Positions 1 through 64,000 of a DNA stretch of 64,000 nt are shown piece after piece. The stretch lies in IMG/VR virus record IMGVR_UViG_3300030085_002431, positions 1-64,000 of that record. One strand, given 5' to 3'. Numbering within the stretch: position 1 is the first letter of the stretch; each line of letters starts with the position of its first letter. The position numbers and the translations under genes were made by a program. Under the pieces are notes generated by a model. That model was not told the DNA's origin and ran no database searches. It saw only the letters and a list, made by a program, of their open reading frames with translations.

Positions 1-1
1 G

Positions 2-169
2 AACCTAATTGAGGCACATATGCGTCCAAATCCTGATTTTAGGCATGGAAATGTCGTTGCAATCCCAAATTGGGGTGATATTAGTCAGTATAGAGAGTGT
101 GAACTCAAGAAAGGGTACAATTATGTCGATGATCCTGACTATAAACGGAAGGGATTCTGGATAGATTAA
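2..169 (+). CDS. 3' end of a hypothetical phage protein (truncated by window edge)
   Basis: Frame 2 is open from position 2 (NLIEAHMRPNPDFRHGNVVAIPNW...GFWID) to TAA at 167-169; not in the ORF track. Confidence 0.6.
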   Translation, partial: NLIEAHMRPNPDFRHGNVVAIPNWGDISQYRECELKKGYNYVDDPDYKRKGFWID

Positions 170-172
170 ATA
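165..172 (+). promoter_or_regulatory. possible T4-type late promoter variant (ATTAAATA)
   Basis: Resembles the TATAAATA late box, overlaps the upstream stop codon and lies 4 nt before the structured leader at 177. Confidence 0.45.
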
Positions 173-176
173 ATAC

Positions 177-224
177 GGAGATAGAACCTCCCAAAAAGTT
201 CTGTTTAACCGATTGGAGAAACAG
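177..224 (+). promoter_or_regulatory. candidate structured 5' leader: H-type pseudoknot plus RBS-sequestering hairpin
   Basis: GGAG 177-180 pairs with CTCC 188-191; AGAAC 183-187 pairs with GTTCT 198-202; CTGTTT 201-206 pairs with AAACAG 219-224, enclosing GGAG 215-218. Confidence 0.5.
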
Positions 225-392
225 ATGGCTAAGTATCACGTAGACAGAGACCCTGAATACATGTATAAAATGTGGGGAACAACCTCTTTGATTACTGATT
301 ACTGGTGCAAACCTCACCCCACAACTGATAATGCAGAGGAATTTTCCGAAGCAGAAATTGATGCAATGGGGGATGAAAAAGAAAAGGGTTAA
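225..392 (+). CDS. small hypothetical protein (55 aa, MAKYHVDRDPEYMYKMWGTT...)
   Basis: ATG 225 with GGAG 7 nt upstream, stop TAA 390-392; fills the gap before gp25; below the ORF-track cutoff. Confidence 0.7.
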   Translation: MAKYHVDRDPEYMYKMWGTTSLITDYWCKPHPTTDNAEEFSEAEIDAMGDEKEKG

Positions 393-432
393 AAAACTAT
401 TATAGATAGTATATAATACTCTTGTTTTATAA

Positions 433-834
433 ATGGCAACACGGGTCTCTAGGGAATTTAGGGATATTAGTTTATCTTTTACTAAACACCCAGTAACAAA
501 TGATATTGTGGCACTTAAAAACGAAGATGCCATTAAGAGATCCGTTGTTAACTTAATACGGACACAACTTGGTGAAAGATTTTTTGAACCTATAATTGGA
601 ACTTCCTTAGAAGGTTCATTATTTGAACTATCTCATCCTGAAATTCGTATTTCATTAGAAGGTGAGATAAAAGTTTTACTTGAGAACTATGAACCACGTA
701 TTTCTACAAATAGTGTTCGAGTAGATCCATCACCAGATGACTATGAATTGAATGTAACTTTAACTTATGACATTGTTGGTCTGGCAATACCTAGACAAAA
801 CATCGAGTTTATTTTACAACCAGCTAGGATATAA
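433..834 (+). CDS. gp25: baseplate wedge protein, T4 gp25-like
   Basis: Motifs DISLSF..HPVTND, AIKRSVVNLIRT.LGERFF.P, LLENYEPRI; located directly before gp6. Confidence 0.93.
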   Translation: MATRVSREFRDISLSFTKHPVTNDIVALKNEDAIKRSVVNLIRTQLGERFFEPIIGTSLEGSLFELSHPEIRISLEGEIKVLLENYEPRISTNSVRVDPSPDDYELNVTLTYDIVGLAIPRQNIEFILQPARI

Positions 835-2723
835 TGTCGTTCAATCAATTCACAAACTTAGACTTTGACGATCTAAAGTCGCAAATTAAAGACTACCTTA
901 GGACAAACAGTAATTTTACTGATTTTGACTTTGAGGGGTCTAATTTTTCAGTATTGATTGATATTTTAGCATATAACTCTTATATTACTGCCTTCAACAC
1001 GAACATGGCAGTAAATGAGTCCTTTTTGGACAGTGCTACATTAAGAGAGAATGTGGTATCACTTGCTAGAAATATTGGATATGTTCCACGTTCAAAGAGA
1101 GCATCAAAGGCAAGAGTTAGTTTTACCGTTGACACTGCTGGATTCTTAGATGTTAGGTCAGTAACTCTAAAAGCAGGTGTAGTTGCACTTGGTGCAATGG
1201 TTTCTGGCAGTTATGTATTTTCAATTCCAGAAGATATCACGGTCCCTGTTGATGCTAATGGAATTGGAACGTTTGAAAATATTGATATTCTTGAGGGAAC
1301 ATACCTCACTAAAAACTTCACCATGGATGACTCTCAACCAACTCAGAGATTTATCATTCCAAACGATAATGTAGATTCCACAACAATTCGTACATTTGTT
1401 AGTGACTTGAGAAACGAAGAGTATACATTATACTCAAATATTTTAAACCTAGACGAAACATCAAAAATTTTCCTCATCCAAGAGGTTGAAGATGAGCAAT
1501 ATGAACTTGTTTTTGGTGATAATGTCTTTGGTAAAAAACCAACTACAGGAAGTTCTATATTTGTAAGTTATATTATAACTAATGGTAAAGATGGCAATGG
1601 TGTTGCCAACTTTACTTTCTCTGGAATCATAGAAGATAATAATCAGAATAGAATTACTACTGGTATTTCTAGAGTTTCAACAATTCAGTCATCTGAAAAT
1701 GGTGATGATATTGAAAAAATTGATAGTATTAAGTACCTTGCACCTAGGGTTTATTCCTCCCAGTACAGGGCAGTAACAGCAAATGACTATAAGGGTCTAA
1801 TACCCACGATTTTCCCCAATGTAGAGGCAGTGAGTGCCTATGGAGGAGATGAATTAGACCCACCAGAATATGGAAAAGTATTCATTTCAATCAAACCTAG
1901 ACAAGGTAAGTTCTTATCTAGAGTTACAAAAGAACAAATCAAAAAAGACTTGAAACAATATACAATCGCAGGAATTAAACCAGAGATTGTTGACTTGAAA
2001 TACTTGTTTGTTGAACTTAATACTAGTGTTTATTACAACAGAAGTTCTATAGCAGATGTTACTGCACTTAGGAATCAAGTAATTTCTACTTTAGATTCTT
2101 ATGGAAAGTCATTTGACCTTAATAACTTTGGTGGAAGATTTAAGTATAGTAAAGTAGTTGCATTGATTGATGATATTAATCCAGCAATTACATCAAACAT
2201 CACCACATTAAAAATTAGACGTGATTTAGCACCAGCTTTTAATTCTGCTGCTACTTATGAAATTTGTTTTGGTAATGCATTCCATGTTAAGAAGAAAAAT
2301 GATGCAGATAACCGTGGATATAACATAAAATCGACTGGATTTAGAATTAATGGAGTCGATGGAATAGTTTACATGAGTGATGTTCCAATCGATTCGGAAA
2401 AAGGTTCTATTTTCTTCTTTACTCTAGTCGATAATGTTCCATTTATTATTAAAAACAATGCAGGTGTTGTATATTACAGAAAAGGTGAAATCTTATTAGA
2501 TACCGTTACTATCATATCTACACAAAGTCCTAATGGAATTGAAATTGAGGCAATACCTGACTCAAATGATGTCATTGCGTTGAAAGATATATACTTAGAC
2601 CTAAGTATGGAGAAACTAGTCGTCAACATGGTTGAGGATAAGATTTCTTCTGGAGAAAATACTTCCGCAACAGAGTACATTGTAACTTCAAGCTACGCAA
2701 ACGGAACAGTATATACAAGATAA
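834..2723 (+). CDS. gp6: baseplate wedge subunit, T4 gp6-like
   Basis: N-terminal LDFDDLKSQIKDYLR..NFTDFDFEGSNFSVLIDILAYN, ESFLDSATLRENVVSLARNIGYVPRS, QYRAVTANDY. Confidence 0.95.
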   Translation: MSFNQFTNLDFDDLKSQIKDYLRTNSNFTDFDFEGSNFSVLIDILAYNSYITAFNTNMAVNESFLDSATLRENVVSLARNIGYVPRSKRASKARVSFTVDTAGFLDVRSVTLKAGVVALGAMVSGSYVFSIPEDITVPVDANGIGTFENIDILEGTYLTKNFTMDDSQPTQRFIIPNDNVDSTTIRTFVSDLRNEEYTLYSNILNLDETSKIFLIQEVEDEQYELVFGDNVFGKKPTTGSSIFVSYIITNGKDGNGVANFTFSGIIEDNNQNRITTGISRVSTIQSSENGDDIEKIDSIKYLAPRVYSSQYRAVTANDYKGLIPTIFPNVEAVSAYGGDELDPPEYGKVFISIKPRQGKFLSRVTKEQIKKDLKQYTIAGIKPEIVDLKYLFVELNTSVYYNRSSIADVTALRNQVISTLDSYGKSFDLNNFGGRFKYSKVVALIDDINPAITSNITTLKIRRDLAPAFNSAATYEICFGNAFHVKKKNDADNRGYNIKSTGFRINGVDGIVYMSDVPIDSEKGSIFFFTLVDNVPFIIKNNAGVVYYRKGEILLDTVTIISTQSPNGIEIEAIPDSNDVIALKDIYLDLSMEKLVVNMVEDKISSGENTSATEYIVTSSYANGTVYTR

Positions 2724-2724
2724 A

Positions 2725-5700
2725 ATGTCAGATACTAGAGTAACGATTCAAAATATTATTCAGACTCAAATTCCTGAGTTTCTGAATGAAGAATCCCCAC
2801 TGTTTAAAGAGTTCTTAGATGCATACTATGTATCTCAAGAACATAAAACTGGTACAGTAGAACTTGCTAGTGATTTAAGTTCTTTAAAGGACCTTAAAAA
2901 ATACAATAATGAGTTATTTGCATCAGCTTTTGTACCAACACTTCTTGTAGCAGATGTAACTGCGTTTGACACTGATATAGCAGTTAGTCATACTATTGGT
3001 TTTCCTGATAGGGATGGTCTCATCAAAATTGATAATGAAATCATCTATTATAAGAATAAATCATCGCAAGGATTTAGTGGTTGCTCTAGAGCATTTAGTG
3101 CTATCACCTCAATTTTAGAAAATACTACTTCAAATTATACCGAGACTGAGATTGCTCCACACTCTGCAGGAGCTCGAGTTGCTAATCTTTCTTTAGTTTT
3201 TTACGGTGAGTTATTTAAAAAATTCAAATCACAATTTTTACCTGGATTTGAAGAAAGACAATTTATCCCACAGGTTGAAATAACAAATGTTCTGTCTAGA
3301 GCAGTTGATTTCTATACTTCAAAAGGAACAGATACATCTTTTAAACTTTTATTCAGAGCATTATATGGTGAACCAGTAGAAGTTATTAAACCTCAAGAAT
3401 ATCTTTTAAGACCATCAGACGATAGTTTCTTTGTAACAAAAAATATTCTTGTAGAAAAAATTTCTGGTTCAGATCCATTAAAGTTGAATGGGGAAACTGT
3501 CTTTCAAGAAACGGGTAATGTTGAGGAATCATCTGCAGCAATTTATCTTGTAGAGTATAGACCTGTTGATGGAAAAGACTTATATGAGATTTCTTTTGAT
3601 AGTTCTTCTTTCCTGTATAGTTTCAATACTACGAAGAAATCAAATGTTTCTAAGAAAGTAATATCTGGGTCTACAACAATTAATGTTGATTCTACAGTTG
3701 GATTTGCAAATAGTGGAACTTTAAAAGTTTCTAATGGTTCCGTATTATATGATGTAACTTATACTGAAAGAACAAATACACAATTTTTAGGTTGTTCTGG
3801 GATTGTAACTGATATTGAATTTGGAAGTGAGGTATTAGAATCAAATTTTGCTTATGCATATGATAAGGATGGGGAAAAAGTAGAGTTTCGTATAATTAAT
3901 GTTATTGGAAATATTGATTTTTCTAATACATCTAATTTATTGGAAGAGGATAAAATTACACTATCTTCTTTTGGTGCAGAATTATCTGAAAAATCTGAGT
4001 TTAATAGTTGGATTTACAATAATGTAACCAATCACCAAATCAAATCCATAGTCCTTGGAAATGACCCAAATGGTACTAGATATAGAATTGAATTTTTTGA
4101 TAATATTAATTTCTTTCTTGACCAGGAAGTCACCCTTAAGAATTTAAAAATAGCTTCAGATAGTGGATTATCTGCCACGGTAGAAAACTTGATTTCTGAT
4201 ACTATTATTGAAGTTCAATGCAATCAAAATTGTCTTGATAAAGATACTCTAACCACAGATTTGATGACTGGTAAGAGTGATCAAAATAAAACACCATCTG
4301 TTTCTGACATTCCAATTTCTATTCAGAATACCTATATTGATGATAAGTATGAAAACTTCTATGTCGCAGCATCTGGCCTTCCAAACTATCCCCTGTATGC
4401 AAAAGAACAAATCATCAATACTTCTACTCAAGTTAGTGTGGGTAATACTAATACCCTAGATACTGATGTTGTTCATAAGTTTTTCACAGGTGAGAAGATA
4501 TACTACAGCCCATCTACAAATTCTGGCATCGGCACTGGAATTTACTATGTCACTACAGTTGGTGATATCAAAGATAGTAAGAAAATAAAGTTATCTTTAA
4601 GTAAGAGTGATTTATTCTCAAAAAAATACATAACTTTTAAGAATATTTCTGGTGATTCTTTTGTAAAATTAGATTATGAGAATAAAGTAGTTGAGAATCA
4701 AAAACTCTTTAAGAAATTTAATTATATCAAAGGTGATTCTTCACTGAGGGAAGTTGCAGATAGAACAACTAACAATAGACAAATTGGATTACTTGCAAAT
4801 GGTATAGAACTTTATTCACCATCTCTTTTTGATGAAAATATTTACTATGGAAAGTTACAGTCAATTCTAGTAACTAATCCTGGAAAAAATTATGATGTAA
4901 TCAATCCACCAGAACTTGAAATTAAAGATGTCTCTGGTAGTGGTGCATCTGGTTATTTGAATATTAGTGGTGGACTAAGACAAGTTAAAATTATTACTCC
5001 AGGAATTGGATACCAAACAAAACCAAAAATTACTCTTATTGGTGGTAATGGTCGTGGTGCTGTTGTTGAACCAAACTTAGTTAAATCTCAAATTACTTCT
5101 GGTTTCCAGGGTGATGGAAATGGAGTTAATCCAACCACCGATATAATTACATTCATCAATAAGCATAACTTTGATAATGGTGAGCAAGTTTCATATATCA
5201 CTAATGGTAATTCAGAATTAAAACCATTTAAAGAAGATTCTGTATATTTTGTTGGAGTTGAAGATTCAAAATCAATTAAGTTGTATGATAAAGAGTCTGA
5301 TGCTCTTCAAAAAGTCAACCCAGTAAATATTGTTGGCATTAGTTCTGGATTCCATTCATTTAAAACTTTGGAATCCAAGAATACAATTACAAGACTGTAT
5401 GTAAATAGCACTGGTTCTGGATATTCAAATAAACTTATTAAGATTCCATCTCTGATTGCATATGATGGAACTAATAATGGTGTTAATACTTGGGATTACT
5501 ATATCTATGCAGCAGACCACCAATTTAATAATAGGGATATTGTAAGGTATCGTACTACTGGTTCGGAAATTGCTGGATTATCTACAACAAAAGAATATGT
5601 TGTAACTGTTCTTGATAACAATAAATTTAAATTATCCGATATAGGTGGTGAGGATGAAACATTCGATAAAAACTATCGACTAAAAAAATATATTGATTTA

Positions 5701-8700
5701 TCTAGTGTTGGAGTTGGAACGCATACATTTGCATATCCACCAATTAGATTGAAAGTAGAAACATTATCTGGTATTGGTGCTACAACTGTTATTGAACCAG
5801 AATTTGAACCAATTGTTCTTGGTTCTATTGATAGTGTGTTTGTTGAATCTCCTGGAGTTGGATATGGAGTTTCTGATGTTATTAACTTCCACAGAAGACC
5901 TGATATTCAAATTAAAGATATAAAATCGGAGGCACTATTAAGACCAATTGTAGTAAATGGTGCTATTGTTGATGTACAGTTTTTAACATTTGGTTCTGGA
6001 TACGAAAAAGGTATTGATTTAATAGTAACTGGAGAAGGAACCTTTGCTGACCTAAGACCTACTGTAGACGATAATGGAAGAATAGTTGCTGTAAACATAG
6101 CAAATGGTGGTATTGGATATAAACCAGAATCTACTGAAATTACCGTATCTAGAAGAGGAGTAGATGCAAAATTCTTAGGTGATGTATATGAATGGAAAAT
6201 TAATCAGGCAGAAAAGCATAAGGAACTTTTATCTGACAATAGGGATGAGGCAATTATTGTTCCAAGTAAAGTAAAGGAATTTGGTTTACATCCAGTAAAT
6301 TTCTATACTCCAAAACTTCTTAGAAGAACATTAAAAGACCATATTGATGATGCGAATAGAGAAGTAGCAGATAATAGTCACTCACCAATCGTTGGATGGG
6401 CATATGATGGAAATCCAATTTATGGTCCTTATGGTTTAGTTGGATCATCAATTCAGAAAATTAGGTCTAGTTATGGAAAACAAGCAGAACCAAATTCTGC
6501 ATTAAGACCATCTACATTCCCAGAAGGATTTTTCCTAAATGATTTTTACTTTGACCGAGCAATCGGTGATTTGGATGAATTTAATGGAAGATTCTGCGTA
6601 ACTCCAGAATATCCTGATGGCATTTATGCTTACTTTACAACAATTGATAATAGTGCAATTTCTAAACCAGAGTATCCATATGTTGTTGGTCAATTTTTCA
6701 GAGATTTTGTAATTCCTAGAAACTATGAACCTAATTTTAATCAAACTATTGACATTAGTAGATTAAATTTAATTAGAAATACTTCACCATATTACTTAAA
6801 TTCAAATACATCAACATATGATTTGATATTAAAGTCTGATGAAAAATATAAGCAAGAGTTCACTGTATCTAAAACTTTAAAGTCAGGAATTGACAATATT
6901 GGAGTATATGCTTCTGGAGAAGGTTATAAAGTTGGTGATAATGTTGTATTTAATAATGTAGGAACTGATGGTACAGGTGTTTCTGCAGCCGTTTCTAGAA
7001 TCAAAGGCAAGAGTATTAATACAATTAAAGTTGGTGTAACTACTCAAACTGATGTTCAACTGTTTTCTAAGGGAAATAATATAATTGGTATTACAAGAGA
7101 ACCTCATGGATATGTTACAGGTGAAGTTATTAATGTAAGTTCGATTTCAGATGCAAAATACTCCGAGTTAGAGGGTTCTAGAGAAATATTTGTACAACAA
7201 AAAACTTCTAATCTCATTGAAGACATTGATGTTGTATCTGCAACAGGTTTAACAACAGCAATCACAGTTGGGGATACATTTGGATTTAAAGTAAGTGATT
7301 ATATTCAAATTGGAGACACAGAGAGGGCACAAATTGTAAGGATTGATGAAACAAATTCTCAGTTTATTGTAAATAGACTCACAAATACTGGTATCCATAC
7401 TGTGGGTATATCCAGCATTAAGCTCTTGCCTACAGAGTTTAGATATGGAGTTGACAAAATATCATCTCAGATAACAGTCAATGAGCAGTATTATTTTGAT
7501 TCAAAGACACTTATTGGATTTGGAACAAATATTAATAATTACACCCTTTCAGATAATAGTAATTTATCTGTTCCTGCTGGTGGTATTTACATTCCAAATC
7601 ATAATATAAGGACAGGTCAAAAATTGAAGTACCACACTGGTTTTGGTGGAACTTCAATTTATGTTGGTCAAACTGTAAGTTCTACTTTGCCTTTAGCAGA
7701 TGGATCGGATGTTTATGCAGTAAATCTTGGTGTTAATTTTATTGGTCTATCTACTTCACCATCAGTAGTAACTCCTCTAGTTATTGTAGACCAAGCAACA
7801 GTAACTGGGTCTGCACATTCATTGTCAGTCAATTTTTCTGATGTTACTGCAGTAGTAGAGCAGTTTGGTCTTGATGTTGTTACAAATAAACCACATAATT
7901 TAAAAAATACAGAGAAAGTTAAATTCAACTTATTACCAAGATTGACAGATAACTTTGTGATTAGATATGACACAAAACTTAGAAAATTAACTTCTGAAAA
8001 AATTAGTTTTGATGCATCTCAAGTAGGTGTAAATGTTTCAACAAATGAAATTCACTTACCAGATAATACTTTAAACACTGGTGATAAAGTTGTTTATTAT
8101 GTTGGTTCTGGTACTACTATTGGTGGTTTAATTGATAATGAAACATATTTTGTAATCAAAGAAAAACCTGATTTTATTAGACTTTCCGAATTCTTAGTAA
8201 ATGCAAATGAAGGTGTTGGAATTGCCATAACTTCACAAGGAAGTGGAACTCAACATATTGCAAGAATCAATCCACCATTAACAGGAACACAGCAAAATAT
8301 TGTTAAGTTTGACTTATCTGATCCTAGTCTGACTGGAATGGATATGAGAGTATTTAAGGACAGCAGTCTTTCAATTGAGCTTGAATCTTACAGATATAGA
8401 AGAAATTCTATTGAAGCAGGTCTTCCTGATGCAGAACTACAGATAGATACTTCCGAAGAATTTATTGGAAATACACTATTCTATAACATTATACCACTCG
8501 CACCAAATGTTGTTGAGAAAAAACAATCATCAGTTGACACTGAAGTTGTTGGTAATAATAAGATAATCCTTAAACCAAGTATTTTTAATCAACAGTATTC
8601 TATTGTTTCTATTGGAACGACAACATTTAAGTTTAATTTAAAGTCCAAACCAGAATACTTTGACTACAGTGTTAATAGTGGAGTTAGTACAATTTTCTAT

Positions 8701-10509
8701 GATACTGACTCTACCACTACAGATGGTCCAATCTCCGAAGTTAAGATTAACTTTGATGGAAGAGGATATAGCAAACTTCCAAAAATTGAACGAATTGATA
8801 GTGAATATGGTACAGATGCTGTTCTTAAAGCATCATCAGAAACAATCGGTAAAATTGATTCTATTGATAGAGTTAAGGATGGTTTTGACTATCCAACTGA
8901 TCCAACTTTAAGACCTGTTCTTAGTGTTCCTTCAGTATGCCAGATAAAAGACATAGCAAGAGTTGATAGTATTGGCATTACTACTGGAGGTAAAGGATAC
9001 CATGTTGCACCAACACTAAAAGTCATTGGAAATGATGATATTGAACTTCTAGCTTTTATTCAAGGTGGTTCTGTTGTAGATGTTTCTGTAGTTGAAAATA
9101 CTCAAAATCTCAATGGACCTTTAAAGATAGTTGCTACAAGAAACTCTAATGGATATGATATTGATGACATCGTATATAATTCTGGCACAAATGAAGTTAC
9201 CTTAGAACTTGTAAATGCAGATAGTCAAATATATCCATTAAGTGGAGAGTTTCCATTCAAGGTTGGTGATAGTATTTTTGTTGAGAATACAAGAATTTCT
9301 GATGCTGATACAAAGAATGGTTACAATTCTGAGGATTATAACTATAGATTCTTTACTGTAACTGGAATTAATGAAACTAATTTTACAGTTACATACAGCA
9401 TGGATGGATTTGGAACAAATCTTGGCGAGTATAATACTGATATCAACTATGGTTACGTAATCAACAAAAATGATATTGCAACATTCAAAATGAATATTGC
9501 AGATGACCTTGGTTATTTTTCTAATGAGAACGTTATTGGATATAACTCACTTAACCAGCAAGTGTTTAGTGCTAAGGTTATGGAGAGTGGTTGGAATAAT
9601 GATGTAAACCAATTAAGACTTATTGATAGTGAAGGTGAATTGAGTGTTGGTGATAAGTTACTTGGAACAAGGTCAAGACTTTTTGGTACTATCGAAAATG
9701 TATCTCAATTTAATCTAATTTCATCTCTCCACACTACAAGAGAGAAAATTAATTACCTTAATGACAATGCAGGTTATCTAAATGACTATCAGCAAAGAAT
9801 TGCCGATAATAATTATTATCAAAAATTCTCGTACTCTCTAAAATCAAAACTTTCATATGATAATTGGAAAGAATCTGTAAGGTCTCTTGTTCATCCAGCA
9901 GGATTTAAGGAGTTCTCGGATTTAGATATCATTTCTAATACAGTATCCACCAATCAAAATATGAAGGTTGGTGTTGGTGATTCCTCTTTAAATATTTTAA
10001 TTAATGTAGATAATGTCAGTTCAATGTATGGAAGATTCAACTTCTCTATGGTAACTGAAGATGAACTTCTTCCAAATGGTACTATTGAAAGAATCTTCTT
10101 CCCAGATGGTGTTAATTTAAGACCATATATTCTTAATAAAACTAATAAAGTTCTTAAGATTGACGATATTAGTAGTAATTTCACAGGATTTACTACAACC
10201 ACAGGAGGACAAATTGTTGGTCTAACTACATTCTCTCTTAAAAACAAGGGATTCCCACTATTCTATAGAGAGTTTGACAGTACAGTAGAGAAAAATTTTA
10301 CATTATCTGATGATAGGTTTACTTTTGAGAACCATAACTTCCAGTCTGGACAGCAACTTGAATACAAGATTAGGGAATCTATTAAACCAGCATCTGGAGC
10401 AGCAACCACAGTAGTTGAAAATAATTTTTCATATCCTACAGTTTCTACTACACTTGATAGTCCAATTGATGGTTTTGATTCTATTGCTAGAACCTTCGAT
10501 GCAAATTAA
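2725..10509 (+). CDS. gp7: large baseplate wedge initiator, gp7-like, with YHYH-like domain and repeated HxFxxGxxVxY beta-modules
   Basis: Follows gp6. N-terminal QTQIPEFLNEESPLFKEFLDAYY, FYTSKGTDTSFKLLFRALYG; internal HSPIVGWAYDGNPIYGPYG...DLDEFNGRFCVTPEYPDG; C-terminal YYQKFSYSLKS...VHPAGFKEF. Confidence 0.85.
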   Translation: MSDTRVTIQNIIQTQIPEFLNEESPLFKEFLDAYYVSQEHKTGTVELASDLSSLKDLKKYNNELFASAFVPTLLVADVTAFDTDIAVSHTIGFPDRDGLIKIDNEIIYYKNKSSQGFSGCSRAFSAITSILENTTSNYTETEIAPHSAGARVANLSLVFYGELFKKFKSQFLPGFEERQFIPQVEITNVLSRAVDFYTSKGTDTSFKLLFRALYGEPVEVIKPQEYLLRPSDDSFFVTKNILVEKISGSDPLKLNGETVFQETGNVEESSAAIYLVEYRPVDGKDLYEISFDSSSFLYSFNTTKKSNVSKKVISGSTTINVDSTVGFANSGTLKVSNGSVLYDVTYTERTNTQFLGCSGIVTDIEFGSEVLESNFAYAYDKDGEKVEFRIINVIGNIDFSNTSNLLEEDKITLSSFGAELSEKSEFNSWIYNNVTNHQIKSIVLGNDPNGTRYRIEFFDNINFFLDQEVTLKNLKIASDSGLSATVENLISDTIIEVQCNQNCLDKDTLTTDLMTGKSDQNKTPSVSDIPISIQNTYIDDKYENFYVAASGLPNYPLYAKEQIINTSTQVSVGNTNTLDTDVVHKFFTGEKIYYSPSTNSGIGTGIYYVTTVGDIKDSKKIKLSLSKSDLFSKKYITFKNISGDSFVKLDYENKVVENQKLFKKFNYIKGDSSLREVADRTTNNRQIGLLANGIELYSPSLFDENIYYGKLQSILVTNPGKNYDVINPPELEIKDVSGSGASGYLNISGGLRQVKIITPGIGYQTKPKITLIGGNGRGAVVEPNLVKSQITSGFQGDGNGVNPTTDIITFINKHNFDNGEQVSYITNGNSELKPFKEDSVYFVGVEDSKSIKLYDKESDALQKVNPVNIVGISSGFHSFKTLESKNTITRLYVNSTGSGYSNKLIKIPSLIAYDGTNNGVNTWDYYIYAADHQFNNRDIVRYRTTGSEIAGLSTTKEYVVTVLDNNKFKLSDIGGEDETFDKNYRLKKYIDLSSVGVGTHTFAYPPIRLKVETLSGIGATTVIEPEFEPIVLGSIDSVFVESPGVGYGVSDVINFHRRPDIQIKDIKSEALLRPIVVNGAIVDVQFLTFGSGYEKGIDLIVTGEGTFADLRPTVDDNGRIVAVNIANGGIGYKPESTEITVSRRGVDAKFLGDVYEWKINQAEKHKELLSDNRDEAIIVPSKVKEFGLHPVNFYTPKLLRRTLKDHIDDANREVADNSHSPIVGWAYDGNPIYGPYGLVGSSIQKIRSSYGKQAEPNSALRPSTFPEGFFLNDFYFDRAIGDLDEFNGRFCVTPEYPDGIYAYFTTIDNSAISKPEYPYVVGQFFRDFVIPRNYEPNFNQTIDISRLNLIRNTSPYYLNSNTSTYDLILKSDEKYKQEFTVSKTLKSGIDNIGVYASGEGYKVGDNVVFNNVGTDGTGVSAAVSRIKGKSINTIKVGVTTQTDVQLFSKGNNIIGITREPHGYVTGEVINVSSISDAKYSELEGSREIFVQQKTSNLIEDIDVVSATGLTTAITVGDTFGFKVSDYIQIGDTERAQIVRIDETNSQFIVNRLTNTGIHTVGISSIKLLPTEFRYGVDKISSQITVNEQYYFDSKTLIGFGTNINNYTLSDNSNLSVPAGGIYIPNHNIRTGQKLKYHTGFGGTSIYVGQTVSSTLPLADGSDVYAVNLGVNFIGLSTSPSVVTPLVIVDQATVTGSAHSLSVNFSDVTAVVEQFGLDVVTNKPHNLKNTEKVKFNLLPRLTDNFVIRYDTKLRKLTSEKISFDASQVGVNVSTNEIHLPDNTLNTGDKVVYYVGSGTTIGGLIDNETYFVIKEKPDFIRLSEFLVNANEGVGIAITSQGSGTQHIARINPPLTGTQQNIVKFDLSDPSLTGMDMRVFKDSSLSIELESYRYRRNSIEAGLPDAELQIDTSEEFIGNTLFYNIIPLAPNVVEKKQSSVDTEVVGNNKIILKPSIFNQQYSIVSIGTTTFKFNLKSKPEYFDYSVNSGVSTIFYDTDSTTTDGPISEVKINFDGRGYSKLPKIERIDSEYGTDAVLKASSETIGKIDSIDRVKDGFDYPTDPTLRPVLSVPSVCQIKDIARVDSIGITTGGKGYHVAPTLKVIGNDDIELLAFIQGGSVVDVSVVENTQNLNGPLKIVATRNSNGYDIDDIVYNSGTNEVTLELVNADSQIYPLSGEFPFKVGDSIFVENTRISDADTKNGYNSEDYNYRFFTVTGINETNFTVTYSMDGFGTNLGEYNTDINYGYVINKNDIATFKMNIADDLGYFSNENVIGYNSLNQQVFSAKVMESGWNNDVNQLRLIDSEGELSVGDKLLGTRSRLFGTIENVSQFNLISSLHTTREKINYLNDNAGYLNDYQQRIADNNYYQKFSYSLKSKLSYDNWKESVRSLVHPAGFKEFSDLDIISNTVSTNQNMKVGVGDSSLNILINVDNVSSMYGRFNFSMVTEDELLPNGTIERIFFPDGVNLRPYILNKTNKVLKIDDISSNFTGFTTTTGGQIVGLTTFSLKNKGFPLFYREFDSTVEKNFTLSDDRFTFENHNFQSGQQLEYKIRESIKPASGAATTVVENNFSYPTVSTTLDSPIDGFDSIARTFDAN

Positions 10510-10511
10510 CA

Positions 10512-10519
10512 GATAAATA
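10512..10519 (+). promoter_or_regulatory. T4-type late promoter (GATAAATA)
   Basis: Intergenic, 21 nt upstream of ATG 10541. Confidence 0.75.
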
Positions 10520-10540
10520 AAAGAAAAAGTATCTTGTGCA

Positions 10541-13465
10541 ATGGCAAAGTTAGGGATAAATACTGGTTCCACTCCAAATGATGGTACTGGTGACTCATTA
10601 TTAAGTGGTGCTATTAAAGTTAATTCCAATTTTGATGAAATTTACTCCGCATTAGGAGATGGTTCTACCATAACCAACTCTATTGACTTTGCGGTTATTG
10701 CTGGTTATTCTACAGCATCTGGTATTGCTACCTACGCATCAAATGCTGGTATTGCAACTCTTGCTAATTATGCTACAAGTGCTGGTATTGCTACCAATGC
10801 TTCTACTGCAACTTATGCAGTAAATGCTGGGTTTTCGACTGGAGCAGCAACTGCTGATGGATTAGCAGGTACACCAAACATTACAGTTGGTTTTGTAACT
10901 GCGTCGTACCTTTCTGGAGATGGTGGGAATATAACTGGTATCGTAACTAATCTTACTGCTGGGAATGGTATCTCACTATCAAACAATGGTGGTACAGTTA
11001 ATGTAACTAATAATAAATCGGATGATTATCCATCAAAATGGGTTCAGACTGGCTCTGGAATCCATACAATGGCTAATGTTGGAATTGGAACCACAACTCC
11101 ACTAGCAGATCTACATATTAACAGTTCTCAAGTAAAACTAACTGATAGTAGTTCTATAAATTTAGATGATAATAATGCAATTCATTTTGGTTCAAGTGGT
11201 TCTGGTGACTCTTCACTGTTCTGGGATGGTACAGATTTAATACTAGAGGCATCAACAGGCAAATTTACTGTTAAAGACTCGACTAATAAGATATTTGAAG
11301 CAGTTGGTGGAGAAGGACCAATATTATATTATGACGGAGTTGAAAAACTTCAAGTACAATCAAATACTGTTTCATTTACTTCTGATGTTAATGTTACTGG
11401 TGACATCTATACATCTGGTGTTTGTACTGCAGTTTCTTTTTCTGGACATGGTTCTAATTTAACTGGTATTGTTACATCAATTGTTGCTGGAACAAATGTA
11501 ACTGTAACAAACAATTTTGGAACTTATACCATCAATTCTAGTGGTGGTGCTGTTAGTACTCTTACTGGTCTTACTGATGTAACTCTTACATCTCCTTCTA
11601 ATGGTGATGTTCTAAAATATGATGGTAATGGTTGGATTAACGATACTACTGCTGGTACTTATGGTGATTCTAATGTAGATACACATCTGAATGTTAGTGG
11701 CGCACTTACGGGGCAAATATTAAGTTGGAACGGTTCTGATTATGCCTGGGTAACAGACCAGACTGGTGGAGGTAGTTCATATGCAAACTCTGATGTTGAC
11801 ACACATCTAAATGTTAGTGGTGCTACTTCAGGTCAAATTTTAAGTTGGAATGGTTCGGATTATGCTTGGGTAGCAGACCAGACTGGTGGGGGAGGTTCTT
11901 CAACTCCAGAAATTACATGGACTTTGACAGCAAATGGTTCATCACATTATCAATTTGCTGGTGATGGATTTCCAACTGCTCAAAATGACCCTACATTATA
12001 TCTTGTAAGAGGACAAACTTATAAGTTTGTTAATAATACTGGTGCTCATCCATTTAGAATCCAATCTACTACTGCGGCAACAGGTGGTGGTACACAATAT
12101 AACAGTGGTGTAACAAATCAAGATGCGGGTAATGGGGTTACCTTAACATTTGTCGTGCCAATGGATGCACCTGATACATTGTATTATCAGTGTACATCAC
12201 ACACGTCGATGTTTGGAACAATTAATATTCTGTCAACTAGTAGTGGTGGTGGTTCATATGCAAACTCTGATGTTGACACACATCTGAATGTCAGTGGTGC
12301 ATCCACTGGTGAAATCCTTAGTTGGAATGGTTCTGATTATGCCTGGGTAGCAGACCAGACTGGTGCTTCCTATGCTAATTCGGATGTAGACACGCATTTG
12401 AATGTCAGTGGTGCTACATCAGGTCAAATCCTCATCTGGAATGGTTCTGATTATGATTGGGTATCAGAGGCTGGTATTACGACTTCAAGGATAAATGCTA
12501 ATACTCTGAATGTTACTGGTGTTGTTACTGCCACATCTTTCAATGGTAATCTAGATGCTTCCGATCTTGCTTCTGGAACTATACCTGATGCTAGATTCCC
12601 AGCAACACTTCCAACAGCATCTGGTGCTAATTTAACCAATCTCCCTTCATCACAATTAACAGGTGCCCTTCCTGCTATTGATGGTTCAGCACTTACTAAT
12701 TTACCATCATCTGGAACTCCATCTTACACTGATGTTCAGGTTGTATATGAGTTAACCAGTAATTCTAGTAGTTCAAATGGGTGGAGGATTAATGGAAACG
12801 CATTTACTAATACTACTGATAATCCAGACATATACTTAGTAAGAGGACAAAAATATCGATTCATCAATAATTCGGGTGGTTCGCATCCATTCCGTATACA
12901 AGACTCTGCGACATCAGCATACAACGCAGGTGTAACGAACAATGGAGCAACATCAGGTAACATTGATTTTATCCCCCAAAATGGTGCTCCAACACTATTA
13001 TACTATAATTGCACCAATCATAGTGGTATGCTTGGTAAAATTTATATTATTGGAGAACCAGGAAGAACAGTAAAAAATGCAGAAACTGCATCCATTGCAC
13101 AGGGAGCTTATGATGATATAACAATCCCAACAACAGGTAAAACATTTGCTTTACTTAAGATTCTGATCGGTGACCCTGCATGGGTAATATTGTATACAGA
13201 TGCGGCAAGTAGAACAGCTGATGCTGCAGGGACTGTAAATGGTAGAGCAGAGGGAACAGATCCAGCACCTGGTTCAGGTGTATTGGCAGAAGTGAGTAGC
13301 ACATCTTCGGGTTCGACTACATTTAAAATGACACCAGGATTGATTGGTTGGAATGATGACAGCACACCTGCTGCACAGGTTTATGCAAGAGTTTACAATA
13401 AGAGAGCAACAGCAGGTTCTAACACGGTTCTTGTAGCACTTACAACTGTTAATATAGAGGCATAA
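10541..13465 (+). CDS. mosaic tail-fibre/baseplate-attached fibre protein with two cupredoxin-like domains
   Basis: N-terminal GINTGSTPNDGTGDSLLSGAIKVNSNFDEIY anchor motif; GDGxxLTGIV fibre repeats; four 36-aa repeats; two HPF...CxxHxxM domains. Confidence 0.8.
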   Translation: MAKLGINTGSTPNDGTGDSLLSGAIKVNSNFDEIYSALGDGSTITNSIDFAVIAGYSTASGIATYASNAGIATLANYATSAGIATNASTATYAVNAGFSTGAATADGLAGTPNITVGFVTASYLSGDGGNITGIVTNLTAGNGISLSNNGGTVNVTNNKSDDYPSKWVQTGSGIHTMANVGIGTTTPLADLHINSSQVKLTDSSSINLDDNNAIHFGSSGSGDSSLFWDGTDLILEASTGKFTVKDSTNKIFEAVGGEGPILYYDGVEKLQVQSNTVSFTSDVNVTGDIYTSGVCTAVSFSGHGSNLTGIVTSIVAGTNVTVTNNFGTYTINSSGGAVSTLTGLTDVTLTSPSNGDVLKYDGNGWINDTTAGTYGDSNVDTHLNVSGALTGQILSWNGSDYAWVTDQTGGGSSYANSDVDTHLNVSGATSGQILSWNGSDYAWVADQTGGGGSSTPEITWTLTANGSSHYQFAGDGFPTAQNDPTLYLVRGQTYKFVNNTGAHPFRIQSTTAATGGGTQYNSGVTNQDAGNGVTLTFVVPMDAPDTLYYQCTSHTSMFGTINILSTSSGGGSYANSDVDTHLNVSGASTGEILSWNGSDYAWVADQTGASYANSDVDTHLNVSGATSGQILIWNGSDYDWVSEAGITTSRINANTLNVTGVVTATSFNGNLDASDLASGTIPDARFPATLPTASGANLTNLPSSQLTGALPAIDGSALTNLPSSGTPSYTDVQVVYELTSNSSSSNGWRINGNAFTNTTDNPDIYLVRGQKYRFINNSGGSHPFRIQDSATSAYNAGVTNNGATSGNIDFIPQNGAPTLLYYNCTNHSGMLGKIYIIGEPGRTVKNAETASIAQGAYDDITIPTTGKTFALLKILIGDPAWVILYTDAASRTADAAGTVNGRAEGTDPAPGSGVLAEVSSTSSGSTTFKMTPGLIGWNDDSTPAAQVYARVYNKRATAGSNTVLVALTTVNIEA
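11660..12475 (+). repeat. four coding repeats of about 108 nt (YxxSxVDTHLNVSGAxxGxILxWNGSDYxWV)
   Basis: Copies at 11660-11767, 11780-11887, 12257-12364 and 12371-12475. Confidence 0.92.
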
Positions 13466-16257
13466 TGGCAATTTTATTAGTTAACGTAAAACTAAGAGAC
13501 GGAGTTGACCAAAACTCATTTGTCAGTGAATTTGACTCCGTGTCAGAAGTAACTGTAAAAAATTTATTACCAAATATTCCAAATCTTGTTGTTTTTAATG
13601 TTGAGGAATCATATTTAAGTACACTTAAATCACACCCTTCTGTTGATTTCGCAGAAGAAGAAGAAACGTCATTTCCTGCCGTCACGTATCCATCTCTACC
13701 ATCTGTATATACAATATCTAATAAAACAGTATCTAGTAATAGTTTTATTGGAATAAATGGTAGTAAAGATGGAACAGATTATATTTCGTATCAACACTAT
13801 CTTGATACCGATATAATGCAGGAATTGGGCAACCTTAAAGTAGGTAATGCAGATTCTTCAATATATACAAAAATTGGTCTCAAGAGTTGGACTCATACAC
13901 ATAATGCACCAATACTGTTTACCCAAGCATTAGATGATTCCACAGGTAATTATAATCAACCACAGTGGTTACAAGATTACTATGATGATATTGTAGCAAT
14001 TCCATCTAATGCTACAGCAACTCTCACAACAGTTGCTACTGGTGGACACAATGCATTTGTAAATTCAAATGCAGATGGTGCTACCCTTCAGGCAGCAATT
14101 AGAAATTTTGTAGGTTCAACTAATCCATCTGGAACTATTACAAACAGTCAGATTGGTATTGCTCCTTCAGCAGGTCAAACTTATACTGTAGATGGTACAT
14201 CATATCCAGTTATGGGTAAATTATATGTGCCTACTGGTCTAGCATCCAGTCAAATTGATGTTGTAGTTGTATTTCATGGAACTCAATCTGATGGTGCATC
14301 TGGGGACACCATTGCAACTGCAGCATTTAATATGCTTGACAGATTTGTAGATAATACTGTCACAGACCTCAATATAAGAGATAAGATTGTTTTTTCTGTT
14401 GCATATCCTCAGGATAATATCTCTAACGCAAGAAATTTAAGTGTATCTGGTACTGGTACAGAGACATCAACATTCTTAATGGGAGATAACCTTCCGTATG
14501 CTAGAGCAGCAGTTGGTTGGGTCAAAAACTCTTTGAATAGTTTTATGTCGTCAAACAGCATTAGTAAAACTATTGGAGATGTTTATCTATTTGGTCACTC
14601 TCAAGGTGGTAAACTTGTCAGTAAAATTAACACCTTAGATACTGGCATTGCTGGTGTAATTGCAAATGCACCTGGTCCTATTGAGTTTGAACTAACTTGC
14701 TCAGTAGCAGGAGGATACAGCTGCAATAAAATTGCTGCAATTCATGGCACTGCTACCGCTATTGGTAGGTCTACTTATGATGAAATCACTTCATACCCAA
14801 GTCAAACTTATTCCAGTAGATATACGGGCAAATACGTAGACATTGTTACATTAGAGGGTGGAGGTGGTTTCACTGGAACTACATATCAAGGATATCAAGA
14901 TACTCACCCTGATTTTGATGACCCAGATAATACAGGAACTACAAGATGTGTTCCAATGGATTGGAATGGTTGCTCAGAGACATACAACACTCAAGTGACT
15001 CCCAATAACATGTTTGCTGCTCATGCTATAGGAACTTTGAGTACTGCTGGTGGATTGAATTCTGGATTTGCTAAAAAAGCAAAGCTTTATGCAGCGTATA
15101 CACAAGAAGGTTTAGCAACGGCATGTAATGCTATTATTCATTTTCACAATAATAAGAGTGTAAATTCAACAACAGGACTTAAAGACCCTACAATTGTAAT
15201 CGGTGAGTTTCAATATTTGCGAGATACATTTCAGGGTATAAAAGTTGATGAAATTGCCTCTATTACAGATCCTACTGGAGGGACAACAAATAGACCAGTT
15301 AGTGGATGGGGTTCTGATTTTACTCCATTTACAAGCAGAAATATTTTTCCATATCAAGTACAAGACCCCGATGATAGTTCATGGCACTGGATGGTTACCT
15401 TCCCTGACCAATCTCAATCTAGTGTCGTAAAAACTGCAATCGATTCTCTTTATGATAATGGAATTATTTTCATAACTGCTGCAGGTAACAATGGAGGAAC
15501 ATACGTTAAAGAGAGTGATTCTAGATGGAGTGGAACATATTGTACGACAGACTCAACTTACAAAAGCTATGGTATAACTTATAATAATGGTGTAGCATCT
15601 CCTACTAATGTTTCTGGTGCTAGTAATTGGTTTCCATTTAGAGCTTATGGTCCTCATGGTTTAGATAAGGGAATAGATGTTGCTGCAGGGCAAAATAGTG
15701 AAACTCTTGGTATGATTGAAGGATATAGTAATAGAGGACCAGGTATTGATATTGTTGGAAGAGGAGCAAATACATTTTCTGCCAAGCCAACCAACACCGA
15801 TACTAATGGAAAACAATGGGGAGACTTTTCTGGAACAAGTTGTGCTGCACCAACAGTTGCTGGTAAAGCAGCATGTATGATGGAGGAGTATTATACTCTT
15901 CATGGTGCTTGGCCTAACTTTGCACAAGTTAAAAACATGTTGCAAACTGAGGCAAGAAATGGAAATAATCGTATTATTGATCCAGAATCTACAACTTGGT
16001 CAAATGTTCCAGCAGCATCAAGTAGTAGTATTGAAATCAAGAGTCAATCGGAATATCCGAATGCTGATGCACTTCTTCGTATTCAATCATCAGGAACTAG
16101 TGGAAATGGTGGTTTCCAATTCGCAGAACTTGCGGGTACTCCCAAGTTTTTTGCTTTCTTGGATACAAGAGGGTATTCGAGAGAACAAACCAATGGTAGG
16201 AGACCTACATCAGGTGTGATGTATCCCAGACCAAGGAACGTTAGTGATGTGGAATAA
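13465..16257 (+). CDS. subtilisin-family (S8) protease with N-terminal prodomain and inserted alpha/beta-hydrolase
   Basis: Prodomain ending LKSHPSVDFAEEE; TGKYVDIVTLE; HAIGTLSTAGG (H520); AAGNNG; FSGTSCAAPTVAG (S792). The insert carries VVFHG and FGHSQGG. Confidence 0.85.
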   Translation: MAILLVNVKLRDGVDQNSFVSEFDSVSEVTVKNLLPNIPNLVVFNVEESYLSTLKSHPSVDFAEEEETSFPAVTYPSLPSVYTISNKTVSSNSFIGINGSKDGTDYISYQHYLDTDIMQELGNLKVGNADSSIYTKIGLKSWTHTHNAPILFTQALDDSTGNYNQPQWLQDYYDDIVAIPSNATATLTTVATGGHNAFVNSNADGATLQAAIRNFVGSTNPSGTITNSQIGIAPSAGQTYTVDGTSYPVMGKLYVPTGLASSQIDVVVVFHGTQSDGASGDTIATAAFNMLDRFVDNTVTDLNIRDKIVFSVAYPQDNISNARNLSVSGTGTETSTFLMGDNLPYARAAVGWVKNSLNSFMSSNSISKTIGDVYLFGHSQGGKLVSKINTLDTGIAGVIANAPGPIEFELTCSVAGGYSCNKIAAIHGTATAIGRSTYDEITSYPSQTYSSRYTGKYVDIVTLEGGGGFTGTTYQGYQDTHPDFDDPDNTGTTRCVPMDWNGCSETYNTQVTPNNMFAAHAIGTLSTAGGLNSGFAKKAKLYAAYTQEGLATACNAIIHFHNNKSVNSTTGLKDPTIVIGEFQYLRDTFQGIKVDEIASITDPTGGTTNRPVSGWGSDFTPFTSRNIFPYQVQDPDDSSWHWMVTFPDQSQSSVVKTAIDSLYDNGIIFITAAGNNGGTYVKESDSRWSGTYCTTDSTYKSYGITYNNGVASPTNVSGASNWFPFRAYGPHGLDKGIDVAAGQNSETLGMIEGYSNRGPGIDIVGRGANTFSAKPTNTDTNGKQWGDFSGTSCAAPTVAGKAACMMEEYYTLHGAWPNFAQVKNMLQTEARNGNNRIIDPESTTWSNVPAASSSSIEIKSQSEYPNADALLRIQSSGTSGNGGFQFAELAGTPKFFAFLDTRGYSREQTNGRRPTSGVMYPRPRNVSDVE

Positions 16258-16260
16258 ATA
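16253..16260 (+). promoter_or_regulatory. T4-type late promoter (AATAAATA)
   Basis: Overlaps the stop codon of the preceding gene, 38 nt before ATG 16299. Confidence 0.55.
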
Positions 16261-16298
16261 TTCCTTATGAGAGTACTAGTCAATAAAGAGCAAAATAA

Positions 16299-19200
16299 AT
16301 GAGAACAGTACCAGGTTCAGGAGCACAATTCACTCCAATCTTCAACTCTGACTATGGTGTAGAGTCCTTTACCATAGGGGCTGGTGGAACTGGTTATGAT
16401 TCAAATGACCCACCAAAAATAGAAGTTCAAGATACAAATCCACCTGTAACAGAAGGCGTCTTTTTCCCAATCATTAGAAGTGGAGAAATTGTAAGGATTG
16501 CTGTACTTGAAAGTGGATTTGGATATTCTCCATTGACAGTTAATGAAGGTACAAAGGTTGGTATTGCAACTACTTCTTTTGTAGAAAGTTCTTTACTAGT
16601 AAGAACTGGTGTTGGTTCAGAAGTTTCTGTTTCTGTAGCAGGTACAGAATCCCATATTATTATGGATGTCCAGGGAAGTGATGGCACTTCTATTTTAGAA
16701 AACGGTTATAATAAGACAATCACTCAAACTGGTTATGCTGGAACATCGGCTCCTGTTGTTCCAGATGGTAGTGGTAATCAGAATGCTTTCTATGGTTTTA
16801 CTCATCCATTTGAGGCATATAAGACTAGTGGTATAGGAACTGGGGCAAAATTCAACGTATTCATTGTGTATGCATCTCTAGGAGATGGTAGTGCTATTTC
16901 AACATCCATTGTCCTTCGTGAAGGTGGTAGAAACTATGCTGTGGGAGATACAGTTTCTATCGCTGGTACTTATATGGGAGGACAAACCCCATTAAATGAC
17001 CTTTCATTTACCGTAAATACTGTTGCAAATACAAGAATCCCAGCAGAAGCAAATGCAGTATATTCCAACTTAGAAGCAACAACAGAAGTTGGTTCTGGTA
17101 CTAGTGCAAGATTTGAAGTTGCAAGAGATGGTCTTGGTGATATTTCACGAATTGATGTTGAATATGGTGGTGTTGGGTATGCGTTAACCAGTTTACTTAA
17201 AATAGAAGGGACGCAAGTTGGTGGTTTATCTCCTGCAGATGATATATTTTTATCACCAAGAGAACTTGGTGCGGACACACTTCCATCTAAAGTCTATGTT
17301 CAGAAGTTAGATGATAACAATTTTACTGTTTCTGGATTATCCACATCAGCAAGATTAGATATCACTTCTGTTGGAACTGGAGTTCATTCATTTGAATATC
17401 CAGATTCTGATGAGAGCACTATAATTTCTATTGATAATATAGTTCAAAATTCTCTTTACAGAAGAGATTTAAATGTCGGTCTTGCACAAACAGTTGGATT
17501 TACCGACGATAAGATATATTTGACAGGTGTCTCATCTATTACAGTTGCTGATACTATTCAAATAGGAACAGAATACTTTAAAATCAATACCATGGGTATT
17601 GGTGCTACAAACGAGATTGGTGTTACTAGGGGATATCTGGGTACTAAAACGAATTACCACCCTGTTGGAACTGCTATAACTATCCATAGAGGGGATTATA
17701 ATGTCGTTAAAGACCAAATTCATTTCACAACTGCACCATATGGTCCGACTGGACCAGAAGGATTGAAAATTAATTCATCCTTTAGTGGTAGAGCATTTAG
17801 TAGAAGGTTTGATCCAGGAACACCTAATGATAAAAATGTTATATTCGATGATTTATCAACACAATTTGTTGGTTCTTCTTCTACGGAGTTTTTCTTAAGA
17901 TCCAATGAACAACCTGTGGTTGGAGTTTATACGAATACTAATACTGTTTTAGCAAGTGGTGTTGATGTAAATAACCATCCTTTAATTTTTATCAATAATA
18001 TCCCCCAAATTTCAGGAACAGACTTTACTGTTGATAGTGCTTCTGGGGAGAATAGACTTAGATTTTTAACGGGTTCACCTTCTGCTGGTAAGATAGTAAG
18101 AACTGGTATTACTAGTGGTATTGGATATGCTCCATTAATTGGTGCTGGTGCAACCGTATCTATTGCTGGTGGACAAGTTACAGGCATCACTCTTAGGGGT
18201 TTTGGTAGTGGATACAGACAACCACCATTAATTACATTAGATTCTTCTACAGGCACAGGTGCAGCATTTACATGTACTGTTGGTGCTGGTGGAACATTAA
18301 CTGGAATTAGTGTTTTATCTCCTGGCAGTGGATATCCTGAAAATCGTTATGCTAATATCTCAACATCAACTTACACTCCATCTACAGGTCTATTATCAAT
18401 TACCTCTCCAAATCATGGTGTAGAAACTGGAGATTCTGTAAAAATTGCAGACAACAGTATTATATTTACTTGCACCTCTGATGGAAATTCTTCACAAGTA
18501 ACATATCCACGTTCAACAGACCCTGCTTCTAATAAGTGGTTACCTGCAACTAAAGTTGATGATGATACGATTGAAGTTAATGTGGGTTCATCGAATTTTG
18601 TATACTTCACTCCTACTGGTGCAAATTACGATCCTGCAACAGGAGTGATGGAGTTGACTATTGGTAGTCATAGTTTAGCTGCTAATACAAAAATTAAACT
18701 AGCAAATAACTCACTCACATTTACATGTGATAAGGATGGTAATACAACTCAACATCAATATCCACGTTCAACTGACCCATATTATGATACTTCAATTGTT
18801 ATTGATTCAGTTACTGCAACCACAATTACGATTAACGTAGGTGCAGCAGCACCTTCAGATCAGTATGCTCATACGTTCGTATCTGCTCTTCCTTTTTCAG
18901 TTATATCTGGTGGCAATTATCCACATACATTTGTAAATGCATTACCAAATGCATTGGTTATAGAAGTTGAGACCGTAGATGTTAATATTGGAATCCCATC
19001 AAACTATTTCAAAGTCCCACTTGTTTATTCTGATGGTTCTACTGGAAACGGAGAGGGTGCAAGTGCAGATATAGTTGTTGGAAATAGTGGTGATATAATT
19101 TCATTCCAGATGTATGATCCTGGTGAATTTTATGCAGTTGGAGATATCCTAACCCCAGATACATCATCTAATGGTTTAGTTACTTCAACATCTGGGACAT

Positions 19201-21776
19201 TCACAGAGTTTTTAGTTGAAGTTGAAGAAATTTTGACTGACAAGTTTAGTGGTTTTTATCCAGGACAATTTATTCAATTTGATGATATTAGTAGATTCTT
19301 CAATGGTTCTAAGAGGAAGTTTACTTTAACTGTTACTCAAGCAGGAGAAACTGAGATTTTGAGTCTTAAAATAGACCCAACTAGTGATTTGGACCTTGCA
19401 CAGAACATGTTTGTTTATATTAATGATATTCTGCAAGCACCAAATGATGCATATGATTTTGATGGTTCAAGGATTGTATTTACTGAAGCACCTGTACCTA
19501 ATTCTAAATGTACAATATTGTACTATAGAGGTTCAGATTTAGATGTTGAGCAAGTAGACCCACCAAGAACCATTAAAGAAGGTGATTCAGTGCAAATTGC
19601 TGACAATGCTTTTGATGTTAAAGATAGACCACAATTCCCCCGTGTGGTGAAAAGAATTGTATCAGCAAATTCACTTGATACATTTACATATGATAGTATC
19701 GGAATTAACACGGACCCTGATGCAGAACGTCCTGTAAACTGGTATAAGCAGACTGAAGATAAGATTATAAATGGAGTTCTTTATTCCAAAGCTAGACCTG
19801 ATTTAAAATCTCGTGTAGAACCAACAGCAAAGTTAATTAAACCATTAACTGCTGGAGCACAAGAAATATACGTTGATAATGCATATCCATTATTTGTTGA
19901 TGTTGATCAGTTATCAGAAGATATCAATAATGTAAAGGTGGTTGATACTGGTGATGTTAGACCTGCAATTAGTTCTGCAACTGTTTCTGCAGCATCGACA
20001 GTATCTGGAATTTCTATTATTGATGGTGGACAGGGATTCTACAGAACTGCAAATCCAGTTGTTGCAATTTCATCAGCAATTATAAGTAAAAAAGACCCAA
20101 TTTATGGTTGGGTTGGAATTTCAACTAACTCTGGCATATCAACAACTAATACATTTAATGATATTGTTATTGGAGAACCAATAGTTGCAGTTGGTTCTAG
20201 TGGTGTTCTTGGAATTTCTACTAATGGATTTGAATGGGCAGAAGAATATATTGGATATGGAAATACAATCAATTTTAATTCCGTTGCAGTTGCAGCAACA
20301 TCAACATTCTTTGTTGCAGGTAATAATAAGAAACTAGTTGTAAATACTGGTATTAATACTGGATTTACTAGTGCTTGGACAGAACTTAGATTACTTAAGG
20401 AAACTCCTGTCATTGGTTTACCAGACCCTGTTATTTCATTCAGCACATATAATGGAAACTTCTTTAGTGTTGTTCACTCAGAATTCCACAATTCCACAGT
20501 TGTAGTTGGAGATTCTAATGGAATCTTTAGTGGTGTAGGTATTGGTACTACTTCATTCTTTGAAAGAACACCCCCAACTTTTGCCAATTACAGTGCTGTT
20601 GCAACAAATGGTCAAACATTTGTTGGGGTTGGTGACAATGCTACCATCATATACTCTACTGATGGTGGATTTATCTGGGCAGTCATCCCACCAATACCAT
20701 CAACAAGAGATTTTAACGATGTAATTTGGGCAGAAGATAAGTTCATTGCTGTAGGTGATAATGGAACTATTTTTACATCAACTTCTGGGTTCACAAATTG
20801 GAATAGAGTTATTCCAAATATAACTGACCACCTTATTAAAATTAAGTATGAATATGGTGTTTATGTTGCAATTAATCAGAGTGGTGAAATTTTATTCTCA
20901 CTAGACCTTGAATATTGGACTATTAGAGAAACAAATCAAACCGAAACAGTAAGTGATGTTGCATTTATTCCTGTTCCCGAACCTGCATACTCTAGACCCG
21001 CATCAGTGCAGGTTGTAAATGAAGACGGTAGATTTATTCTTGTTGGTGCTGCAGGGACAATTATGTATGCTGATCCTGTATACAACAGAGCAACAGCAGT
21101 TGCAACATTGACTAATGATGCTATTACAAGTGTAGATATTGTCAATCCAGGATTTGGATATTTAACACCACCACCTGTAATGATTGAGTCTGGATCACCT
21201 CTACAAGAAGAGATATTCTCAATCAAGGCAGAAGGTGATTTTGGTGAGATTGTTCATGTTGGAATAGGAAATACATTCATTGACTTCAAACTTAAGTCCG
21301 AAGAATATGATAATGCTACCTTGGGTATTGGATATTCATCATTAAACACTTTTGGAATTACAAATTCTCAAATTTCAGAAGGTGATTACTTTATAATTAC
21401 CAATAGTAATAGCACTATTGGTTCTGCATTGACAGGAATAACAACTAGTTCTGGTGGTTTAAATAACTATGCAGAATCTGTTGTTGGAACTGCATACACA
21501 ACATTGGATGGTGTGTATAGAGCAGAAAGAGTCAGTGCTCCTCATGCAGGAATTGTAACTGTAAGGTGTATGTTTGCTCTACAGAATGGTGGTGCAATTC
21601 AAGTTAACACAAGTAACAATACCGATGGAATACATGGAAAATATTCATGGGGTAAGATTTTTGGTTATCAAAACCGAGCAATATTCTCACCAAAACATTT
21701 CAATGTCAACACTATGAATGGTCTTACTGGTATTTCTACATCATCTGATGTATTCAGAACCAGAGGTCTAAAGTAA
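16299..21776 (+). CDS. large virion structural protein (baseplate-associated) with a BNR/Ycf48-like propeller region
   Basis: Lies between the gp7 block and gp8. GxGY beta-repeats as in gp7; repeated VAVGxxGxI and STDGGFIW units at about 20100-21100. Confidence 0.75.
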   Translation: MRTVPGSGAQFTPIFNSDYGVESFTIGAGGTGYDSNDPPKIEVQDTNPPVTEGVFFPIIRSGEIVRIAVLESGFGYSPLTVNEGTKVGIATTSFVESSLLVRTGVGSEVSVSVAGTESHIIMDVQGSDGTSILENGYNKTITQTGYAGTSAPVVPDGSGNQNAFYGFTHPFEAYKTSGIGTGAKFNVFIVYASLGDGSAISTSIVLREGGRNYAVGDTVSIAGTYMGGQTPLNDLSFTVNTVANTRIPAEANAVYSNLEATTEVGSGTSARFEVARDGLGDISRIDVEYGGVGYALTSLLKIEGTQVGGLSPADDIFLSPRELGADTLPSKVYVQKLDDNNFTVSGLSTSARLDITSVGTGVHSFEYPDSDESTIISIDNIVQNSLYRRDLNVGLAQTVGFTDDKIYLTGVSSITVADTIQIGTEYFKINTMGIGATNEIGVTRGYLGTKTNYHPVGTAITIHRGDYNVVKDQIHFTTAPYGPTGPEGLKINSSFSGRAFSRRFDPGTPNDKNVIFDDLSTQFVGSSSTEFFLRSNEQPVVGVYTNTNTVLASGVDVNNHPLIFINNIPQISGTDFTVDSASGENRLRFLTGSPSAGKIVRTGITSGIGYAPLIGAGATVSIAGGQVTGITLRGFGSGYRQPPLITLDSSTGTGAAFTCTVGAGGTLTGISVLSPGSGYPENRYANISTSTYTPSTGLLSITSPNHGVETGDSVKIADNSIIFTCTSDGNSSQVTYPRSTDPASNKWLPATKVDDDTIEVNVGSSNFVYFTPTGANYDPATGVMELTIGSHSLAANTKIKLANNSLTFTCDKDGNTTQHQYPRSTDPYYDTSIVIDSVTATTITINVGAAAPSDQYAHTFVSALPFSVISGGNYPHTFVNALPNALVIEVETVDVNIGIPSNYFKVPLVYSDGSTGNGEGASADIVVGNSGDIISFQMYDPGEFYAVGDILTPDTSSNGLVTSTSGTFTEFLVEVEEILTDKFSGFYPGQFIQFDDISRFFNGSKRKFTLTVTQAGETEILSLKIDPTSDLDLAQNMFVYINDILQAPNDAYDFDGSRIVFTEAPVPNSKCTILYYRGSDLDVEQVDPPRTIKEGDSVQIADNAFDVKDRPQFPRVVKRIVSANSLDTFTYDSIGINTDPDAERPVNWYKQTEDKIINGVLYSKARPDLKSRVEPTAKLIKPLTAGAQEIYVDNAYPLFVDVDQLSEDINNVKVVDTGDVRPAISSATVSAASTVSGISIIDGGQGFYRTANPVVAISSAIISKKDPIYGWVGISTNSGISTTNTFNDIVIGEPIVAVGSSGVLGISTNGFEWAEEYIGYGNTINFNSVAVAATSTFFVAGNNKKLVVNTGINTGFTSAWTELRLLKETPVIGLPDPVISFSTYNGNFFSVVHSEFHNSTVVVGDSNGIFSGVGIGTTSFFERTPPTFANYSAVATNGQTFVGVGDNATIIYSTDGGFIWAVIPPIPSTRDFNDVIWAEDKFIAVGDNGTIFTSTSGFTNWNRVIPNITDHLIKIKYEYGVYVAINQSGEILFSLDLEYWTIRETNQTETVSDVAFIPVPEPAYSRPASVQVVNEDGRFILVGAAGTIMYADPVYNRATAVATLTNDAITSVDIVNPGFGYLTPPPVMIESGSPLQEEIFSIKAEGDFGEIVHVGIGNTFIDFKLKSEEYDNATLGIGYSSLNTFGITNSQISEGDYFIITNSNSTIGSALTGITTSSGGLNNYAESVVGTAYTTLDGVYRAERVSAPHAGIVTVRCMFALQNGGAIQVNTSNNTDGIHGKYSWGKIFGYQNRAIFSPKHFNVNTMNGLTGISTSSDVFRTRGLK

Positions 21777-21791
21777 CTATAACATTTATCC

Positions 21792-21799
21792 ACTAAATA
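21792..21799 (+). promoter_or_regulatory. T4-type late promoter (ACTAAATA)
   Basis: Intergenic, 21 nt upstream of gp8 ATG 21821. Confidence 0.75.
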
Positions 21800-21820
21800 A
21801 AAGAAAAGTATCCAAGTAAA

Positions 21821-23386
21821 ATGCCTGCTATAATTACTGAGCAATTCAGAGTGATGAATGCCGAAACTTTTGTAAACAGTTTAGTTTCGGTGGGTAACAC
21901 TGCTAACATTTATTATACTTTTATTGGTCAACCAAATAGCTTGGATTCTCAAGCTGGTGGTTCTCCCAATTGGGGAACAGGACCTTCACCGTTAGACGGA
22001 TTTGAAGAGGAAAATGCTATAAAAGAAACTATTCTTGCAATGAAGAAGGTGACAAAGCAAGATGTTAGAAGAATGGTTCGTAAGGTAAGCTGGGTTTCTG
22101 GTTCTACCTATGAAATGTATCGTCATGACTACAACATCTATAGTCAGACTCCAGTAACAAATCAACCAAATCTTTATTCCTCAAATTTTTATGTCATTAA
22201 TGAGGATTTCCGAGTTTATGCTTGTTTGCAAAATGGTACTGACCCAGAGAATCCTAAGGGTAGACCATCTTTTGATCAACCAAGTTTTGTAGACTTAGAA
22301 CCAAGACCAGCAGGAACGAGTGGTGATGGTTATATTTGGAAGTACTTATTTACAGTAAAACCATCAGAGATTGTAAAATTTGACTCTATTGAATTTATTC
22401 CTGTTCCTGAAGATTGGGGAACGACAGGAGAATCCATCTCTACAAAAAATAATGCTGTAGATGGTAAGGTAGAAATTATTACTATTACCAGTAGAGGTAT
22501 TGGATATCAACCAATTTCAAAATCATTCACCAATATTCCTATTTTAGGTGATGGTGAGGGAGGAAAAGCAACCATTACTGTTGATTCTTTTGGTAAAGTT
22601 TCTGAAGTATTTGTTACTGATGGTGGTAAAGGATATACCAAAGGAATTATTGAATTCCAACCAGGTGCTCCTGGAATTCCATCTGAGCTATCAAACTCTG
22701 GTTCACTAGCAACGTTTGATGTAATTATTCCACCAAAAGGTGGTCATGGATATGATATTTACAGAGAACTTGGTGCATATAGGGTTCTAGTTTATTCTCG
22801 TTATCAAACAGATGAGTCAAATCCAGATATTATCTTAGGTAATGATTTTGCTAGAGTTGGAATTATAAAGAATCCAATGATTCTTGGTAGTGATACAGAG
22901 AAACTCACCACTGGTGAAGTAAGTGCTCTAAATTCTTTAAGATTGACAGGAGTTACCACACAAACAACTTACCCAGTAGATTCTATTATTACTCAAACTA
23001 CTGGTTTGGGTGTAACTGCTATTGGTTATGTTGCTTCTTGGGATGATGTTACTGGTGTATTGAAGTATTATCAACCAGTAGGATTAGCAACAGCTGGTGT
23101 AAATTATAAAATCAATAAGTTTACATCCACACCCTCTGGTGGTGGTTCTTTCAGTATAAATTGCCCTAAGATTGTAGGTCCAGCACTCAGCATAGATACT
23201 GACTTTACGGGTATTAGCACTGTAATAAATAATAGGACATATCAGTTGGGCAGCAACTTTGTGGCTGGAATTTCGTCAGCAGAGTATAACAAAAAATCTG
23301 GTGAAATAATCTATATCGATAATAGAAAAGCAATTCCAAGGTCCACAAGCCAAAAAGAAGATATTAAAATCGTACTGGAGTTCTAA
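21821..23386 (+). CDS. gp8: baseplate wedge subunit, T4 gp8-like
   Basis: MPAIITEQFRVMNAETFV, VRKVSWVSGSTYEMYRHDY, GDGYIWKYLFTVKP, SGEIIYIDNRKAIPRSTSQKEDIKIVLEF. Confidence 0.93.
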   Translation: MPAIITEQFRVMNAETFVNSLVSVGNTANIYYTFIGQPNSLDSQAGGSPNWGTGPSPLDGFEEENAIKETILAMKKVTKQDVRRMVRKVSWVSGSTYEMYRHDYNIYSQTPVTNQPNLYSSNFYVINEDFRVYACLQNGTDPENPKGRPSFDQPSFVDLEPRPAGTSGDGYIWKYLFTVKPSEIVKFDSIEFIPVPEDWGTTGESISTKNNAVDGKVEIITITSRGIGYQPISKSFTNIPILGDGEGGKATITVDSFGKVSEVFVTDGGKGYTKGIIEFQPGAPGIPSELSNSGSLATFDVIIPPKGGHGYDIYRELGAYRVLVYSRYQTDESNPDIILGNDFARVGIIKNPMILGSDTEKLTTGEVSALNSLRLTGVTTQTTYPVDSIITQTTGLGVTAIGYVASWDDVTGVLKYYQPVGLATAGVNYKINKFTSTPSGGGSFSINCPKIVGPALSIDTDFTGISTVINNRTYQLGSNFVAGISSAEYNKKSGEIIYIDNRKAIPRSTSQKEDIKIVLEF

Positions 23387-23392
23387 AGTCAA

Positions 23393-26300
23393 ATGCCACA
23401 AAATACTAATTTAAATGTATCTCCATACTTTGATGATTTTGATGCAGACAAAAATTATCAAAGGGTATTATTCAAACCAGCAACTCCTTTACAGGCAAGA
23501 GAATTAACGACTTTACAGTCTATTCTACAAAATCAAATTGAGAAATTTGGACAGCACTTTTTCAAAGAGGGTTCTGTTGTAATACCTGGACAGGTTTCTT
23601 ATGACTCACAATATACTTCTGTTCAAATTGATGAGTCTCACTTAGGTGTTCCAATATCACTTTATATTGAAAACTTAGTTGGAAAAACGATTAGAGGAGA
23701 AAATAGTGGTGTTACTGCAAAAGTAGAAAATTTTATCACTAAAACACAATCAGATAGAGACAATTTTACATTATATCTCAAATATCAGAGTTCAAGTGAA
23801 AATGACTTCTCTACAAATACATTTGTAGATGGTGAAAATCTGGTAGCAGAAGAGGATATTTTTTATGGGATATCCGCAATTAGAGAAGGTTCCACTTTTG
23901 CTACTACAATTATCCAAAATTCTACTTCAGTAGGATCTGCTGCAAAAATTGCTGCTGGAGTATATTTTATTAGGGGATTTTTTGTAGAGGTAACTCCACA
24001 AACTGTAATTTTAGACCAATACGATAACACACCATCTTATAGAGTTGGATTGCTAATCAATGAAGAGTTAGCAGTTGCATCTAACTCTTATAATGATTTA
24101 TTTGATAATGCACAGGGTTTTTCTAACTTTTCAGCACCTGGTGCAGATAGACTAAAATTTGGCCTTACTCTAATCAAAAAAGAGATAGACGATTTTAATG
24201 ACGAAAACTTTGTTGAACTCATAAGAATTGAAGAAGGAGTTTTACAAGAGTTTGTAAAAGATAGTTTCTATAACTTAATCAGAGATGAATTAGCAAGAAG
24301 AACTTATGATGAATCTGGTGATTATTATGTAAGACCATTCTCTCTTACTGTAAAAAACTCATTAAATGATAGAATTGGAAATGATGGTGTTTTCAATGAA
24401 ACTCAATCTACGAAATCTGGAAATACTCCAAGTGATGATTTAGGTTCATTATTAGTTTCTCCTGGTAAAGCAGTTGTTCGTGGTTATTCACTTGAAACTA
24501 TTGATACCACTATTGTTGATTTTGACAAGCCAAGAACCACAGCAAAAGCAGAAAATCAGGCAATTCCATTTAGTGTAGGAAGACAAATCTTTGTCAACAA
24601 TGTTAACGGTTCTGCACCAGTTGGATTTGGAACTACTTCACAAGTAAGTCTTTTTGATACTAGAACTGATTCAGCAGGAACATCCTCTGGTCAAAAAATT
24701 GGTGTTGCAAGATTATATGATCTAAAACTTAGAAATGCAGAGTATCAAGATGCATCAACTCAATTTGAAGCATCTTTGTATGATGTTCAAACATACACAG
24801 TCTTATTGCTGAATACATCCACTAATTTGGACAAATCAACTTATGTTGAAGGAAAATCTAGTGGTGCTAGTGGGTTTGTTGTTGAAGATGTAGTTGCTTC
24901 TAATCAAGTAAAACTTTATCAAGTATCAGGTACATTTAAAAAAGAGGAATCATTATCGTTTAATGGAATTGCTGATGGTAGAATAATTACAAATATTCGT
25001 GATTATTCATTATCAGATGTTCATCAAATTGTTGGTGACAACTACACTGCTGGTCTTGGAACATTTACTGCAGACCCAGTTTTATCACAATCGACTACTC
25101 TTACAGAACCTGGTGCTCAATTCACCATTAGTGCAGATACTTTAGGTGTCAGTACAGTAACAAGTTCAAGTCCAAATCCATTTGTTGGAATCAAGACTGG
25201 TGATATTGTTTCATATACAAAGCAGGGATTTACCATTCCTACTTTCAATAAAGTTACACAAGTAACAGCAAGTGCATTGCGAATTGGAGCAGTTAGTGAT
25301 TTATCCAATATTAATGATGGTGCTCTTCCCTCAGCTGCGATAACTTCTAGTGATTTTAAAAAGGTTTCTCTTGAAGTTTTGAATACTTCAAATGCCTTCT
25401 TATATGCTAAGTTAAACAATAAAAATGTTGAGAGTTTAGATTTAAGCACTTCTTCTATAATTGTTAGAAAATCATATAAGATTACAGTATCAGCAAATGC
25501 ATATTCTGCTACTTTAGAATCTGATATTGATTTAACATTAGAACCATTTGATGAAGAAGATTACACCCTTGCATTTACTGGTGGAACTGTAGAGTCATTA
25601 AACAACCAAAAAGTTGCAGTTTCTGGAAGAACAATTTCTCTTGCTGGTTTAAGTGGCAATGGTGATGCTATTTTAACAGTAACATATAAGAAGGTAAACA
25701 CTACAGAAAAAGCAAAAATTTATAACAGATGTGAAAGTTTGGTTATTGCTGGTTCAAACCAAACTTCATCTGGTATTGGAAGAACTACACTAAATGATGG
25801 TCTTCAAATCAACAATTACTATGGTTTGAGAGTACAGGATAAAATTATCTCACTGAATATTCCAGATGTAGTTGATGTTCTTGGAATTTATGAATCGGGA
25901 ACTACAAGTGATCCAGTTCTCCCAAGAATTCACTTTAGTGCATTAAATTCAAGCATTGGAAATCTAATTAAAGGTGAGAAAATAATTGGTTCTAATACTG
26001 GAGCAGTTGCAGCATTTGTGTCTTCTGATGGTATAAACAGTGTTGAAATTGTTTATCTGAACGAGAATAGATTTGCACTAAATGAAGAAGTAACTTTCCA
26101 GGAAACTAATATTGTCGGAACAATTAATGCCGTTGATGTTGGTGATAAAAATATCAAAGATAACTTTATTTTAGATAATGGGCAAAGACCAGAAATTTAC
26201 GATTATTCTAGATTAATTAGAAAATCTCAAGTATCTTCACCAACTAAGAAGATTAGAGTAATTTATAACTGCTATAGTATTTCTTCTTCATCTGAAGGTG

Positions 26301-29300
26301 ATTTTGTATCTGTAGATTCTTATGGAAGAGACAGATACGGAAATGACATCTCAACAATCAATGGTGTTAGAAACTCCGACATGATTGATTTGAGACCAAG
26401 AGTAACGTCTTTTAATCCAGACGCAGCAGATAAATCCCCATTTGAATTTAATGCAAGATTGTTTGCATTAAATGCCAACTCTTCAAATTCTATCGTAGCA
26501 AAAGATAGAACAATTAATTTATCATATAACTACTATCTACCTAGAATTGATAAATTATTCCTCACTAAAGAGGGAACATTTAGTCTCAATTCAGGTATAC
26601 CATCACTATCACCAAAAGCACCTAACAAGTTAGATTCTGCTCTTGAAGTTGCAACGATATATTATCCAGCATATCTTTACAATGTTAAAGATGTAAGAGT
26701 ATCACTATCTACACATAAGAGATATACCATGAAGGATATCTCTAGAATTGAAGATAGATTATCTAATGTTGAATTCTACAGTTCTCTATCATTGTTAGAG
26801 ACAGATACGAAAAATCTTACTATTAGAGACCCTAAAACTGGCCTTGATAAATTTAAGTCAGGTTTCTTTGTTGATAACTTTAAGTCATATGATGGTGGTG
26901 ATTTGTCAAACCCAGTCTACAGGGCATCTGTAGATACTGCTTATGGTTATCTGAGACCACAACACTATACAACTGCTGTTGACTTGGTTGTTGGTTCTGA
27001 GGCAATTATTGGTATTGGCACTACGTCAAATCCAGATGTTGATTTGCGATTTGCAACAGACTTAGGAAATAGCAACGTCAAGAGAATTAATGATGTTGTT
27101 ATGCTTGACTATACCGATAAGGTGTTTATTGAAAATAAGTTTGCAACTAGAGTAGAAAATGTCAACCCATTCAACACACCAAGTTGGATTGGTAGTATTG
27201 AACTCAATCCATCTACAGATACTTGGGTAGAAACAAGAAGAACTCAAAGAACTGATGATGTTGAAGGTAATTTTGAAGCAACAATGACTCAATTGGGTGT
27301 TGATTCTAATACTGGACTATCACCAGTTAATTGGAATGCATGGGAAACAAATTGGGTCGGTGTTAGTAATGTTGAGGGTCCAGTTCTCACCCAAATTCAA
27401 AATGGTTCTAGAATTGTTGATACTAGCACTACTACTGACTGGTGGAGTAGAACAACAACTACTACCTGGGAAGATTCATTTACTCAATTTAGAAACGATA
27501 CTTTTACAACTACAACTGAACAATCCAGACAAGGAATTCAATTTGGTGTAAGTGAAAGATTTGATACTGTAAACCTTGGTGACAGACTAGTTTCTAGAGT
27601 ACTCATTACTTTGATGAGATCCAGAAATGTTGAAGCAGTTGCAAGAAGACTGAAACCAGTTACAAGATTCTTTGGATTCTTTGATAATACGGATGTAACT
27701 TCACTCATGGTTCCTAAACTTCTAGAAGTTAGGATGACCAGTGGCACATTTGAAGAAGGAGAGACTGTAACTGGTATTATTCCAGCATCAGGTGCAAATA
27801 GATCAATTACTTTCCGTCTTGCCCAACAAAATCATAAGTATGGTCCATATAATAATCCTACTGAAACATATAAAGAAAATCCATACAATACAAACAGCAC
27901 ATTATCAAATTCATACTCATCGACCTCTTCTGTCTTAAACGTTGACACTGCAAGTTTAGAAAACCAAGCAGACTCTAGATTCTTTGGTTCAGTTGCAAAG
28001 GGTATGCAACTTGTTGGTGCAAATAGTAATGCTGTTGCAGTAGTTTCTGACCTTAGACTTATTTCAGATTCTGCAGGAACTCTTATTTCTTCACTATTCA
28101 TTCCAGACCCAACTGTTCCATCAAATCCAACATTTGAGACTGGAACAAAGACTCTTGTTCTCACAACTAGTAGCACAAATAGTCAGATTGCTGGAATTTC
28201 TGACAGTATGGCAGAGGCAAACTTCACTTCGAGTGGAAATATTGATAATATTGAAAATACTACTCTTAGAATTAGAAATGCCGAAGTTGAGAGAAATATC
28301 AGAAATGATAATAGAACTCTAACAGAAACAGAGGATAGATTAGTTGCCAATACGATAACAACTAATAGATTAGAAACATCCAGAGTAAGAATTAGATGGT
28401 CCGATCCTCTTGCACAGACTTTCCAAGTTCTTGATAATAATGGAATATTCGTTACCAAGTGTGATGTTTACTTCCAATCCAAAGACCCTGGAAATGTTCC
28501 AGTTACATTGGAAATAAGAACATCAAAACTGGGACAACCTACACAAGAAATTCTACCATTTGCTGAAGTTAGCTTAGAATCATCTGAGGTTTCAATTTCT
28601 GATGATGCTTCCGTAGCAACAACATTTACTTTCCCCGCACCAGTATTCTTAGAAGGTGGTAATGATTATGCTATAGTCTTGCTTACAAACTCAAATGAAT
28701 ATAATGTCTGGATTTCCAGAATGACTGAGGTTGATATCTCGACAAGTAATAAACCAGAAGCAGAAAAAATTATTGTTTCCCAGCAACCATCTCTTGGTTC
28801 ACTATTTAAATCCCAAAATGGTGCTATATGGGAACCATCTCAACTTGAAGACCTTAAGTTTAATCTGTATAGAGCAGAATTTACTTCACAAACTGGAAGT
28901 TTCCGTTTCTATAATCCAAATCTGGGTGTTGGAAACAGACAAATTGCTTCATTAAGGGCAAATCCAATTGTTTCTTATGCAAAGGAAGTCTTAGTTGGCA
29001 TGTCTGGAACACTAACATCGACAGATGTTACTAATCTCATTCCAGGCACTTCAGTTTTCCAACAAAATTATCCAAACTTCTCAGGAAAACTTAAGAGTAT
29101 TGTTGGTACAGTTGGTATTGGTAGTGAACTATCAATTACCAATGCTGGAGTAGGATATACAGGAGATGCAACTTACACTAATGCACCATTGAAGACTATC
29201 AATGGTAATGGATTTGGTGGTAAAGTTAACCTTACTATTCAGGGTGGTGTTGCAGTAGCAGCAACAGTATCTATTGGTGGTACTGGTTATGCTATGGGAG

Positions 29301-30928
29301 ATACATTAACAGTCGAACCACAATTTACTGGAGATTTTGGTAAGAATCTTATCATTTCTATACCAAATGAAGTTGGTGTTATCACCGCATTCAATTCTCT
29401 AATTGTAACTCAGGTTCAAGATGAATTGAATACATCTGGAGTTAGCAATGAGATTGCGTATGTGAATCCATCTAATGGAATATCAACTATTAGTAATGGA
29501 TATGTAACTTATACTGATGTTCTTTCTGATGGTTTACACTTCAAGGTTAATCATAGTAACCATGGAATGTACAAAGATAACAATAAAGTTACTCTATATG
29601 GTATTGAATCGGATGTATCACCAGTAAAACTAACTGCTGATTATAATCAATCTTCCACTGCAAATATTCAAGTTTCAAATGTTGGTATTTTCACCTCATT
29701 TGAAAATCTCCCAGTAAGTACCGACAATCCAGGTTTTATTAAAGTTAATCAGGAAATTATCAAGTATACATCTACCGATACTAACCAAAATGAATTGGGT
29801 GGAATTACAAGAGGTGTTGATAGTAATGTTCGTGATGTATACCCTTCTAATCTGGTTGGTTTGCATCCAACTGGTACACCTGTTTACAAATATGAATTCA
29901 ATGGTGTTTCTTTGAGAAGAATCAATAGAACACATTCATTCTCGCAAGTTGACCTCACTAAATATCCAATTGAAATGGATAGTTATCACCTCAAACTTGT
30001 TACTAATGAAAATGGTAAGGACAGACTGTTTGGACCACCAAAATTACATTTCTTTGAAAACAAAACAGGTGGTACTTACGATGGAAACATTACAGCAACT
30101 GCAGCAAACACTTTAGGTGGTCCAAAGGCAACACAAAATGTTCAATTCAATAGTCTCAGACCAAATCTCCAAACCCTTCTTCCAGAATCTACTCAGGTTG
30201 ATGCAAAAGTTAGAACAACAAGTGGAACTAGTGTAGATGGTCAGGAAATTTCATTCCGTAGTAGTGGATTTGAACCAATTTCACTCAATTCAAATAATCT
30301 ATTCAAGTCACCAAGAATTATTGCTTCTAGAGTAAATGAAATTACTCATCTGCAACAGTCAAATGGTTACAAGTCATTTGAAATGGAAATGAATCTTTCC
30401 ACGACTGATACTAAGGTATCTCCAGTTATTGACCTTGATAGAGTCAATATTATGACAACTATGAATAGAATTGATAAACCAATTGATAATATGTTGATTG
30501 ACAACAGAGTCAATAGTTTGTTTGACGATCCACACTCTGCTGTTTATGTTTCTAGAATAATTAGACTGGATAGGGGTTCCACTGGTCTTAAGGTTTATTT
30601 CGATGCATATAGAGATGCAACTAATGACATTAGAGTCATGTATAGATTGCTAAGGTCTGATACTCCAGATAATCAGGAATTATATGAATTTATGCCTGGT
30701 TATAATAATATTGACAGCAATGGAAACATTATTGATCCTAAAGATAACACTGGTTTACCAGATAGGAAAGTTAATCCATCATCTTCAGAATCAGATTTAA
30801 GTTCTTATGAATTTACATCAAAAGAGGTTCCACTATTTGATGGATTCCAAATCAAAATTATTATGACTGGAACAAATCAAGCATATGTTCCAAGAATCAA
30901 GGACTTGAGAGTAATTGCAACTATCTAA
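23393..30928 (+). CDS. vrlC: VrlC-like (DUF4815) large structural protein
   Basis: MPQNTNLNVSPYFDDFDADKNYQRVLFKP..PLQARELTTLQSILQNQIEKFG, FSAPGADRLK, KSGFFVDNF, WSDPLAQTF, SPVIDLDR. Confidence 0.88.
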   Translation: MPQNTNLNVSPYFDDFDADKNYQRVLFKPATPLQARELTTLQSILQNQIEKFGQHFFKEGSVVIPGQVSYDSQYTSVQIDESHLGVPISLYIENLVGKTIRGENSGVTAKVENFITKTQSDRDNFTLYLKYQSSSENDFSTNTFVDGENLVAEEDIFYGISAIREGSTFATTIIQNSTSVGSAAKIAAGVYFIRGFFVEVTPQTVILDQYDNTPSYRVGLLINEELAVASNSYNDLFDNAQGFSNFSAPGADRLKFGLTLIKKEIDDFNDENFVELIRIEEGVLQEFVKDSFYNLIRDELARRTYDESGDYYVRPFSLTVKNSLNDRIGNDGVFNETQSTKSGNTPSDDLGSLLVSPGKAVVRGYSLETIDTTIVDFDKPRTTAKAENQAIPFSVGRQIFVNNVNGSAPVGFGTTSQVSLFDTRTDSAGTSSGQKIGVARLYDLKLRNAEYQDASTQFEASLYDVQTYTVLLLNTSTNLDKSTYVEGKSSGASGFVVEDVVASNQVKLYQVSGTFKKEESLSFNGIADGRIITNIRDYSLSDVHQIVGDNYTAGLGTFTADPVLSQSTTLTEPGAQFTISADTLGVSTVTSSSPNPFVGIKTGDIVSYTKQGFTIPTFNKVTQVTASALRIGAVSDLSNINDGALPSAAITSSDFKKVSLEVLNTSNAFLYAKLNNKNVESLDLSTSSIIVRKSYKITVSANAYSATLESDIDLTLEPFDEEDYTLAFTGGTVESLNNQKVAVSGRTISLAGLSGNGDAILTVTYKKVNTTEKAKIYNRCESLVIAGSNQTSSGIGRTTLNDGLQINNYYGLRVQDKIISLNIPDVVDVLGIYESGTTSDPVLPRIHFSALNSSIGNLIKGEKIIGSNTGAVAAFVSSDGINSVEIVYLNENRFALNEEVTFQETNIVGTINAVDVGDKNIKDNFILDNGQRPEIYDYSRLIRKSQVSSPTKKIRVIYNCYSISSSSEGDFVSVDSYGRDRYGNDISTINGVRNSDMIDLRPRVTSFNPDAADKSPFEFNARLFALNANSSNSIVAKDRTINLSYNYYLPRIDKLFLTKEGTFSLNSGIPSLSPKAPNKLDSALEVATIYYPAYLYNVKDVRVSLSTHKRYTMKDISRIEDRLSNVEFYSSLSLLETDTKNLTIRDPKTGLDKFKSGFFVDNFKSYDGGDLSNPVYRASVDTAYGYLRPQHYTTAVDLVVGSEAIIGIGTTSNPDVDLRFATDLGNSNVKRINDVVMLDYTDKVFIENKFATRVENVNPFNTPSWIGSIELNPSTDTWVETRRTQRTDDVEGNFEATMTQLGVDSNTGLSPVNWNAWETNWVGVSNVEGPVLTQIQNGSRIVDTSTTTDWWSRTTTTTWEDSFTQFRNDTFTTTTEQSRQGIQFGVSERFDTVNLGDRLVSRVLITLMRSRNVEAVARRLKPVTRFFGFFDNTDVTSLMVPKLLEVRMTSGTFEEGETVTGIIPASGANRSITFRLAQQNHKYGPYNNPTETYKENPYNTNSTLSNSYSSTSSVLNVDTASLENQADSRFFGSVAKGMQLVGANSNAVAVVSDLRLISDSAGTLISSLFIPDPTVPSNPTFETGTKTLVLTTSSTNSQIAGISDSMAEANFTSSGNIDNIENTTLRIRNAEVERNIRNDNRTLTETEDRLVANTITTNRLETSRVRIRWSDPLAQTFQVLDNNGIFVTKCDVYFQSKDPGNVPVTLEIRTSKLGQPTQEILPFAEVSLESSEVSISDDASVATTFTFPAPVFLEGGNDYAIVLLTNSNEYNVWISRMTEVDISTSNKPEAEKIIVSQQPSLGSLFKSQNGAIWEPSQLEDLKFNLYRAEFTSQTGSFRFYNPNLGVGNRQIASLRANPIVSYAKEVLVGMSGTLTSTDVTNLIPGTSVFQQNYPNFSGKLKSIVGTVGIGSELSITNAGVGYTGDATYTNAPLKTINGNGFGGKVNLTIQGGVAVAATVSIGGTGYAMGDTLTVEPQFTGDFGKNLIISIPNEVGVITAFNSLIVTQVQDELNTSGVSNEIAYVNPSNGISTISNGYVTYTDVLSDGLHFKVNHSNHGMYKDNNKVTLYGIESDVSPVKLTADYNQSSTANIQVSNVGIFTSFENLPVSTDNPGFIKVNQEIIKYTSTDTNQNELGGITRGVDSNVRDVYPSNLVGLHPTGTPVYKYEFNGVSLRRINRTHSFSQVDLTKYPIEMDSYHLKLVTNENGKDRLFGPPKLHFFENKTGGTYDGNITATAANTLGGPKATQNVQFNSLRPNLQTLLPESTQVDAKVRTTSGTSVDGQEISFRSSGFEPISLNSNNLFKSPRIIASRVNEITHLQQSNGYKSFEMEMNLSTTDTKVSPVIDLDRVNIMTTMNRIDKPIDNMLIDNRVNSLFDDPHSAVYVSRIIRLDRGSTGLKVYFDAYRDATNDIRVMYRLLRSDTPDNQELYEFMPGYNNIDSNGNIIDPKDNTGLPDRKVNPSSSESDLSSYEFTSKEVPLFDGFQIKIIMTGTNQAYVPRIKDLRVIATI

Positions 30929-31131
30929 TGAAACCAATTAAAGATAATCATGGTCTTTTCCGAGATGAAAAGACCAATGCTGTCATCAATAGCAATTCTA
31001 CAGAATATGATGCATACATTGCAGAAAAAAATAGAATACTCTCTGAAAAAAGAGACATTGACAATATGAAGAAGGACATCGATGAGATTAAAGATGCTCT
31101 TCACATCATCCTTAACAAGCTAAATACATAA
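30928..31131 (+). CDS. small hypothetical protein with C-terminal coiled coil
   Basis: Start overlaps the vrlC stop; 67 aa; helical heptad tail (IDNMKKDIDEIKDALHIIL). Confidence 0.8.
   Translation: MKPIKDNHGLFRDEKTNAVINSNSTEYDAYIAEKNRILSEKRDIDNMKKDIDEIKDALHIILNKLNT
31119..31126 (+). promoter_or_regulatory. T4-type late promoter (GCTAAATA)
   Basis: 20 nt upstream of ATG 31147. Confidence 0.65.
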
Positions 31132-31146
31132 AAAGTACTTTTTGCT

Positions 31147-31482
31147 ATGGCAGCAAAGATAATTAACCTAGTTGTAGAGCAAAATGCTGATTTTCAGGCA
31201 ACTGTTACCATTTCAAATGATAATGGTACTAAATTGAACCTGACTAACTACACTGCGGCATGTTCGATTAAGAAAAGTCCATTATCCAGTGCTCCTACTG
31301 GAGCCATGACTGTATCATTTGTCGATAGAGTCAATGGAAAAATTATGCTGTCCATGGACTCCCTTACAACCGCAGCACTTCCTGGAGGTAGGCATGTTTA
31401 TGATGTAATCATCACATCTCCAACTAATTTTGTCACAAGAGTTATTCAAGGAAGTCTTCTTGTTAGCCCAGGAGTTACCTGA
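31147..31482 (+). CDS. small virion structural protein (Ig-like beta-sandwich)
   Basis: NLVVEQNADF...LNLTNYTAACSIKKS...GRHVYDVIITSP...RVIQGSLLVSPGVT; beta-rich; in the late operon. Confidence 0.8.
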   Translation: MAAKIINLVVEQNADFQATVTISNDNGTKLNLTNYTAACSIKKSPLSSAPTGAMTVSFVDRVNGKIMLSMDSLTTAALPGGRHVYDVIITSPTNFVTRVIQGSLLVSPGVT

Positions 31483-32192
31483 TGACTAATAACTATGAAG
31501 TTACAGTAACATCACCAGACTTAACAGTAAACGTTGATGATAGTGGTGCATTTAGTGCATCTATTAATTATGAAGCACCAACAAAAAGTATTCAGCATAC
31601 CAATTTAATCCTTGATAATTTTTCTGCTGGATTTGATGGTACTACAACAATATTTCCCCTGACTGTCAATGGTGTTCCTTATTCACCATCTAATGAACAA
31701 CAATTGATAATTCAGATTAATGGTGTTGTTCAAAGACCAACTATTGACTATACAATTTCTGGTTCAACCATAACATTTGTTGTTCCTCCAAGTGGTGGAC
31801 AAACATTTTCTGGTATTGCACTTCAAACAATTGCAGATTTAACCAGAACAGTTGTTTTCCATATTGATAATGGTTCACAGGACATTACAACTGGAAATAA
31901 GGGTGTTCTAACACTCGATGTTGCAGGAACAATTGAAGAGTGGAGAGTATTATCTGACCAAACAGGTGTTATTGCAGTTGATATTGAAAAATCAACCTTT
32001 GATAATTACCCAAATAACTTTTCATCTATTGTAGGTAGTGAATATCCTGTTCTTATAAATGAAAATAAACGCAAAGATGAAGAGTTAACAACTTGGACAA
32101 AAAACCTTGCATTAGGTGATGTTCTCAAATTTGTAGTTCTATCATGCACTGGGATACAAAAGTGTTCCGTGTTTTTGAAGTTGAGACTATAG
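31482..32192 (+). CDS. virion structural protein
   Basis: FDGTTTIFPLTVNG...QLIIQINGVVQRP..DYTISGSTITF module, also seen in the 1825-aa protein; start overlaps the previous stop. Confidence 0.8.
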   Translation: MTNNYEVTVTSPDLTVNVDDSGAFSASINYEAPTKSIQHTNLILDNFSAGFDGTTTIFPLTVNGVPYSPSNEQQLIIQINGVVQRPTIDYTISGSTITFVVPPSGGQTFSGIALQTIADLTRTVVFHIDNGSQDITTGNKGVLTLDVAGTIEEWRVLSDQTGVIAVDIEKSTFDNYPNNFSSIVGSEYPVLINENKRKDEELTTWTKNLALGDVLKFVVLSCTGIQKCSVFLKLRL

Positions 32193-32209
32193 CACCACTT
32201 ATTAAACAT

Positions 32210-32217
32210 TATAAATA
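32210..32217 (+). promoter_or_regulatory. T4 late promoter, perfect consensus TATAAATA
   Basis: Intergenic, upstream of GGAG RBS and ATG 32263. Confidence 0.85.
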
Positions 32218-32262
32218 AATCTAGAAAGCATTCCAATAAACGTAAGATAGGAGACTTTATCA

Positions 32263-33645
32263 ATGGCACTTTTAGTACCAGATTGTGGCGAACTTCAATC
32301 CCTAAGGTATCTCGTTAACAGTGATCACAGAATCCCTAGGAATCTGATTCTAAAACTATATTCTAGTTCAACGACACCTGCGGAAGGTGATGTTCCTTCA
32401 CAGACAACTTATTATGAACCATACGATGCATCGGGTTCACTTGGATATGGTGTTTCACCATCCAATGGATATCCTGGTGTAATTAACAACAGATGGGACC
32501 AGGATTATTCCAGACAGTTCGGTATTCTCCTCAATGGTAATCTTTGGAATGTAAGAACGATTACTACTGCAATCGCAACTCCTACTGGTTCTGGTACAGT
32601 TAACGAGTATACAATCACTGTTGATAGCACAACCAACATTGCTGTTGGTCACTATGTAAGTGGTGGTGGTGTTGGTTCCAACGCAACCGTTGCTGCAATC
32701 GATGGTAACACAATCGTCCTAACTGTTCCTAATACATCTACGTTTACCAACCAAGCACTAGAGTTCGGTGTTGGTACAACCACTGCATCCTATCCTGAGC
32801 AAACTTTCACCTTCTCCTCTGCTGCTAATAACCAGTTCGGTTACTACCTAGTAAGAGCAAACAACCTTCCTAAGGAAATCCACGGTGTTGAGAATGCTAC
32901 TTCCATTGCTGAAGCAGTTGCTATCGGTAAGACTCTGACCACTGGTACTATTGGTCAGTCATATGTAACTCTCTTCGATAAGAAGTACGAGCCAACCATT
33001 ACTGGTACAGCAGGAAACTACGAACTGGCAGTTAACGTCAATACTGGCATCACAACTAACCAGAGAGTTGTTGGAACAGGTATTCCAGCAGGAACCAGAG
33101 TTACAGGTGTAACTGGAACTACTATCTACCTAAACAAGGCACTATCAGGTGCTGCTTCTGGTGTCGGTACATTCTACGAAAACGTCGGTGAAGACATCTG
33201 CGTAGGTATGGCAGTTACCCACAGCAATGTACAGGGTGAAGTTAATGCGATTCCTGCAGGAACTAAAGTTACTGGTTTCGATGAAATTGAGAGAATTGTA
33301 TATCTCAACAAAGAACTAGTCAACAACGTACAGACTGCTACGGGTGACCAAGTAAACTTCGGATTCTCCCAAGTTACTGCTACTTCTCACGGTCTTGCTG
33401 AAGGTGATGTAATTTACATCGCATCTGGTGCAGGTAACACCACAACAGAATCTTCAACATACACTGTATTCAAGTCACTAGACGCAAATACGTTCTCAAC
33501 TGTTCCAGCATTGGCAGTTGGTGCAGGTGGAAGTTCTACACTCTACAGCAGCATCATGTTTGCTGAAAGATTTACAAACGGTCCATACAATATCCAAAAC
33601 AACGGTGACCAAATTAAGGTTACCCTGAACATCAGCCTCGACTGA
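32263..33645 (+). CDS. virion structural protein, probably abundant
   Basis: Own late promoter, RBS and terminator; Thr/Gly/Val-rich; C-ending codons (AAC, ATC, TTC, TAC) are visibly enriched. Confidence 0.8.
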   Translation: MALLVPDCGELQSLRYLVNSDHRIPRNLILKLYSSSTTPAEGDVPSQTTYYEPYDASGSLGYGVSPSNGYPGVINNRWDQDYSRQFGILLNGNLWNVRTITTAIATPTGSGTVNEYTITVDSTTNIAVGHYVSGGGVGSNATVAAIDGNTIVLTVPNTSTFTNQALEFGVGTTTASYPEQTFTFSSAANNQFGYYLVRANNLPKEIHGVENATSIAEAVAIGKTLTTGTIGQSYVTLFDKKYEPTITGTAGNYELAVNVNTGITTNQRVVGTGIPAGTRVTGVTGTTIYLNKALSGAASGVGTFYENVGEDICVGMAVTHSNVQGEVNAIPAGTKVTGFDEIERIVYLNKELVNNVQTATGDQVNFGFSQVTATSHGLAEGDVIYIASGAGNTTTESSTYTVFKSLDANTFSTVPALAVGAGGSSTLYSSIMFAERFTNGPYNIQNNGDQIKVTLNISLD

Positions 33646-33675
33646 TACATTTTACTTGATTTCATACTATATCAT

Positions 33676-33707
33676 GGAGGGGTTGCGGAATCGTGGCCCC
33701 TCCTTTT
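33676..33707 (+). terminator. Rho-independent terminator
   Basis: GGAGGGG 33676-33682 pairs with CCCCTCC 33697-33703, followed by TTTT, 30 nt after the stop codon. Confidence 0.85.
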
Positions 33708-33734
33708 CCTTGTTTTCAATAAAGAGAATGCGAG

Positions 33735-36011
33735 ATGCCAGCACTTAATGTAGGAATAAATTCAACATTTGAGCAGCAGAGAGTTGTCATTAATACTCTT
33801 GCTGTTGATGTAAACTCAATTTTAACTGGTAATGCAGGTTTATCAACCTACGCACCAGTTTCTGGAGTTTCTAGTGATACGGTACGCTTTAATGGGCAAT
33901 TACCTAGTTATTATTTAAATTATGCAAATTTAGGTAATAAACCAACAAGTTTATCCCAGTTTACCAATGATATAGGTTTTGTTACTAGTGGATATTTTGC
34001 CAGTTTAAGTGTTTTATCAATTGGCGGTACAATTACAGCACAGAATGTTGTTAGTTCATTAACTGGAACTGCATCTACTGCACTAAAAATTCCTATTGCA
34101 GAGTCTGGGGATAATGACGCAAACTATGATATTCCATTTATAAATGGTACGTATACATCAAATGGTGACCACGATTTACAGGTAGATAGTGGAGCCCTAA
34201 GATTTAATCCTGGAACAAATACATTATCAGCAAACGCAATCGTAGCAAATGTAATTTCTGGGCAACTAACAGGAAATGCGACGGGACTTAGTGGAAACCC
34301 ATCAATAACTGTTCAGAACGTAACTGCAGCTGGAAATGTTAATGGTACATTTATTGGAGATTTAACAGGTAATGTTACTGGCAACCTAACAGGTAATGTT
34401 ACTGGAAGTCTTACAGGCACTGCTTCTAGTGCAACAATAGCTCAATCAATTTATGAGCATTCTGATGTTATCACTAGTGGTATTGTTAGTGCAACATCAT
34501 ATTTTGGAGATGGTTCCAACTTAACTGGTATTGTTGCTTCTGGTACTGGACTAAGAGTTGAAGAAGAGGGTGCATATGTTGGTGCTGCAACCACTGTAAA
34601 TTTTGTTGGTTCTGCGGTAACAGCATCTCTTGTTGGGTCAATAATTGAAGTTGCAATTACCGATACCGACACTGTTCATTGGACAGAATCTACTAACAAT
34701 CAGTTATATCGTCTAAGTGAAGTTGCTATCGGAACTACACAAACCTTAAATGGTAGTCAAGCAACTATTGGTAATGTAGGAGCATCTGGAACAACACTAT
34801 TTGTACAAGGAAATACACAAACAACTGAGACATTTATTGGAAGAGATATAGAACTTGGTCCATATGGTGTTTCTCCAAATATATCTCTCGGTGGTAATGC
34901 AGGAAACGCATCATTTAGTGGTGATGTTTCAGGAAGAGATTTTACTGCATCTAGAAATTTAGTATCCACCTCAGGTCTACGTGTAGGAGTATCTGGTACA
35001 TCCATATATTCTATTGGTGGACAGACTGGATTCAATCTAATTTCACCATCGTATTTGGTTGATATCAATGGTGACCTTGGTGTTAGAGGTCCATCTTATT
35101 TTACAGACCACATACATCTTTCTGATAATAACCAAATCAGAATTGGTGATAATACCGATTTGAGGATTTATCATGATACCACCAATACGCACATTGCTGA
35201 ACAAGGCCAGGGAAGTCTGATTGTCCGTGGTTCAACTGTCGATATTAAAAACGACGCAGATACACAAAATATTGCTAAGTTTAGTAGTGGTGCTGGAGTT
35301 AAATTATATTATTCAAATTCAGAGAAATTTGAAACTCTTGGTACTGGTTCAACCACATATGGTGAACACTTTGCAACAAAGTTTATTGGAGACGGTTCTG
35401 GATTAACCAACATTACAGCATCTGCTACAGGTGGTGTAACCATCCAAAATAGTGGTTCTAATGTTGGAACTGCGGTAACACTTAACTTTACTGGAAGTAG
35501 TGTTAGTTCTTCTGTATCCAATGGAATTGCAAATATTACCGTATCTGGAGGTGGGGGAAGTGGAGTTGGGTACTTTGATAACAATCAAACACTCCCAGGT
35601 ATTCATACAACTGCAGCAAACGTAGGACTAGGAACAACAAATCCAAGAACTCCTTTACAGGTTGGAAAATCCTATGGTGTATGGAGTGAGTGTGGTTCAT
35701 TTGCTTCTAGTGCAGGAGTTGCTAAAACAACCATTGGTGGTTGGTCACTTTCTGATACAGACTTTAAAACTGCAGAATTTACCCTATACTTCAATTTTGA
35801 AGATGGTAGAATCCAAAGTCAAAAAGCATTAGCAATGAATGATGGTGTAAATGCGTACATCTCCCAATATGCAATTATGAATACTGGTTCAAACTTAATG
35901 ATTATTGATGCATCTATATCAAATAATGAATTCATACTTTCATTAACACCAGAAGCTGGAGTTACTGGTCTTATGACATACATAGTTACTAGGGAGACTA
36001 CGAAGTTATGA
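33735..36011 (+). CDS. tail-fibre-like protein
   Basis: MPALNVGINSTFEQQRVVINTLAVDV start; GNLTGNVTG repeats; GDGSxLTGI; NVGLGTTNPRTPLQV. Confidence 0.8.
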   Translation: MPALNVGINSTFEQQRVVINTLAVDVNSILTGNAGLSTYAPVSGVSSDTVRFNGQLPSYYLNYANLGNKPTSLSQFTNDIGFVTSGYFASLSVLSIGGTITAQNVVSSLTGTASTALKIPIAESGDNDANYDIPFINGTYTSNGDHDLQVDSGALRFNPGTNTLSANAIVANVISGQLTGNATGLSGNPSITVQNVTAAGNVNGTFIGDLTGNVTGNLTGNVTGSLTGTASSATIAQSIYEHSDVITSGIVSATSYFGDGSNLTGIVASGTGLRVEEEGAYVGAATTVNFVGSAVTASLVGSIIEVAITDTDTVHWTESTNNQLYRLSEVAIGTTQTLNGSQATIGNVGASGTTLFVQGNTQTTETFIGRDIELGPYGVSPNISLGGNAGNASFSGDVSGRDFTASRNLVSTSGLRVGVSGTSIYSIGGQTGFNLISPSYLVDINGDLGVRGPSYFTDHIHLSDNNQIRIGDNTDLRIYHDTTNTHIAEQGQGSLIVRGSTVDIKNDADTQNIAKFSSGAGVKLYYSNSEKFETLGTGSTTYGEHFATKFIGDGSGLTNITASATGGVTIQNSGSNVGTAVTLNFTGSSVSSSVSNGIANITVSGGGGSGVGYFDNNQTLPGIHTTAANVGLGTTNPRTPLQVGKSYGVWSECGSFASSAGVAKTTIGGWSLSDTDFKTAEFTLYFNFEDGRIQSQKALAMNDGVNAYISQYAIMNTGSNLMIIDASISNNEFILSLTPEAGVTGLMTYIVTRETTKL

Positions 36012-38539
36012 ATAACGAGGAGTTAACACACGAGCAGAAGAAGCAGAAAATTATTGATGCTTATGAAGCAGCTAGGGCAAATGGTGAGCAGGAACCAGAT
36101 GCAAGTCCTACTACTAAAAAGGAATTTATTGTTGGTTGCTATACCGCAGAGGATTGGGTAGAAATTCATGCTCTTTTGACCTCAGAGGATACATCCGAAG
36201 ACAATGTTCCTTCAGAGAGTATTCCATGCTGCAATGAGATATTGCATAGCCCTAAAAGAGGAATATATTCATTAACAGACCCAGAAGCAGAGGCATTGAG
36301 GGATCATCCAAAAGTAGAGTATGTAAATGTTAACGCAGCAAAATATCCTGGAACATTCGCAGTCAATCCACTTGAAGTTACTGAATTAAATCTTACAGAT
36401 GGAAGATTTTATCGTTATGACAATACCGTAAAGCACCAGAAAGCAATTTCTACTAGTGGCATCAGACCAACTAACCCTGGTGTAGACCTTTTAAATAGAG
36501 GAAGTTGGCAGTTACACAGACATACACAGGCTGTAGACCCATGGTTGAGTGCTTCAAGTACAAGTTCAATTATTGAAACTAGGCATCAACAACTTGGTGA
36601 CGGTAGTGATGTTGATATTATTGTGTGTGACCAAGATATGTGGTTTGGTCATATTGAATTTCAAAATAATTTAGAAACAGGTCCAACAAGATATAGAGGA
36701 GGAAATGTACTTCCAGGAAATGGAACGTGTGATATTCTCGATTTAATCCTTGATGCTCCGTATTACCTAGACCCTGATTTTTTTGATGCAGATCCAGCAC
36801 AGAGATTGATGACTCGTTGGGATGGGACAATAGTTCCAACAGAGACAGCAGCACATAATTGGTGGGAAAATAATAGTACTACATATCGTTCTTCAAAGTT
36901 TGTAAGTCAAAGCCAGGGTGGAAGTGCTAGTGGAGTTTTTGACTTTGGTCAAATAATGATTGAATCTGGTTACACCAGAGCAAATAGTAATGGTAGTAAT
37001 ACTTCATATCATACTGGATCTGGATACCATGGTACTCCATGTGCTTCTCAGTCATATGGTAGGCAATATGGATGGGCATTTAATGCTAATAAGTGGTTTT
37101 TGAATCTTTATGGTTCAAATTCCCATAGTTTTGAGGTTGGTTTCGATTTACAGAAAGTTTTCCATAATTGCAAACCAATTAATCCTACGTATGGAACAAA
37201 AGATCCAACAATTTCTAGTAATAGTTGGAGTAATAGATTCACACCAGCATCTAGTGGATATTATTGGCATAGACCTGCAACAATTGATGGTACTACTAAT
37301 GGAGTTTCATATTCCAGTAAACCAGCATTTATGAATAATTATAATTCTAATACTAGAGCAGCACCTTATGCTCCAAACTCCGTTCTTACTGCTGGAGAAG
37401 AGATGATTGATGCTGGAGTAATTTTTGTATGTGCTGCAGGTAACAGACATCAATTGAATGTTCCTAGTGACGATGTAGATTTCAACAACTATGATGGATC
37501 ATCATCCAATGTTTCATTAGAAAATTCCAAATCAACTTCTTATTATGGTAATGGAATGTATGGGTTAGAGTATTATAGAACTCATAATAGAATTGGATTC
37601 CCAGGACAAATTGGAGTTCAAACTTCCACAACACCATGGACTTACAGAACAATTAATGTTGGTGCTCTAGATGATTTACATAGTAATAACAAAGAAAGAT
37701 TAGTATATTATACCAATCGAGGTCCAGGAGTAGATGTATATGCTACGTCTGACTATTCTCTTGCTGCTAGTGATGACAATTATCCAGGAACAATAACAAA
37801 TCGTTATGATAAGTATTACACCATCGATGGCACTCAATCTGTAGAATCTAGAGATTGTTTGTTTAATGGTACAAGTTCTGCATGTCCAATCTTTGTTGGT
37901 CTTTTAGCAACTAAAGTTCAGTATAATAGAAGTTGGACTTATGCTGATTGTAAAACTTGGATTAATTCAATTACTCCACAGTCAACCAGTGATTTTAATT
38001 ACATAGCACGTCCAGACACACCAACTCATTCCAACTGGTCAGTACAGAATTCTGCTTGGGAACCTTCCAATACACTAATTGTGGCATGGGATAAACCAAC
38101 AGGAAACGAACCTGGGGTTACTTTTGAGCAAGACTTCCTGAATACACCAACACCAAATCTCCCCTCAGTTATTGAAGGAACTACCCTTAGTGTCAGTATT
38201 ACCACTGATGCTTCAGATGGAACTTATTATTACTCATGTGAAAAGGATGATTTTGGGTCAAATATTGAAGGAAATGATTTCCAAAGTCTATCATTGACTG
38301 GAAGTTTCACCATTTCATCTGGAACTGGAACAGTAAATATTCCCATCAAATCTGGAATTCTTAGCAATAACCAAACAGAATCTTTTAGATTCCGAATTCG
38401 CACAGGTTCTACTACTGGACCAGTTGTTGCGACATCTCAAGATTTCCAAATTACAGATGCACCAGAACCAAATCCATTTGTATTTGCAACAGGTGAAGGT
38501 TTGAGTTTCAGCGGAAGCATCAGTATTCGTTTTGAGTAA
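36008..38539 (+). CDS. subtilisin-family (S8) protease with prodomain and C-terminal beta-sandwich
   Basis: Complete triad: VDIIVCDQD (D at 36629), YHGTPCAS (H at 37028), AAGN, FNGTSSACP (S at 37874); prodomain ending LRDHPKVEYV. Confidence 0.88.
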   Translation: MNNEELTHEQKKQKIIDAYEAARANGEQEPDASPTTKKEFIVGCYTAEDWVEIHALLTSEDTSEDNVPSESIPCCNEILHSPKRGIYSLTDPEAEALRDHPKVEYVNVNAAKYPGTFAVNPLEVTELNLTDGRFYRYDNTVKHQKAISTSGIRPTNPGVDLLNRGSWQLHRHTQAVDPWLSASSTSSIIETRHQQLGDGSDVDIIVCDQDMWFGHIEFQNNLETGPTRYRGGNVLPGNGTCDILDLILDAPYYLDPDFFDADPAQRLMTRWDGTIVPTETAAHNWWENNSTTYRSSKFVSQSQGGSASGVFDFGQIMIESGYTRANSNGSNTSYHTGSGYHGTPCASQSYGRQYGWAFNANKWFLNLYGSNSHSFEVGFDLQKVFHNCKPINPTYGTKDPTISSNSWSNRFTPASSGYYWHRPATIDGTTNGVSYSSKPAFMNNYNSNTRAAPYAPNSVLTAGEEMIDAGVIFVCAAGNRHQLNVPSDDVDFNNYDGSSSNVSLENSKSTSYYGNGMYGLEYYRTHNRIGFPGQIGVQTSTTPWTYRTINVGALDDLHSNNKERLVYYTNRGPGVDVYATSDYSLAASDDNYPGTITNRYDKYYTIDGTQSVESRDCLFNGTSSACPIFVGLLATKVQYNRSWTYADCKTWINSITPQSTSDFNYIARPDTPTHSNWSVQNSAWEPSNTLIVAWDKPTGNEPGVTFEQDFLNTPTPNLPSVIEGTTLSVSITTDASDGTYYYSCEKDDFGSNIEGNDFQSLSLTGSFTISSGTGTVNIPIKSGILSNNQTESFRFRIRTGSTTGPVVATSQDFQITDAPEPNPFVFATGEGLSFSGSISIRFE

Positions 38540-38546
38540 ATAAATA
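38539..38546 (+). promoter_or_regulatory. T4-type late promoter (AATAAATA)
   Basis: 17 nt upstream of ATG 38564. Confidence 0.7.
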
Positions 38547-38563
38547 GTTAAAAAGTATCTCTG

Positions 38564-39913
38564 ATGGCTAATAAAGGATTCGGTATAAGAGAACTAACAC
38601 TTATTGAAGGTGCTGGAACTCCGAAATTATCAGTACCTCAAAATTTAGATATTGATGCAGTAGTTGTAGGTATCAGCACTGGACTGGTTGTTGGTGGTGC
38701 TGTGACTATTGCTGGACCTCTTGGAGTAGCAACTATAACATCAACGGGTCGAATCACTGCAACAGAAATTAATGCAGAGTATTATTTTACCGAGTCTGCT
38801 GATAATAATTCCGATTATAATATCCCATTCATGGGAGATGCTACTGGTGGTAATAGTTATTCAGCTCTTCAGGTTGACAATAGTGTATTACAATTCAATC
38901 CTGGCACTAATATACTTAAAACCAATAACCTAGAGGCTTTTGGGTATATTGATGCTGGTAATGGATACATAGGTGATGGTTCACAATTAACAGGAATTGT
39001 TACTTCTGTTGTTGCTGGTAGTGACGTTACAGTTTCACAAACAGGTGGAACAGTAACTATTAATTCAACATCTGGTGTTGGATCGGATGCAAGTGTTAAT
39101 ACAACAGGAATTATTACTGCAGCATCTTTTGATTCAACTGGATTTGGTGCTGCAACGATTCGTGTAGCAGTTGGAAATACACTAAACATTGAAGCTCCAA
39201 TTGTTGCTGTTTCTACTGATATGACAGTAGGTGGTTTAGCAACTATACCTAATTTAAGTGTACCAACACTTGCTGATTTGCCAGTAATTGGACCTGGATT
39301 AGGACAAACAACAAGACTTAATGCAAATCAGGTAGCAATTTCAACTAACTGTAGTATTGGTAATGACCTTACCATTGGAGGAAATATAGGTCTAACTGGA
39401 AATATCAATTCAAATGGTGGAACACTGAATATAAATGCCAATGATTTCCGTGTATTTAATAGTGCAGGAACTGTCAAGAAATTTGATGTCACTAATAGTA
39501 GTGGAATTGTTGCAGACGCAGATTTTGATATCAATGGTCAACTAACAGCCAATTCATATAGAACAGCAACTACGGTAGGTGATGGTCAAGATTTGAGTTA
39601 TGGAATAGTTTATAGCATTGCTGCAAATTCTGGTCAATATCGTATATCTGGTCCAGGTGTTGTAAATACTGTTGATGACCCAACATTATACTTACATAGA
39701 GGATTTACATATGTCTTCGTAAACACAGCTGGTGGTAGTCACCCATTCCGCATCCAGTATACAGGAACAAGCACTGGATATGGCAGTACCTATCTAAGTG
39801 GCAACCAAAGTGGCACACAGGTCTTTACAGTGCCCTTTGATGCTCCATCTACTCTTGAATATGAATGTGTATACCATAGCACCATGAAGGGTAGTCTAAT
39901 TATTCCTACTTGA
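38564..39913 (+). CDS. fibre-like protein with C-terminal cupredoxin-like domain
   Basis: GDGSQLTGIVTS and VNTTGIITA fibre motifs; C-terminal DPTLYLHRGFTYVF...SHPFRIQ...LEYECVYHSTMKG. Confidence 0.8.
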   Translation: MANKGFGIRELTLIEGAGTPKLSVPQNLDIDAVVVGISTGLVVGGAVTIAGPLGVATITSTGRITATEINAEYYFTESADNNSDYNIPFMGDATGGNSYSALQVDNSVLQFNPGTNILKTNNLEAFGYIDAGNGYIGDGSQLTGIVTSVVAGSDVTVSQTGGTVTINSTSGVGSDASVNTTGIITAASFDSTGFGAATIRVAVGNTLNIEAPIVAVSTDMTVGGLATIPNLSVPTLADLPVIGPGLGQTTRLNANQVAISTNCSIGNDLTIGGNIGLTGNINSNGGTLNINANDFRVFNSAGTVKKFDVTNSSGIVADADFDINGQLTANSYRTATTVGDGQDLSYGIVYSIAANSGQYRISGPGVVNTVDDPTLYLHRGFTYVFVNTAGGSHPFRIQYTGTSTGYGSTYLSGNQSGTQVFTVPFDAPSTLEYECVYHSTMKGSLIIPT

Positions 39914-39939
39914 CAAGACTATTTGAATACGTTTATAAT
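39910..39939 (+). promoter_or_regulatory. consensus sigma70-type promoter TTGACA-N18-TATAAT
   Basis: TTGACA 39910-39915 and TATAAT 39934-39939, at the start of a 211-nt intergenic region. Confidence 0.65.
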
Positions 39940-39994
39940 GAGTCTGTGGACGGTCAAAGGTGACTTATATCCTTAAAGACCAGATTCTAACTAA

Positions 39995-40002
39995 CCTAAA
40001 TA
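39995..40002 (+). promoter_or_regulatory. T4-type late promoter (CCTAAATA)
   Basis: Just upstream of the structured leader, 122 nt before ATG 40125. Confidence 0.65.
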
Positions 40003-40011
40003 GTCAAATAT

Positions 40012-40124
40012 GGAAGGTTTCTAGTGACTTATAAGGAAATAAAAGTTGCTGAGATTGGACAGAGTGTTGCGAGTATGCTCTGTTTAGAAACCTTTGTACG
40101 CATTAGAGAGAGGATGCGTTAAGT
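40012..40124 (+). promoter_or_regulatory. candidate structured cis-regulatory 5' leader (three-way junction plus RBS hairpin)
   Basis: AAGGTTTCTA 40014-40023 pairs with TAGAAACCTT 40085-40094; ACAGAG 40059-40064 pairs with CTCTGT 40078-40083; ACGCAT 40098-40103 pairs with ATGCGT 40114-40119 around the purine-rich RBS. Confidence 0.6.
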
Positions 40125-43100
40125 ATGGCTCTCTTTCAATACAACCAAAACAGCATAGTTCCGTTTAGTAGTATTGATTATGGATTTATTAGTGAAACAC
40201 ATACAACATCGGAAGACGAAGGAGATTTAGCAGTAGTTGCTCAGACTACTATTGCTCCAGATGATATTGTCTCCACATATAGTGGTAGTCTTAACATCGT
40301 AACTATTGCCAATACTGGCACTGGTGTTGGAGAGTATGGTGGATTTAATGTAGGAAGACATATTAAATTTACTGGAACAGGTACAAGGTCATTTAGTTTT
40401 GCATTTGATACGAGTAATCGTGAAGAGATAACATTCTCAGTTATTCGTGGTAATGATTCAAATGGTGGTGAACTTACTGATAGTGGTGAAGACCTTTTAT
40501 TTGAATATTCAACTAATGGTGGAAGCACTTGGACTGGAACTCAGACTTTAGTTGCATATAATGATACTACATTTGATACTTTAAATGATGTTACTGTAAC
40601 ACTACCTACAGCAGCAAGAGTATCTAATGCACAGTTTAGAATTAGACAAGCAAGTAATAGTGGTTCTAATTATGACCAATGGGGTGTAACTGCGGTTACT
40701 ATTGGTGGTGAGATACTTACTACTGAAGATTATGGATTCTTAACACCTAATAGTGGTCCTGCGAATCCATACGGTAGACTTAAGATTGTTACAGAGTTTG
40801 CAAACGAAAGACTTGCAAGAACAAGTGTCGGTGGATTTGGATTCCTCCTTCATGGAGATACAAGAATTTTCGTCTTGCCGATTCACGTCGGTTCTGGTTA
40901 TCTCCGACCTGTTGGTCGTGTTGTGGACAGAAGGACAGCCAGACAACTTGGATCTGGCTCCTTCTCAGCCTTCATTGGTTCTGCAGAGGTAAGAAGCAAT
41001 GCAGAGGAAAGTAGAGGTCTATTCAGAATTAGTGGCTCTGCCACAGATAAGCATTTAGAAAATTACGTTGGTGTTGGTAAGCTCAAATTCGCACCAACTA
41101 ATCGTCAACAACCAGGATTCCCAGATTCTTCTGCTGAAGTTAAATTCTCACCAGCAACGAGACCTGCACAGGGACTATTCCCAATCAGGGGTGAGGCTAA
41201 TGTTAATGTTCAGTATCATCAGACGGTTGAAGGTATATTACCTATCGTCAGTGGATCTGCACAAGCAGATAGAGTTGCATATGATTATAACGAATCTTCT
41301 GTAGTCAATGTAGAGACCATTGATTATGGTTTAGTTACTGATGTAACTGCTGACCAGAAGATTAGTGATTATGCTAACGTACAAATTAGTACATTAGCAA
41401 ATGAAGTAGTTGCCAACTTTGGTGAGCATCCAAATTCAGAGAATTACGGCAGTATTTCTCTTGATCCAGAGCAGTCTATTAACACTGTTGGATATAATCA
41501 TATTGATTATGGTTCTATTGCCGATGATGAAAATAGATTCCCATTCGGTAAGTTCCAGTTTGAAGATGAGGGTGACCCAAGATTTGAGTCTGCCAGAATT
41601 GGTATTAGAGTTAGACCTGTTACACCTGGTCCAACATTTAGACTTGCTGGTGAAGCAGGTGTCTTTACTCTACCAATTCACTTTGGTGAAGGATTTACCA
41701 GACTTGGTGGTACTGCAACCACAAGAATTAGAGCAGTCTACTATGGTTCTGGTACATTCTCCAAGTTTGGTGGATCTGCAGAATCTACAGGTGTTGCAGA
41801 AAGAAGAACTGTTCTCTTCAATGTTAAGGGTGATGCACACGCAGTTGTTCGTTTCGTATATATTGGTTCTGGTACACTATTCTCAATTGTCAGCAAGTCT
41901 GAGTCTACAGCAATTGTAGAAAAATCTTCTGCACTATTCAAGTTTACTGGTGCTGGTGTCGAGAAGAATACCGAAGCATATTCAGGAAAAGGTTCTCTCT
42001 TTGGATTTGTATCCAGTTCCGAATCGAAAGTTGTTCAGAGCACTTCCTCTGGACTGTTCAAGTTTACTGGTTCTGGTGTCGAGAAGAATACAGAGAACTA
42101 CGTTGGTCAAGGTTCACTATTCGCAGTTGTCAGCAAAACAGAATCCACAGTTGTTCAGAGCACTGCACAGGCACTGTTCAGATTTACTGGTGCAATTACA
42201 AACGAGCATGTCAGATACCATCAGTTTGGTACTGGTTCACTCTTTGGTCTTTCAAGTACTTCTTATGCAGAGAAGGTTGCATACGATTACAACGAAGATT
42301 CGATTGTCAATGTAGAGCATGAAAATTATGGATTTATTACTGATGCGACTGCTGACCAGAAGATTAGTGATTATGCTAATGAGCAGATTAGCACCTATGC
42401 AAATGAGGTAGTCTTTAACTTTGGTCAGCATCCAAATTCTGAAGACTTTGGTCACATCTCTATTGACCCAGAGCAATCTATTCATACTCATGGTTATAAC
42501 CATGTTGATTATGGATTCATTAATACCACTAATAGATTCCCATTTGGTGGATTTACCTTCGACGATGGCAGTGTTACCTCTGCAACTTCCAAGTTCCAGG
42601 TCAGACTACCTGTTCAAGGTCCTGTATTCCAGGTTAAAGGTGCTGCTGATGTTTATGTACTTCCAGTACATATTGGTGGTGGAGTTACCAGACTTGGTGG
42701 AAATGCCAGAATCAGAATCAGAGCAGTCTACTATGGATCTGGTACTGCATTCTCCTTCGTCAGTGGTGCGGAAGTTACTTGTTCTGTTCCACCAACAGAG
42801 GCACCACTTCTCGACTTCAATGGTACTGCAAGAGAGAGATTTGGAAAGGGCAATTACGATGGCACTGGCACATTCTCTGCATTTACTGGTGCTGCAGAAT
42901 CTACTGTTATCAACAGTGCAGCATCGGGTCTCTTCAAGTTTGTCGGTACTGCTACAGAGAAGAATACCGAAAATTATGTTGGAAATGGTTCTCTCTTTGG
43001 ATTTGTTACAAAGACAGAATCTACTGTTATCAACAGTGCAGCATCTGGACTCTTCAAATTCCTTGGTGGAGCAGTCGAGAAGAACACCGAAAATTATGTT

Positions 43101-46022
43101 GGTTCTGGTACTCTATTTGGATTCGACAGTTCTACAGAAGCAACAGAAGTCACCAGCAAAGCAGACGGTCTCTTCAAGATTTCTGGAGCAGCAACAGACA
43201 TACAAGTTGTATTCAGTCATCGTGGTTCTGGTTCACTCTTCGGAATTGTTGGTCATGCCGAGGCAGTCACATTTGATTATAACTGTCATTCCTCAATTGT
43301 TAATATTGGGGCAGATAATTATGGATTCATCACTGAATCTATATCTGACCAGACAATTTCCGATTATGCTAATGAGCAGATTAGCACCTATGCAAATGAG
43401 GTAGTTTCTGACTTTGGTATTGATCAAAGAACTGAGTCCTTTGGTCATATCTCTATTGACCCTGAACAGTCTATCAATACTCATGGTTATAACCATGAAA
43501 ATTATGGACTTATTACTGAACCAGAAGGTGGTAATAAGTTCCCATGTGTCCACATCCATATTGGTGGAGAAAGACTTACAGAATCCAGAGCACGAGGTTA
43601 TGCTGGTTCTGGTACATTCTCTGCATTCATTGGTGCTGCAGAAGTTGTTGCTCAAACCGACGATACCTTTGGACTATTCAAAGTTCATGGTTCTGCTGGT
43701 GTTGTTGCTTCCCTATCCCATGTTGGTTCTGGTGAAATCAATATTGGTGACTCTGGAATTGATAAGTTTGTTAAGGTCCAGTTCTCCCCACCAACCACTG
43801 GTGTTCTATTCAAGTTCTCTGGTGGACTGGATGTCAGTGGTGTCAAGGAGAGACCATCCGACCTCAAGGCAACATTTGTGGAAGTTGGACATGCAAAACT
43901 CCGCATTGCTGGAGATGCATTTACTACCTTCCATCTTGGACATATTGGAAGTGGTCAATTCGATATCAATGGCAATGCTATCGAGAAGCATACCGAAGCA
44001 TACCTTGGTTCTGGTTCTCTCTTCGCATTCACTGGTGGAGCAGAAAGTCTCACTGTCGATCTTCCAGAATTTGCAACTCTATTCAGATTTGCAGGCAACG
44101 GTATCGAGAAGAATACCGAAAATTATGTTGGTCGTGGTGCTCTGTTTGGATTCGTTTCCAAGACAGAATCTACAACTTCTGCGGAACAACCAAAAGTACT
44201 CTTCAATATCGAAGGTGCTTCTGTCAACAAAATCCTATTCCACTATCCTGGTTCTGGTACATTCTCCAAGTTTGGTGGTGCGGCAGAAGCAAGAGCAGTT
44301 GTCAAGAAAGCAGGTGGTCTGTTCACATTCAGTGGCAACGCACCAGAATCTATCACTCCTGCACCAGAAATTGGTTCTGGTTCTCTATTCACATTTGTTG
44401 GAAAGACAGAAGCATTTGCTGCAAGCGACGACTTTGCACCACCACTATTCAAGATTGGTGGAGATGCAATCATTGGATTCTCTCTTGGTATTATTGGTCG
44501 TGGTGGACTCGATGTTCTTCAGAAAGTCACCAAACTCGACGTTGAAGGCAAAAACAGATTTGTCGGTGCTCAAGAAAGAAGAGCAGTCAACAATCCTGCT
44601 TCTGTACTATTCAGCATCGACGGAAACGTCAAAATCTTCTTTGTCTTCCAAGAAGTTGGTGGTGGATTCACCAGAATTGGTGGAGAAGCATTCACCGAAG
44701 TTACACCTAGACATACTGGTCGTGGTAAGACTTCTCTACATGGTGATGTCACCATGTCTGCTTCCCTATCTCATATTGGATCGGGAACAATCTTCGGATT
44801 TATTGGTGGAGCAGAATCTCGTGCAATAGACCTACCACCACAAAAGGGACTACTCAGATTTGCTGGTACTTCATCAGAAGCATTCCAACGTGGACCAGAA
44901 ATTGGTACTGCTTCTCTACAAATCAAGTCTTCCGACGTATTTGTCAGATTCAAACTCAGTCATATTTCAGATGGTTCCAGAATCCATGTCGATGGAGATG
45001 GAGCAGAAGCAAGAGTCAGACTCTACGAAGGTTCTGGTACACTCTTCGGATTCAGTGGTGCAACAGAATCTCGCACAATCGATCTTCCTCCACAGATTCC
45101 AACACTCTTCGAGTTCAGTGGAAACTCTGGAGAAAGAGAAACCAATGCACATCAAGGTACTGGTTCACTCTTCGGATTCGATTCTGCGACAGAAGTCAGA
45201 ACTGTTTCACCAGAACTTTCTGGTCTCTTCAAGGTTCAGGGTACTGGTGCGGAAGCAAAAACCAAGGTATTTACTGGTTCTGGTACATTCGACCTCAACA
45301 CCAAGACCGATGGTCTCGATGTTTCTGGCAAGCAAGTTTATATCAGTGCTCCAGAAAGAACAACTGTCAATCCACCAGAAGAGACTCAAGTATTCTCCTT
45401 CAATGGTGCCGCAGTTGCAAAAGAACTCAGGTCTCACGCAGGAAAGGGTTCACTCTTCGGATTTACAGGAGCAGCAGAATCCAGAGCAGTTGCACCAGAT
45501 TCTACGGGACTCTTCAAAGTTCAGGGTTCTGGAGAAGAATCCAGAAGTAGAATTTACTCTGGAACAGGAAGAGTATTTGGATTTACTGGTGGAGCAGAAG
45601 CAACTGCTGTTACAGAAAACGTACCAGGTTCTCTCTTCAAATTTACTGGTACTGTTACTGTTATATTTGAAAGAGCACCATTTATTGGTTCTGGTACACT
45701 CTTTGGATTCAGTGGGGCAACAGAAACTACAGCAGTTGCACCACCAGTTGCAACACTCTTCGAGTTCAATGGAAGTGGTGCGGAATCCAGAACAAGAACA
45801 TACCAAGGTTCTGGTACACTTGTCGCATTCAAGTCCGCAACTATTTCCAGACGTGTACCATACAATGCTACACAAGGACTTTTCAAACTTGCTGGAGCAC
45901 TCAAAGAATCTTTTGTTCCTTCTGGATACGTTGGTACGACTGGGGTTCAGTTCATCGGAGCATCTGCAGATAGACGAATTGAATTTGAATCACCGAAACC
46001 AACTCAGATATACATCGTTTAA
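40125..46022 (+). CDS. 1965-aa repetitive virion structural protein with an N-terminal reelin-like beta-sandwich
   Basis: Dozens of roughly 40-aa GSGxLFxFxGxxE repeats; three long (Y/F)DYNxxSIVN modules; LFEYSTNGGSTW...QFRIRQ...DQWGV domain. Confidence 0.8.
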   Translation: MALFQYNQNSIVPFSSIDYGFISETHTTSEDEGDLAVVAQTTIAPDDIVSTYSGSLNIVTIANTGTGVGEYGGFNVGRHIKFTGTGTRSFSFAFDTSNREEITFSVIRGNDSNGGELTDSGEDLLFEYSTNGGSTWTGTQTLVAYNDTTFDTLNDVTVTLPTAARVSNAQFRIRQASNSGSNYDQWGVTAVTIGGEILTTEDYGFLTPNSGPANPYGRLKIVTEFANERLARTSVGGFGFLLHGDTRIFVLPIHVGSGYLRPVGRVVDRRTARQLGSGSFSAFIGSAEVRSNAEESRGLFRISGSATDKHLENYVGVGKLKFAPTNRQQPGFPDSSAEVKFSPATRPAQGLFPIRGEANVNVQYHQTVEGILPIVSGSAQADRVAYDYNESSVVNVETIDYGLVTDVTADQKISDYANVQISTLANEVVANFGEHPNSENYGSISLDPEQSINTVGYNHIDYGSIADDENRFPFGKFQFEDEGDPRFESARIGIRVRPVTPGPTFRLAGEAGVFTLPIHFGEGFTRLGGTATTRIRAVYYGSGTFSKFGGSAESTGVAERRTVLFNVKGDAHAVVRFVYIGSGTLFSIVSKSESTAIVEKSSALFKFTGAGVEKNTEAYSGKGSLFGFVSSSESKVVQSTSSGLFKFTGSGVEKNTENYVGQGSLFAVVSKTESTVVQSTAQALFRFTGAITNEHVRYHQFGTGSLFGLSSTSYAEKVAYDYNEDSIVNVEHENYGFITDATADQKISDYANEQISTYANEVVFNFGQHPNSEDFGHISIDPEQSIHTHGYNHVDYGFINTTNRFPFGGFTFDDGSVTSATSKFQVRLPVQGPVFQVKGAADVYVLPVHIGGGVTRLGGNARIRIRAVYYGSGTAFSFVSGAEVTCSVPPTEAPLLDFNGTARERFGKGNYDGTGTFSAFTGAAESTVINSAASGLFKFVGTATEKNTENYVGNGSLFGFVTKTESTVINSAASGLFKFLGGAVEKNTENYVGSGTLFGFDSSTEATEVTSKADGLFKISGAATDIQVVFSHRGSGSLFGIVGHAEAVTFDYNCHSSIVNIGADNYGFITESISDQTISDYANEQISTYANEVVSDFGIDQRTESFGHISIDPEQSINTHGYNHENYGLITEPEGGNKFPCVHIHIGGERLTESRARGYAGSGTFSAFIGAAEVVAQTDDTFGLFKVHGSAGVVASLSHVGSGEINIGDSGIDKFVKVQFSPPTTGVLFKFSGGLDVSGVKERPSDLKATFVEVGHAKLRIAGDAFTTFHLGHIGSGQFDINGNAIEKHTEAYLGSGSLFAFTGGAESLTVDLPEFATLFRFAGNGIEKNTENYVGRGALFGFVSKTESTTSAEQPKVLFNIEGASVNKILFHYPGSGTFSKFGGAAEARAVVKKAGGLFTFSGNAPESITPAPEIGSGSLFTFVGKTEAFAASDDFAPPLFKIGGDAIIGFSLGIIGRGGLDVLQKVTKLDVEGKNRFVGAQERRAVNNPASVLFSIDGNVKIFFVFQEVGGGFTRIGGEAFTEVTPRHTGRGKTSLHGDVTMSASLSHIGSGTIFGFIGGAESRAIDLPPQKGLLRFAGTSSEAFQRGPEIGTASLQIKSSDVFVRFKLSHISDGSRIHVDGDGAEARVRLYEGSGTLFGFSGATESRTIDLPPQIPTLFEFSGNSGERETNAHQGTGSLFGFDSATEVRTVSPELSGLFKVQGTGAEAKTKVFTGSGTFDLNTKTDGLDVSGKQVYISAPERTTVNPPEETQVFSFNGAAVAKELRSHAGKGSLFGFTGAAESRAVAPDSTGLFKVQGSGEESRSRIYSGTGRVFGFTGGAEATAVTENVPGSLFKFTGTVTVIFERAPFIGSGTLFGFSGATETTAVAPPVATLFEFNGSGAESRTRTYQGSGTLVAFKSATISRRVPYNATQGLFKLAGALKESFVPSGYVGTTGVQFIGASADRRIEFESPKPTQIYIV
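41280..46022 (+). repeat. hierarchical coding repeats: ~1-kb modules starting 41280, 42282, 43272 plus ~120-nt units
   Basis: 44 nt identical at 42369-42412 and 43362-43405; 31 nt identical at 42895-42925 and 43015-43045. Confidence 0.85.
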
Positions 46023-46026
46023 GGCT

Positions 46027-46034
46027 GCTAAATA
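46027..46034 (+). promoter_or_regulatory. T4-type late promoter (GCTAAATA)
   Basis: Intergenic, 22 nt upstream of ATG 46057. Confidence 0.7.
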
Positions 46035-46056
46035 GTTTTATAGAATTCCCATATTA

Positions 46057-46506
46057 ATGGCAAATACTAAACGTGTTCAGATCCGTAAGGGTTCTGAGCC
46101 CGAACATCAGGCTTTTACTGGTGCTCTGGCAGAAATCACTTACGATACTACTAAAAAGTCCATCAGAATGCATGATGGAACAACTTTGGGTGGTTTTGAC
46201 GTACAAAAATCTAGGTACGATTTTTTAAATGGAGCAACCACTCTCGTCACCAATGTTAAGTACTTTGCCGACACCGTAAACGGAGCATACTCCGTTACCT
46301 TGCCTACCTTTAAGGCAATTGGTGACACTATTATTATAGTTGATGCCGAGGCATATTGGGATATAAATAATCTCACGGTGCTAACTCAAAATAATGAAAC
46401 ATTTAAGGATTATACAGGACTAATTGAATCCCCTTTGGTGTGTGACGTTGCTGGTGCGGCAATAGAACTTATTTGGGAAGGCAGTTACTGGAGATTAATC
46501 GCATGA
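46057..46506 (+). CDS. fibre-associated protein with Mtd_N/hyaluronidase-like N-terminal motif
   Basis: KRVQIRKGSEPEHQAFTGALAEITYDTTKKSIRMHDGTTLGG; C-terminal AYSVTLP...IIIVDAEAYW..NNLTV. Confidence 0.75.
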   Translation: MANTKRVQIRKGSEPEHQAFTGALAEITYDTTKKSIRMHDGTTLGGFDVQKSRYDFLNGATTLVTNVKYFADTVNGAYSVTLPTFKAIGDTIIIVDAEAYWDINNLTVLTQNNETFKDYTGLIESPLVCDVAGAAIELIWEGSYWRLIA

Positions 46507-46886
46507 CAATGTTTCTAAGCGGGAGTATGCTCTCTGGATCTGGTGGTGGAGGCGGTGGAGGAAAATTATTTTCACAGCAAAATGATTTTTACATCCATGC
46601 TCTACGCAGAGACTCAGATGGAATGCTTCGTTACACAAAAATAAAAACCACCGATTCAGAAGTTGGTGATTTCCATAGATTAGATGGAACCCCTTATCCT
46701 GACTTCCTTGACGGAGCAGATTACGTAGAAGAGACGACTGAAGAGAAAACGTATACAAATCACCCACAGGATAAATACCAACAGTATAGGTTTGACTTTA
46801 GACGCATCACTTATTTTATTGATGACGATGGATATCTTGTTGCAAGATTTGGAAGTTATGATTACAACACCGAAGGACCTAAGTAA
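46503..46886 (+). CDS. hypothetical protein (probable start 46503 rather than 46473)
   Basis: ATG 46503 forms an ATGA overlap with the previous stop; Gly-run N-terminus; acidic/aromatic core. Confidence 0.7.
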   Translation: MTMFLSGSMLSGSGGGGGGGKLFSQQNDFYIHALRRDSDGMLRYTKIKTTDSEVGDFHRLDGTPYPDFLDGADYVEETTEEKTYTNHPQDKYQQYRFDFRRITYFIDDDGYLVARFGSYDYNTEGPK

Positions 46887-46901
46887 GGAATTTAGCAAAA
46901 A

Positions 46902-49900
46902 ATGGCAGACTTTAGACTTGGAAGACTAAAATTCAACTGGAGAGGTGACTGGGTAGCAGGAACCGCTTACGTCATCGATGACATCGTAAAGTTTGGTGCA
47001 AATACTTACGTCTGTACCACCAATCATACTTCCGTCACTGATGAAACTACCTGGTATACCACTGACCTAACAAAGTGGTCACTCCACACTGAAGGTATAA
47101 GAGATCGTGGCACTTGGTCAAGTGGTGTTTTTTACAAAATCAATGACCTTGTTACCTATGGAAATACTTCCTATCGTGTAACAACCGCATTTACCTCAAC
47201 AGCACCATTCTCAACAACTTATCTTGTTGAGTATCTCAGAGGATTTGAGTATGAAGATTCTTGGAATAGTTCAACTGAGTATCAGCAAGGTGATGTTGTA
47301 AACTATGGTGGTTATTCATACATTGCTACCAGCATTAATACAAATAAACCACCATCAGATTATCTCTCAGCAGATTGGGATGTAATTACAACAGGTTTTG
47401 ACGTAGTTGGTGCTTATAGTACTACTACAAACTACAAACCAGGTGATGTTGTTCAACGTGGTGGTTATGCTTACGTTGCAATCACAACTTCAATAAATGT
47501 AGAACCAACTCAAACTGGAAGTTGGGACCTTATTGTTAAGGGTATTGATTGGAAAGGTGCTTTCAGCACATCTACCACTTATCAATTGGGTGACGCAGTA
47601 AGTAGAAATAGTAATTCTTATATTAGTGTTGCATCAACTAACACTGGTAATGACCCAGCAACTGATGCTACTGGTGAATACTGGAATCCTCTAACTCAGG
47701 GTTCTGAAACCAATGTCATGACCACTGGTGGTGACATCATTTATCAGTCTGGTGCTGGTCCTACAAGATTACCAGTTGGTGCTGGTGGTTCAGTTCTTAC
47801 TGTTTCTAGTGCTGGATATCCACAATGGGAATCAAATAATGTAACTGATCCTGTTTATTATGTTGCAGAAGAGGGTAGTGATACCAATACTGGTGAAAAT
47901 ATTTCAAATGCATTTGCATCACTAGGTAAAGCACTATCGGTTGCAACTGGAAATGCAACAATTTATGTAAAAGCAGGTGATTACAACGAGACACTACCAC
48001 TAGTAGTGCCTTCTTCTGTAACTGTTGTTGGTGATAACATCAGAACAACAAAAATTAAAGCAGCTAGTGGAAGTGGAAACCACTGGGATATTGGATTAAA
48101 TATCGCAATTACTGATATTACTTTTGGTTCAGTTATTACCTTCTCAAATGGTGCTAGAGGAACATATATTGATTCCGATGCCCATGATAAAAATATTGAG
48201 ATTATCCGTAATATCAATTATCCAGCACCTTCACCATCAACAACAATAACCCACGTTGATAACGTACCATATAATACTAACGTTGTTACTGTAACAACAG
48301 CAGCAAATAGAACAAATGCACAATCCAAGATGTTCTTGGTTAGTGATAAGACAATGCTTAAAGACCTCCAGATGGAAGGTCTAACTGGATATCAAGTAGC
48401 AGGTACTGCATATTCGGCATCTGGTTCTATTAGTGGAACTACTCTAACTTCATCAAATCTAATTTCGGATTTGATTGGAACAACAGTTACTGGTTCTGGT
48501 GTTTCTGCAGCAACTAAAATTGTTAATGTTCTCAATTCAACCACTGCAGAAGTAAGTGTTTCCCAGACCGTTGGTTCTACTACACTTACATTTACTGCAC
48601 CTCCTCAGGACATTAATAATGCAACAGTTAGGGGTATCTTTGTTTCATTGAACCCTTCTACACCAATCACTAAGTCTCCTTACATCTCACAGTGTTCGGC
48701 ATTCTCAACTGCTGGCATGGGTGCGAAAGTTGATGGAAGAGTCCATAGAGCATTCCCACCAGGTAGTTCAACTCCTTCTAATAAGTCAATTGTTTTTGAC
48801 TCATTCACCAACATTCACGATGAGGGTGTTTCTTTCTGGGTTACTAACAATGGTGCTGCAGAATTCGTTTCTTGCTTCAGTTACTATGCTCATATTTCTT
48901 ATGCAGCAACTCGTGGTGGAAGAATCCGTTCACTCGCAGGTAACTCTTCTTGGGGAACTTATGGACTTGTAAGTTCTGGTTACAACGCAGATGAAGCTCC
49001 AGTAAATGGAGTTGTTGAAGGTCTTCAACTTAAGTTTGCTGCTTCTACAGTTACTGGTACAGGATTTGTTGAAGGTGGTAGAATTATTGGTAGTACTTCA
49101 GGTGCTCAAGGACATATTAATTCCTCACAATCTGAAAAACTAATCTATTCATTGATTTCTGCTGGACCTCTTGGTGTTGGTACTGGATTTGCAATGGGTG
49201 AAACCATTACTGCATCTAACGGAACAACAGCAACACTTCTTTCTAATACTGATGCTAACACTGGTATTAATGGATTTACATTCCCAATGTCTGGATTGCC
49301 ATCTACTTTAGAAGAAGGTGGTAGTGTTGAATTCATTACTGGTTCTGGTAATGGTGGTATTAATAATCAAACAGTTACTGGTGCTGACCAATTCACTTAT
49401 GTTGTTTCAAATGTAAGTTACAACGCACCAGATGGTAGAGGGGATTTAGCAGTTACTAGAGGAGCATTGGGTTCTGTTGCTGCTGGTCACACTGGTGGTA
49501 CAACATTCATCACTTCATATCCAGAAACTGGTACTACAGAAACACTATTGACTGCTGCTGCACCAAGTGATACAACAATTTTCGTTTCTAGTTCTTCTGG
49601 ATTCGTACAAAATGGATTTGCAAAAGTTGGTGATGAACTAATGCAAGTCACTAATATTCTTTCTAGTACTTCACTTGAAGTTACTAGAGCTGCACAAGGT
49701 TCTGGTTCTGCTGGTTCTTATAATTCAGGTGCTCCTGTTGTTTCTATTGGTCAATCTGTAGCAGTTTCTTCTGAGTTGTTTAAGGATACTGTAAGTGGTG
49801 ATACAACTCTTCGTGTAAAACCAACTACTGGATTTACAACATCAATGTACATCAAGATTGATTCTGAGTTTATTGATGTTAACTCAGTAACTGCAGATAG

Positions 49901-50432
49901 TCTTGGTCAATCTATCGTTGTTCTTGCTGAAGAAAAAGCAGCAAAGGCATATGATGGACAAGCAGTTAAGATTAGATTCCTGTATTCACAGGGAAGATTC
50001 ACAGGTCACGACTTCTTACAAGTTGGTACTGGTGGAACTTCAACAACAAATTGGCCTGGTATTCCTACACAGGATCCAGTACAAACACAGGAAGTTGTTG
50101 AAGATTTCCCAGGTCGTGTTTTCTACGTATCTGCTGACTCTAACGGTAACTTCCGTGTTGGTAAGTACTTTAAGGTTAATCAGGCAACTGGTTCTGCAAC
50201 CTTGAATGCTTCCGCATTCGACCTATCTGGTCTGACCTCCTTGAGACTTGGTTCAATTGGTGCTCAGTTGGGTGCTCAAATTAATGAGTTCTCAACAGAT
50301 ACTACACTTTCTCAGAACAGTAATGAGAAGGTTCCTACTCAGGCAGCAGTTAAGGCATACATCGACAATGCTGACGCATCTACCAAGAAGACCGCACAGA
50401 GTGAGGGTTACTTCTTCGGTAATAGCCTCTGA
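46902..50432 (+). CDS. long tail-fibre/tailspike-like protein
   Basis: MADFRLGRLKFNWRGDW start; about five WxxxxxYxxxDxVxYxG modules; pectin-lyase-like start (GSDTNTGENISNAFASL...IYVKAGDYNE.LPLVVP); C-terminal INEFSTDTTLSQNSNEKVPTQAAVKAYID. Confidence 0.82.
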   Translation: MADFRLGRLKFNWRGDWVAGTAYVIDDIVKFGANTYVCTTNHTSVTDETTWYTTDLTKWSLHTEGIRDRGTWSSGVFYKINDLVTYGNTSYRVTTAFTSTAPFSTTYLVEYLRGFEYEDSWNSSTEYQQGDVVNYGGYSYIATSINTNKPPSDYLSADWDVITTGFDVVGAYSTTTNYKPGDVVQRGGYAYVAITTSINVEPTQTGSWDLIVKGIDWKGAFSTSTTYQLGDAVSRNSNSYISVASTNTGNDPATDATGEYWNPLTQGSETNVMTTGGDIIYQSGAGPTRLPVGAGGSVLTVSSAGYPQWESNNVTDPVYYVAEEGSDTNTGENISNAFASLGKALSVATGNATIYVKAGDYNETLPLVVPSSVTVVGDNIRTTKIKAASGSGNHWDIGLNIAITDITFGSVITFSNGARGTYIDSDAHDKNIEIIRNINYPAPSPSTTITHVDNVPYNTNVVTVTTAANRTNAQSKMFLVSDKTMLKDLQMEGLTGYQVAGTAYSASGSISGTTLTSSNLISDLIGTTVTGSGVSAATKIVNVLNSTTAEVSVSQTVGSTTLTFTAPPQDINNATVRGIFVSLNPSTPITKSPYISQCSAFSTAGMGAKVDGRVHRAFPPGSSTPSNKSIVFDSFTNIHDEGVSFWVTNNGAAEFVSCFSYYAHISYAATRGGRIRSLAGNSSWGTYGLVSSGYNADEAPVNGVVEGLQLKFAASTVTGTGFVEGGRIIGSTSGAQGHINSSQSEKLIYSLISAGPLGVGTGFAMGETITASNGTTATLLSNTDANTGINGFTFPMSGLPSTLEEGGSVEFITGSGNGGINNQTVTGADQFTYVVSNVSYNAPDGRGDLAVTRGALGSVAAGHTGGTTFITSYPETGTTETLLTAAAPSDTTIFVSSSSGFVQNGFAKVGDELMQVTNILSSTSLEVTRAAQGSGSAGSYNSGAPVVSIGQSVAVSSELFKDTVSGDTTLRVKPTTGFTTSMYIKIDSEFIDVNSVTADSLGQSIVVLAEEKAAKAYDGQAVKIRFLYSQGRFTGHDFLQVGTGGTSTTNWPGIPTQDPVQTQEVVEDFPGRVFYVSADSNGNFRVGKYFKVNQATGSATLNASAFDLSGLTSLRLGSIGAQLGAQINEFSTDTTLSQNSNEKVPTQAAVKAYIDNADASTKKTAQSEGYFFGNSL

Positions 50433-50457
50433 ACTAAATAATATTATCAAATAAATA
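50433..50457 (+). promoter_or_regulatory. tandem T4-type late promoters (ACTAAATA 50433-50440; AATAAATA 50450-50457)
   Basis: Intergenic, upstream of ATG 50483. Confidence 0.65.
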
Positions 50458-50482
50458 CTAGTATAGGAAAGAGTATTGTAAA

Positions 50483-50803
50483 ATGGCTTCTGGAATTTTA
50501 GGACAATCCGCCCCTTCGGCAACTACTTTGACAACTGTTTATACAGTACCAAGTAGCACTCATTCTGTTGCGAACATTAACGTTCTTAATCGTAGTGCAT
50601 CAGCACCTGTAGATGTGAGAATTGCTTTATCTGCAACTGGAACACCTACATCAGCAGAGTACATCGAATATGATGTTTCTATTCCTGCTAAGGGTGTTAT
50701 GGAAAGAACTGCAATTTCATTGCAAGCAGGAAAGAACATTGTCGTTTATTGCTCTACTGGAGACACTTCTATCAGTGTCTACGGATTAGAGCAATCTGCT
50801 TGA
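50483..50803 (+). CDS. small beta-rich virion/fibre-associated protein
   Basis: TTVYTVP...ANINVLNRS...VRIAL...EYIEYDVSIP; a similar domain occurs twice in the 62717 ORF. Confidence 0.78.
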   Translation: MASGILGQSAPSATTLTTVYTVPSSTHSVANINVLNRSASAPVDVRIALSATGTPTSAEYIEYDVSIPAKGVMERTAISLQAGKNIVVYCSTGDTSISVYGLEQSA

Positions 50804-50815
50804 TAGGAGGGACCA

Positions 50816-51085
50816 ATGGGAAGATTCGTAGGTTTATCCATCAATAAAGGTGGAGGCGGTGGTGGTAGGCCACTTAATGAGGAGTTTACAAGAGCAACGG
50901 GTATCACTACCGACTCTAGTAACAATGTTACAGCAGTTACATTAGGTGATGTTTCCTATACTAATGTTGGTTATAGCACTGTTGGACTAATCACAGGATT
51001 CACTGAAAATGTCGGTGGTGTCACTAAGGTTTATCAACTGACTTATAATAGTGATAACTATGTTACAAATATTACGGAGGTATAA
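50816..51085 (+). CDS. small hypothetical protein (89 aa)
   Basis: GGAGG RBS at 50806; Gly run then Thr/Val beta-strands. Confidence 0.72.
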   Translation: MGRFVGLSINKGGGGGGRPLNEEFTRATGITTDSSNNVTAVTLGDVSYTNVGYSTVGLITGFTENVGGVTKVYQLTYNSDNYVTNITEV

Positions 51086-51088
51086 TTC

Positions 51089-52147
51089 GTGGCAGACGTA
51101 TTACTCTATAACTCATTAAACGATTCAAATAATGAGTATGCTAAAAGGTTGGATGACATTGATACCAACATGGCAGCAGAACAAGCTCGTGTTACTGCGG
51201 CTCAAACAAAATTAGATGTTGCTAATGCACAACTTGCTTCTGGTGGTGTAACTGGTAACTTCAGTCTTTGGTGTCTAATTCCAGAAGAGCCAGCAGATGG
51301 TTCTACATGGACTAGTGGAACAAGTTGTGGTTCTCTTAAGGTTTGTGATCAAACTGGATACTACCGTTGTGGTGCATCCTGTTCCTGGACAGTTCCAGCT
51401 GGTGCATCTTGTGCCAGATTCCAACTTTGGGGTGCTGGTGCTCCATCAGGAAGTAGTTGCTGTTGCGGTTTCTCTCCAATTGGTGGCAATGGTGCATATG
51501 CTTCTGTCATTATGTCAGTTACACCTGGAGACACATACACTCTATGTGCTGGTTGTGCATATTGTTGCTATGCAACAAGAAGTACATCAAATCAGGATGG
51601 ATGTCCTTCATACGTTCAGGGAAATGGACTTACTAACTTCTGTGCAGAAGGTGGTGAAGGAAATATCCAATGTGAAATGAAGACAAGGATGCAGGAAGGT
51701 AACCTCAATTCAGATTACTGTATGTACTTAGGTGCATGTATCTGTAATGGTGGTTCCGATACTTGCTATACGGGTGGACATACTTGCCAGATTGGTTGTA
51801 ACGATAACCAATGGTCTAATAAGTATGGATTCTTCCGTTCATGCAAAACATATTATGGAACATCAACTAGTGGAACTGTTTTTGGTATTAATGGTATGTT
51901 TAGTGCTATTTCTGCTGGTCACCGTGCATGTGTATATTATTGGTCAGCACCAGTTTATGGTTACCCAACTAACTCATGCTGCACAGGAGTATGGACTAGT
52001 GGTTGTGGTGGATGCGAACGTTCCGCACAGAGAGGATATCGTCAGATTCCAGGAGCAGGTGGATGGGGTAGCATGACAGACGGTGGTTGTAATACCGTTT
52101 GTGGTGATGCTGGAAGAATGGGCATGGTCTGTGTCACTTGGAAGTGA
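51089..52147 (+). CDS. Cys-rich, Gly-rich adhesin-like protein A (GTG start)
   Basis: GGAGG 8 nt before GTG; N-terminal coiled coil; WTVPAGxxCARFQLWGAG; about 31 Cys by manual count. Confidence 0.8.
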   Translation: MADVLLYNSLNDSNNEYAKRLDDIDTNMAAEQARVTAAQTKLDVANAQLASGGVTGNFSLWCLIPEEPADGSTWTSGTSCGSLKVCDQTGYYRCGASCSWTVPAGASCARFQLWGAGAPSGSSCCCGFSPIGGNGAYASVIMSVTPGDTYTLCAGCAYCCYATRSTSNQDGCPSYVQGNGLTNFCAEGGEGNIQCEMKTRMQEGNLNSDYCMYLGACICNGGSDTCYTGGHTCQIGCNDNQWSNKYGFFRSCKTYYGTSTSGTVFGINGMFSAISAGHRACVYYWSAPVYGYPTNSCCTGVWTSGCGGCERSAQRGYRQIPGAGGWGSMTDGGCNTVCGDAGRMGMVCVTWK

Positions 52148-52163
52148 TTTAATAGATATAGTT

Positions 52164-52171
52164 TATAAATA
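52164..52171 (+). promoter_or_regulatory. T4 late promoter, perfect consensus TATAAATA
   Basis: Intergenic, upstream of GGGGA RBS and ATG 52215. Confidence 0.85.
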
Positions 52172-52214
52172 ATCATACACAGAAGAATTTAGTTCAACAC
52201 AGGGGAAACTAACA

Positions 52215-52898
52215 ATGATAACGGAAAGTTTAACATATGCTGTTCCAGATGTTGCTTTTGTAGCAGGCATTTCTGGCAGTGTTACTCAAGACTTCCCATA
52301 TAATGGCCCAGAAAGCTTTTATGTGGAAATTGATGATGAGGGAGAAATCGTAAATATCGATGTTCCCTCAACACATAAAAATGCAATAGAGGTTACCTGG
52401 GCAGATAACCCAGAAATCTGTGCATTAGTTGGTCATTATTTTGTTGAAGATTGGAATGTAACACCTACTTTCGTCTCTGCTGATCTTGATGATGGATTTA
52501 CTCTTCCATCTGGTACTCCAACTACTTATCAAAAGAGAACTAATTATGAACTTGGTGACCTCTTCGAGGCCAAATATGATAGAGCAGCAGGAACCTGGTC
52601 AATGGAACAGATTGTCAAGCTAAAGGGTAGTCCTCTAATTGAAGAAGCAAAGAGAAGAAAGAGATATGTCAAGCAATATACTGACATGTTTGACTTTGCT
52701 GGTGATACTGGAACAGCAATTACTGCATTCCAAACAGCAATAGATAACTATCTTGCTGCTGCAGTATCAGTCCCTGTGTGGAACTATCTTCCTGAGCATT
52801 TTGCTCCTTACTTTGCTGATATCCCTAAAGTTCCTGCTCTTGCAGCAGCAGCATTTAAAGAACTTCCTGCAGATGAATCATTGGAGGCACTTAGCTGA
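52215..52898 (+). CDS. hypothetical protein between the two Cys-rich paralogues
   Basis: 227 aa, acidic, one Cys; TGA overlaps the next ATG. Confidence 0.8.
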   Translation: MITESLTYAVPDVAFVAGISGSVTQDFPYNGPESFYVEIDDEGEIVNIDVPSTHKNAIEVTWADNPEICALVGHYFVEDWNVTPTFVSADLDDGFTLPSGTPTTYQKRTNYELGDLFEAKYDRAAGTWSMEQIVKLKGSPLIEEAKRRKRYVKQYTDMFDFAGDTGTAITAFQTAIDNYLAAAVSVPVWNYLPEHFAPYFADIPKVPALAAAAFKELPADESLEALS

Positions 52899-53941
52899 TG
52901 GACGTATTAGCATATAGCGCATTTAATAGAAGGGCAGAACTTGATGCCCAAGTAACAGCTAAAGAGGTTCAACTAGAAGCTCTTAGGCAGTGTGTCAGAG
53001 ACATTGATGCCCAAGTAACATCTAGAGAGGCAGCAGCAAGCTGGTTATCGAGTGGTGAGTATTCAATGCTCTGCTGTCCTCATAAATTTTCAGATTATGA
53101 AACTTTAATTGAAAATTACGAACTTTCTACTGAAAATAATGGATTTAAAGTTTGTAATACACAATCTCAATTTAACTGTGGTAATAGCTGTACTTGGACA
53201 GTTCCAGCTGGTGTAACTTGTGCCAGATTCCAACTTTGGGGTGCTGGTGGTGGTTCTGGATCTGGATGCTGCTGTGGTGGTTCACCATTTGGTTCATCTG
53301 CAGCATATGCAACAGTTTCTTTACCAGTCGTAGAAGGTTGTCAATATACAATTTGTTCTGGTTGTTCATATTGTTGCTTCCCCACTACTGGAACTTGTGG
53401 AAGACTTCCTGGTTGCCCATCCTACGTTCAGGGACACGGATTAACTAATTTCTGTGCAGATGGTGGTCAAGGAAGAATTGGAACCATGTTTGCAATGTAT
53501 GGTCACCGTTGCAGGTGCAGAATGCAGAACATTCAGTGTAATGATTCTGGTGGTTGTATCTGCAGTTTCGGTGCAGATTATTGCTTCGATAATTCCTGTG
53601 CATCTTGCGGTAAGATTGGATGCTTTATCCCTGGTGCTATGTACTTTGGTGCAGCACACTGTGGATCAGTTGTTAGGGGTGTCCGTGGCATGTGGCCTGA
53701 GATTTGCTACGATACAAACCACTACGGTTACGAAATGAGACCACCAATGTACGGTCTTCACTGCTGCCTCTGGTGTTTCCCTTATAGTAGTGGTTATTGC
53801 TGTGGTTGCGAGTGCTCAGCATCCCGTGGATGCCACCGATATCCAGGAATGGGTGGTTGGGCATCTCACACAATGAGTGGTGCTACTGGTATCTGTGGTG
53901 ATATGGGTAGAATGGGTATGGTTTGCATTACCTATTGCTGA
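52898..53941 (+). CDS. Cys-rich, Gly-rich adhesin-like protein B (paralogue of 51089-52147)
   Basis: Same WTVPAG..CARFQLWGAG, GCPSYVQG.GLTNFCA.GG and CGD.GRMGMVC blocks; about 40 Cys by manual count. Confidence 0.8.
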   Translation: MDVLAYSAFNRRAELDAQVTAKEVQLEALRQCVRDIDAQVTSREAAASWLSSGEYSMLCCPHKFSDYETLIENYELSTENNGFKVCNTQSQFNCGNSCTWTVPAGVTCARFQLWGAGGGSGSGCCCGGSPFGSSAAYATVSLPVVEGCQYTICSGCSYCCFPTTGTCGRLPGCPSYVQGHGLTNFCADGGQGRIGTMFAMYGHRCRCRMQNIQCNDSGGCICSFGADYCFDNSCASCGKIGCFIPGAMYFGAAHCGSVVRGVRGMWPEICYDTNHYGYEMRPPMYGLHCCLWCFPYSSGYCCGCECSASRGCHRYPGMGGWASHTMSGATGICGDMGRMGMVCITYC

Positions 53942-53962
53942 TAATCACCTTTGACTTTCTGG

Positions 53963-53970
53963 TATAAATA
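53963..53970 (+). promoter_or_regulatory. T4 late promoter, perfect consensus TATAAATA
   Basis: Heads the glycosyltransferase-carbamoyltransferase-heptose operon. Confidence 0.85.
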
Positions 53971-54012
53971 GGAGTATCAGAAATTTATATTACTTGATTG
54001 GAGTATTTGTTC

Positions 54013-55107
54013 ATGGAGAAAGCATTTTTCATCAATGGTGGAGCAGGGAGAGTTCTCTGCTCCATTCCTGCGCTTGAGCATTATGCGGAAACACATGATG
54101 ACTTTGTAATTGTTGCAGAGTCATGGGGAGAGTTTTATGCAATGAGTCCAAAGCTCAGAGAAAAAGCATTTCCAATTCATCATAAGGGACTATTTAAGGA
54201 CCACCTTAGGGATAAAGAAATCATATCACCAGAACCATATCGTTTGAATGCTTATTTCAATCAAAAAGCAAATTTGATTCAAGCATTTGATATTCTCATA
54301 AATGGTGAAACTGAAGTTCCACCTACAAAAAAATTATCATTAGATATTAATAAAAAAGACCAAATTGTTGGTCATAATATGATTCAGGAAGTCAAAGAGA
54401 CCTTAAAGAAAGATAAAGTAATTGTATTTCAACCTTTTGGAAGCACTGTAGAGGTGCAAGGTAATTTTATAATTGACAGTAGTGGAAGAAGTTTTGAACT
54501 TTCTAATGTAGTTGAAATAATTAAAGAACTACAAAAAGATTATGGTATAATTATTATGTCTCAAGTTCCTATTCCAGGATGGGAACAAATGGGAGTTGCA
54601 TACCCTAAAGATGTAAGTCTTCTTCAGTGGGCAGGAATTATTAATGCTGCTGATTATTTTCTTGGATGTGACAGTGTTGGTCAACACTTGGCACATGCTG
54701 TAGGGAAACCAGCAACAGTTGTTATTGGGTCAACATTTCCAGAAAACATAACATATCCTGATAATAAGGATTTCAATGTTATCGATTTGGGGTTAAACAA
54801 AAGGTTATATAGTCCAATTAGAATGGTCTTTGATGATACTTCAGACAGAGTAAATGAATCCCTAATGGTAATGAATGAATCTGTTCTTAAAAAAATTAAA
54901 AAAGCAATTAAGGATAAGATTGGAGTAAGTAAAAAAACGGTGATTCCGCAACTTTCTCCTAATACTGATAATACACCATTACCCGTCCTTCCTGGAAAAA
55001 AAGCATCAGTAAAATCATCAACGAACGGATTTTCCCTTCCAGGAAAGCAAATAAATAAAAAGAAACCAATTGATGAAATTCTGGAATTAAACGAAATTAA
55101 AAATTGA
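54013..55107 (+). CDS. GT9-like (ADP-heptose:heptosyltransferase-type) glycosyltransferase
   Basis: INAADYFLGCDSVGQHLAHAVGKPATVVIGST matches the GT9 signature; KVIVFQPFGS. ATG 54013 is preferred over TTG 53998 because GGAG lies at 54000-54003. Confidence 0.72.
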   Translation: MEKAFFINGGAGRVLCSIPALEHYAETHDDFVIVAESWGEFYAMSPKLREKAFPIHHKGLFKDHLRDKEIISPEPYRLNAYFNQKANLIQAFDILINGETEVPPTKKLSLDINKKDQIVGHNMIQEVKETLKKDKVIVFQPFGSTVEVQGNFIIDSSGRSFELSNVVEIIKELQKDYGIIIMSQVPIPGWEQMGVAYPKDVSLLQWAGIINAADYFLGCDSVGQHLAHAVGKPATVVIGSTFPENITYPDNKDFNVIDLGLNKRLYSPIRMVFDDTSDRVNESLMVMNESVLKKIKKAIKDKIGVSKKTVIPQLSPNTDNTPLPVLPGKKASVKSSTNGFSLPGKQINKKKPIDEILELNEIKN

Positions 55108-55118
55108 GGTGAATTTTA

Positions 55119-56822
55119 ATGAGTACTATTGTTGCGTGTAATCGTGGGCATAACTCCGCCACGACGTTAGTTATTGATGGGGAAGTAAAGTTTTATATCG
55201 AAGAAGAACGTCTAACCAGAAGGAAGTATGATGGTGCTCCTTTGGCAGGACTATTGAAGGTATTTGATTATGTTGATGAAGTAGACCATCTTATTGTTTG
55301 TCATACGCATAGAGACGGTCCAAAACTGGACTGGACTAGGGAAGATGTATATGTTGGATTCATCCGAAAGATGATGAAAAACAAACCTTTCCAAGTTCAT
55401 TATGTTGATGAAATTCACCATGAGTTACATGCTGCTTGTGCATTTATTAACTCTGGATTTGAAACTGCTGCATGTTTAAGTGTTGATGGTGCTGGTAGTT
55501 TCCTTAAGAGTGATGCTTTTTCAGAGACAGGATATGAATTTGAAACAATTTTCAGAGCATCATATCCATTACAATTTGAGCAAGTTTATCAACATATCGG
55601 AACTCACTCTCGTGTTGGAATGTTACGTTTGGAGGATACTGAAAATAATTCAACTACAGTAGTAACTGAATATCCAGGTATCACAAAAGCATACGAAGCA
55701 ATCACTGATTACTGCGGTTTTACTTCTATTGAAGCAGGTAAAACCATGGGTCTTTCCCCTTATGGAAGAGAGAATCCTGATATTCCACCTTTTATTACTC
55801 ATGATGGGTGGGTAGATAGGTCAGTATTTACACCAACTTTCCCTAATGGTTCAGTGGTCAATAAAGAAAGATTTGATGCTATTAGAGAGGATTCCAATAT
55901 TCATGAAAAGGGTTCATATACTCAGTTCCAAAAAGATATGGCATATAAAATTCAGAGAGAATCTGAAAAGTATATGTTTAATTTAATCAGAAAAGCACAT
56001 GAGTTGACTGGTGAAACAAACTTTTGTATTGCTGGTGGATTTGGTCTAAATTGTGTTGCAAACTATAAGTATTGGAAAGAATTTCCCGATTTTAACATTT
56101 ATTGTGAACCAATTTCTCATGATGGGGGAACTCCTCTTGGTGCAGCAAAAATGTTGCATCTTAGAGAGATTGATTCATATGAACCACCTGCACCTACTAC
56201 TTCTATATACTATGGTCCACAATACGATCCAGCAACTTATGAGAGTGATTTAGTTGGTCTTGATGTTAAAGATACTTCATATGATGATGTTGCAAAATTA
56301 ATTCGTGAAGGTAATATCGTAACCATTTTTCAAGGCAGGTCTGAGGGTGGTCCTAGAGCACTTGGGAATCGTTCTATCCTATTTGACCCAACTATTCCTG
56401 ATGGAAAAGACATTGTTAATCGTGTGAAAAGGAGAGAATTCTTTAGACCATTTGCTTGCTCTATTAAGAAAGAAGCAGCTTGTGATTGGTTTGACCTTGC
56501 TGGTCGTGAGGAAACACCACATATGATGTATGCTGTAGATGCCCTCCCTGGTGTTGCAGAGAAAGTTCCTTCCGTCATCCATGTGGATGGAACATGTAGA
56601 ATTCAAACTGTTACTCCAGAACAGAATGAGCACTACTATAATCTCATTGATGCTTTTGAAAAATTAAGTGAAGTTCCTATTCTCTTCAATACTTCTTTCA
56701 ATCTTGGTGGTGACCCTCTAGTAGAAACAATTGAAGATGCAGTAAACACATTAAACAAGAGTGATATTGAGTATCTTTATCTCCCAGAAATTCAAAAACT
56801 TGTATACATTCCCAACATTTGA
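55119..56822 (+). CDS. NodU/CmcH/TobZ-family carbamoyltransferase 1 (motifs intact)
   Basis: EEERLTR.K, HHELHA, VDGAG, GKTMGL, GGFGLNCVAN, DGG, QGRSEGGPRALGNRSIL, KRREFFRPFA, HVDGTCRIQTV, NTSFN. Confidence 0.92.
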   Translation: MSTIVACNRGHNSATTLVIDGEVKFYIEEERLTRRKYDGAPLAGLLKVFDYVDEVDHLIVCHTHRDGPKLDWTREDVYVGFIRKMMKNKPFQVHYVDEIHHELHAACAFINSGFETAACLSVDGAGSFLKSDAFSETGYEFETIFRASYPLQFEQVYQHIGTHSRVGMLRLEDTENNSTTVVTEYPGITKAYEAITDYCGFTSIEAGKTMGLSPYGRENPDIPPFITHDGWVDRSVFTPTFPNGSVVNKERFDAIREDSNIHEKGSYTQFQKDMAYKIQRESEKYMFNLIRKAHELTGETNFCIAGGFGLNCVANYKYWKEFPDFNIYCEPISHDGGTPLGAAKMLHLREIDSYEPPAPTTSIYYGPQYDPATYESDLVGLDVKDTSYDDVAKLIREGNIVTIFQGRSEGGPRALGNRSILFDPTIPDGKDIVNRVKRREFFRPFACSIKKEAACDWFDLAGREETPHMMYAVDALPGVAEKVPSVIHVDGTCRIQTVTPEQNEHYYNLIDAFEKLSEVPILFNTSFNLGGDPLVETIEDAVNTLNKSDIEYLYLPEIQKLVYIPNI

Positions 56823-56834
56823 TTTTAAAAAATT

Positions 56835-58499
56835 ATGGATAACGAAAAATTCTATCAATTGACATATAATACTAGTGGAACTGCTTCTGCAGTTTTAACT
56901 AAAAATGATACTGTAGACAAGGTTTATATTGAAGAGAGATTTACAAACATGAAGGATAATATTCCTTTAATTTGTCTCAAAGATATTGCTCATGGAAAAT
57001 GCATTTCTCATATGGGAATAACATCAAACGATGATTATTCTGGAAACGAGTGGGCAGTACTAACTAAATTCTTCTCAATTTATAGTGGAAGTACTAGTAA
57101 AGAAAACAGCCAAATTGTAACTCATCAGGAATCTCATTATCTACAATCTCTATCTGCATCACTAAATTCTGGTTTTACAGAACCCCATGTTTTTTGCTTT
57201 ACTAAACCAGGAGCACAGTCTGAGTATGGTAAACCCCATGAAAGTATCTTTTTGATGAATCCAAAAAGAGGAGTTTGTCAACTTGCATTTCGACAAGTTT
57301 TAGGTCCAAATGTTCGAGTTAAGAGAGAAGAAGGCGTTCCAGAAGCATATTACAACAGAAAAACATTTTCTATTTGCAATGCATTTGAATCTATTAAAGA
57401 ATTTACAAATTGTTCAACACTTAAGGAGATGTATGCTGTTGGGCAGTTAGGAACTGATGATAAGATGATTCCTAGCATTCTATCCAAGTGTGGTGCTCAG
57501 ACTTCTCAATTTAAATTAGATGGGAAAAAGCAAATATTCAATGAATATGAATATATTAAGGAAGTAAGTGATGGTAAAAAGAAAAGAGATATTTCTTTAA
57601 ATCTAGTATATCGAATTCAAAAGGATTATGAACGTTATTTGATTGATGCTGTTAATGAATATTTCAGCAGCCAGACTAGAGATGTAGCATCAACGTCAAG
57701 GGAATTAATCATTACTGGAACACTTAACGATAATGTAAGAGCAAATTACTTATTGCTAAAATCTTTAGATGATGATTTTACTCTATATGTTGATCCGATT
57801 TCTAATGAAGTTAGTAATAGTATGGGACTCGCATATGAACTTATAGGTTCTTGTGAGATGGCACCTAAAGGAGTTGATAATTTTTATCTTGGTAGAGAAC
57901 TAGATCCAACTGATTACAATCTACTTGAGCAAGAAGATGAAAAAACTGTAACACCAAAAGAAGTTGCTGAGTTAATTGCAGACGGAAATGTTGTTGCTAT
58001 TGCTCAGGGACGTTCTGAAATAACAGACCATGCTCTTGGAAATCGTTCTATTGTTGCAGACCCAAGAACTATTGAATCTAAACAAATCTTAAGTAGGTCT
58101 AAGTATCAACCAGATCATATTCCATGTATTACATCCGTCCTGGAAGAAAGTGCTAGTGATTGGTTTGACATGGATAAATTGAAGAGTAGTCCAGAAGCAA
58201 TGTATGCAGTTGATGCTCTGGATGTTACTAAAGAACAAGCACAGGGTGCAGTCTATACCGATGGATCAACTAGAGTACAAACTGTTAATGAAGGATATAA
58301 TCAGAATTACTACAATTTAATTAAAGAATTTGGTGATTTGACTGGTGTTCCAATGCTTCTTAATACGTCTCTTAATATGCATACATATCCAATGTGTGAT
58401 AATATGGAAAATATTATGTCATTTATGAGATGCTCTGGAGTAAACTATTTGTATCTTCCAGAAACTGGAAAACTATTGTTTGTGCCTACTGATTCTTAA
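56835..58499 (+). CDS. carbamoyltransferase paralogue 2, full length but with degenerate catalytic motifs
   Basis: Retains QGRSE...ALGNRSI, DGSTRVQTV and LNTSLN but has lost most signature residues (see findings). Confidence 0.82.
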   Translation: MDNEKFYQLTYNTSGTASAVLTKNDTVDKVYIEERFTNMKDNIPLICLKDIAHGKCISHMGITSNDDYSGNEWAVLTKFFSIYSGSTSKENSQIVTHQESHYLQSLSASLNSGFTEPHVFCFTKPGAQSEYGKPHESIFLMNPKRGVCQLAFRQVLGPNVRVKREEGVPEAYYNRKTFSICNAFESIKEFTNCSTLKEMYAVGQLGTDDKMIPSILSKCGAQTSQFKLDGKKQIFNEYEYIKEVSDGKKKRDISLNLVYRIQKDYERYLIDAVNEYFSSQTRDVASTSRELIITGTLNDNVRANYLLLKSLDDDFTLYVDPISNEVSNSMGLAYELIGSCEMAPKGVDNFYLGRELDPTDYNLLEQEDEKTVTPKEVAELIADGNVVAIAQGRSEITDHALGNRSIVADPRTIESKQILSRSKYQPDHIPCITSVLEESASDWFDMDKLKSSPEAMYAVDALDVTKEQAQGAVYTDGSTRVQTVNEGYNQNYYNLIKEFGDLTGVPMLLNTSLNMHTYPMCDNMENIMSFMRCSGVNYLYLPETGKLLFVPTDS

Positions 58500-58501
58500 T
58501 A

Positions 58502-60124
58502 ATGTATATCTTATCCATACATGAATCTCATGATGCAAGTATGGCTCTTATTAAAGATGGGGAGGTTTTAATTAACCTCTCCCATGAAAGATTAAGTCAT
58601 ATAAAGCATGATAGGAGAATTAATTTATTTGCTTCAAAAATAAAACAGTATACAAATTATGTTGATAAGGTTGTTGTAAGTTGTCTTCATAATTCTATAA
58701 AAGAAGTTGATTTTCCACTTTATGCAAACTATTGTGGAATTGATTTTGGTGAGATAGTTGACTATTCTCCGTTTCATCACATATCACATTCATATTTGGC
58801 ATTCAAACATTCAAATTTTGAGAATGCTATTAGTGTTGTTCTTGATGGTGCAGGTTCTGAAAAACCAGAAGTACAGTATCATGGTGTTGCACTCAAAGAA
58901 TGCGAGTCCGCCTATCAAATAAATCCACATATGACTGCTTGCATTTATAAATCATATGTTGGTCAAAGATCTGAAAATTTTGAATTTCCATATGAAGTTG
59001 GTGGAATTGACAGAAGAATTGGTATTGGAATGGCATATAGTGGAATCACAGAGGCTCTTGGATATGGAGAAAATGAAGATGGTAAGACTATGGGATTATC
59101 TGCATATGCATCAGAAGAGCAAATAAATTCTATTCCAAAATTGGTAGAGTTAAGTCATGGTGCTGATGGAAATAAATTTAAGTTATTTCGTGGTGGTGTT
59201 TTAGGATATTGTTCAGCACTTATTGATATACCAAAAGAATTACATGTTGAATATGCTGGAAGAATTCAAAGGGACTTTGAGGAGTATGTTATTCAGTTAG
59301 TTCATGGTATTGTTCAAAAAACAGGGTGTAGGAATATTGTTTTATCTGGTGGTTGTTTCCTTAATTGTGTAGCAAATTTTAAACTAAGAAAATCACTACC
59401 CCCCGAATTTAATATATTTGTCGAACCAATGTCTGGTGATGATGGTATTGCACTAGCTAATGCTTTCATGGTTGATGATATGATCAACCCAAAGAATAGA
59501 AAACTGAATACATTATATCTTGGTAGTCAGTTGGAATATGAGTATACTTTAAGTGATGGAGAGTCTGAAGTAGTAACTACACCAAAAGAAGTAGCACAAT
59601 TAATTTCTGAAGGAAATTGTATTGCTATTGCTCAGGGACGTTCTGAGAGTGGTCCTAGAGCATTGGGTAATCGATCTATATTGTTTGACCCAAGAGATAA
59701 AGATGGTAAGGATAAGGTAAATAAAATTAAAAAGAGAGAATACTTCAGACCCTTTGCTGCTACAGTTCTTCATGAGAATAGTCAACAGTGGTTTGACATG
59801 GATAGTCTTGATGAAAGTCCATACATGACTTATGCTGTAGATGTACTACCAGACAAATCTAAGACAATACCTGCTGTAACACATGTCAATAATACATGTA
59901 GAATACAAACTCTTAAACAGGAACAAAATAAAAACTATTACGAATTAATAAATGAGTTTTATAAGTTGACAGATGTTCCTATGGTATTAAACACTTCATT
60001 CAATCTTGCTGGTGATACTATGGTTGAAACAATAGAGGATGCTTTAAAAACACTAAGACTTAGTGAATTGGAGTATCTTTACTTACCAGAAACTAAAAAA
60101 CTTATTCATGTCCCCAACAAATGA
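58502..60124 (+). CDS. NodU/CmcH/TobZ-family carbamoyltransferase 3 (motifs intact)
   Basis: HESHDAS, HHISH, LDGAG, DGKTMGL, SGGCFLNCVAN, DDG, QGRSESGPRALGNRSIL, KKREYFRPFA, NTSFN. Confidence 0.92.
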   Translation: MYILSIHESHDASMALIKDGEVLINLSHERLSHIKHDRRINLFASKIKQYTNYVDKVVVSCLHNSIKEVDFPLYANYCGIDFGEIVDYSPFHHISHSYLAFKHSNFENAISVVLDGAGSEKPEVQYHGVALKECESAYQINPHMTACIYKSYVGQRSENFEFPYEVGGIDRRIGIGMAYSGITEALGYGENEDGKTMGLSAYASEEQINSIPKLVELSHGADGNKFKLFRGGVLGYCSALIDIPKELHVEYAGRIQRDFEEYVIQLVHGIVQKTGCRNIVLSGGCFLNCVANFKLRKSLPPEFNIFVEPMSGDDGIALANAFMVDDMINPKNRKLNTLYLGSQLEYEYTLSDGESEVVTTPKEVAQLISEGNCIAIAQGRSESGPRALGNRSILFDPRDKDGKDKVNKIKKREYFRPFAATVLHENSQQWFDMDSLDESPYMTYAVDVLPDKSKTIPAVTHVNNTCRIQTLKQEQNKNYYELINEFYKLTDVPMVLNTSFNLAGDTMVETIEDALKTLRLSELEYLYLPETKKLIHVPNK

Positions 60125-60519
60125 AAATATCTTTTGTCAATGGTTGTTTTGATGTATTACATCCAGGACACGTTGAACTTTTAAATTATGCTAGTTCTTT
60201 TGGTGATTACTTAATTGTTGCTATTGACTCAGATAGAAAAGTGGCAGAGATGAAAGGTCCAGACAGACCGATATTCTCTCAATCTGATAGGGCATATATG
60301 CTAAAAGAAATAAGATGTGTTGATGTAGTACATATTTTTGATACTAGACAAGAACTAGAGTCTTTGCTAGATTCATTGAGACCTGATACAATGGTCGTAG
60401 GTTCAGACTGGAAAGGAAAAGAAGTAGTAGGTTCACAGTATGCCAAATCAGTCAAATTCTTCGACAGAATCGGAGACTACTCAACAACAAAAACAATTCA
60501 AGGTTCTTCTTATCGGTGA
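60121..60519 (+). CDS. HldE/RfaE-type heptose-1-phosphate nucleotidyltransferase (stand-alone domain)
   Basis: NGCFDVLHPGH (HxGH), LIVAIDSD..V...KG..RP, VVGSDW, YSTT. Confidence 0.9.
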   Translation: MKISFVNGCFDVLHPGHVELLNYASSFGDYLIVAIDSDRKVAEMKGPDRPIFSQSDRAYMLKEIRCVDVVHIFDTRQELESLLDSLRPDTMVVGSDWKGKEVVGSQYAKSVKFFDRIGDYSTTKTIQGSSYR

Positions 60520-61237
60520 TAGTTGCGAAGACGAGTACATTTATGGTACTTGTAAACGTATAAGTCCAGAAGCACCAGTTCCTATTATGGACTATTCCAG
60601 ACTGGAAACAAAATCTGGAATGGCAGGTAACGTATGTTTGAACTTACAGTCATTTGAAATGGACATAACGTTCTTAACTAACTCTGAGAAATTGGTTAAG
60701 ACACGATTTATTGATGAAAAGTCAAATCAGCAAATTCTTAGAGTTGATAATGAAGAGACTGTAAAACCGTTATTACTTCCAATTAGCACCGAAGGTTTTG
60801 ATGCAGTTGTAATTTCAGATTATAACAAAGGATATCTAAGTTATTCTAAAATTGAAGAAATAGTTTCTGGTTCCACATGCCCAGTGTTTATTGACAGTAA
60901 AAAAAGATTTTTACCTAACAAAGAAAATTGTTTTGTAAAAATAAATGACTTAGAGTATAGTCAATTGGATGAAAAGTGTCATATTGATAACTTAATTGTC
61001 ACTAAGGGTGCTGAGGGATGTTATTATAGAAATACTTTGTATCCAGCACAGAAAGTAAATGTTTATGATGTTGTCGGTGCAGGAGATACCTTTTTGGCAG
61101 CACTAGTTTTTAGTTATCTTGCTAGAGGTGATATGAGTGAATCAATTCGTTTTGCAAATAAAGCAGCAGCAGTTGTTGTTGGTCAACCAGGTACATATGT
61201 TTTACAGGAGGAAGATATAAATGAGATATGTAGTTGA
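60440..61237 (+). CDS. HldE/RfaE-type PfkB sugar kinase (heptose-7-phosphate kinase-like, stand-alone)
   Basis: LIGDSCEDEYIYG...RISPEAPVP, GMAGNV, ISDYNKG, VYDVVGAGDTFLAAL. Start codon uncertain. Confidence 0.88.
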   Translation: MPNQSNSSTESETTQQQKQFKVLLIGDSCEDEYIYGTCKRISPEAPVPIMDYSRLETKSGMAGNVCLNLQSFEMDITFLTNSEKLVKTRFIDEKSNQQILRVDNEETVKPLLLPISTEGFDAVVISDYNKGYLSYSKIEEIVSGSTCPVFIDSKKRFLPNKENCFVKINDLEYSQLDEKCHIDNLIVTKGAEGCYYRNTLYPAQKVNVYDVVGAGDTFLAALVFSYLARGDMSESIRFANKAAAVVVGQPGTYVLQEEDINEICS

Positions 61238-61550
61238 TATTGATGCAACCATTTGTACCCCAGGTACATGTGAAGCATGTAGATATGAAGGTTCCACACC
61301 AATTCAAGATAGGATTGATAAAATAAATAAGTTGTATGATGATGGGCATATCATCAAATACTTTACTGCCCGAGGCATGGGAAGGTATAATGATGATGCG
61401 GAAAAGGCACGGGAAAAATTTTACGGACTAACCAAAATGCAATTAGATATTTGGGGATGTAAGTATCATGAACTTATTCTCGGAAAACCATCAGCAGACT
61501 ATTACATAGATGACAAAGCTGTAAATTCAGATGACTTCTTCAAGACCTAG
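61221..61550 (+). CDS. minimal capless HAD-superfamily phosphatase
   Basis: VDIDATIC (motif I DxDxT), FTARG (II), GKPSADYYIDDK (III/IV). Confidence 0.82.
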   Translation: MRYVVDIDATICTPGTCEACRYEGSTPIQDRIDKINKLYDDGHIIKYFTARGMGRYNDDAEKAREKFYGLTKMQLDIWGCKYHELILGKPSADYYIDDKAVNSDDFFKT

Positions 61551-61911
61551 AGCAGGACAGGACATCAAATTCGTACCTAAGGGGTGGGGATTTGAAAAAT
61601 GGATTGTAAACTGTGAGCAATACTGCGGAAAACTTTTGTATATTGCTAAGGGAAAAAAGTGTTCATGGCACTACCACAATAAAAAAGATGAAGTTTTTTA
61701 TGTTCAAAGTGGTAAGATTAAAATTAAGTATGGTTGGTCAGACAATCAAGAATTAGGTTCCATAGCAATTTTGGAACGTGGTGATAAGTTTCACGTTCCA
61801 ATTGGTATGAGACATCAGATGTATGGTATGGAAGACACCGAACTGTTTGAGTTCAGTACAGAGCACTTTGACTCTGATAGTATTCGTGTCATCCCAGGAG
61901 ATACTCTTTGA
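61531..61911 (+). CDS. cupin-fold protein, sugar-isomerase-like
   Basis: VPKGWGFEKWI, CSWHYHNKKDEVFYV, FHVPIGMRHQM, EFSTEHFDSDSIR. Confidence 0.82.
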   Translation: MTSSRPRAGQDIKFVPKGWGFEKWIVNCEQYCGKLLYIAKGKKCSWHYHNKKDEVFYVQSGKIKIKYGWSDNQELGSIAILERGDKFHVPIGMRHQMYGMEDTELFEFSTEHFDSDSIRVIPGDTL

Positions 61912-62680
61912 CAGTTTTAAACTTACGGTTGCCCCATTCTTTTTGGGCACAAGTATAAATTTGATATTTACCTTTTAAATGGTCGGGGAATGGAATGTAT
62001 TCTATATCTCCACCATATTTTTTTATGCAGCATTCCGCTACGTGCTGGAAACTTACTGGGGCACTAGTTCCAAGGTCATAGATTCCTGAACCTTTTTTAT
62101 TATCCAGGACAACTTTAACAATGTCATCAACACAAATAAAGTCCCTTAGGAAGTCTTGAGAACCTTCAAATAATTTTAGTTTTCCAGTCTCTTCTATTTC
62201 TTTAGCAAATTTACTTACTGGACTTGCTTGGTTTCCTTTATCATTCTCACCATCACCATAGACATTGAAGTAACGGAATCCTTGAATTAATGGAAATCTA
62301 TCCATATTATCTTGAACCCAATAATCTGTTGTTACTTTGGATAATGCGTAGTAATTGAGTGGGTTGATAATTCCTTGTTCATTACCATAAACAGAAGCAG
62401 ATGAAGCATACTTAACTGGAATTTCATGTTTTGCTGCTTGCTCAAACAACCACTCACTAAATTCAATATTGAATGTAAATATTTGCTTTAAGTTTGTATT
62501 TGTAGTAGAGGACATGGCACCTTGGTGGATAATGCATTCTACTTCTTTCCACCTATAGAAATTTTTTCTCCAATGCCAACTATTGTTCTTCTCTACTTCT
62601 ATTACTTCTTTACCTTTTTTCTTTAGGGCGGCAAGAAATTTCTTTCCAATGAATCCCTTAGAACCAGTTAATATAATCAT
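61889..62680 (-). CDS. hldD: ADP-L-glycero-D-manno-heptose 6-epimerase-like extended SDR
   Basis: MIILTGSKGFIG (GxxGxxG), IIHQGAMSSTT, YASSASVYG, YALSK (YxxxK), GFRYFNVYG, RDFICVDD, YQIYTCA. Confidence 0.85.
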   Translation of the reverse strand: MIILTGSKGFIGKKFLAALKKKGKEVIEVEKNNSWHWRKNFYRWKEVECIIHQGAMSSTTNTNLKQIFTFNIEFSEWLFEQAAKHEIPVKYASSASVYGNEQGIINPLNYYALSKVTTDYWVQDNMDRFPLIQGFRYFNVYGDGENDKGNQASPVSKFAKEIEETGKLKLFEGSQDFLRDFICVDDIVKVVLDNKKGSGIYDLGTSAPVSFQHVAECCIKKYGGDIEYIPFPDHLKGKYQIYTCAQKEWGNRKFKTVKEYLLG

Positions 62681-62687
62681 ATAAATA
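62680..62687 (+). promoter_or_regulatory. T4 late promoter, perfect consensus TATAAATA
   Basis: 29 nt upstream of ATG 62717; its first base overlaps the start codon of the minus-strand epimerase. Confidence 0.8.
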
Positions 62688-62716
62688 CTAAAAATAGCTG
62701 TATATTGGGGTATAAA

Positions 62717-64000
62717 ATGGCCTTTGGCTTACTACAATCAATTATACCAGAAGTTGATAAGAACACAACCTTATATGGTGCTCCAAGTCAGACATTGGCG
62801 CAAGGAAAGATTTCAATTTCTAGTAAAAATTATAATCCAGTACGAGTACGTGTTTGCTTATCAACCACATCTGCGTATGATGATGTTGAGTATTTAGAAT
62901 ATGATAGGTATATCAATTATGGTGAAACCTATGAGACTGGAATTATTAGTGTTGGAAACGGCCAACGAATTGTAGTACGAGCTGACCATACAAAAGTAAA
63001 TTTTGTATTTACTGGAGAAGAATTTAATGAAGGTTCTGGAATACTCAATGGAAATTATTCTGGATTATTGGGTAATGTAATATCTACTAATTCTGATGAT
63101 AAGTTACTATACTCTGTTCCTACTGGATTAAAGGCCAATACAGCAACATTAAACATCGTTAATTTAAAATCATTCCCAGCAAAAGCAAGGATTGGTTTAT
63201 TAAAATCCGTAGATGCAATTACAGATTTTAGTTCTGAGGATTATATTGAATATGATGTAGAAATTGGACCAAATGATACTTATGTAAGGTCTGACTTAAA
63301 ATTAGATGAATCACAAAAAATTGTTGTATCATCATCTAATGATTCTAGGCTACAGTTTTTAGTTCATGGAAGACTTAGATCTACTCTTTCAGGAGGACAA
63401 GATGACTTTGATGTAGATGGAAGATTATATGTTGCTGGTCCTGCAGGTATTGGAACTGTCCCAAGAGCAAAACTGGATGTAATTGGTGGTGCTCTTATTT
63501 CTGGTCAGGCAAAAGTTGGTCTAGGAATGACCATCGGTAATGAACTATTTGTTGGTCAAAACTTATCAGTTGGTGGGACAATTACTGGAACATTTGACCC
63601 AACAGATATAAGCAATGCAATTTTCACACAAGGTTCATTACCTGCTGTTGATGGTTCTGCACTGACTGGAGTTACCGCACAGGGTACTGGTGTTGTAATT
63701 CAAGATGACACAGTGCCTCAAGGTACTGCCACTACTTTAAACTTTAATGGTGGTATTGCAGCAGTAACTAATGGTAGTACTGCTACTGTTAGTTTGGCAA
63801 ATCAAGTTAATGTTCTTCAAACATTGACTGTTAATAGTAATAAATTTATTGTGGAAGGTGCAACTGGAAATACTACAGTTGCTGGAAATGTCAATGTTCA
63901 ATCAAATCTCACAGTTTCTGGTCATATTGATGTACTAAATAGTCATATCGTGAATGTTGGGTATCCAACATCAGATCATCATGCGGTGTCAAGGTCATAT
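62717..64000 (+). CDS. fibre-like virion protein, 5' part (runs off the window)
   Basis: Open from ATG 62717 to the window end (428 codons, MAFGLLQSIIPEVDKNTTLYGAP...); two EYIEYD-type domains, then GSLPAVDGSALTG and GVVIQDD..PQGTATTLNF fibre motifs. Absent from the ORF track because there is no stop. Confidence 0.82.
   Translation, partial: MAFGLLQSIIPEVDKNTTLYGAPSQTLAQGKISISSKNYNPVRVRVCLSTTSAYDDVEYLEYDRYINYGETYETGIISVGNGQRIVVRADHTKVNFVFTGEEFNEGSGILNGNYSGLLGNVISTNSDDKLLYSVPTGLKANTATLNIVNLKSFPAKARIGLLKSVDAITDFSSEDYIEYDVEIGPNDTYVRSDLKLDESQKIVVSSSNDSRLQFLVHGRLRSTLSGGQDDFDVDGRLYVAGPAGIGTVPRAKLDVIGGALISGQAKVGLGMTIGNELFVGQNLSVGGTITGTFDPTDISNAIFTQGSLPAVDGSALTGVTAQGTGVVIQDDTVPQGTATTLNFNGGIAAVTNGSTATVSLANQVNVLQTLTVNSNKFIVEGATGNTTVAGNVNVQSNLTVSGHIDVLNSHIVNVGYPTSDHHAVSRSY

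What the first reader, a model, noticed from the sequence alone, without database searches (positions are those of the whole stretch)
177..224. Compact H-type pseudoknot leader competing with an RBS-sequestering hairpin
Seen: stem 1 GGAG(177-180)/CTCC(188-191), 2-nt loop, stem 2 AGAAC(183-187)/GTTCT(198-202), no loop 2, A-rich loop 3 CAAAAA. This is textbook H-type geometry. A hairpin CTGTTT(201-206)/AAACAG(219-224) encloses the GGAG RBS of the 55-aa gene and shares nt 201-202 with stem 2. A late-promoter-like box ends at 172, so the transcript would start at the pseudoknot. Established: T4 gene 32 is autoregulated through a 5' pseudoknot, and preQ1-I and SAM-II riboswitches are small H-type pseudoknots. 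Inference: a two-state translational switch at the head of the baseplate operon; ligand unknown.
Basis: partly seen in the sequence, partly recalled or inferred. Interest (0 to 1): 0.65.

Follow-up and report, generated by a model that had tools for sequence, protein, structure and literature searches.

The report
Conserved pseudoknot leader of cyanophage baseplate genes
The short stretch in front of a 55-codon phage gene is one copy of a very conserved, apparently undescribed RNA leader found in hundreds of T4-like aquatic phages, and it most likely folds in two competing ways to control how well ribosomes can start on that gene.

Summary
In one sequence they are not beyond chance: there are 27 such compact 4+5-bp patterns in the window against 17±5.5 in shuffles. 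Comparison with relatives makes the case.

The same roughly 28-nt core occurs once per genome, in front of a small ORF followed by gp25 and gp6. The core is a 4-bp stem, an AUAG(N)AAC loop, an A-rich spacer, then GUUC. I collected 195 distinct copies, from IMG/VR contigs, phage-like contigs binned into MAGs, and cultured Synechococcus phages including Syn9.

- **Stem 1:** proven by covariation, with four pair types at each of two positions.
- **Hairpin near the ribosome-binding site:** also covaries.
- **Stem 2:** its central letters G198, U199, U200 and C187 never vary, so classical covariation cannot test it. An indel compensation (AGAAAC or AGGAAC with GUUUCU) and wobble-compatible changes support it.
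- **Competition:** the 3' strand of stem 2 is also the strand that pairs with the ribosome-binding site. A minority clade instead pairs 8-10 nt of the core with the Shine-Dalgarno region.

This fits a pseudoknot-versus-sequestering-helix translational switch. The effector is unknown. No Rfam family matches. The element is not a preQ1-I, SAM-II or gene 32 member.

The parts
165..172 (+). Late-promoter-like box ATTAAATA (T4-type NATAAATA). It overlaps the stop codon of the upstream ORF (167-169).
   Evidence: TAAATA ends 3-8 nt (mode 6) before stem 1 in 104 of 173 related leaders. The function is inferred from the T4 late-promoter consensus. No transcription start data were obtained.
175..203 (+). 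Conserved leader core as matched by covariance model R1, which was built from other phages.
   Evidence: 35.3 bits, E 1.4e-7, and the only credible hit in the 250,613-bp genome. A pattern search of the genome finds one true copy.
177..180 (+). Stem 1, 5' strand (GGAG).
   Evidence: Pairs with 188-191. The inner three pairs are kept in 195 of 195 distinct copies and the outer pair in 184 of 195. There is covariation at two positions.
181..182 (+). Loop 1 (AU), which would cross the deep groove of stem 2.
   Evidence: AU in nearly all copies. It is lengthened to AUU or AUUU in most copies with a 6-bp stem 2.
183..187 (+). Stem 2, 5' strand (AGAAC), inside the stem 1 loop. It acts as a decoy partner for GUUCU.
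   Evidence: AAC is invariant and C187 was never replaced in the metagenome scan. The variable or absent nucleotide N sits between AG and AAC.
188..191 (+). Stem 1, 3' strand (CUCC), which resembles the anti-Shine-Dalgarno sequence.
   Evidence: In six relatives this strand plus its flanks pairs 8-10 nt with the Shine-Dalgarno region instead.
192..197 (+). Loop 3 (CAAAAA), an A-rich spacer.
   Evidence: It always ends in AAAA. Its length varies from 6 to 12 nt at the 5' side.
198..202 (+). Stem 2, 3' strand (GUUCU). It is also the 5' end of the helix that sequesters the ribosome-binding site.
   Evidence: G198, U199 and U200 are never replaced in IMG/VR copies with GGG/CCC-type stem 1. On average 3.7 of its 5 nt are predicted to pair with the -16..+3 window, and at least 2 do so in 93% of 195 leaders.
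201..224 (+). Hairpin 3: CUGUUU 201-206 with AAACAG 219-224, with a 12-nt loop holding the Shine-Dalgarno sequence. In the minimum-energy fold it extends to 197-200 with 225-230.
   Evidence: A perfect hairpin of at least 4 bp starts exactly at C201 in 151 of 195 leaders, with covarying arms. Internal G.U mismatches number 7 against 1 A.C.
215..218 (+). Shine-Dalgarno GGAG, 6 nt before the ATG.
   Evidence: Across relatives its modelled unpaired probability rises from 0.23 to 0.55 when the stem 2 strands are withheld.
225..392 (+). 55-codon ORF (phrog_1414, function unknown), the gene directly behind the leader.
   Evidence: Homologues lie behind the motif in nearly all copies. The products are acidic, with mean net charge -4.4.
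433..2723 (+). gp25 (433-834) and gp6 (834-2723) baseplate wedge genes, always downstream of the small ORF.
   Evidence: Pfam GPW_gp25 and Gp6 domains; phrog_261 and phrog_219. The same gene order appears in relatives.

Best explanation
This is a cis-acting RNA leader that sets how often ribosomes start on the small ORF, and probably on the baseplate wedge genes behind it, by switching between two exclusive folds. In fold A, stem 1 (177-180 with 188-191) and stem 2 (183-187 with 198-202) form a compact H-type pseudoknot with the A-rich loop 3 lying along stem 1. This ties up GUUCU and leaves the ribosome-binding site open. In fold B, GUUCU instead starts the downstream helix (197-206 with 219-230 in the window), which buries the Shine-Dalgarno region, the spacer and the start codon. 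In one clade the stem 1 3' strand pairs directly with the Shine-Dalgarno sequence instead. Shown here: stem 1 and hairpin 3 exist as RNA helices; the core is invariant while the platform varies; and the two folds share strands. Inferred: that stem 2 really forms, that the pseudoknot is the 'on' state, and what shifts the balance. That could be a protein, an ion or small molecule, or simply the order of folding during transcription. A plausible purpose is to hold down the output of proteins needed in few copies per virion when they are expressed from a strong late promoter.
For: Conservation: 78 of 80 homologues of the 55-aa gene with enough upstream DNA carry the core, although protein identity falls to 52%. 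65 of 80 gp25-anchored loci carry it. More than 120 IMG/VR contigs match the pattern. 117 cyanophage records (123 blastn matches in all) match, including Syn9, S-SKS1 and S-RSM4. The motif is single-copy in its own genome. Stem 1: pair 1 is AU, GC or CG, plus UA in L451. Pair 3 is GC, AU, UA or CG. The covariation score is 0.221 against 0.070 in shuffles (0 of 500 reach it) and at most 0.097 in slid controls. The inner three pairs hold in 195 of 195 copies without any pairing filter. Stem 2: complementarity is kept in every copy. All copies with GUUUC have N = A or G, giving six contiguous pairs (6 of 6 distinct copies in the tally, 7 seen in all), against 77 of 181 for GUUC (Fisher p 0.007). 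A183 to G keeps a G.U pair. Hairpin 3 starts exactly at C201 in 151 of 195 leaders with covarying arms: CUGUUU/AAACAG, CUGAUU/AAUCAG, CUAAUU/AAUUAG, CUCCU/AGGAG. The U202-to-C change is compensated inside hairpin 3. Competition: at least 2 nt of GUUCN pair with the ribosome-binding site in 93% of leaders. Shine-Dalgarno accessibility is 0.23 in the free ensemble, 0.55 with the stem 2 strands withheld, and 0.26 in the control (Wilcoxon p 2e-27). Six leaders have 8-10 nt of core-to-Shine-Dalgarno complementarity that changes together with the stem 1 type. Their minimum-energy folds (-19 to -22.6 kcal/mol) break stem 1, whereas folds with stem 1 enforced reach only -9 to -12. Strand: 7 G.U against 1 A.C mismatch in hairpin 3.
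Against: Stem 2 shows no Watson-Crick covariation. G198, U199, U200 and C187 are invariant, without even the wobble-neutral C-to-U change. The letters could therefore be kept for a reason other than pairing with each other. In the commonest variants (N = C, A or U) stem 2 needs a one-base bulge and would be weak by nearest-neighbour rules. The accessibility gain partly follows by construction, because withholding one arm of a hairpin opens it. Syn9 has the core but no obvious Shine-Dalgarno sequence or hairpin 3. In the CGGG/CCCG clade the upstream ORF reads into or through the motif, so translating ribosomes would unfold it. No probing, reporter or transcription start data exist. The Fisher test is not corrected for shared ancestry.
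Confidence: 0.52

Rival explanations
1. A static, always-folded 5' cap structure. Stem 1, a short stem 2 (AAC with GUU) and hairpin 3 stack into one rigid element at or near the 5' end of the late mRNA. It protects the message from 5'-end-dependent RNase E or RNase J attack and presents the ribosome-binding site. There is no switching.
For: TAAATA lies 3-8 nt upstream of stem 1 in 104 of 173 leaders, so the RNA would begin at the structure. Hairpin 3 begins exactly where a 3-4-bp stem 2 would end, which allows coaxial stacking. 5' stem-loops are established mRNA stabilisers (general knowledge).
Against: 38 of 40 CGGG/CCCG-type leaders have no adjacent promoter box and lie at or within the end of the upstream ORF, so the element is not 5'-terminal there. 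The six leaders with 8-10 nt of core-to-Shine-Dalgarno complementarity cannot hold both folds at once. A stabiliser would not need invariant loop and tail letters when both of its helices covary freely.
Confidence: 0.17
2. An operator for an RNA-binding protein. The stem 1 hairpin displays the invariant loop AUAG(N)AAC, and the tail AAAAGUUC is a second contact. A phage or host protein binds and represses or activates translation. Stem 2 need not form.
For: Strict invariance of unpaired-looking letters beside freely covarying stems is typical of protein or ligand contact sites. T4 uses such operators for genes 32, 43 and regA targets (PMC3014915). The motif occurs only in this one phage context.
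Against: The products of the gene behind the leader are acidic (mean net charge -4.4, 89% negative) and vary in their N-terminal module while the RNA does not. Autoregulation by them is therefore unlikely. No candidate protein was identified. The GUUUC/N compensation points to loop-tail pairing.
Confidence: 0.17
3. A DNA-level signal, such as a protein site or single-stranded-DNA hairpin, or a minus-strand terminator, rather than an RNA leader.
For: Covariation in stem 1 is equally compatible with a DNA hairpin. The terminator scan flags 191-177 on the minus strand.
Against: All neighbouring genes are on the + strand. The stem is only 4 bp. Wobble changes fit the + strand RNA: 7 G.U against 1 A.C in hairpin 3, and A183 to G opposite U202. 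The platform is tied to the Shine-Dalgarno sequence and ATG at a fixed 25-36 nt.
Confidence: 0.04
4. A chance pattern with no function.
For: About 17 such patterns per 64 kb are expected by chance.
Against: 195 distinct conserved copies in the same gene context, with leader letters more conserved than the protein that follows.
Confidence: 0.01

Closest known systems
preQ1-I riboswitch (Rfam RF00522)
   Same: About 30 nt. H-type pseudoknot topology. A short G/C-rich stem 1. An ...AAC run just before the stem 1 3' strand. An A-rich tail that could lie along stem 1. Stem 2 formed by loop and tail end. Translational control through the ribosome-binding site.
   Different: The covariance model finds nothing at 177-202. 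There is no loop 2. The C next to stem 1 has a built-in partner (G198) in every copy. The Shine-Dalgarno sequence lies 12-25 nt downstream rather than inside stem 2. The motif is never next to queuosine genes. The sequence resemblance is recalled from memory and was not tested beyond the model search.
T4/T2/RB69 gene 32 autoregulatory pseudoknot
   Same: A small coaxially stacked pseudoknot at the 5' end of a T4-type phage leader, upstream of the ribosome-binding site (PMC3014915).
   Different: That one precedes gene 32, is bound by gp32, and is followed by an unstructured A/U-rich tract. Here the gene is a small acidic ORF in front of gp25, and a covarying hairpin follows the pseudoknot.
T4 gene 25 and gene 38 'split' translation initiation regions
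   Same: An mRNA structure at the start region of the baseplate wedge gene cluster in T4-type phages that sets initiation efficiency (PMC3014915).
   Different: There the hairpin lies between the Shine-Dalgarno sequence and the AUG, shortens a 27- or 22-nt spacing, and enhances initiation. Here the spacing is a normal 6 nt, and the helix covers the Shine-Dalgarno sequence, spacer or AUG. The review says distant T4 relatives lack the T-even arrangement.
SAM-II / SAM-V riboswitches
   Same: Classic H-type pseudoknots with loop-helix triples, found in marine sequences, that control Shine-Dalgarno access.
   Different: No model hit. They are larger, the Shine-Dalgarno sequence lies inside the aptamer, and they sit with methionine/SAM genes.
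fourU-type RNA thermometers
   Same: A U-rich strand (here UUCU, then U-rich hairpin arms) pairs with AGGA of the Shine-Dalgarno sequence in an A-U-rich helix that could melt.
   Different: Thermometers have no invariant upstream pseudoknot core that competes for the anti-Shine-Dalgarno strand.

Membership tests
preQ1-I riboswitch (RF00522) | Match to the family covariance model at or above its gathering score | tested here: not met
   The Rfam E-value scan of 1-1200 gives no PreQ1 hit. Six relatives give none at the motif. RF00522 run on the whole genome gives 7 weak hits, none at 177-202.
preQ1-I riboswitch (RF00522) | H-type pseudoknot with an A-rich tail along stem 1 and stem 2 formed by loop and tail end | tested here: inconclusive
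   The topology can be drawn. Stem 1 is proven. Stem 2 is supported only by the indel compensation and wobble changes.
preQ1-I riboswitch (RF00522) | A free ligand-pairing C beside stem 1, and the Shine-Dalgarno sequence inside the stem 2 3' strand | tested here: not met
   C187 faces G198 in all copies. The Shine-Dalgarno sequence lies downstream, with GUUC to AUG spaced 25-36 nt.
preQ1-I riboswitch (RF00522) | Located upstream of queuosine synthesis or transport genes | tested here: not met
   The motif is always upstream of a small ORF, gp25 and gp6.
SAM-II / SAM-V riboswitches | Covariance model match and methionine/SAM gene context | tested here: not met
   No Rfam match. The context is baseplate genes.
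T4 gene 32 autoregulatory pseudoknot | Lies in the gene 32 leader and is followed by an unstructured A/U-rich tract that gp32 coats | tested here: not met
   The downstream gene is phrog_1414 followed by gp25. A covarying hairpin follows the core.
T4 gene 25 split initiation region | A hairpin between the Shine-Dalgarno sequence and the AUG that shortens an over-long spacing | tested here: not met
   The spacing is 6 nt in the window. The helix encloses the Shine-Dalgarno sequence or overlaps it.
Riboswitch-like translational switch (generic class) | An invariant sensor core joined to variable expression platforms | tested here: met
   The core is invariant. Three platform types occur: Shine-Dalgarno sequence in the 3' arm (118 leaders), in the loop (18 plus about 9 misparsed), and paired to the stem 1 3' strand (6).
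Riboswitch-like translational switch (generic class) | Mutually exclusive pairings between the core and the ribosome-binding site | tested here: met
   Shown in silico only.
Riboswitch-like translational switch (generic class) | A specific effector that shifts the fold | not testable with these tools
   No binding or probing data. No cellular gene contexts that would hint at a ligand.
The leader family defined here (small-ORF/gp25 leader of T4-like aquatic phages) | Match to model R1, built from 41 other phages, in front of a small ORF, gp25 and gp6 | tested here: met
   175-203, 35.3 bits, E 1.4e-7, the only credible hit in the genome. Gene order.

The most novel reading that the evidence does not exclude
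The invariant 28-nt core is a phage-specific aptamer. A small molecule or ion that reports the state of the infected cell stabilises the pseudoknot and licenses translation of the baseplate wedge genes. That would make it a riboswitch class confined to viruses and attached to structural genes.
Probability: 0.12. Interest if true: 0.88.

Novelty: new variant of a known kind. Interest (0 to 1): 0.62.

Why it matters
T4-like cyanophages are among the most abundant viruses in the sea, and little is known about how they regulate genes after transcription. This is a very small RNA element whose core letters never change across marine, estuarine and freshwater phages. It has three different ways of coupling to the ribosome-binding site. 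It offers a compact model for pseudoknot-based switching, a candidate explanation for how low-copy baseplate proteins are kept low when driven from strong late promoters, and a sharp sequence marker for this phage group. It is absent from Rfam 15, and the motif's sequence was not found in the text of the papers held.

Tried and rejected
- **RNAalifold on alignment A1** was uninformative. MAFFT put the 7-nt-loop and 8-nt-loop copies, and the two hairpin 3 types, out of register.
- **tblastn of the 55-aa protein against cultured phages** found nothing at E 1e-3. A DNA search with the leader worked instead.
- **S-SSM7, Syn33 and S-RIM2** lack the motif upstream of gp25.
- **Two scan patterns were mis-specified** by one extra C, so their zero results mean nothing.
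- **Scans for replaced G198, U199 or U200** returned only chance matches.
- **Metatranscriptome data:** only a few short contigs lie on the stretch, kept as contigs. One spans 122-272, across the presumed promoter. Nothing can be said about transcript starts, and DNA carry-over is not excluded.
- **The Syn9 transcriptome paper (Doron et al. 2016)** is not held. The supplement of the 2023 viral structured-RNA catalogue is not held either, so I cannot exclude that the motif is one of its unnamed candidates.
- **Programmed frameshifting** was considered, because in one clade the upstream ORF reads through the motif. I rejected it: most copies are non-coding and there is no slippery site at a suitable distance.
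- **A minus-strand terminator** was rejected: the stem is 4 bp and there are no minus-strand genes.
- **Autoregulation by the small protein** was rejected as unlikely.

Full report
**What is in the window.** The window is the first 64 kb of a 250,613-bp IMG/VR virus record. Its last 78 bases repeat bases 2-79. The genes around the finding are all on the + strand:
- the end of a phrog_3577 ORF (to 169);
- a 55-codon ORF (225-392, phrog_1414, function unknown);
- gp25 (433-834);
- gp6 (834-2723);
- a 2,594-codon ORF.

The closest cultured relative by gp25 is Synechococcus phage S-SSM7, at 62% identity. This is therefore a large T4-like cyanomyovirus relative.

**Checking the observation.** Taken alone it proves little:
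- The same kind of compact 4+5-bp H-type pattern occurs 27 times on this strand of the window and 16.8 +/- 5.5 times in shuffles.
- The nested fold of 173-240 is only 2 sd better than shuffles.
- TAAATA is not enriched in the window.
- No Rfam family matches, even with permissive thresholds.

**The comparative result.**
- **Loci found through the 55-aa protein.** I fetched 80 viral loci this way. Of the 76 with enough upstream DNA, all but two carry the same leader, even where the protein is only 52% identical. The layout is: a TAAATA box, 3-8 nt, a 4-bp stem, the loop AUAG(N)AAC, the other stem strand, a spacer ending in AAAA, GUUC, then a variable hairpin, the Shine-Dalgarno sequence and ATG.
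- **Loci found through gp25.** These do not depend on the motif or the small protein, and 65 of 80 show it. Most of the rest are truncated, and a few truly lack it.
- **Pattern scans.** A stricter pattern scanned over 185,579 species genomes gave ten hits, all phage-like contigs binned into MAGs or present in a Synechococcus lacustris assembly, each with small ORF, gp25 and gp6 behind.
- **Cultured phages.** A DNA search matched 123 phage records, 117 of them cyanophages, among them Syn9, Syn10, S-SKS1, S-SCSM1, S-RSM4, S-MbCM100, S-H35 and S-CREM1. S-SSM7, Syn33 and S-RIM2 lack it.
- **Copy number.** The motif is single-copy in its own genome.
- **Total.** I collected 195 distinct copies.

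**Stem 1.**
- On 41 distinct 30-nt cores, the outer pair is AU (29), GC (7) or CG (5).
- The third pair is GC (28), AU (10), UA (2) or CG (1).
- The covariation score is 0.221 against 0.070 in shuffles (0 of 500 reach it), and at most 0.097 when the partner is slid.
- That set had been chosen with four pairs. Without any pairing filter, the inner three pairs hold in 195 of 195 copies and the outer pair in 184 of 195.
- L451 adds a UA outer pair.
- The window's GGAG/CUCC differs from the commonest AGGG/CCCU by two double changes.

Stem 1 is established.

**Stem 2.**
- *Invariance.* Its central letters do not vary. Scans of all IMG/VR for copies with G198, U199 or U200 replaced gave only chance matches. 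A scan of the JGI metagenome collection for C187 replaced gave nothing, not even the wobble-neutral C-to-U change. Classical covariation therefore cannot be applied, and the invariance says these letters are constrained beyond simple pairing.
- *Support from N.* The nucleotide N between AG and AAC is free (C 73, A 56, G 21, U 21, absent 10). This is as expected for a bulge.
- *Support from an indel.* In the rare copies where the tail reads GUUUC, N is A or G in all of them (6 of 6 distinct copies in the tally; 7 were seen in the scan). That gives six contiguous pairs (AGAAAC or AGGAAC with GUUUCU). Among GUUC copies, N is A or G in only 77 of 181 (Fisher p 0.007, not corrected for ancestry).
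- *Support from a wobble change.* A183 to G keeps a G.U pair with U202.
- *Support from loop 3.* It varies in length from 6 to 12 nt but always ends in AAAA. That suits a strand running along stem 1.
- *Against.* With N bulged, the helix is weak on paper.

I rate the pseudoknot as likely, at about two in three, but not shown.

**Hairpin 3 and the coupling to the start site.**
- A perfect helix of at least 4 bp begins exactly at C201 in 151 of 195 leaders. Most of the others begin there with one mismatch.
- The arms covary: CUGUUU/AAACAG, CUGAUU/AAUCAG, CUAAUU/AAUUAG, CUCCU/AGGAG and others.
- Where U202 is C, the change is compensated in hairpin 3, not in stem 2.
- Internal mismatches are G.U seven times and A.C once, which fits RNA of the + strand.

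Three platform types recur across stem 1 types:
- the Shine-Dalgarno sequence overlapping the 3' arm (118 leaders);
- the Shine-Dalgarno sequence in the loop with the 3' arm abutting the ATG, as in the window (18, plus about 9 that my parser misread);
- in six leaders, an 8-10-nt pairing of AAC, the stem 1 3' strand and the start of loop 3 with the Shine-Dalgarno region. This pairing changes together with the stem 1 type.

In that last group the minimum-energy folds (-19 to -22.6 kcal/mol) break stem 1, while folds with stem 1 enforced reach only -9 to -12. Those leaders cannot hold both folds at once.

**Modelling the competition.** This covers the 195 leaders, using nested folds only.
- An average of 3.7 of the 5 nt of GUUCN pair with the -16..+3 window, and at least 2 do so in 93% of leaders.
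- The pairing probability with a downstream partner is 0.46, 0.77, 0.92, 0.96 and 0.95 for positions 198-202.
- The Shine-Dalgarno sequence is unpaired with probability 0.23 in the free ensemble and 0.26 with stem 1 enforced.
- It rises to 0.55 when the stem 2 strands are withheld, as they would be in the pseudoknot, and stays at 0.26 in a control that withholds loop 3.
- Part of this follows by construction, but it shows which strand does the sequestering.
- UUCU is complementary both to AGGA of the Shine-Dalgarno sequence and to the loop's AG(N)AA. All three partners are then tied to the fixed Shine-Dalgarno/anti-Shine-Dalgarno code. This is an inference, but it would explain why stem 2 cannot drift.

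**Where the RNA starts.**
- TAAATA ends 3-8 nt (mode 6) before stem 1 in 104 of 173 leaders with enough upstream DNA. In the window the gap is 4 nt.
- By the T4 rule (start about 6 nt after the box; my own knowledge of T4 late promoters), the transcript would begin at or just inside stem 1.
- In the CGGG/CCCG clade, 38 of 40 leaders have no such box. There the upstream ORF ends inside the motif (at the loop's UAG or at a UAA in loop 3) or reads right through it to the next start codon. The element is therefore not always 5'-terminal, which weakens a pure 5'-stabiliser role.
- I obtained no transcript start data. The public RNA runs hold only a few short contigs, one of which spans 122-272. The Syn9 transcriptome paper is not held.

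**Comparison with known systems.**
- The topology and size recall preQ1-I. However, the PreQ1 model finds nothing here, there is no loop 2, the C beside stem 1 always has G198 opposite, and the gene context is wrong.
- The T4 gene 32 pseudoknot is likewise a small pseudoknot at the 5' end of a T4-type phage leader, but it belongs to another gene and protein and is followed by unstructured RNA (PMC3014915).
- The T4 gene 25 and gene 38 'split' start regions use a hairpin between the Shine-Dalgarno sequence and the AUG to enhance initiation. The review states that distant T4 relatives lack this arrangement. Here the spacing is a normal 6 nt.
- The proteins behind the leader are acidic and vary in their N-terminal module, so autoregulation is unlikely.
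- The motif's sequence does not occur in the text of the papers held. A 2023 catalogue of more than 10,000 viral structured-RNA candidates does not describe it, and its supplement could not be read.

**Verdict.** The two-state reading is the best explanation, at about one in two. It has stated gaps: stem 2 is not proven, the direction of the switch is not shown, and the effector is unknown. It is not a member of any family tested. I class it as a new variant of a known kind: pseudoknot-based control of the ribosome-binding site.

Noticed in passing
window 397-420 (and about 20-30 nt before the gp25 ATG in L083-L162): A second conserved box, (A)TTATAGATA(T/G)(A/T)T, precedes gp25, which has no visible Shine-Dalgarno sequence. 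In a few relatives the same place holds a canonical AATAAATA box, so this may be a variant late promoter that gives gp25 its own short leader. In the window the box can also form an A-U-only hairpin (TATTATA 398-404 with TATAATA 412-418).
   Followed up: partly
window 213-227; L008-type loci: In leaders with the Shine-Dalgarno sequence in the loop, an in-frame TTG (in the window) or ATG (in relatives) overlaps the Shine-Dalgarno sequence (xTG-GAG-AAA-CAG-ATG). This would add four codons (MEKQ) to the small protein, and it misled my ORF parser.
   Followed up: no
L262, L265, L218 and other CGGG/CCCG-type loci: In this clade the upstream ORF reads into or through the whole leader. Its stop falls in the loop's TAG, in loop 3's TAA, or about 69 nt on, overlapping the next start. 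The core letters are nevertheless unchanged, so the same bases serve as both codons and RNA motif.
   Followed up: partly
L443 (Syn9, NC_008296.2 58,090-58,160): Syn9 has a perfect core behind CATAAATA, but between GUUCU and the gp98 ATG there is no clear Shine-Dalgarno sequence and no hairpin starting at C201. This is a possible fourth platform type, or a leader that has lost its coupling.
   Followed up: no
small ORFs behind the motif (L162, L265, L181, L219 and others): The small proteins are modular. An N-terminal PVDRD..YM..WGTT.LITDY module and a C-terminal ..IRNDEDYDDWEYGTEP module occur together or singly. The window's protein has only the first.
   Followed up: no
G000 1-79 and 250,536-250,613: The last 78 bases of the virus record repeat bases 2-79 of the window. 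The record is probably a circularly closed assembly, and the ORF ending at 169 begins at the far end of the record.
   Followed up: no
window 2725-10509: A 2,594-codon ORF directly follows gp6. It is presumably a giant baseplate or fibre protein of the kind seen in large cyanomyoviruses. I did not examine it.
   Followed up: no
window 191-177, minus strand: The terminator scan flags the reverse complement of stem 1 followed by the T-rich complement of the promoter box. I take this as a by-product of the motif, since there are no minus-strand genes nearby.
   Followed up: yes

What the first reader, a model, noticed from the sequence alone, without database searches (positions are those of the whole stretch)
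11900..39913. Three type-1-copper-like ligand sets on virion fibre proteins
Seen: three related domains, each with an upstream HPF and a C-x2-H-x2-M loop: CTSHTSM (12191-12211), CTNHSGM (13010-13030) and CVYHSTM (39866-39886). Established: blue-copper cupredoxins bind Cu through His, Cys, His and Met, and C-x2-H-x2-M is the amicyanin spacing (plastocyanin is C-x2-H-x4-M). Inference: the virion may display Cu-binding or redox domains for metal-dependent receptor binding, copper scavenging or fibre stabilisation. All four ligands are kept in three diverged copies, which argues for function.
Basis: partly seen in the sequence, partly recalled or inferred. Interest (0 to 1): 0.6.

Follow-up and report, generated by a model that had tools for sequence, protein, structure and literature searches.

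The report
Blue-copper-type domains on cyanophage baseplate fibres
Two tail/baseplate proteins of this large marine cyanophage carry three copies of a plastocyanin-like (cupredoxin) domain whose four copper-binding residues are kept across thousands of related phage proteins. This suggests the virus particle displays copper sites, a feature for which I found no published description.

Summary
The three motifs CTSHTSM, CTNHSGM and CVYHSTM are the only C-x2-H-x2-M strings in any of the six frames. They sit at the same position in three homologous domains of about 105 residues. Two domains lie in a 974-aa gp9-like baseplate/fibre protein (10541-13465) and one at the C-terminus of a 449-aa paralogue (38564-39913).

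AlphaFold models of two of the domains (pLDDT 88 and 84) match only cupredoxins in the PDB (Z 10.6-11.0, rmsd 2.0-2.3 A). Profile searches hit amicyanin and nitrite-reductase cupredoxin domains. The four residues align with the ligands of the phage's own plastocyanin.

The family is large: 8,627 representative clusters and 321 cyanophage records. All four ligands are kept in 142 of 143 close copies and 194 of 214 distant copies. When ligands are lost they are mostly lost several at once, as expected for a working metal site.

The S-SM1 orthologue (gp9, T4-GC398) was detected in virions by mass spectrometry.

Copper binding itself, the 3D ligand geometry and the function are not shown. My best reading is a Cu-loaded, metal-locked module on baseplate fibres facing the host. 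Redox sensing is the more exciting rival.

Verdict: a real feature, a new variant of a known kind, and apparently undescribed apart from stray 'PetE/plastocyanin' auto-annotations.

The parts
10541..13465 (+). P0001, 974 aa. It is the positional orthologue of cyanophage 'gp9' (T4-GC398), enlarged into a fibre. Order of parts: gp9/10-type N-terminal domain, repeats, cupredoxin A, repeats, cupredoxin B, C-terminal tip domain.
   Evidence: ORF list and translation. PHROG 677 'baseplate wedge tail fiber connector', 1.7e-85. Gene order gp6 - giant gp7-like - this gene - ... - gp8 matches S-SM1 and RB11-B.
10556..10801 (+). T4 gp9/gp10-type N-terminal (baseplate-anchoring) domain, aa 6-87 of P0001.
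   Evidence: Pfam PF07880, 29.8 bits against a cut-off of 25.
11654..11893 (+). Two copies of a repeat of about 38 aa (..SxVDTHLNVSGAxxGQILSWNGSDYAWVxDQTGGG) upstream of domain A.
   Evidence: Translation and motif search.
11903..12241 (+). Cupredoxin domain A (aa 455-567). Putative ligands: His503 (12047-12049), Cys551 (12191-12193), His554 (12200-12202), Met557 (12209-12211).
   Evidence: HMM. AF2 model pLDDT 83.8. The Foldseek-free PDB search returned only cupredoxin-fold proteins in the top 50; the best was the N-terminal cupredoxin domain of H. denitrificans nitrite reductase, Z 11.0, rmsd 2.0 A over 96 residues. Pfam Copper-bind 17.6 bits, below the cut-off.
12251..12484 (+). Two more copies of the same ~38-aa repeat, between domains A and B.
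12722..13066 (+). Cupredoxin domain B (aa 728-842). Putative ligands: His782 (12884-12886), Cys824 (13010-13012), His827 (13019-13021), Met830 (13028-13030).
   Evidence: HMM 108-184 bits. Profile A3 8e-40. Its nearest relative in the tree is domain A. Not modelled separately.
13064..13462 (+). C-terminal domain of P0001 (aa 842-974). A virus-only domain of unknown function, found at the ends of collagen-like, gp9/10-N and other fibre proteins. Probably the fibre tip.
   Evidence: PHROG 9627 and 15343. Atlas structure matches TM 0.89-0.94, all viral.
38564..39913 (+). P0002, 449 aa. A fibre-like N-terminal and middle part (similar to ORF 33735-36011 and to P0001 aa 270-337), with cupredoxin domain C as its C-terminal end.
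39575..39910 (+). Cupredoxin domain C (aa 338-449). Putative ligands: His393 (39740-39742), Cys435 (39866-39868), His438 (39875-39877), Met441 (39884-39886).
   Evidence: AF2 model pLDDT 88.1, pTM 0.81. In Foldseek against the PDB the top hits are nearly all copper proteins of the cupredoxin fold, plus cupredoxin-fold coagulation factors V/VIII. VIA Z 10.6, rmsd 2.3 A over 93 residues. hhalign to the phage's own PetE puts H/C/H/M on H/C/H/M.
13465..16257 (+). Neighbouring subtilase-domain structural gene (930 aa). Its start overlaps the stop of P0001. Its relation to the cupredoxin genes is unknown, but the pairing recurs in other phages.
   Evidence: Pfam Peptidase_S8 3.7e-13. D392/H427/S792 motifs present.
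36008..38539 (+). Second subtilase-domain gene (843 aa), directly upstream of P0002.
   Evidence: Pfam Peptidase_S8 2.3e-11. The same gene pair occurs in S-SSM7 and S-SCSM2R.

Best explanation
The three segments are true cupredoxin (plastocyanin/amicyanin-fold) domains. Each carries an intact, selectively maintained type-1 ('blue') copper ligand set: His on the fourth strand, and Cys-x2-His-x2-Met in the last loop.

They are built into structural proteins that plug into the baseplate through a T4 gp9/gp10-type N-terminal domain. They belong to a very large phage family in which the domain sits either at the C-terminal end of a short baseplate protein (cyanophage 'gp9') or as one to nine beads inside longer fibres.

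What I think happens (inferred, not shown): each domain holds one copper ion. The metal ties the C-terminal loop to the beta-sandwich core and makes a rigid, oxidation-proof knob. That knob is a host-facing part of the baseplate fibres.

The domains are not the phage's photosynthetic plastocyanin. That gene, petE, has a signal peptide and lies elsewhere in the genome.
For: Fold:
- Two AF2 models (pLDDT 88.1 and 83.8).
- Foldseek top hits are cupredoxin-fold proteins such as rusticyanin, amicyanin, plastocyanin and nitrite reductase.
- VIA Z 10.6 and 11.0 at rmsd 2.3 and 2.0 A. The second search did not depend on Foldseek.

Sequence:
- The family profile hits cupredoxin domains of nitrite reductases (2.6e-4) and amicyanin (1.4e-3) in the PDB.
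- 16 of 29 members give sub-threshold Pfam Copper-bind hits.

Ligand positions:
- MAFFT and hhalign place the four residues on the ligands of the phage's own PetE.
- The spacing F-x-N-x5-H is ungapped against both PetE and amicyanin.

Selection:
- 142 of 143 unique close copies keep all four ligands. The single exception lost three at once.
- Among 214 copies from 136 cluster representatives at 50% identity, 194 keep all four and 3 have Met replaced by Phe. From memory, Phe is a known axial variant of type-1 sites.
- The number of ligands changed per copy is 0:194, 1:4, 2:4, 3:7, 4:5.
- The four ligand columns are among the nine most conserved of 103.
- A still more divergent copy in ACG-2014d keeps all four ligands, while the corresponding domain in S-SM1 has none of them.

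Rarity of the residues:
- P0002 has only 2 Cys, 3 His and 4 Met in total.
- Each domain has a single Cys, so it cannot form an intradomain disulfide.

Virion location:
- Pfam T4_gp9_10_N and PHROG 677, and synteny.
- S-SM1 gp9 (T4-GC398), which ends in this domain, was detected in purified virions with 25 peptide counts (PMC3037559 Table S8).
Against: - No metal was measured.
- No copy reaches Pfam's Copper-bind gathering score (17.6, 14.1 and 16.8 bits against 21.2).
- The residue after the first His is Pro in 141 of 143 copies. From memory, classical cupredoxins have a conserved Asn there that stabilises the site.
- The proteins have no signal peptide, so they fold in the cytoplasm, where free copper is scarce. 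From memory, cupredoxins made in bacterial cytoplasm often pick up zinc.
- About 9% of copies have lost the site and presumably still fold, so the metal is not essential to the fold.
- Tandem arrays of up to nine copies look like spacer use rather than specific binding.
- No redox or binding partner is known.
Confidence: 0.55

Rival explanations
1. Redox or electron-transfer module. The copper site is loaded and redox-active. Its oxidation state, set by the host's surroundings (light-driven reductants, superoxide, pH), changes the ligand loop and so gates adsorption or baseplate triggering. Alternatively it passes electrons to or from a host surface component.
For: From established knowledge, type-1 sites are known almost only as electron-transfer centres. 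The thioether Met ligand, kept in 143 of 143 close and about 97% of distant copies, is typical of copper rather than of a purely structural metal. From memory, the short amicyanin-type loop is the one in which the C-terminal His most readily comes off Cu(I). In the phage collection the domain is found only in cyanophage records (321), not in the 11 non-cyanophage records that share gp8.
Against: No partner, no expression data and no redox data. Tandem internal copies and ligand-less copies fit a structural role better. About 30% of cyanophage-labelled records with gp8 show no detectable copy.
Confidence: 0.17
2. The ligand set binds another metal (most likely Zn) picked up in the cytoplasm, and serves only as a structural clamp. 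No copper chemistry is involved.
For: The proteins have no signal peptide and assemble in the cytoplasm, unlike the phage's PetE, which has one. From memory, recombinant cupredoxins often come out Zn-loaded. Also from memory, phage fibres are known to hold structural Zn or Fe (T4 gp12, gp37).
Against: Met is a poor zinc ligand, yet it is the best-kept of the four. The Met-to-Phe variant is a copper-site variant. From memory, type-1 sites have femtomolar or better copper affinity, so virions could load copper from seawater after lysis.
Confidence: 0.15
3. Metal-free adhesion or spacer module. The cupredoxin sandwich is used like an Ig or CBM domain, and the four residues are kept for packing reasons or are a slowly decaying relic.
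For: 20 of 214 copies lack an intact set and persist. The domain appears in many architectures, as ordinary fibre modules do.
Against: A relic would decay one residue at a time. Here the changes are all-or-none, and the four columns are among the most conserved at more than 1 substitution per site of divergence. A lone unpaired Cys on an extracellular protein is hard to keep without a ligand role.
Confidence: 0.08
4. The domains are copies of the photosynthesis gene petE (plastocyanin), captured from the host and fused to structural genes. On this view they are misplaced auxiliary metabolic genes, as the 'PetE' and 'plastocyanin' annotations of some homologues imply.
For: One isolate record calls its homologue PetE and JGI names two homologues 'plastocyanin'. 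The ligands align with PetE.
Against: The family profile does not find the phage's own PetE at E <= 1, and hhalign gives only 23% probability. The loop length differs: x2 here against x4 in PetE. There is no signal peptide. The best PDB relatives are nitrite-reductase and amicyanin-type domains, not plastocyanin. The family has thousands of members fused to fibre parts.
Confidence: 0.03

Closest known systems
Amicyanin (type-1 copper cupredoxin of methylotrophs; PDB 1AAC and mutants)
   Same: Same fold. Same ligand set and the same short loop C-x2-H-x2-M. The loop context is similar (Y-x-C-T-x-H-x-x-M-x-G). It is the best full-domain sequence match in the PDB (E 1.4e-3 over profile positions 31-106).
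   Different: Amicyanin is a free periplasmic electron carrier with a defined partner (methylamine dehydrogenase). Here the domain is fused into virion proteins, has Pro rather than Asn after the first His, and has no known partner. The structural match is only moderate (Z 6.5).
N-terminal extra cupredoxin domain of the three-domain copper nitrite reductase of Hyphomicrobium denitrificans (PDB 2DV6, 6TFD)
   Same: Best structural match for both models (Z 10.6 and 11.0, rmsd 2.3 and 2.0 A, 93-96 residues, 20-23% identity). Like the phage domain, it is a cupredoxin module fused to a larger protein.
   Different: It feeds electrons to a catalytic enzyme. The phage proteins have no type-2 or trinuclear sites: no HxH motifs.
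Cyanophage/cyanobacterial plastocyanin PetE (auxiliary metabolic gene)
   Same: Cupredoxin with His/Cys/His/Met. It is encoded in the same genome (160545-160799).
   Different: PetE is a free 107-aa protein with a signal peptide and the loop C-x2-H-x4-M. It scores 75 bits on Pfam Copper-bind. The structural domains score 14-18 bits and are not found by each other's profile.
T4 gp9 (baseplate wedge, long-tail-fibre connector)
   Same: The N-terminal domain is homologous (Pfam PF07880). The gene sits in the same place in the baseplate cluster. An orthologue is present in virions.
   Different: Only the N-terminal domain matches. The remainder of the cyanophage protein is different and ends in the cupredoxin. 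So 'gp9' is a positional label, not evidence of the same job.
Metal sites in phage fibres and spikes (from memory: Zn in T4 gp12, Fe in the T4 gp37 tip and in P2/phi92 spike tips)
   Same: Metal ions held by His-rich sites in host-contacting tail parts.
   Different: Those sites lie on the threefold axis between chains of a trimer. Here the site would lie within one chain of a classical redox-protein fold, with Cys and Met ligands.

Membership tests
Cupredoxin fold (Greek-key beta-sandwich) | A seven- or eight-stranded beta-sandwich that superposes on solved cupredoxins. | tested here: met
   Models of domains C and A. The top PDB matches are cupredoxin-fold proteins: Z 10.6 and 11.0, rmsd 2.3 and 2.0 A over 93-96 residues.
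Type-1 (blue) copper site | His on the strand after the 'x-F-x-N' strand, plus Cys, His and Met in the loop between the last two strands. | tested here: met
   Alignments with the phage's own PetE and with amicyanin. Spacings seen: C-x2-H-x2-M (majority), C-x4-H-x2-M, C-x2-H-x3-M, C-x3-H-x2-M and C-x2-H-x4-M.
Type-1 (blue) copper site | The ligand set is conserved as a unit across the family. | tested here: met
   142 of 143 close copies and 194 of 214 distant copies are intact. Losses are mostly of two to four ligands together.
Type-1 (blue) copper site | The four side chains converge within bonding distance of one point. | not testable with these tools
   Structure prediction returns no coordinates and none were placed in /data.
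Type-1 (blue) copper site | Binds one Cu, with a ~600 nm charge-transfer band and small parallel hyperfine splitting in EPR. | not testable with these tools
   This needs the purified protein.
Type-1 (blue) copper site | Asn after the first His, holding the two ligand loops. This is typical of the family, not strictly defining. | tested here: not met
   The residue is Pro in 141 of 143 copies.
Pfam PF00127 Copper-bind (plastocyanin/azurin family) | Score at or above the gathering cut-off of 21.2 bits. | tested here: not met
   17.6 bits (P0001), 14.1 bits (P0002) and 16.8 bits (domain C alone). 16 of 29 members match, with E-values of 8.7e-4 at best. A nine-copy relative reaches 23.5 bits in sum.
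Plastocyanin PetE | A free protein of about 100 aa with a lumen-targeting signal peptide and the loop C-x2-H-x4-M. | tested here: not met
   The domains are fused into 449-aa and 974-aa proteins without signal peptides, and the loop is x2/x2. The real petE is at 160545-160799 of the genome.
T4 gp9 | N-terminal gp9/gp10 domain. | tested here: met
   P0001 scores 29.8 bits on PF07880, above the cut-off of 25. P0002 has no hit.
T4 gp9 | The middle and C-terminal domains of T4 gp9. | tested here: not met
   The Pfam match covers only aa 6-87. The rest consists of repeats, cupredoxins and a different tip domain.
Multicopper oxidase / two-domain laccase | HxH motifs that supply the ligands of the trinuclear copper cluster. 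| tested here: not met
   Neither protein has an HxH.

The most novel reading that the evidence does not exclude
The cyanophage virion carries 20-50 working blue-copper centres on its baseplate. They act as a redox or copper-dependent switch. One version: the particle reads the redox or light state of a photosynthetic host (or of seawater) and commits to adsorption or contraction only then. The other version: it presents bound copper as bait to a host copper-uptake route, a copper counterpart of the 'Ferrojan horse' idea for iron.
Probability: 0.12. Interest if true: 0.9.

Novelty: new variant of a known kind. Interest (0 to 1): 0.62.

Why it matters
If the sites hold copper, T4-like cyanophages, among the most abundant viruses in the ocean, would be metalloprotein particles with a redox-active centre at the host-contact end. 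That would bear on four things:
- How these phages recognise or time infection of photosynthetic hosts.
- How stable the virions are in sunlit, oxidising seawater.
- Trace-metal budgets. Taking T4's 18 copies of gp9 per particle as a guide, this phage could carry tens of copper atoms per virion (inference).
- Annotation practice. Some homologues are already labelled PetE or plastocyanin, so they may be miscounted as photosynthesis genes.

It also defines a large family (thousands of sequence clusters) that Pfam does not capture at threshold.

Tried and rejected
- Near-identical DNA in the phage collection: none found.
- A fourth copy, or a copy with a different loop length, in the window or the genome: none.
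- Multicopper-oxidase reading (two cupredoxin domains in one chain, probably a trimer, as in small laccases): rejected because there are no HxH motifs.
- Origin from petE: rejected.
- Ligand geometry in the models: not possible, because no coordinates were available.
- ESM Atlas structure library: not installed.
- The same scan with the 3-sequence alignment: only three loci, all on marine MAG contigs. Two carry the cyanophage gene order (gp9-like gene followed by a T4-GC399-like gene) and one is a giant ORF with a ligand-less copy. I read these as mis-binned phage DNA. The scan's strict word patterns make this weak evidence that cells lack the family.
- Literature: 'cyanophage + cupredoxin', 'bacteriophage + tail fiber + blue copper', 'cupredoxin + virion + phage' and 'cyanophage + copper-binding' gave nothing on a virion cupredoxin. 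The library lacks most subscription journals, so this is not proof of novelty.
- Not used: complex prediction, because I make no binding claim, and the read-mapping tools. No other genetic code was needed.

Full report
**1. The observation**

They are the only matches to C..H..M in any of the six frames. The composition of the main + strand ORFs predicts 0.021 matches, and the six frames together predict about 2.6. A wider pattern, C-x(2-5)-H-x(2-5)-M, adds only two unrelated strings.

Each motif lies 42-48 residues after [AS]HPFRIQ, within a domain of about 105 residues. The three domains are mutually 39-49% identical. Two of them (A, window 11903-12241; B, 12722-13066) are in ORF 10541-13465 (974 aa, P0001). 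The third (C, 39575-39910) is the C-terminal end of ORF 38564-39913 (449 aa, P0002). HMM and profile searches find exactly three copies in the window and in the whole genome.

**2. The genome and the carrier proteins**

The window is the first 64 kb of a 250,613-bp IMG/VR virus record rated complete. Its GC content is 36.6%. It holds the baseplate and fibre gene cluster of a T4-like cyanomyovirus. By gp8, the nearest isolates are S-SSM7, S-SSM6a, Sf-FS3 and S-SCSM2R, at 68-69% identity.

The gene order is gp6 (834-2723), a 2,594-aa gp7-like giant, P0001, a 930-aa subtilase-domain protein, an 1,825-aa baseplate protein, gp8 (21821-23386) and a 2,511-aa protein. P0001 sits where cyanophages have the gene annotated 'gp9' (T4-GC398), as seen in S-SM1 and RB11-B.

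P0001 consists of:
- A T4 gp9/gp10-type N-terminal domain (Pfam PF07880, 29.8 bits, above the cut-off).
- Four or five copies of a repeat of about 38 aa.
- The two cupredoxin domains.
- A C-terminal domain found only at the ends of viral fibre proteins.

P0002 has a fibre-like body related to ORF 33735-36011 and to part of P0001, and it ends in domain C.

There is direct evidence for virion location in a relative. S-SM1 gp9 (SSM1_103, T4-GC398) ends in this domain. T4-GC398 is listed as detected, with 25 peptide counts, in purified S-SM1 particles (Sullivan et al. 2010, PMC3037559, Suppl. Table 8). For the two proteins of this window, virion location is inferred from homology and synteny.

**3. 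What the domain is**

An AlphaFold2 model of domain C, built with a 29-sequence alignment, has pLDDT 88.1 and pTM 0.81 and is all-beta.
- In Foldseek against the PDB, the top hits are nearly all copper proteins of the cupredoxin fold: rusticyanin, amicyanin, plastocyanin, nitrite-reductase and laccase domains, and AcoP. Two cupredoxin-fold coagulation factors (V/VIII) also appear. All have probability 1.0.
- Re-alignment gives Z 10.6 at rmsd 2.3 A over 93 residues. The best match is the extra N-terminal cupredoxin domain of the Hyphomicrobium denitrificans nitrite reductase.

A separate model of domain A has pLDDT 83.8. It was searched without Foldseek against 48,161 PDB representatives. All of the top 50 are cupredoxin-fold proteins. 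The same domain comes first, at Z 11.0 and rmsd 2.0 A over 96 residues with 23% identity. Domain B was not modelled. It is 41-44% identical to A and C.

At sequence level:
- The family profile finds cupredoxin domains of nitrite reductases (2.6e-4, 3.3e-4) and amicyanin (1.4e-3 and a series of mutants) in the PDB.
- Single domains give weak hits to plastocyanin and nitrite reductase.
- Pfam Copper-bind matches 16 of 29 members, always below its cut-off.

So this is a distinct cupredoxin family that Pfam does not capture.

**4. The ligand set**

MAFFT and hhalign both put the His of HPFRIQ and the Cys, His and Met of the loop on the four ligands of the phage's own plastocyanin. The stretch F-V-N-x5-H aligns without gaps to F-V-N-N-M-L-P-P-H of PetE, and by counting to W-I-N-R-E-A-M-P-H53 of amicyanin. 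HMMER's own amicyanin alignment shifts this His by two residues, so this point rests on the PetE alignments.

Loop lengths vary within the family:
- C-x2-H-x2-M in 295 of 336 intact copies from the two samples combined.
- Also C-x4-H-x2-M, C-x2-H-x3-M, C-x3-H-x2-M and C-x2-H-x4-M.

Such variation is normal among cupredoxins.

**5. Conservation**

- The domain occurs in 321 records of the phage collection, all labelled as cyanophages or marine single-virus amplicons. A gp8 homologue occurs in 474 records, of which 463 carry such labels. None of the 11 non-cyanophage records with gp8 has the domain.
- IMG/VR holds at least 470 stretches.
- The exhaustive profile search of 1.84 billion cluster representatives gives 8,627 proteins at E <= 1e-3, 3,726 at <= 1e-10 and 299 at <= 1e-30, with up to nine copies per protein. 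I ran this costly search because the claims on distribution and on conservation at distance depend on it.
- In 143 unique close copies, 142 keep His/Cys/His/Met. The one exception (L032) has Asp/Ser/Asn/Met, so three ligands are gone together.
- In 214 copies from 136 representatives, 194 are intact and 3 have Phe for Met. From memory, Phe is a known axial variant of type-1 sites. Most of the rest have lost two to four ligands. Ligands changed per copy: 0:194, 1:4, 2:4, 3:7, 4:5.
- The four columns are among the nine most conserved of 103.
- Still more divergent copies lie in the T4-GC399 gene downstream of gp9. In ACG-2014d one such copy keeps all four ligands (AHPLAL ... FCRYHGLMG). The corresponding domain in S-SM1 has none of them (DSQMLL ... 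FAYTSAGLG). Another S-SM1 copy keeps them.

This all-or-none pattern, held at more than one substitution per site, is what a cooperative metal site gives and a decaying relic does not. The residues are also rare in these proteins: P0002 has 2 Cys, 3 His and 4 Met in total.

**6. What it is not**

- It is not the photosynthetic plastocyanin. The genome has a real petE at 160545-160799 (75 bits), with a signal peptide and the x2/x4 loop, followed by what I take, from its position and from memory, to be a PTOX-like ORF. The structural-domain profile does not detect it at E <= 1.
- It is not a multicopper oxidase, because there are no HxH motifs.
- 'gp9' describes only the N-terminal anchor.

**7. 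How it most likely works**

Shown: the fold, the homologous ligand positions, the concerted conservation, the placement in baseplate/fibre proteins, and virion presence of one orthologue.

Inferred: each domain binds one copper ion. Met as the best-kept ligand and the Met-to-Phe variant point to copper rather than zinc. A lone Cys on an extracellular protein needs protection, which metal binding gives.

I commit to a metal-locked, rigid module on baseplate-anchored fibres that face the host. It is terminal in gp9-type proteins and in P0002. It is internal in P0001, where a different domain forms the tip.

Points against:
- The proteins fold in the cytoplasm, without export.
- Pro replaces the usual Asn after the first His.
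- About 9% of copies do without the site.
- Tandem arrays look like spacers.

The rivals, in order, are a redox or electron-transfer switch, a zinc or other-metal clamp, a metal-free module, and a captured petE.

**8. Novelty**

Automatic pipelines have brushed against this. One isolate record calls its homologue 'PetE', and JGI names two homologues 'plastocyanin'. BFVD models of P-SSM2 'proximal tail fiber', of S8/S53-, S74- and YHYH-domain proteins and of S-TIM5 structural proteins show the same fold.

I found no paper that describes a cupredoxin or copper site on a cyanophage virion. The 2005 and 2010 comparative papers discuss gp9 and petE but not this domain. The library is incomplete, so this is absence of evidence only.

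I rate it a new variant of a known kind: a classical redox-protein domain, with its site intact, used as a virion building block.

**9. Operators' notes**

- No read-mapping tool was used.
- No contig looked human.
- Only genetic code 11 was used.

Noticed in passing
window 13465-16257 and 36008-38539; L092 (S-SSM7) 2598-5573; L088 (S-SCSM2R) 1589-4381: Each cupredoxin gene sits next to a subtilase (Peptidase_S8) domain structural gene. The same pairing occurs in S-SSM7 and S-SCSM2R. In ACG-2014e/h the S8/S53 protein itself carries the cupredoxin fold (BFVD). ORF 13465-16257 has D392, H427 and S792 in subtilase-like motifs, so it may be an active protease on the virion. ORF 36008-38539 shows the His and Ser motifs but no clear Asp before them.
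   Followed up: partly
window 2725-10509 (aa 1215-1312); L083 6301-10461; L085 2822-5305: The gp7-like giant protein has a YHYH domain (PF14240, 7e-23). In other cyanophages the T4-GC399 protein downstream of gp9 combines YHYH with divergent cupredoxin-like domains, some with the ligand set and some without.
   Followed up: partly
window 11654-11893 and 12251-12484: P0001 has four to five near-identical repeats of about 38 aa (SYANSDVDTHLNVSGAxSGQILSWNGSDYAWVxDQTGGG) flanking domain A. Their function is unknown. Each has one His.
   Followed up: no
genome G000 160545-160799 (L001 1435-1758) and the next ORF, L001 1758-2261: A true plastocyanin gene petE with a signal peptide, followed by what looks (from memory) like a PTOX-type ORF. 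So the phage encodes both a soluble blue-copper protein and three structural ones.
   Followed up: partly
L088 3875-4381 (S-SCSM2R SSCSM2R_202); P0009, P0104: Homologues of the structural domain are annotated 'PetE' in a GenBank record and 'plastocyanin' by JGI. Counts of petE as an auxiliary metabolic gene may include such structural genes.
   Followed up: partly
L032 2716-3333: One environmental gp9-type copy has Asp/Ser/Asn in place of His/Cys/His, while the rest of the domain is well kept. It is a natural 'site-dead' variant, useful as a control.
   Followed up: no
L094 (MAG Rhodopirellula NAT69), L095 (MAG Rickettsiales MED606), L096 (MAG Verrucomicrobiota DS_MAG62): The only hits in 185,579 prokaryote species genomes are on marine MAG contigs. 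L094 and L095 have the cyanophage gene order, so they are probably phage contigs binned into bacterial MAGs.
   Followed up: partly
L093 8001-10877 (P0123): A 958-aa protein with nine tandem copies of the domain (loop YYKCGxHGGMGG). It lies on a 43-kb contig beside giant RCC1/WD40-repeat proteins, ClpP and NT5C. This is a different kind of phage from the T4-like cyanophages.
   Followed up: no
window 40125-46022: A 1,965-aa ORF with a Reelin subrepeat-B domain (8.5e-15). Several long TTG-started ORFs in other + strand frames lie inside it (42421-43404, 43414-44829, 44860-46035). These are probably a composition effect.
   Followed up: no
L084 (S-SKS1, HQ633071.1) ORF SWZG_00010: The domain, with a slightly longer loop (CTTGGHGGM), also sits inside a 1,727-aa protein of S-SKS1 (genus Llyrvirus). 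That phage is classified outside Kyanoviridae, the family of the T4-like cyanophages.
   Followed up: no

Follow-up and report, generated by a model that had tools for sequence, protein, structure and literature searches.

A permuted esterase-like domain lies within a subtilase-like gene of an uncultured marine cyanophage

Natural circular permutations of enzymes are usually recognised only from structures of very distant proteins, so how they arise is argued from models. A gene in a 64,000-nt stretch of IMG/VR virus record IMGVR_UViG_3300030085_002431 (positions 1 to 64,000, hereafter the window) raises this question at the sequence level. The original prediction held that a circularly permuted alpha/beta-hydrolase, retaining all of its catalytic elements, had been captured in frame inside a subtilase before its first catalytic strand, for example via a circular intermediate, giving a protein with two serine-hydrolase sites. 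We asked whether the insertion and the permutation are real, and how they may have arisen. The parts of the gene are listed in Table 1.

Table 1. Positions of the gene, its domains and key residues in the window
Feature	Position (nt)	Strand	Residues (aa)	Description
Whole gene	13465..16257	+	930 in total	ATG overlaps the stop of the upstream T4 gp9/gp10-like gene
N-terminal domain	13465..13845	+	1-127	Resembles a subtilase prodomain (I9 / CspB-prodomain type)
Insert	13852..14763	+	130-433	Circularly permuted alpha/beta-hydrolase (esterase-like) domain, 304 aa
Segment A	13852..14112	+		Former C-terminal third: beta7, alphaE, beta8, alphaF
Catalytic acid	13936-13938	+	Asp158	After beta7
Catalytic histidine	14047-14049	+	His195	After beta8
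Junction peptide	14113..14148	+	217-228	GSTNPSGTITNS; joins the old C-terminus to the old N-terminus
Segment B	14149..14763	+		Former N-terminal two-thirds: beta1-beta6
Oxyanion motif	14275-14280	+	His271-Gly272	
Nucleophile	14599-14601	+	Ser379	In the GHSQG elbow
Peptidase_S8 domain	14782..15954	+	~440-830	Subtilase domain
Asp32 position	14854-14856	+	Glu464	
S8 histidine	15022-15024	+	His520	
S8 oxyanion	15487-15489	+	Asn675	
S8 serine	15838-15840	+	Ser792	
C-terminal motif	16201..16236	+		RPTSGVMYPRPR

Alignment with uninterrupted homologues showed that the middle part of the protein is an insertion. About 100 homologue clusters of 623-661 aa carry the N-domain and the S8 domain but have ~12 residues in place of the middle part. 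Residues 1-129 align to positions 1-126 of P0125, one of these uninterrupted homologues, and residues 435-930 align to its positions 139-634, which puts the insert at aa ~130-433/434. The first catalytic strand of the S8 domain is aa 459-464, confirming that the insertion precedes it. The predicted motifs were all found in place: APILFTQALDD at aa 148-158, TVATGGHNAF at 189-198, AAIRNFV at 210-216, GKLYVP at 251-256, VVVVFHG at 266-272, VYLFGHSQGG at 373-382 and GTSCAAP at 790-796. The region originally proposed, nt 13846-14763, equals aa 128-433.

The architecture could in principle be a metagenomic mis-assembly joining a hydrolase gene and a subtilase gene, and unitigs break, and depth rises, at the conserved GHSQGG-coding stretch (nt 14578-14624) in all four metagenome runs examined in this way. 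However, contigs bridge the N-terminal junction in all four of these runs and the C-terminal junction in three of them, with no alternative joints. Moreover, the same architecture occurs in separate clusters at 100%, 88% and 73% identity, on contigs from several metagenome assemblies, and the frame is open throughout. Twenty marine metagenome runs from seven studies hold 48-100% of the 31-mers sampled from the gene. A mis-assembly is thus very improbable.

The insert is circularly permuted. BLASTP against a canonical 285-aa bacterial hydrolase gave two HSPs in swapped order (E 5e-28 and 8e-4). A profile of 20 canonical-order relatives matched aa 128-219 at profile positions 196-280 (E 1e-12) and aa 238-432 at positions 31-197 (E 8e-47). 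More importantly, residues 217-433 followed by 128-216, the rotation proposed originally, gave a single continuous alignment to this profile (positions 31-277, 208 bits, E 6e-66), whereas the native order gave two separate pieces. Along the chain the order is acid, histidine, oxyanion and nucleophile, instead of the canonical oxyanion, nucleophile, acid and histidine. Canonical-order phage relatives are up to 62% identical over the reordered domain.

By contrast, Pfam, NCBIfam and PDB sequence searches with the insert alone gave nothing significant, only sub-threshold hits around the nucleophile elbow, and the domain was placed only through metagenomic homologues. Megablast of the gene against phage genomes found nothing, and a combined alignment of full-length proteins plus esterase pieces was badly misaligned and was discarded. 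The nearest solved or curated sequence relatives of the canonical members of the family are cinnamoyl/feruloyl esterases and hormone-sensitive-lipase-type carboxylesterases (PDB 3pf8 and 2c7b, E 1e-5; sub-threshold hits to Pfam BD-FAE and Abhydrolase_3), which share the GxSxG elbow and the HG oxyanion motif, although the similarity is very distant.

The AlphaFold model of the domain is confident (pLDDT 84.3, pTM 0.88) and predicts an alpha/beta-hydrolase, with a central mostly parallel beta-sheet flanked by helices and with beta7/beta8 first. In this model, Asp158 follows a strand at aa 150-155, His195 follows a strand at aa 185-190, and the nucleophile elbow lies between a strand (aa 369-378) and a helix (aa 380-391). 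All of the 16 Foldseek PDB hits at E<=0.001 are alpha/beta-hydrolases. The best are engineered circularly permuted HaloTag7 proteins (8b6p, 8b6n, 8b6o) and HaloCaMP (6u2m) (E 1e-5, 289-333 aligned columns), ahead of canonical esterases. These proteins are man-made, belong to the haloalkane dehalogenase family (8-10% identity) and match with low TM-scores (0.37-0.47); HaloCaMP also combines the permuted domain with other domains. According to their entry titles they are opened at residues 141-156, which probably lie in the lid/cap between beta6 and beta7. The natural cut of the window's domain therefore appears to fall in the same region, suggesting that the beta6/beta7 lid is a generally permissive place to reopen alpha/beta-hydrolases.

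The catalytic residues are strongly conserved. The Asp and His columns are invariant in 18 type-I, 8 type-II and 1 type-III permuted sequences (types are defined below), and among canonical sequences His is present in 145/145 and Asp in 142/145. Ser is present in every sequence that covers the column. The conserved column is that of Asp158; the original prediction had left the acid as Asp157 or Asp158. A Cys412/Cys420 pair in the lid is also conserved, both Cys being invariant in the canonical alignment. An alternative is that the region is a decayed remnant, the tail of one hydrolase copy followed by the head of another, that acts only as a spacer. The dN/dS of the insert (0.55-0.62) is higher than that of the flanks (0.39-0.43), so constraint is weaker, and the insert has low confidence in a full-length model, which was built from only three insert-bearing sequences and was not informative for the insert. 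Nevertheless, we consider this unlikely, since the dedicated model folds as one compact domain, the reordered sequence aligns end to end with nothing missing, and Ser, Asp, His and the His-Gly motif are kept in all 18 type-I sequences across at least 14 clusters and several host proteins.

The host protein is a subtilase. The S8 domain scores 49.9 bits against Pfam PF00082 (cut-off 21.8), and Foldseek retrieved proteinase K-like and subtilisin structures with TM up to 0.68 on the target. Glu464, His520, Asn675 and Ser792 are invariant in 59-60 family members. However, the profile alignment places YTGKHVDIVTLEGG on subtilisin YTGSNVKVAVIDSG, so that Glu464 sits where subtilisin has Asp32. Thus, the two serine-hydrolase sites of the original prediction hold at sequence level, but the activity of the S8 site is uncertain. 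The N-domain, always found with the S8 domain in ~100 clusters, has a predicted beta-alpha-beta-beta-alpha-beta core (aa 1-66; E3-10, H16-21, E29-34, E41-47, H48-55, E60-65; block pLDDT 78-91 over aa 1-60) plus a conserved extension. Protein-atlas feature hits to Inhibitor_I9 (0.92), CspB_prodomain (0.89), Fervidolysin_NPro-like and Peptidase_S8_N are leads only, and no Pfam, NCBIfam or PDB sequence hit was obtained, nor any meaningful hit with an N-domain profile against PDB sequences.

The gene matches PHROG 15006 'tail fiber protein' (E 2e-113) and lies in the baseplate/tail-fibre gene block of a T4-like cyanomyovirus. T4_gp9_10_N was found in the upstream ORF of the window, and contigs of the 73%-identical orthologue show the same gene order, with T4_gp9_10_N upstream and Baseplate_wedge, Phage-Gp8 and DUF4815 nearby. 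The evidence for a virion location is only indirect. Synechococcus phage S-SCSM1 gp235 (QFG06499.1), from the complete genome of an isolate, is annotated 'tail fiber protein (virion protein)'. It is 62% identical over aa 134-422, has the same junction peptide and is the best BFVD structural match (E 1e-30, TM 0.71), but it is a stand-alone 368-aa protein with a different cut point. Synechococcus phage S-CAM1 'tail fiber protein' (YP_007672920.1) and the 623-661-aa metagenomic family are 43-77% identical, with the same prodomain-like N-domain, S8 domain with Glu/His/Asn/Ser and C-terminal motif, but have no esterase insert.

Relatives show three different cut points. In the window's domain, which is of type I, the cut lies between GDGS and EPY in the lid between beta6 and beta7. 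In S-SCSM1 gp235, which is of type II, profile positions 237-280 are followed by 31-253, so that His comes first and Asp last, and a vestigial extra beta8-like stretch remains. In type III (P0009, a complete ORF), the cut is just before the nucleophile strand. The textbook natural permutation of this fold, Penicillium funiculosum polyhydroxybutyrate depolymerase (PMC3531081; PMC13552848), also keeps its catalytic residues, but there strands beta1-beta4 moved to the C-terminus and the relation is mainly structural (28% identity after reordering; PMC13552848); only the type-III cut resembles that of this enzyme. Here, canonical and permuted forms of one family are 55-62% identical. Literature searches for this family, or for permutation in cyanophage proteins, found nothing relevant.

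Types I and II share a homologous junction peptide, which lies between the end of the alphaF match and the start of the beta1 match. Type I is one clade (support 0.88), sister to type II (0.88). Moreover, types II and III keep a duplicated overlap at their cut points, as truncated tandems do, although the overlaps are short (about 17-20 profile positions) and weakly similar. The type-III junction looks like the C-terminal tail of P0011, a complete canonical gene, joined to the N-terminal extension seen in canonical P0247. These features fit tandem duplication followed by truncation, and a circular intermediate is neither needed nor supported. Fission and re-fusion, or a circular DNA intermediate, acting independently for each cut point, remains a less likely alternative. 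In its favour, no tandem double copy was found among the 95 representative hits or the 171 word-index hits, a bacterial lipoprotein (P0034) has an independent type-II-like permutation outside the phage clade, so the family can permute more than once, and the type-III placement is weakly supported (0.15) and its junction differs.

The cassette was already permuted before it entered this protein, as the same permuted form sits in at least nine other protein clusters with unrelated host proteins. It was also exchanged between orthologues. The flanks of the window gene and of orthologue P0124 are 82% identical (dS 0.22-0.26), but the inserts are 57% identical (dS 0.63), and each insert groups with cassettes from unrelated host proteins (supports 0.95 and 0.90). 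GC and GC3 content do not mark the insert as foreign. The linker is an insertion hot spot, and ~1340-aa relatives carry a second whole subtilase there.

Taken together, we propose, with a probability of roughly 80%, that the gene encodes a virion-associated (baseplate or tail-fibre) multi-enzyme protein of an uncultured marine T4-like cyanomyovirus, wherein an already permuted carboxylesterase-type cassette has been inserted into the variable linker between a prodomain-like N-domain and an S8 domain. The cassette should fold into the ordinary alpha/beta-hydrolase sandwich with an intact Ser-Asp-His triad. Its new ends were neighbours in the canonical chain and should therefore lie side by side, which we infer lets the domain sit in a linker without pulling the host apart. 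The permutation most likely arose in phage structural genes by tandem duplication of a canonical-order domain and loss of the outer parts, with different truncations giving the three cut points, after which the cassette moved by recombination among phage structural proteins. Such a two-enzyme (esterase plus subtilase) module would add to the adsorption apparatus of abundant marine cyanophages, and its swapping between structural proteins bears on host-range evolution.

Enzyme activity is inferred only, and the substrate and role are guessed from distant homology and genome location. The esterase probably removes ester-linked groups (for example O-acetyl or acyl groups) from host cell-surface polymers during adsorption, and the S8 domain either cleaves surface protein or processes the virion protein itself. 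Alternatively, the permuted domain may keep its fold but serve as a receptor-binding module, with the S8 domain likewise a non-catalytic scaffold, in a purely structural protein. Databases annotate relatives only as 'tail fiber protein', Glu464 replaces the canonical Asp and no biochemical data exist. We regard this as improbable, because conservation of every catalytic residue in both domains is hard to explain without catalysis, and the further canonical subtilase in the linker of relatives suggests that enzymatic cargo is selected for.

A second inserted domain offers a parallel. A 98%-identical variant of the gene carries an additional cupredoxin-like insert, also permuted, and S-CAM1 has a cupredoxin-like insert at a site other than that of the esterase. 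This domain is in-line and canonical in the neighbouring gp10-like gene, but permuted when inserted into the S8 domain of the variant and of S-CAM1. We tentatively hypothesize that cyanophage structural proteins may follow a "permute to insert" rule, in which tandem duplication and differential truncation of enzyme or binding domains generate alternative permutants with adjacent ends, and these are the forms that get nested inside other domains. However, canonical-order copies of the esterase domain also sit inside large phage proteins, so permutation is not required for embedding. If the rule holds, the esterase and the cupredoxin-like domain would be two independent instances in one protein family, giving a natural, sequence-resolved series of the duplication-truncation pathway.

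Finally, the C-terminal motif is nearly invariant across the S8 family and occurs only once in the window. A similar GRPQSGQMYPR ends the stand-alone permuted esterase of S-SCSM1 and P0004.

The gene studied here is a single open reading frame whose start codon overlaps the stop of the upstream gene, in an AT-rich window (32-44% G+C) that carries a run of very large genes on one strand. The upstream ORF has a T4 gp9/gp10-like N-terminal domain, and on contigs of a 73%-identical orthologue the same neighbours carry Baseplate_wedge, YHYH, Phage-Gp8 and DUF4815 hits. The only nucleotide-level relatives among sequenced phages are S-CAM1-type Synechococcus myoviruses, at about 74% identity in a few genes. 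These matches lie in the 3' part of the window, which carries carbamoyltransferase and heptose kinase/nucleotidyltransferase-like genes, and the gene itself has no megablast match. Therefore, the source is an uncultured marine T4-like cyanomyovirus, and the gene sits in its baseplate/tail-fibre block.

Every motif of the original prediction was found at the residue number claimed for it, and the predicted coordinates correspond exactly to aa 128-433. Pfam recognizes only Peptidase_S8 in this protein, whereas PHROGs recognizes a 'tail fiber protein' family. A tblastn search against phage genomes split the protein in two, with aa 493-925 matching the S-CAM1 'tail fiber protein' at 43% identity and aa 134-422 matching a different, stand-alone 368-aa 'tail fiber protein (virion protein)' of S-SCSM1 at 62% identity.

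A full-length search identified about 100 clusters of 623-661 aa, which align with aa 1-129 (74% identity) and aa 435-930 (77% identity) of the query and have only about 12 residues in between, showing that the middle part is an insertion. Only three cluster lineages carry this 304-aa part, at 100%/98%, 88% and 73% identity. The N-terminal domain travels with the S8 domain throughout the family and is predicted as beta-alpha-beta-beta-alpha-beta. By language-model features it resembles Inhibitor_I9, CspB prodomain and other subtilase N-terminal prodomains, although no sequence profile reaches significance. The position of the first catalytic strand of the S8 domain confirms the original claim that the insert interrupts the subtilase before this strand.

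Features of the gene, of its surroundings and of related sequences (nucleotide positions are those of the window unless another sequence is named)
Feature	Nucleotides	Strand	Residues	Remark
Whole open reading frame	13465-16257	+		930 aa
N-terminal domain			1-127	
Insert as originally predicted	13846-14763		128-433	predicted alpha/beta-hydrolase
Acid column			Asp158	not Asp157
Histidine column			His195	
Oxyanion motif column			His271-Gly272	
Nucleophile column			Ser379	
Conserved GHSQGG-coding stretch	14578-14624			encodes VYLFGHSQGGKLV
PHROGs 'tail fiber protein' match			492-925	
Pfam Peptidase_S8 match			651-835	
First catalytic strand of the S8 domain			459-464	
Position of subtilisin Asp32	14854-14856		Glu464	
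Other invariant S8 residues			His520, Asn675, Ser792	
Site of the cupredoxin-like insert of P0122	15297			after the matching residue; loose end at 15296 in run X5
In-line cupredoxin-like copies	12047, 12884 and 39740			in the gp10-like gene and in ORF 38564-39913
C-terminal motif	16201-16236			RPxSG(V/Q)MYPR
C-terminal motif of S-SCSM1 gp235	L001 6940-6987			
Carbamoyltransferase and heptose kinase/nucleotidyltransferase-like genes	55000-61000			matches to S-CAM1 genes
Type-I esterase ORF on the contig of P0002	L004 6001-8140			

Searching with the insert alone retrieved bacterial alpha/beta-hydrolases of ~285 aa, many of them lipoproteins with sub-threshold Abhydrolase_3/BD-FAE hits, as well as phage-like proteins with the same domain in canonical order. 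BLASTP against one canonical bacterial member aligned query 262-432 with its residues 57-202 (E 5e-28) and query 134-218 with its residues 207-284 (E 8e-4), demonstrating a swapped order. Moreover, a profile built from 20 canonical-order members (281 positions) hit aa 128-219 at positions 196-280 (E 1e-12) and aa 238-432 at positions 31-197 (E 8e-47). When residues 217-433 were joined to 128-216, as the original prediction had proposed, the sequence gave a single continuous alignment over positions 31-277 (208 bits, E 6e-66), while the native order gave two pieces.

The structural prediction agrees with the sequence evidence. An AlphaFold model of aa 123-445, built with 63 sequences, is confident (pLDDT 84.3, pTM 0.88) and has strands beta7 and beta8 and helices alphaE and alphaF first, followed by beta1-beta6. 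Its best matches in the whole PDB are engineered circularly permuted HaloTag7 proteins and HaloCaMP (E about 1e-5, 289-333 aligned columns), which rank ahead of ordinary esterases that align over only 185-260 columns. The catalytic columns are kept in all 27 permuted and nearly all 145 canonical sequences examined. We infer from these data, without a measured triad geometry, that the domain folds into a normal hydrolase with a working triad.

Mapping of all hits onto the canonical profile revealed that the family is permuted in three different ways. Type I comprises the window, its orthologues and at least nine further 50%-identity clusters, embedded at various positions in proteins of 664-1587 aa, and runs through positions 196-280 and then 31-197. 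Type II comprises S-SCSM1 gp235, five metagenomic clusters and, independently, one bacterial lipoprotein, and runs through positions 237-280 and then 31-253, so that His comes first and Asp last. Type III is represented by the protein P0009, which runs through positions 118-280 and then 30-138, starting just before the nucleophile strand. P0009 is a complete gene, packed between neighbours, with no further hydrolase pieces around it. On the contig of P0002 (L004), a type-I esterase ORF ends abnormally and overlaps a following Collar-domain ORF, which is probably one fused structural gene broken by a frameshift in a polished long-read contig.

Types I and II share a clearly homologous junction peptide between the old C-terminus and the old N-terminus. 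The type-III junction looks like the C-terminal tail of the canonical gene P0011 joined to the N-terminal extension seen in the canonical-order phage protein P0247. Additionally, types II and III keep an overlap of 17-20 positions, present at both ends, with the catalytic residue lost from one copy. In a tree built on sequences rotated into canonical register, type I is one clade (support 0.88) and is sister to type II (0.88), and the canonical-order phage proteins P0247 and P0250 sit just outside. P0247 is 62% identical to the window's domain after rotation. The bacterial type-II-like protein (P0034, 314 aa, with a lipoprotein signal peptide; His helix first, Asp strand last) falls far away, as an independent event. 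This pattern is what tandem duplication followed by different truncations predicts; however, no tandem double copy was found among the hits, and the route is thus inferred. P0064, a bacterial canonical hydrolase of 340 aa, carries an internal tandem duplication of the beta6-lid segment (profile positions ~156-210 repeated almost exactly), which shows that tandem duplication occurs in this family, unless it is an assembly error.

Between the window gene and its orthologue P0124, the flanks are 82% identical (dS 0.22-0.26), whereas the inserts are only 57% identical (dS 0.63). In the tree, the window's insert groups with cassettes from the unrelated host proteins P0241-P0243 (support 0.95, 71-74% identity), and the insert of P0124 groups with P0001, P0002 and P0244 (support 0.90). 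Therefore, the cassette was already permuted when it entered this gene, and it has been replaced or acquired at least twice. G+C and third-position G+C of the insert equal those of the flanks, and dN/dS is 0.55-0.62 in the insert against 0.39-0.43 in the flanks. The same linker holds about 700 extra residues that form a second, complete Peptidase_S8 domain in the relatives P0219, P0221, P0223, P0225 and P0236 (1301-1354 aa), and it is thus an insertion hot spot for enzymatic cargo.

Metagenomic data showed that the architecture is not an assembly artefact. Twenty marine metagenome runs from seven studies contain 48-100% of the gene's sampled words. In the four runs compared with the gene along its length, contigs bridge the N-terminal insert-host junction in all four and the C-terminal junction in three, and no alternative joints were seen. 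Unitigs from these four independent runs break only at the highly conserved GHSQGG-coding stretch, where depth rises and short high-depth unitigs appear, as expected if many related cassettes coexist in the community.

The nearest solved relatives are cinnamoyl esterase and HSL-type carboxylesterases, at E 1e-5, from which we infer that the enzyme is a carboxylic-ester hydrolase. The conserved Cys pair and the lipoprotein signals in bacterial members suggest an extracellular enzyme. The new ends of the domain were adjacent in the canonical chain, where the cut falls between GDGS and EPY, and we infer that they lie together, which would allow insertion into the prodomain-catalytic linker. We hypothesize that on the virion the enzyme modifies host surface polymers during adsorption, while the S8 domain either degrades surface protein or processes the protein itself.

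A natural circular permutation of this fold is known for a fungal PHB depolymerase (PMC3531081, PMC13552848), which has a different cut and low sequence similarity. The window's cut appears to correspond instead to the site that engineers chose for cpHaloTag, given that HaloTag residues 141-156 probably lie in the cap domain. In the literature we could search, no paper described this family, its permutations or the subtilase fusion. What our data add is a well-documented natural series of permutations with multiple cut points, together with nested insertion into a putative phage virion subtilase.

The S8 part is predicted to fold as a subtilase, with invariant His, Asn and Ser residues. However, the whole phage S8 family has an invariant Glu at the position of subtilisin's catalytic Asp32, where YTGKHVDIVTLEGG aligns with YTGSNVKVAVIDSG, and it may represent a Glu-His-Ser subtilase variant. 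A 98%-identical variant of this gene (P0122) carries a 122-aa cupredoxin-like domain, with a His...Cys-x2-His-x2-Met pattern, inserted inside the S8 domain. This insert is itself circularly permuted relative to the in-line copies in the window, in that the Cys-His-Met strand comes first, and the S-CAM1 homologue has a similar permuted insert at another site. Finally, the C-terminal motif is shared by the S8 protein family and by the otherwise unrelated end of the stand-alone permuted esterase of S-SCSM1, and it may be a docking or processing signal.
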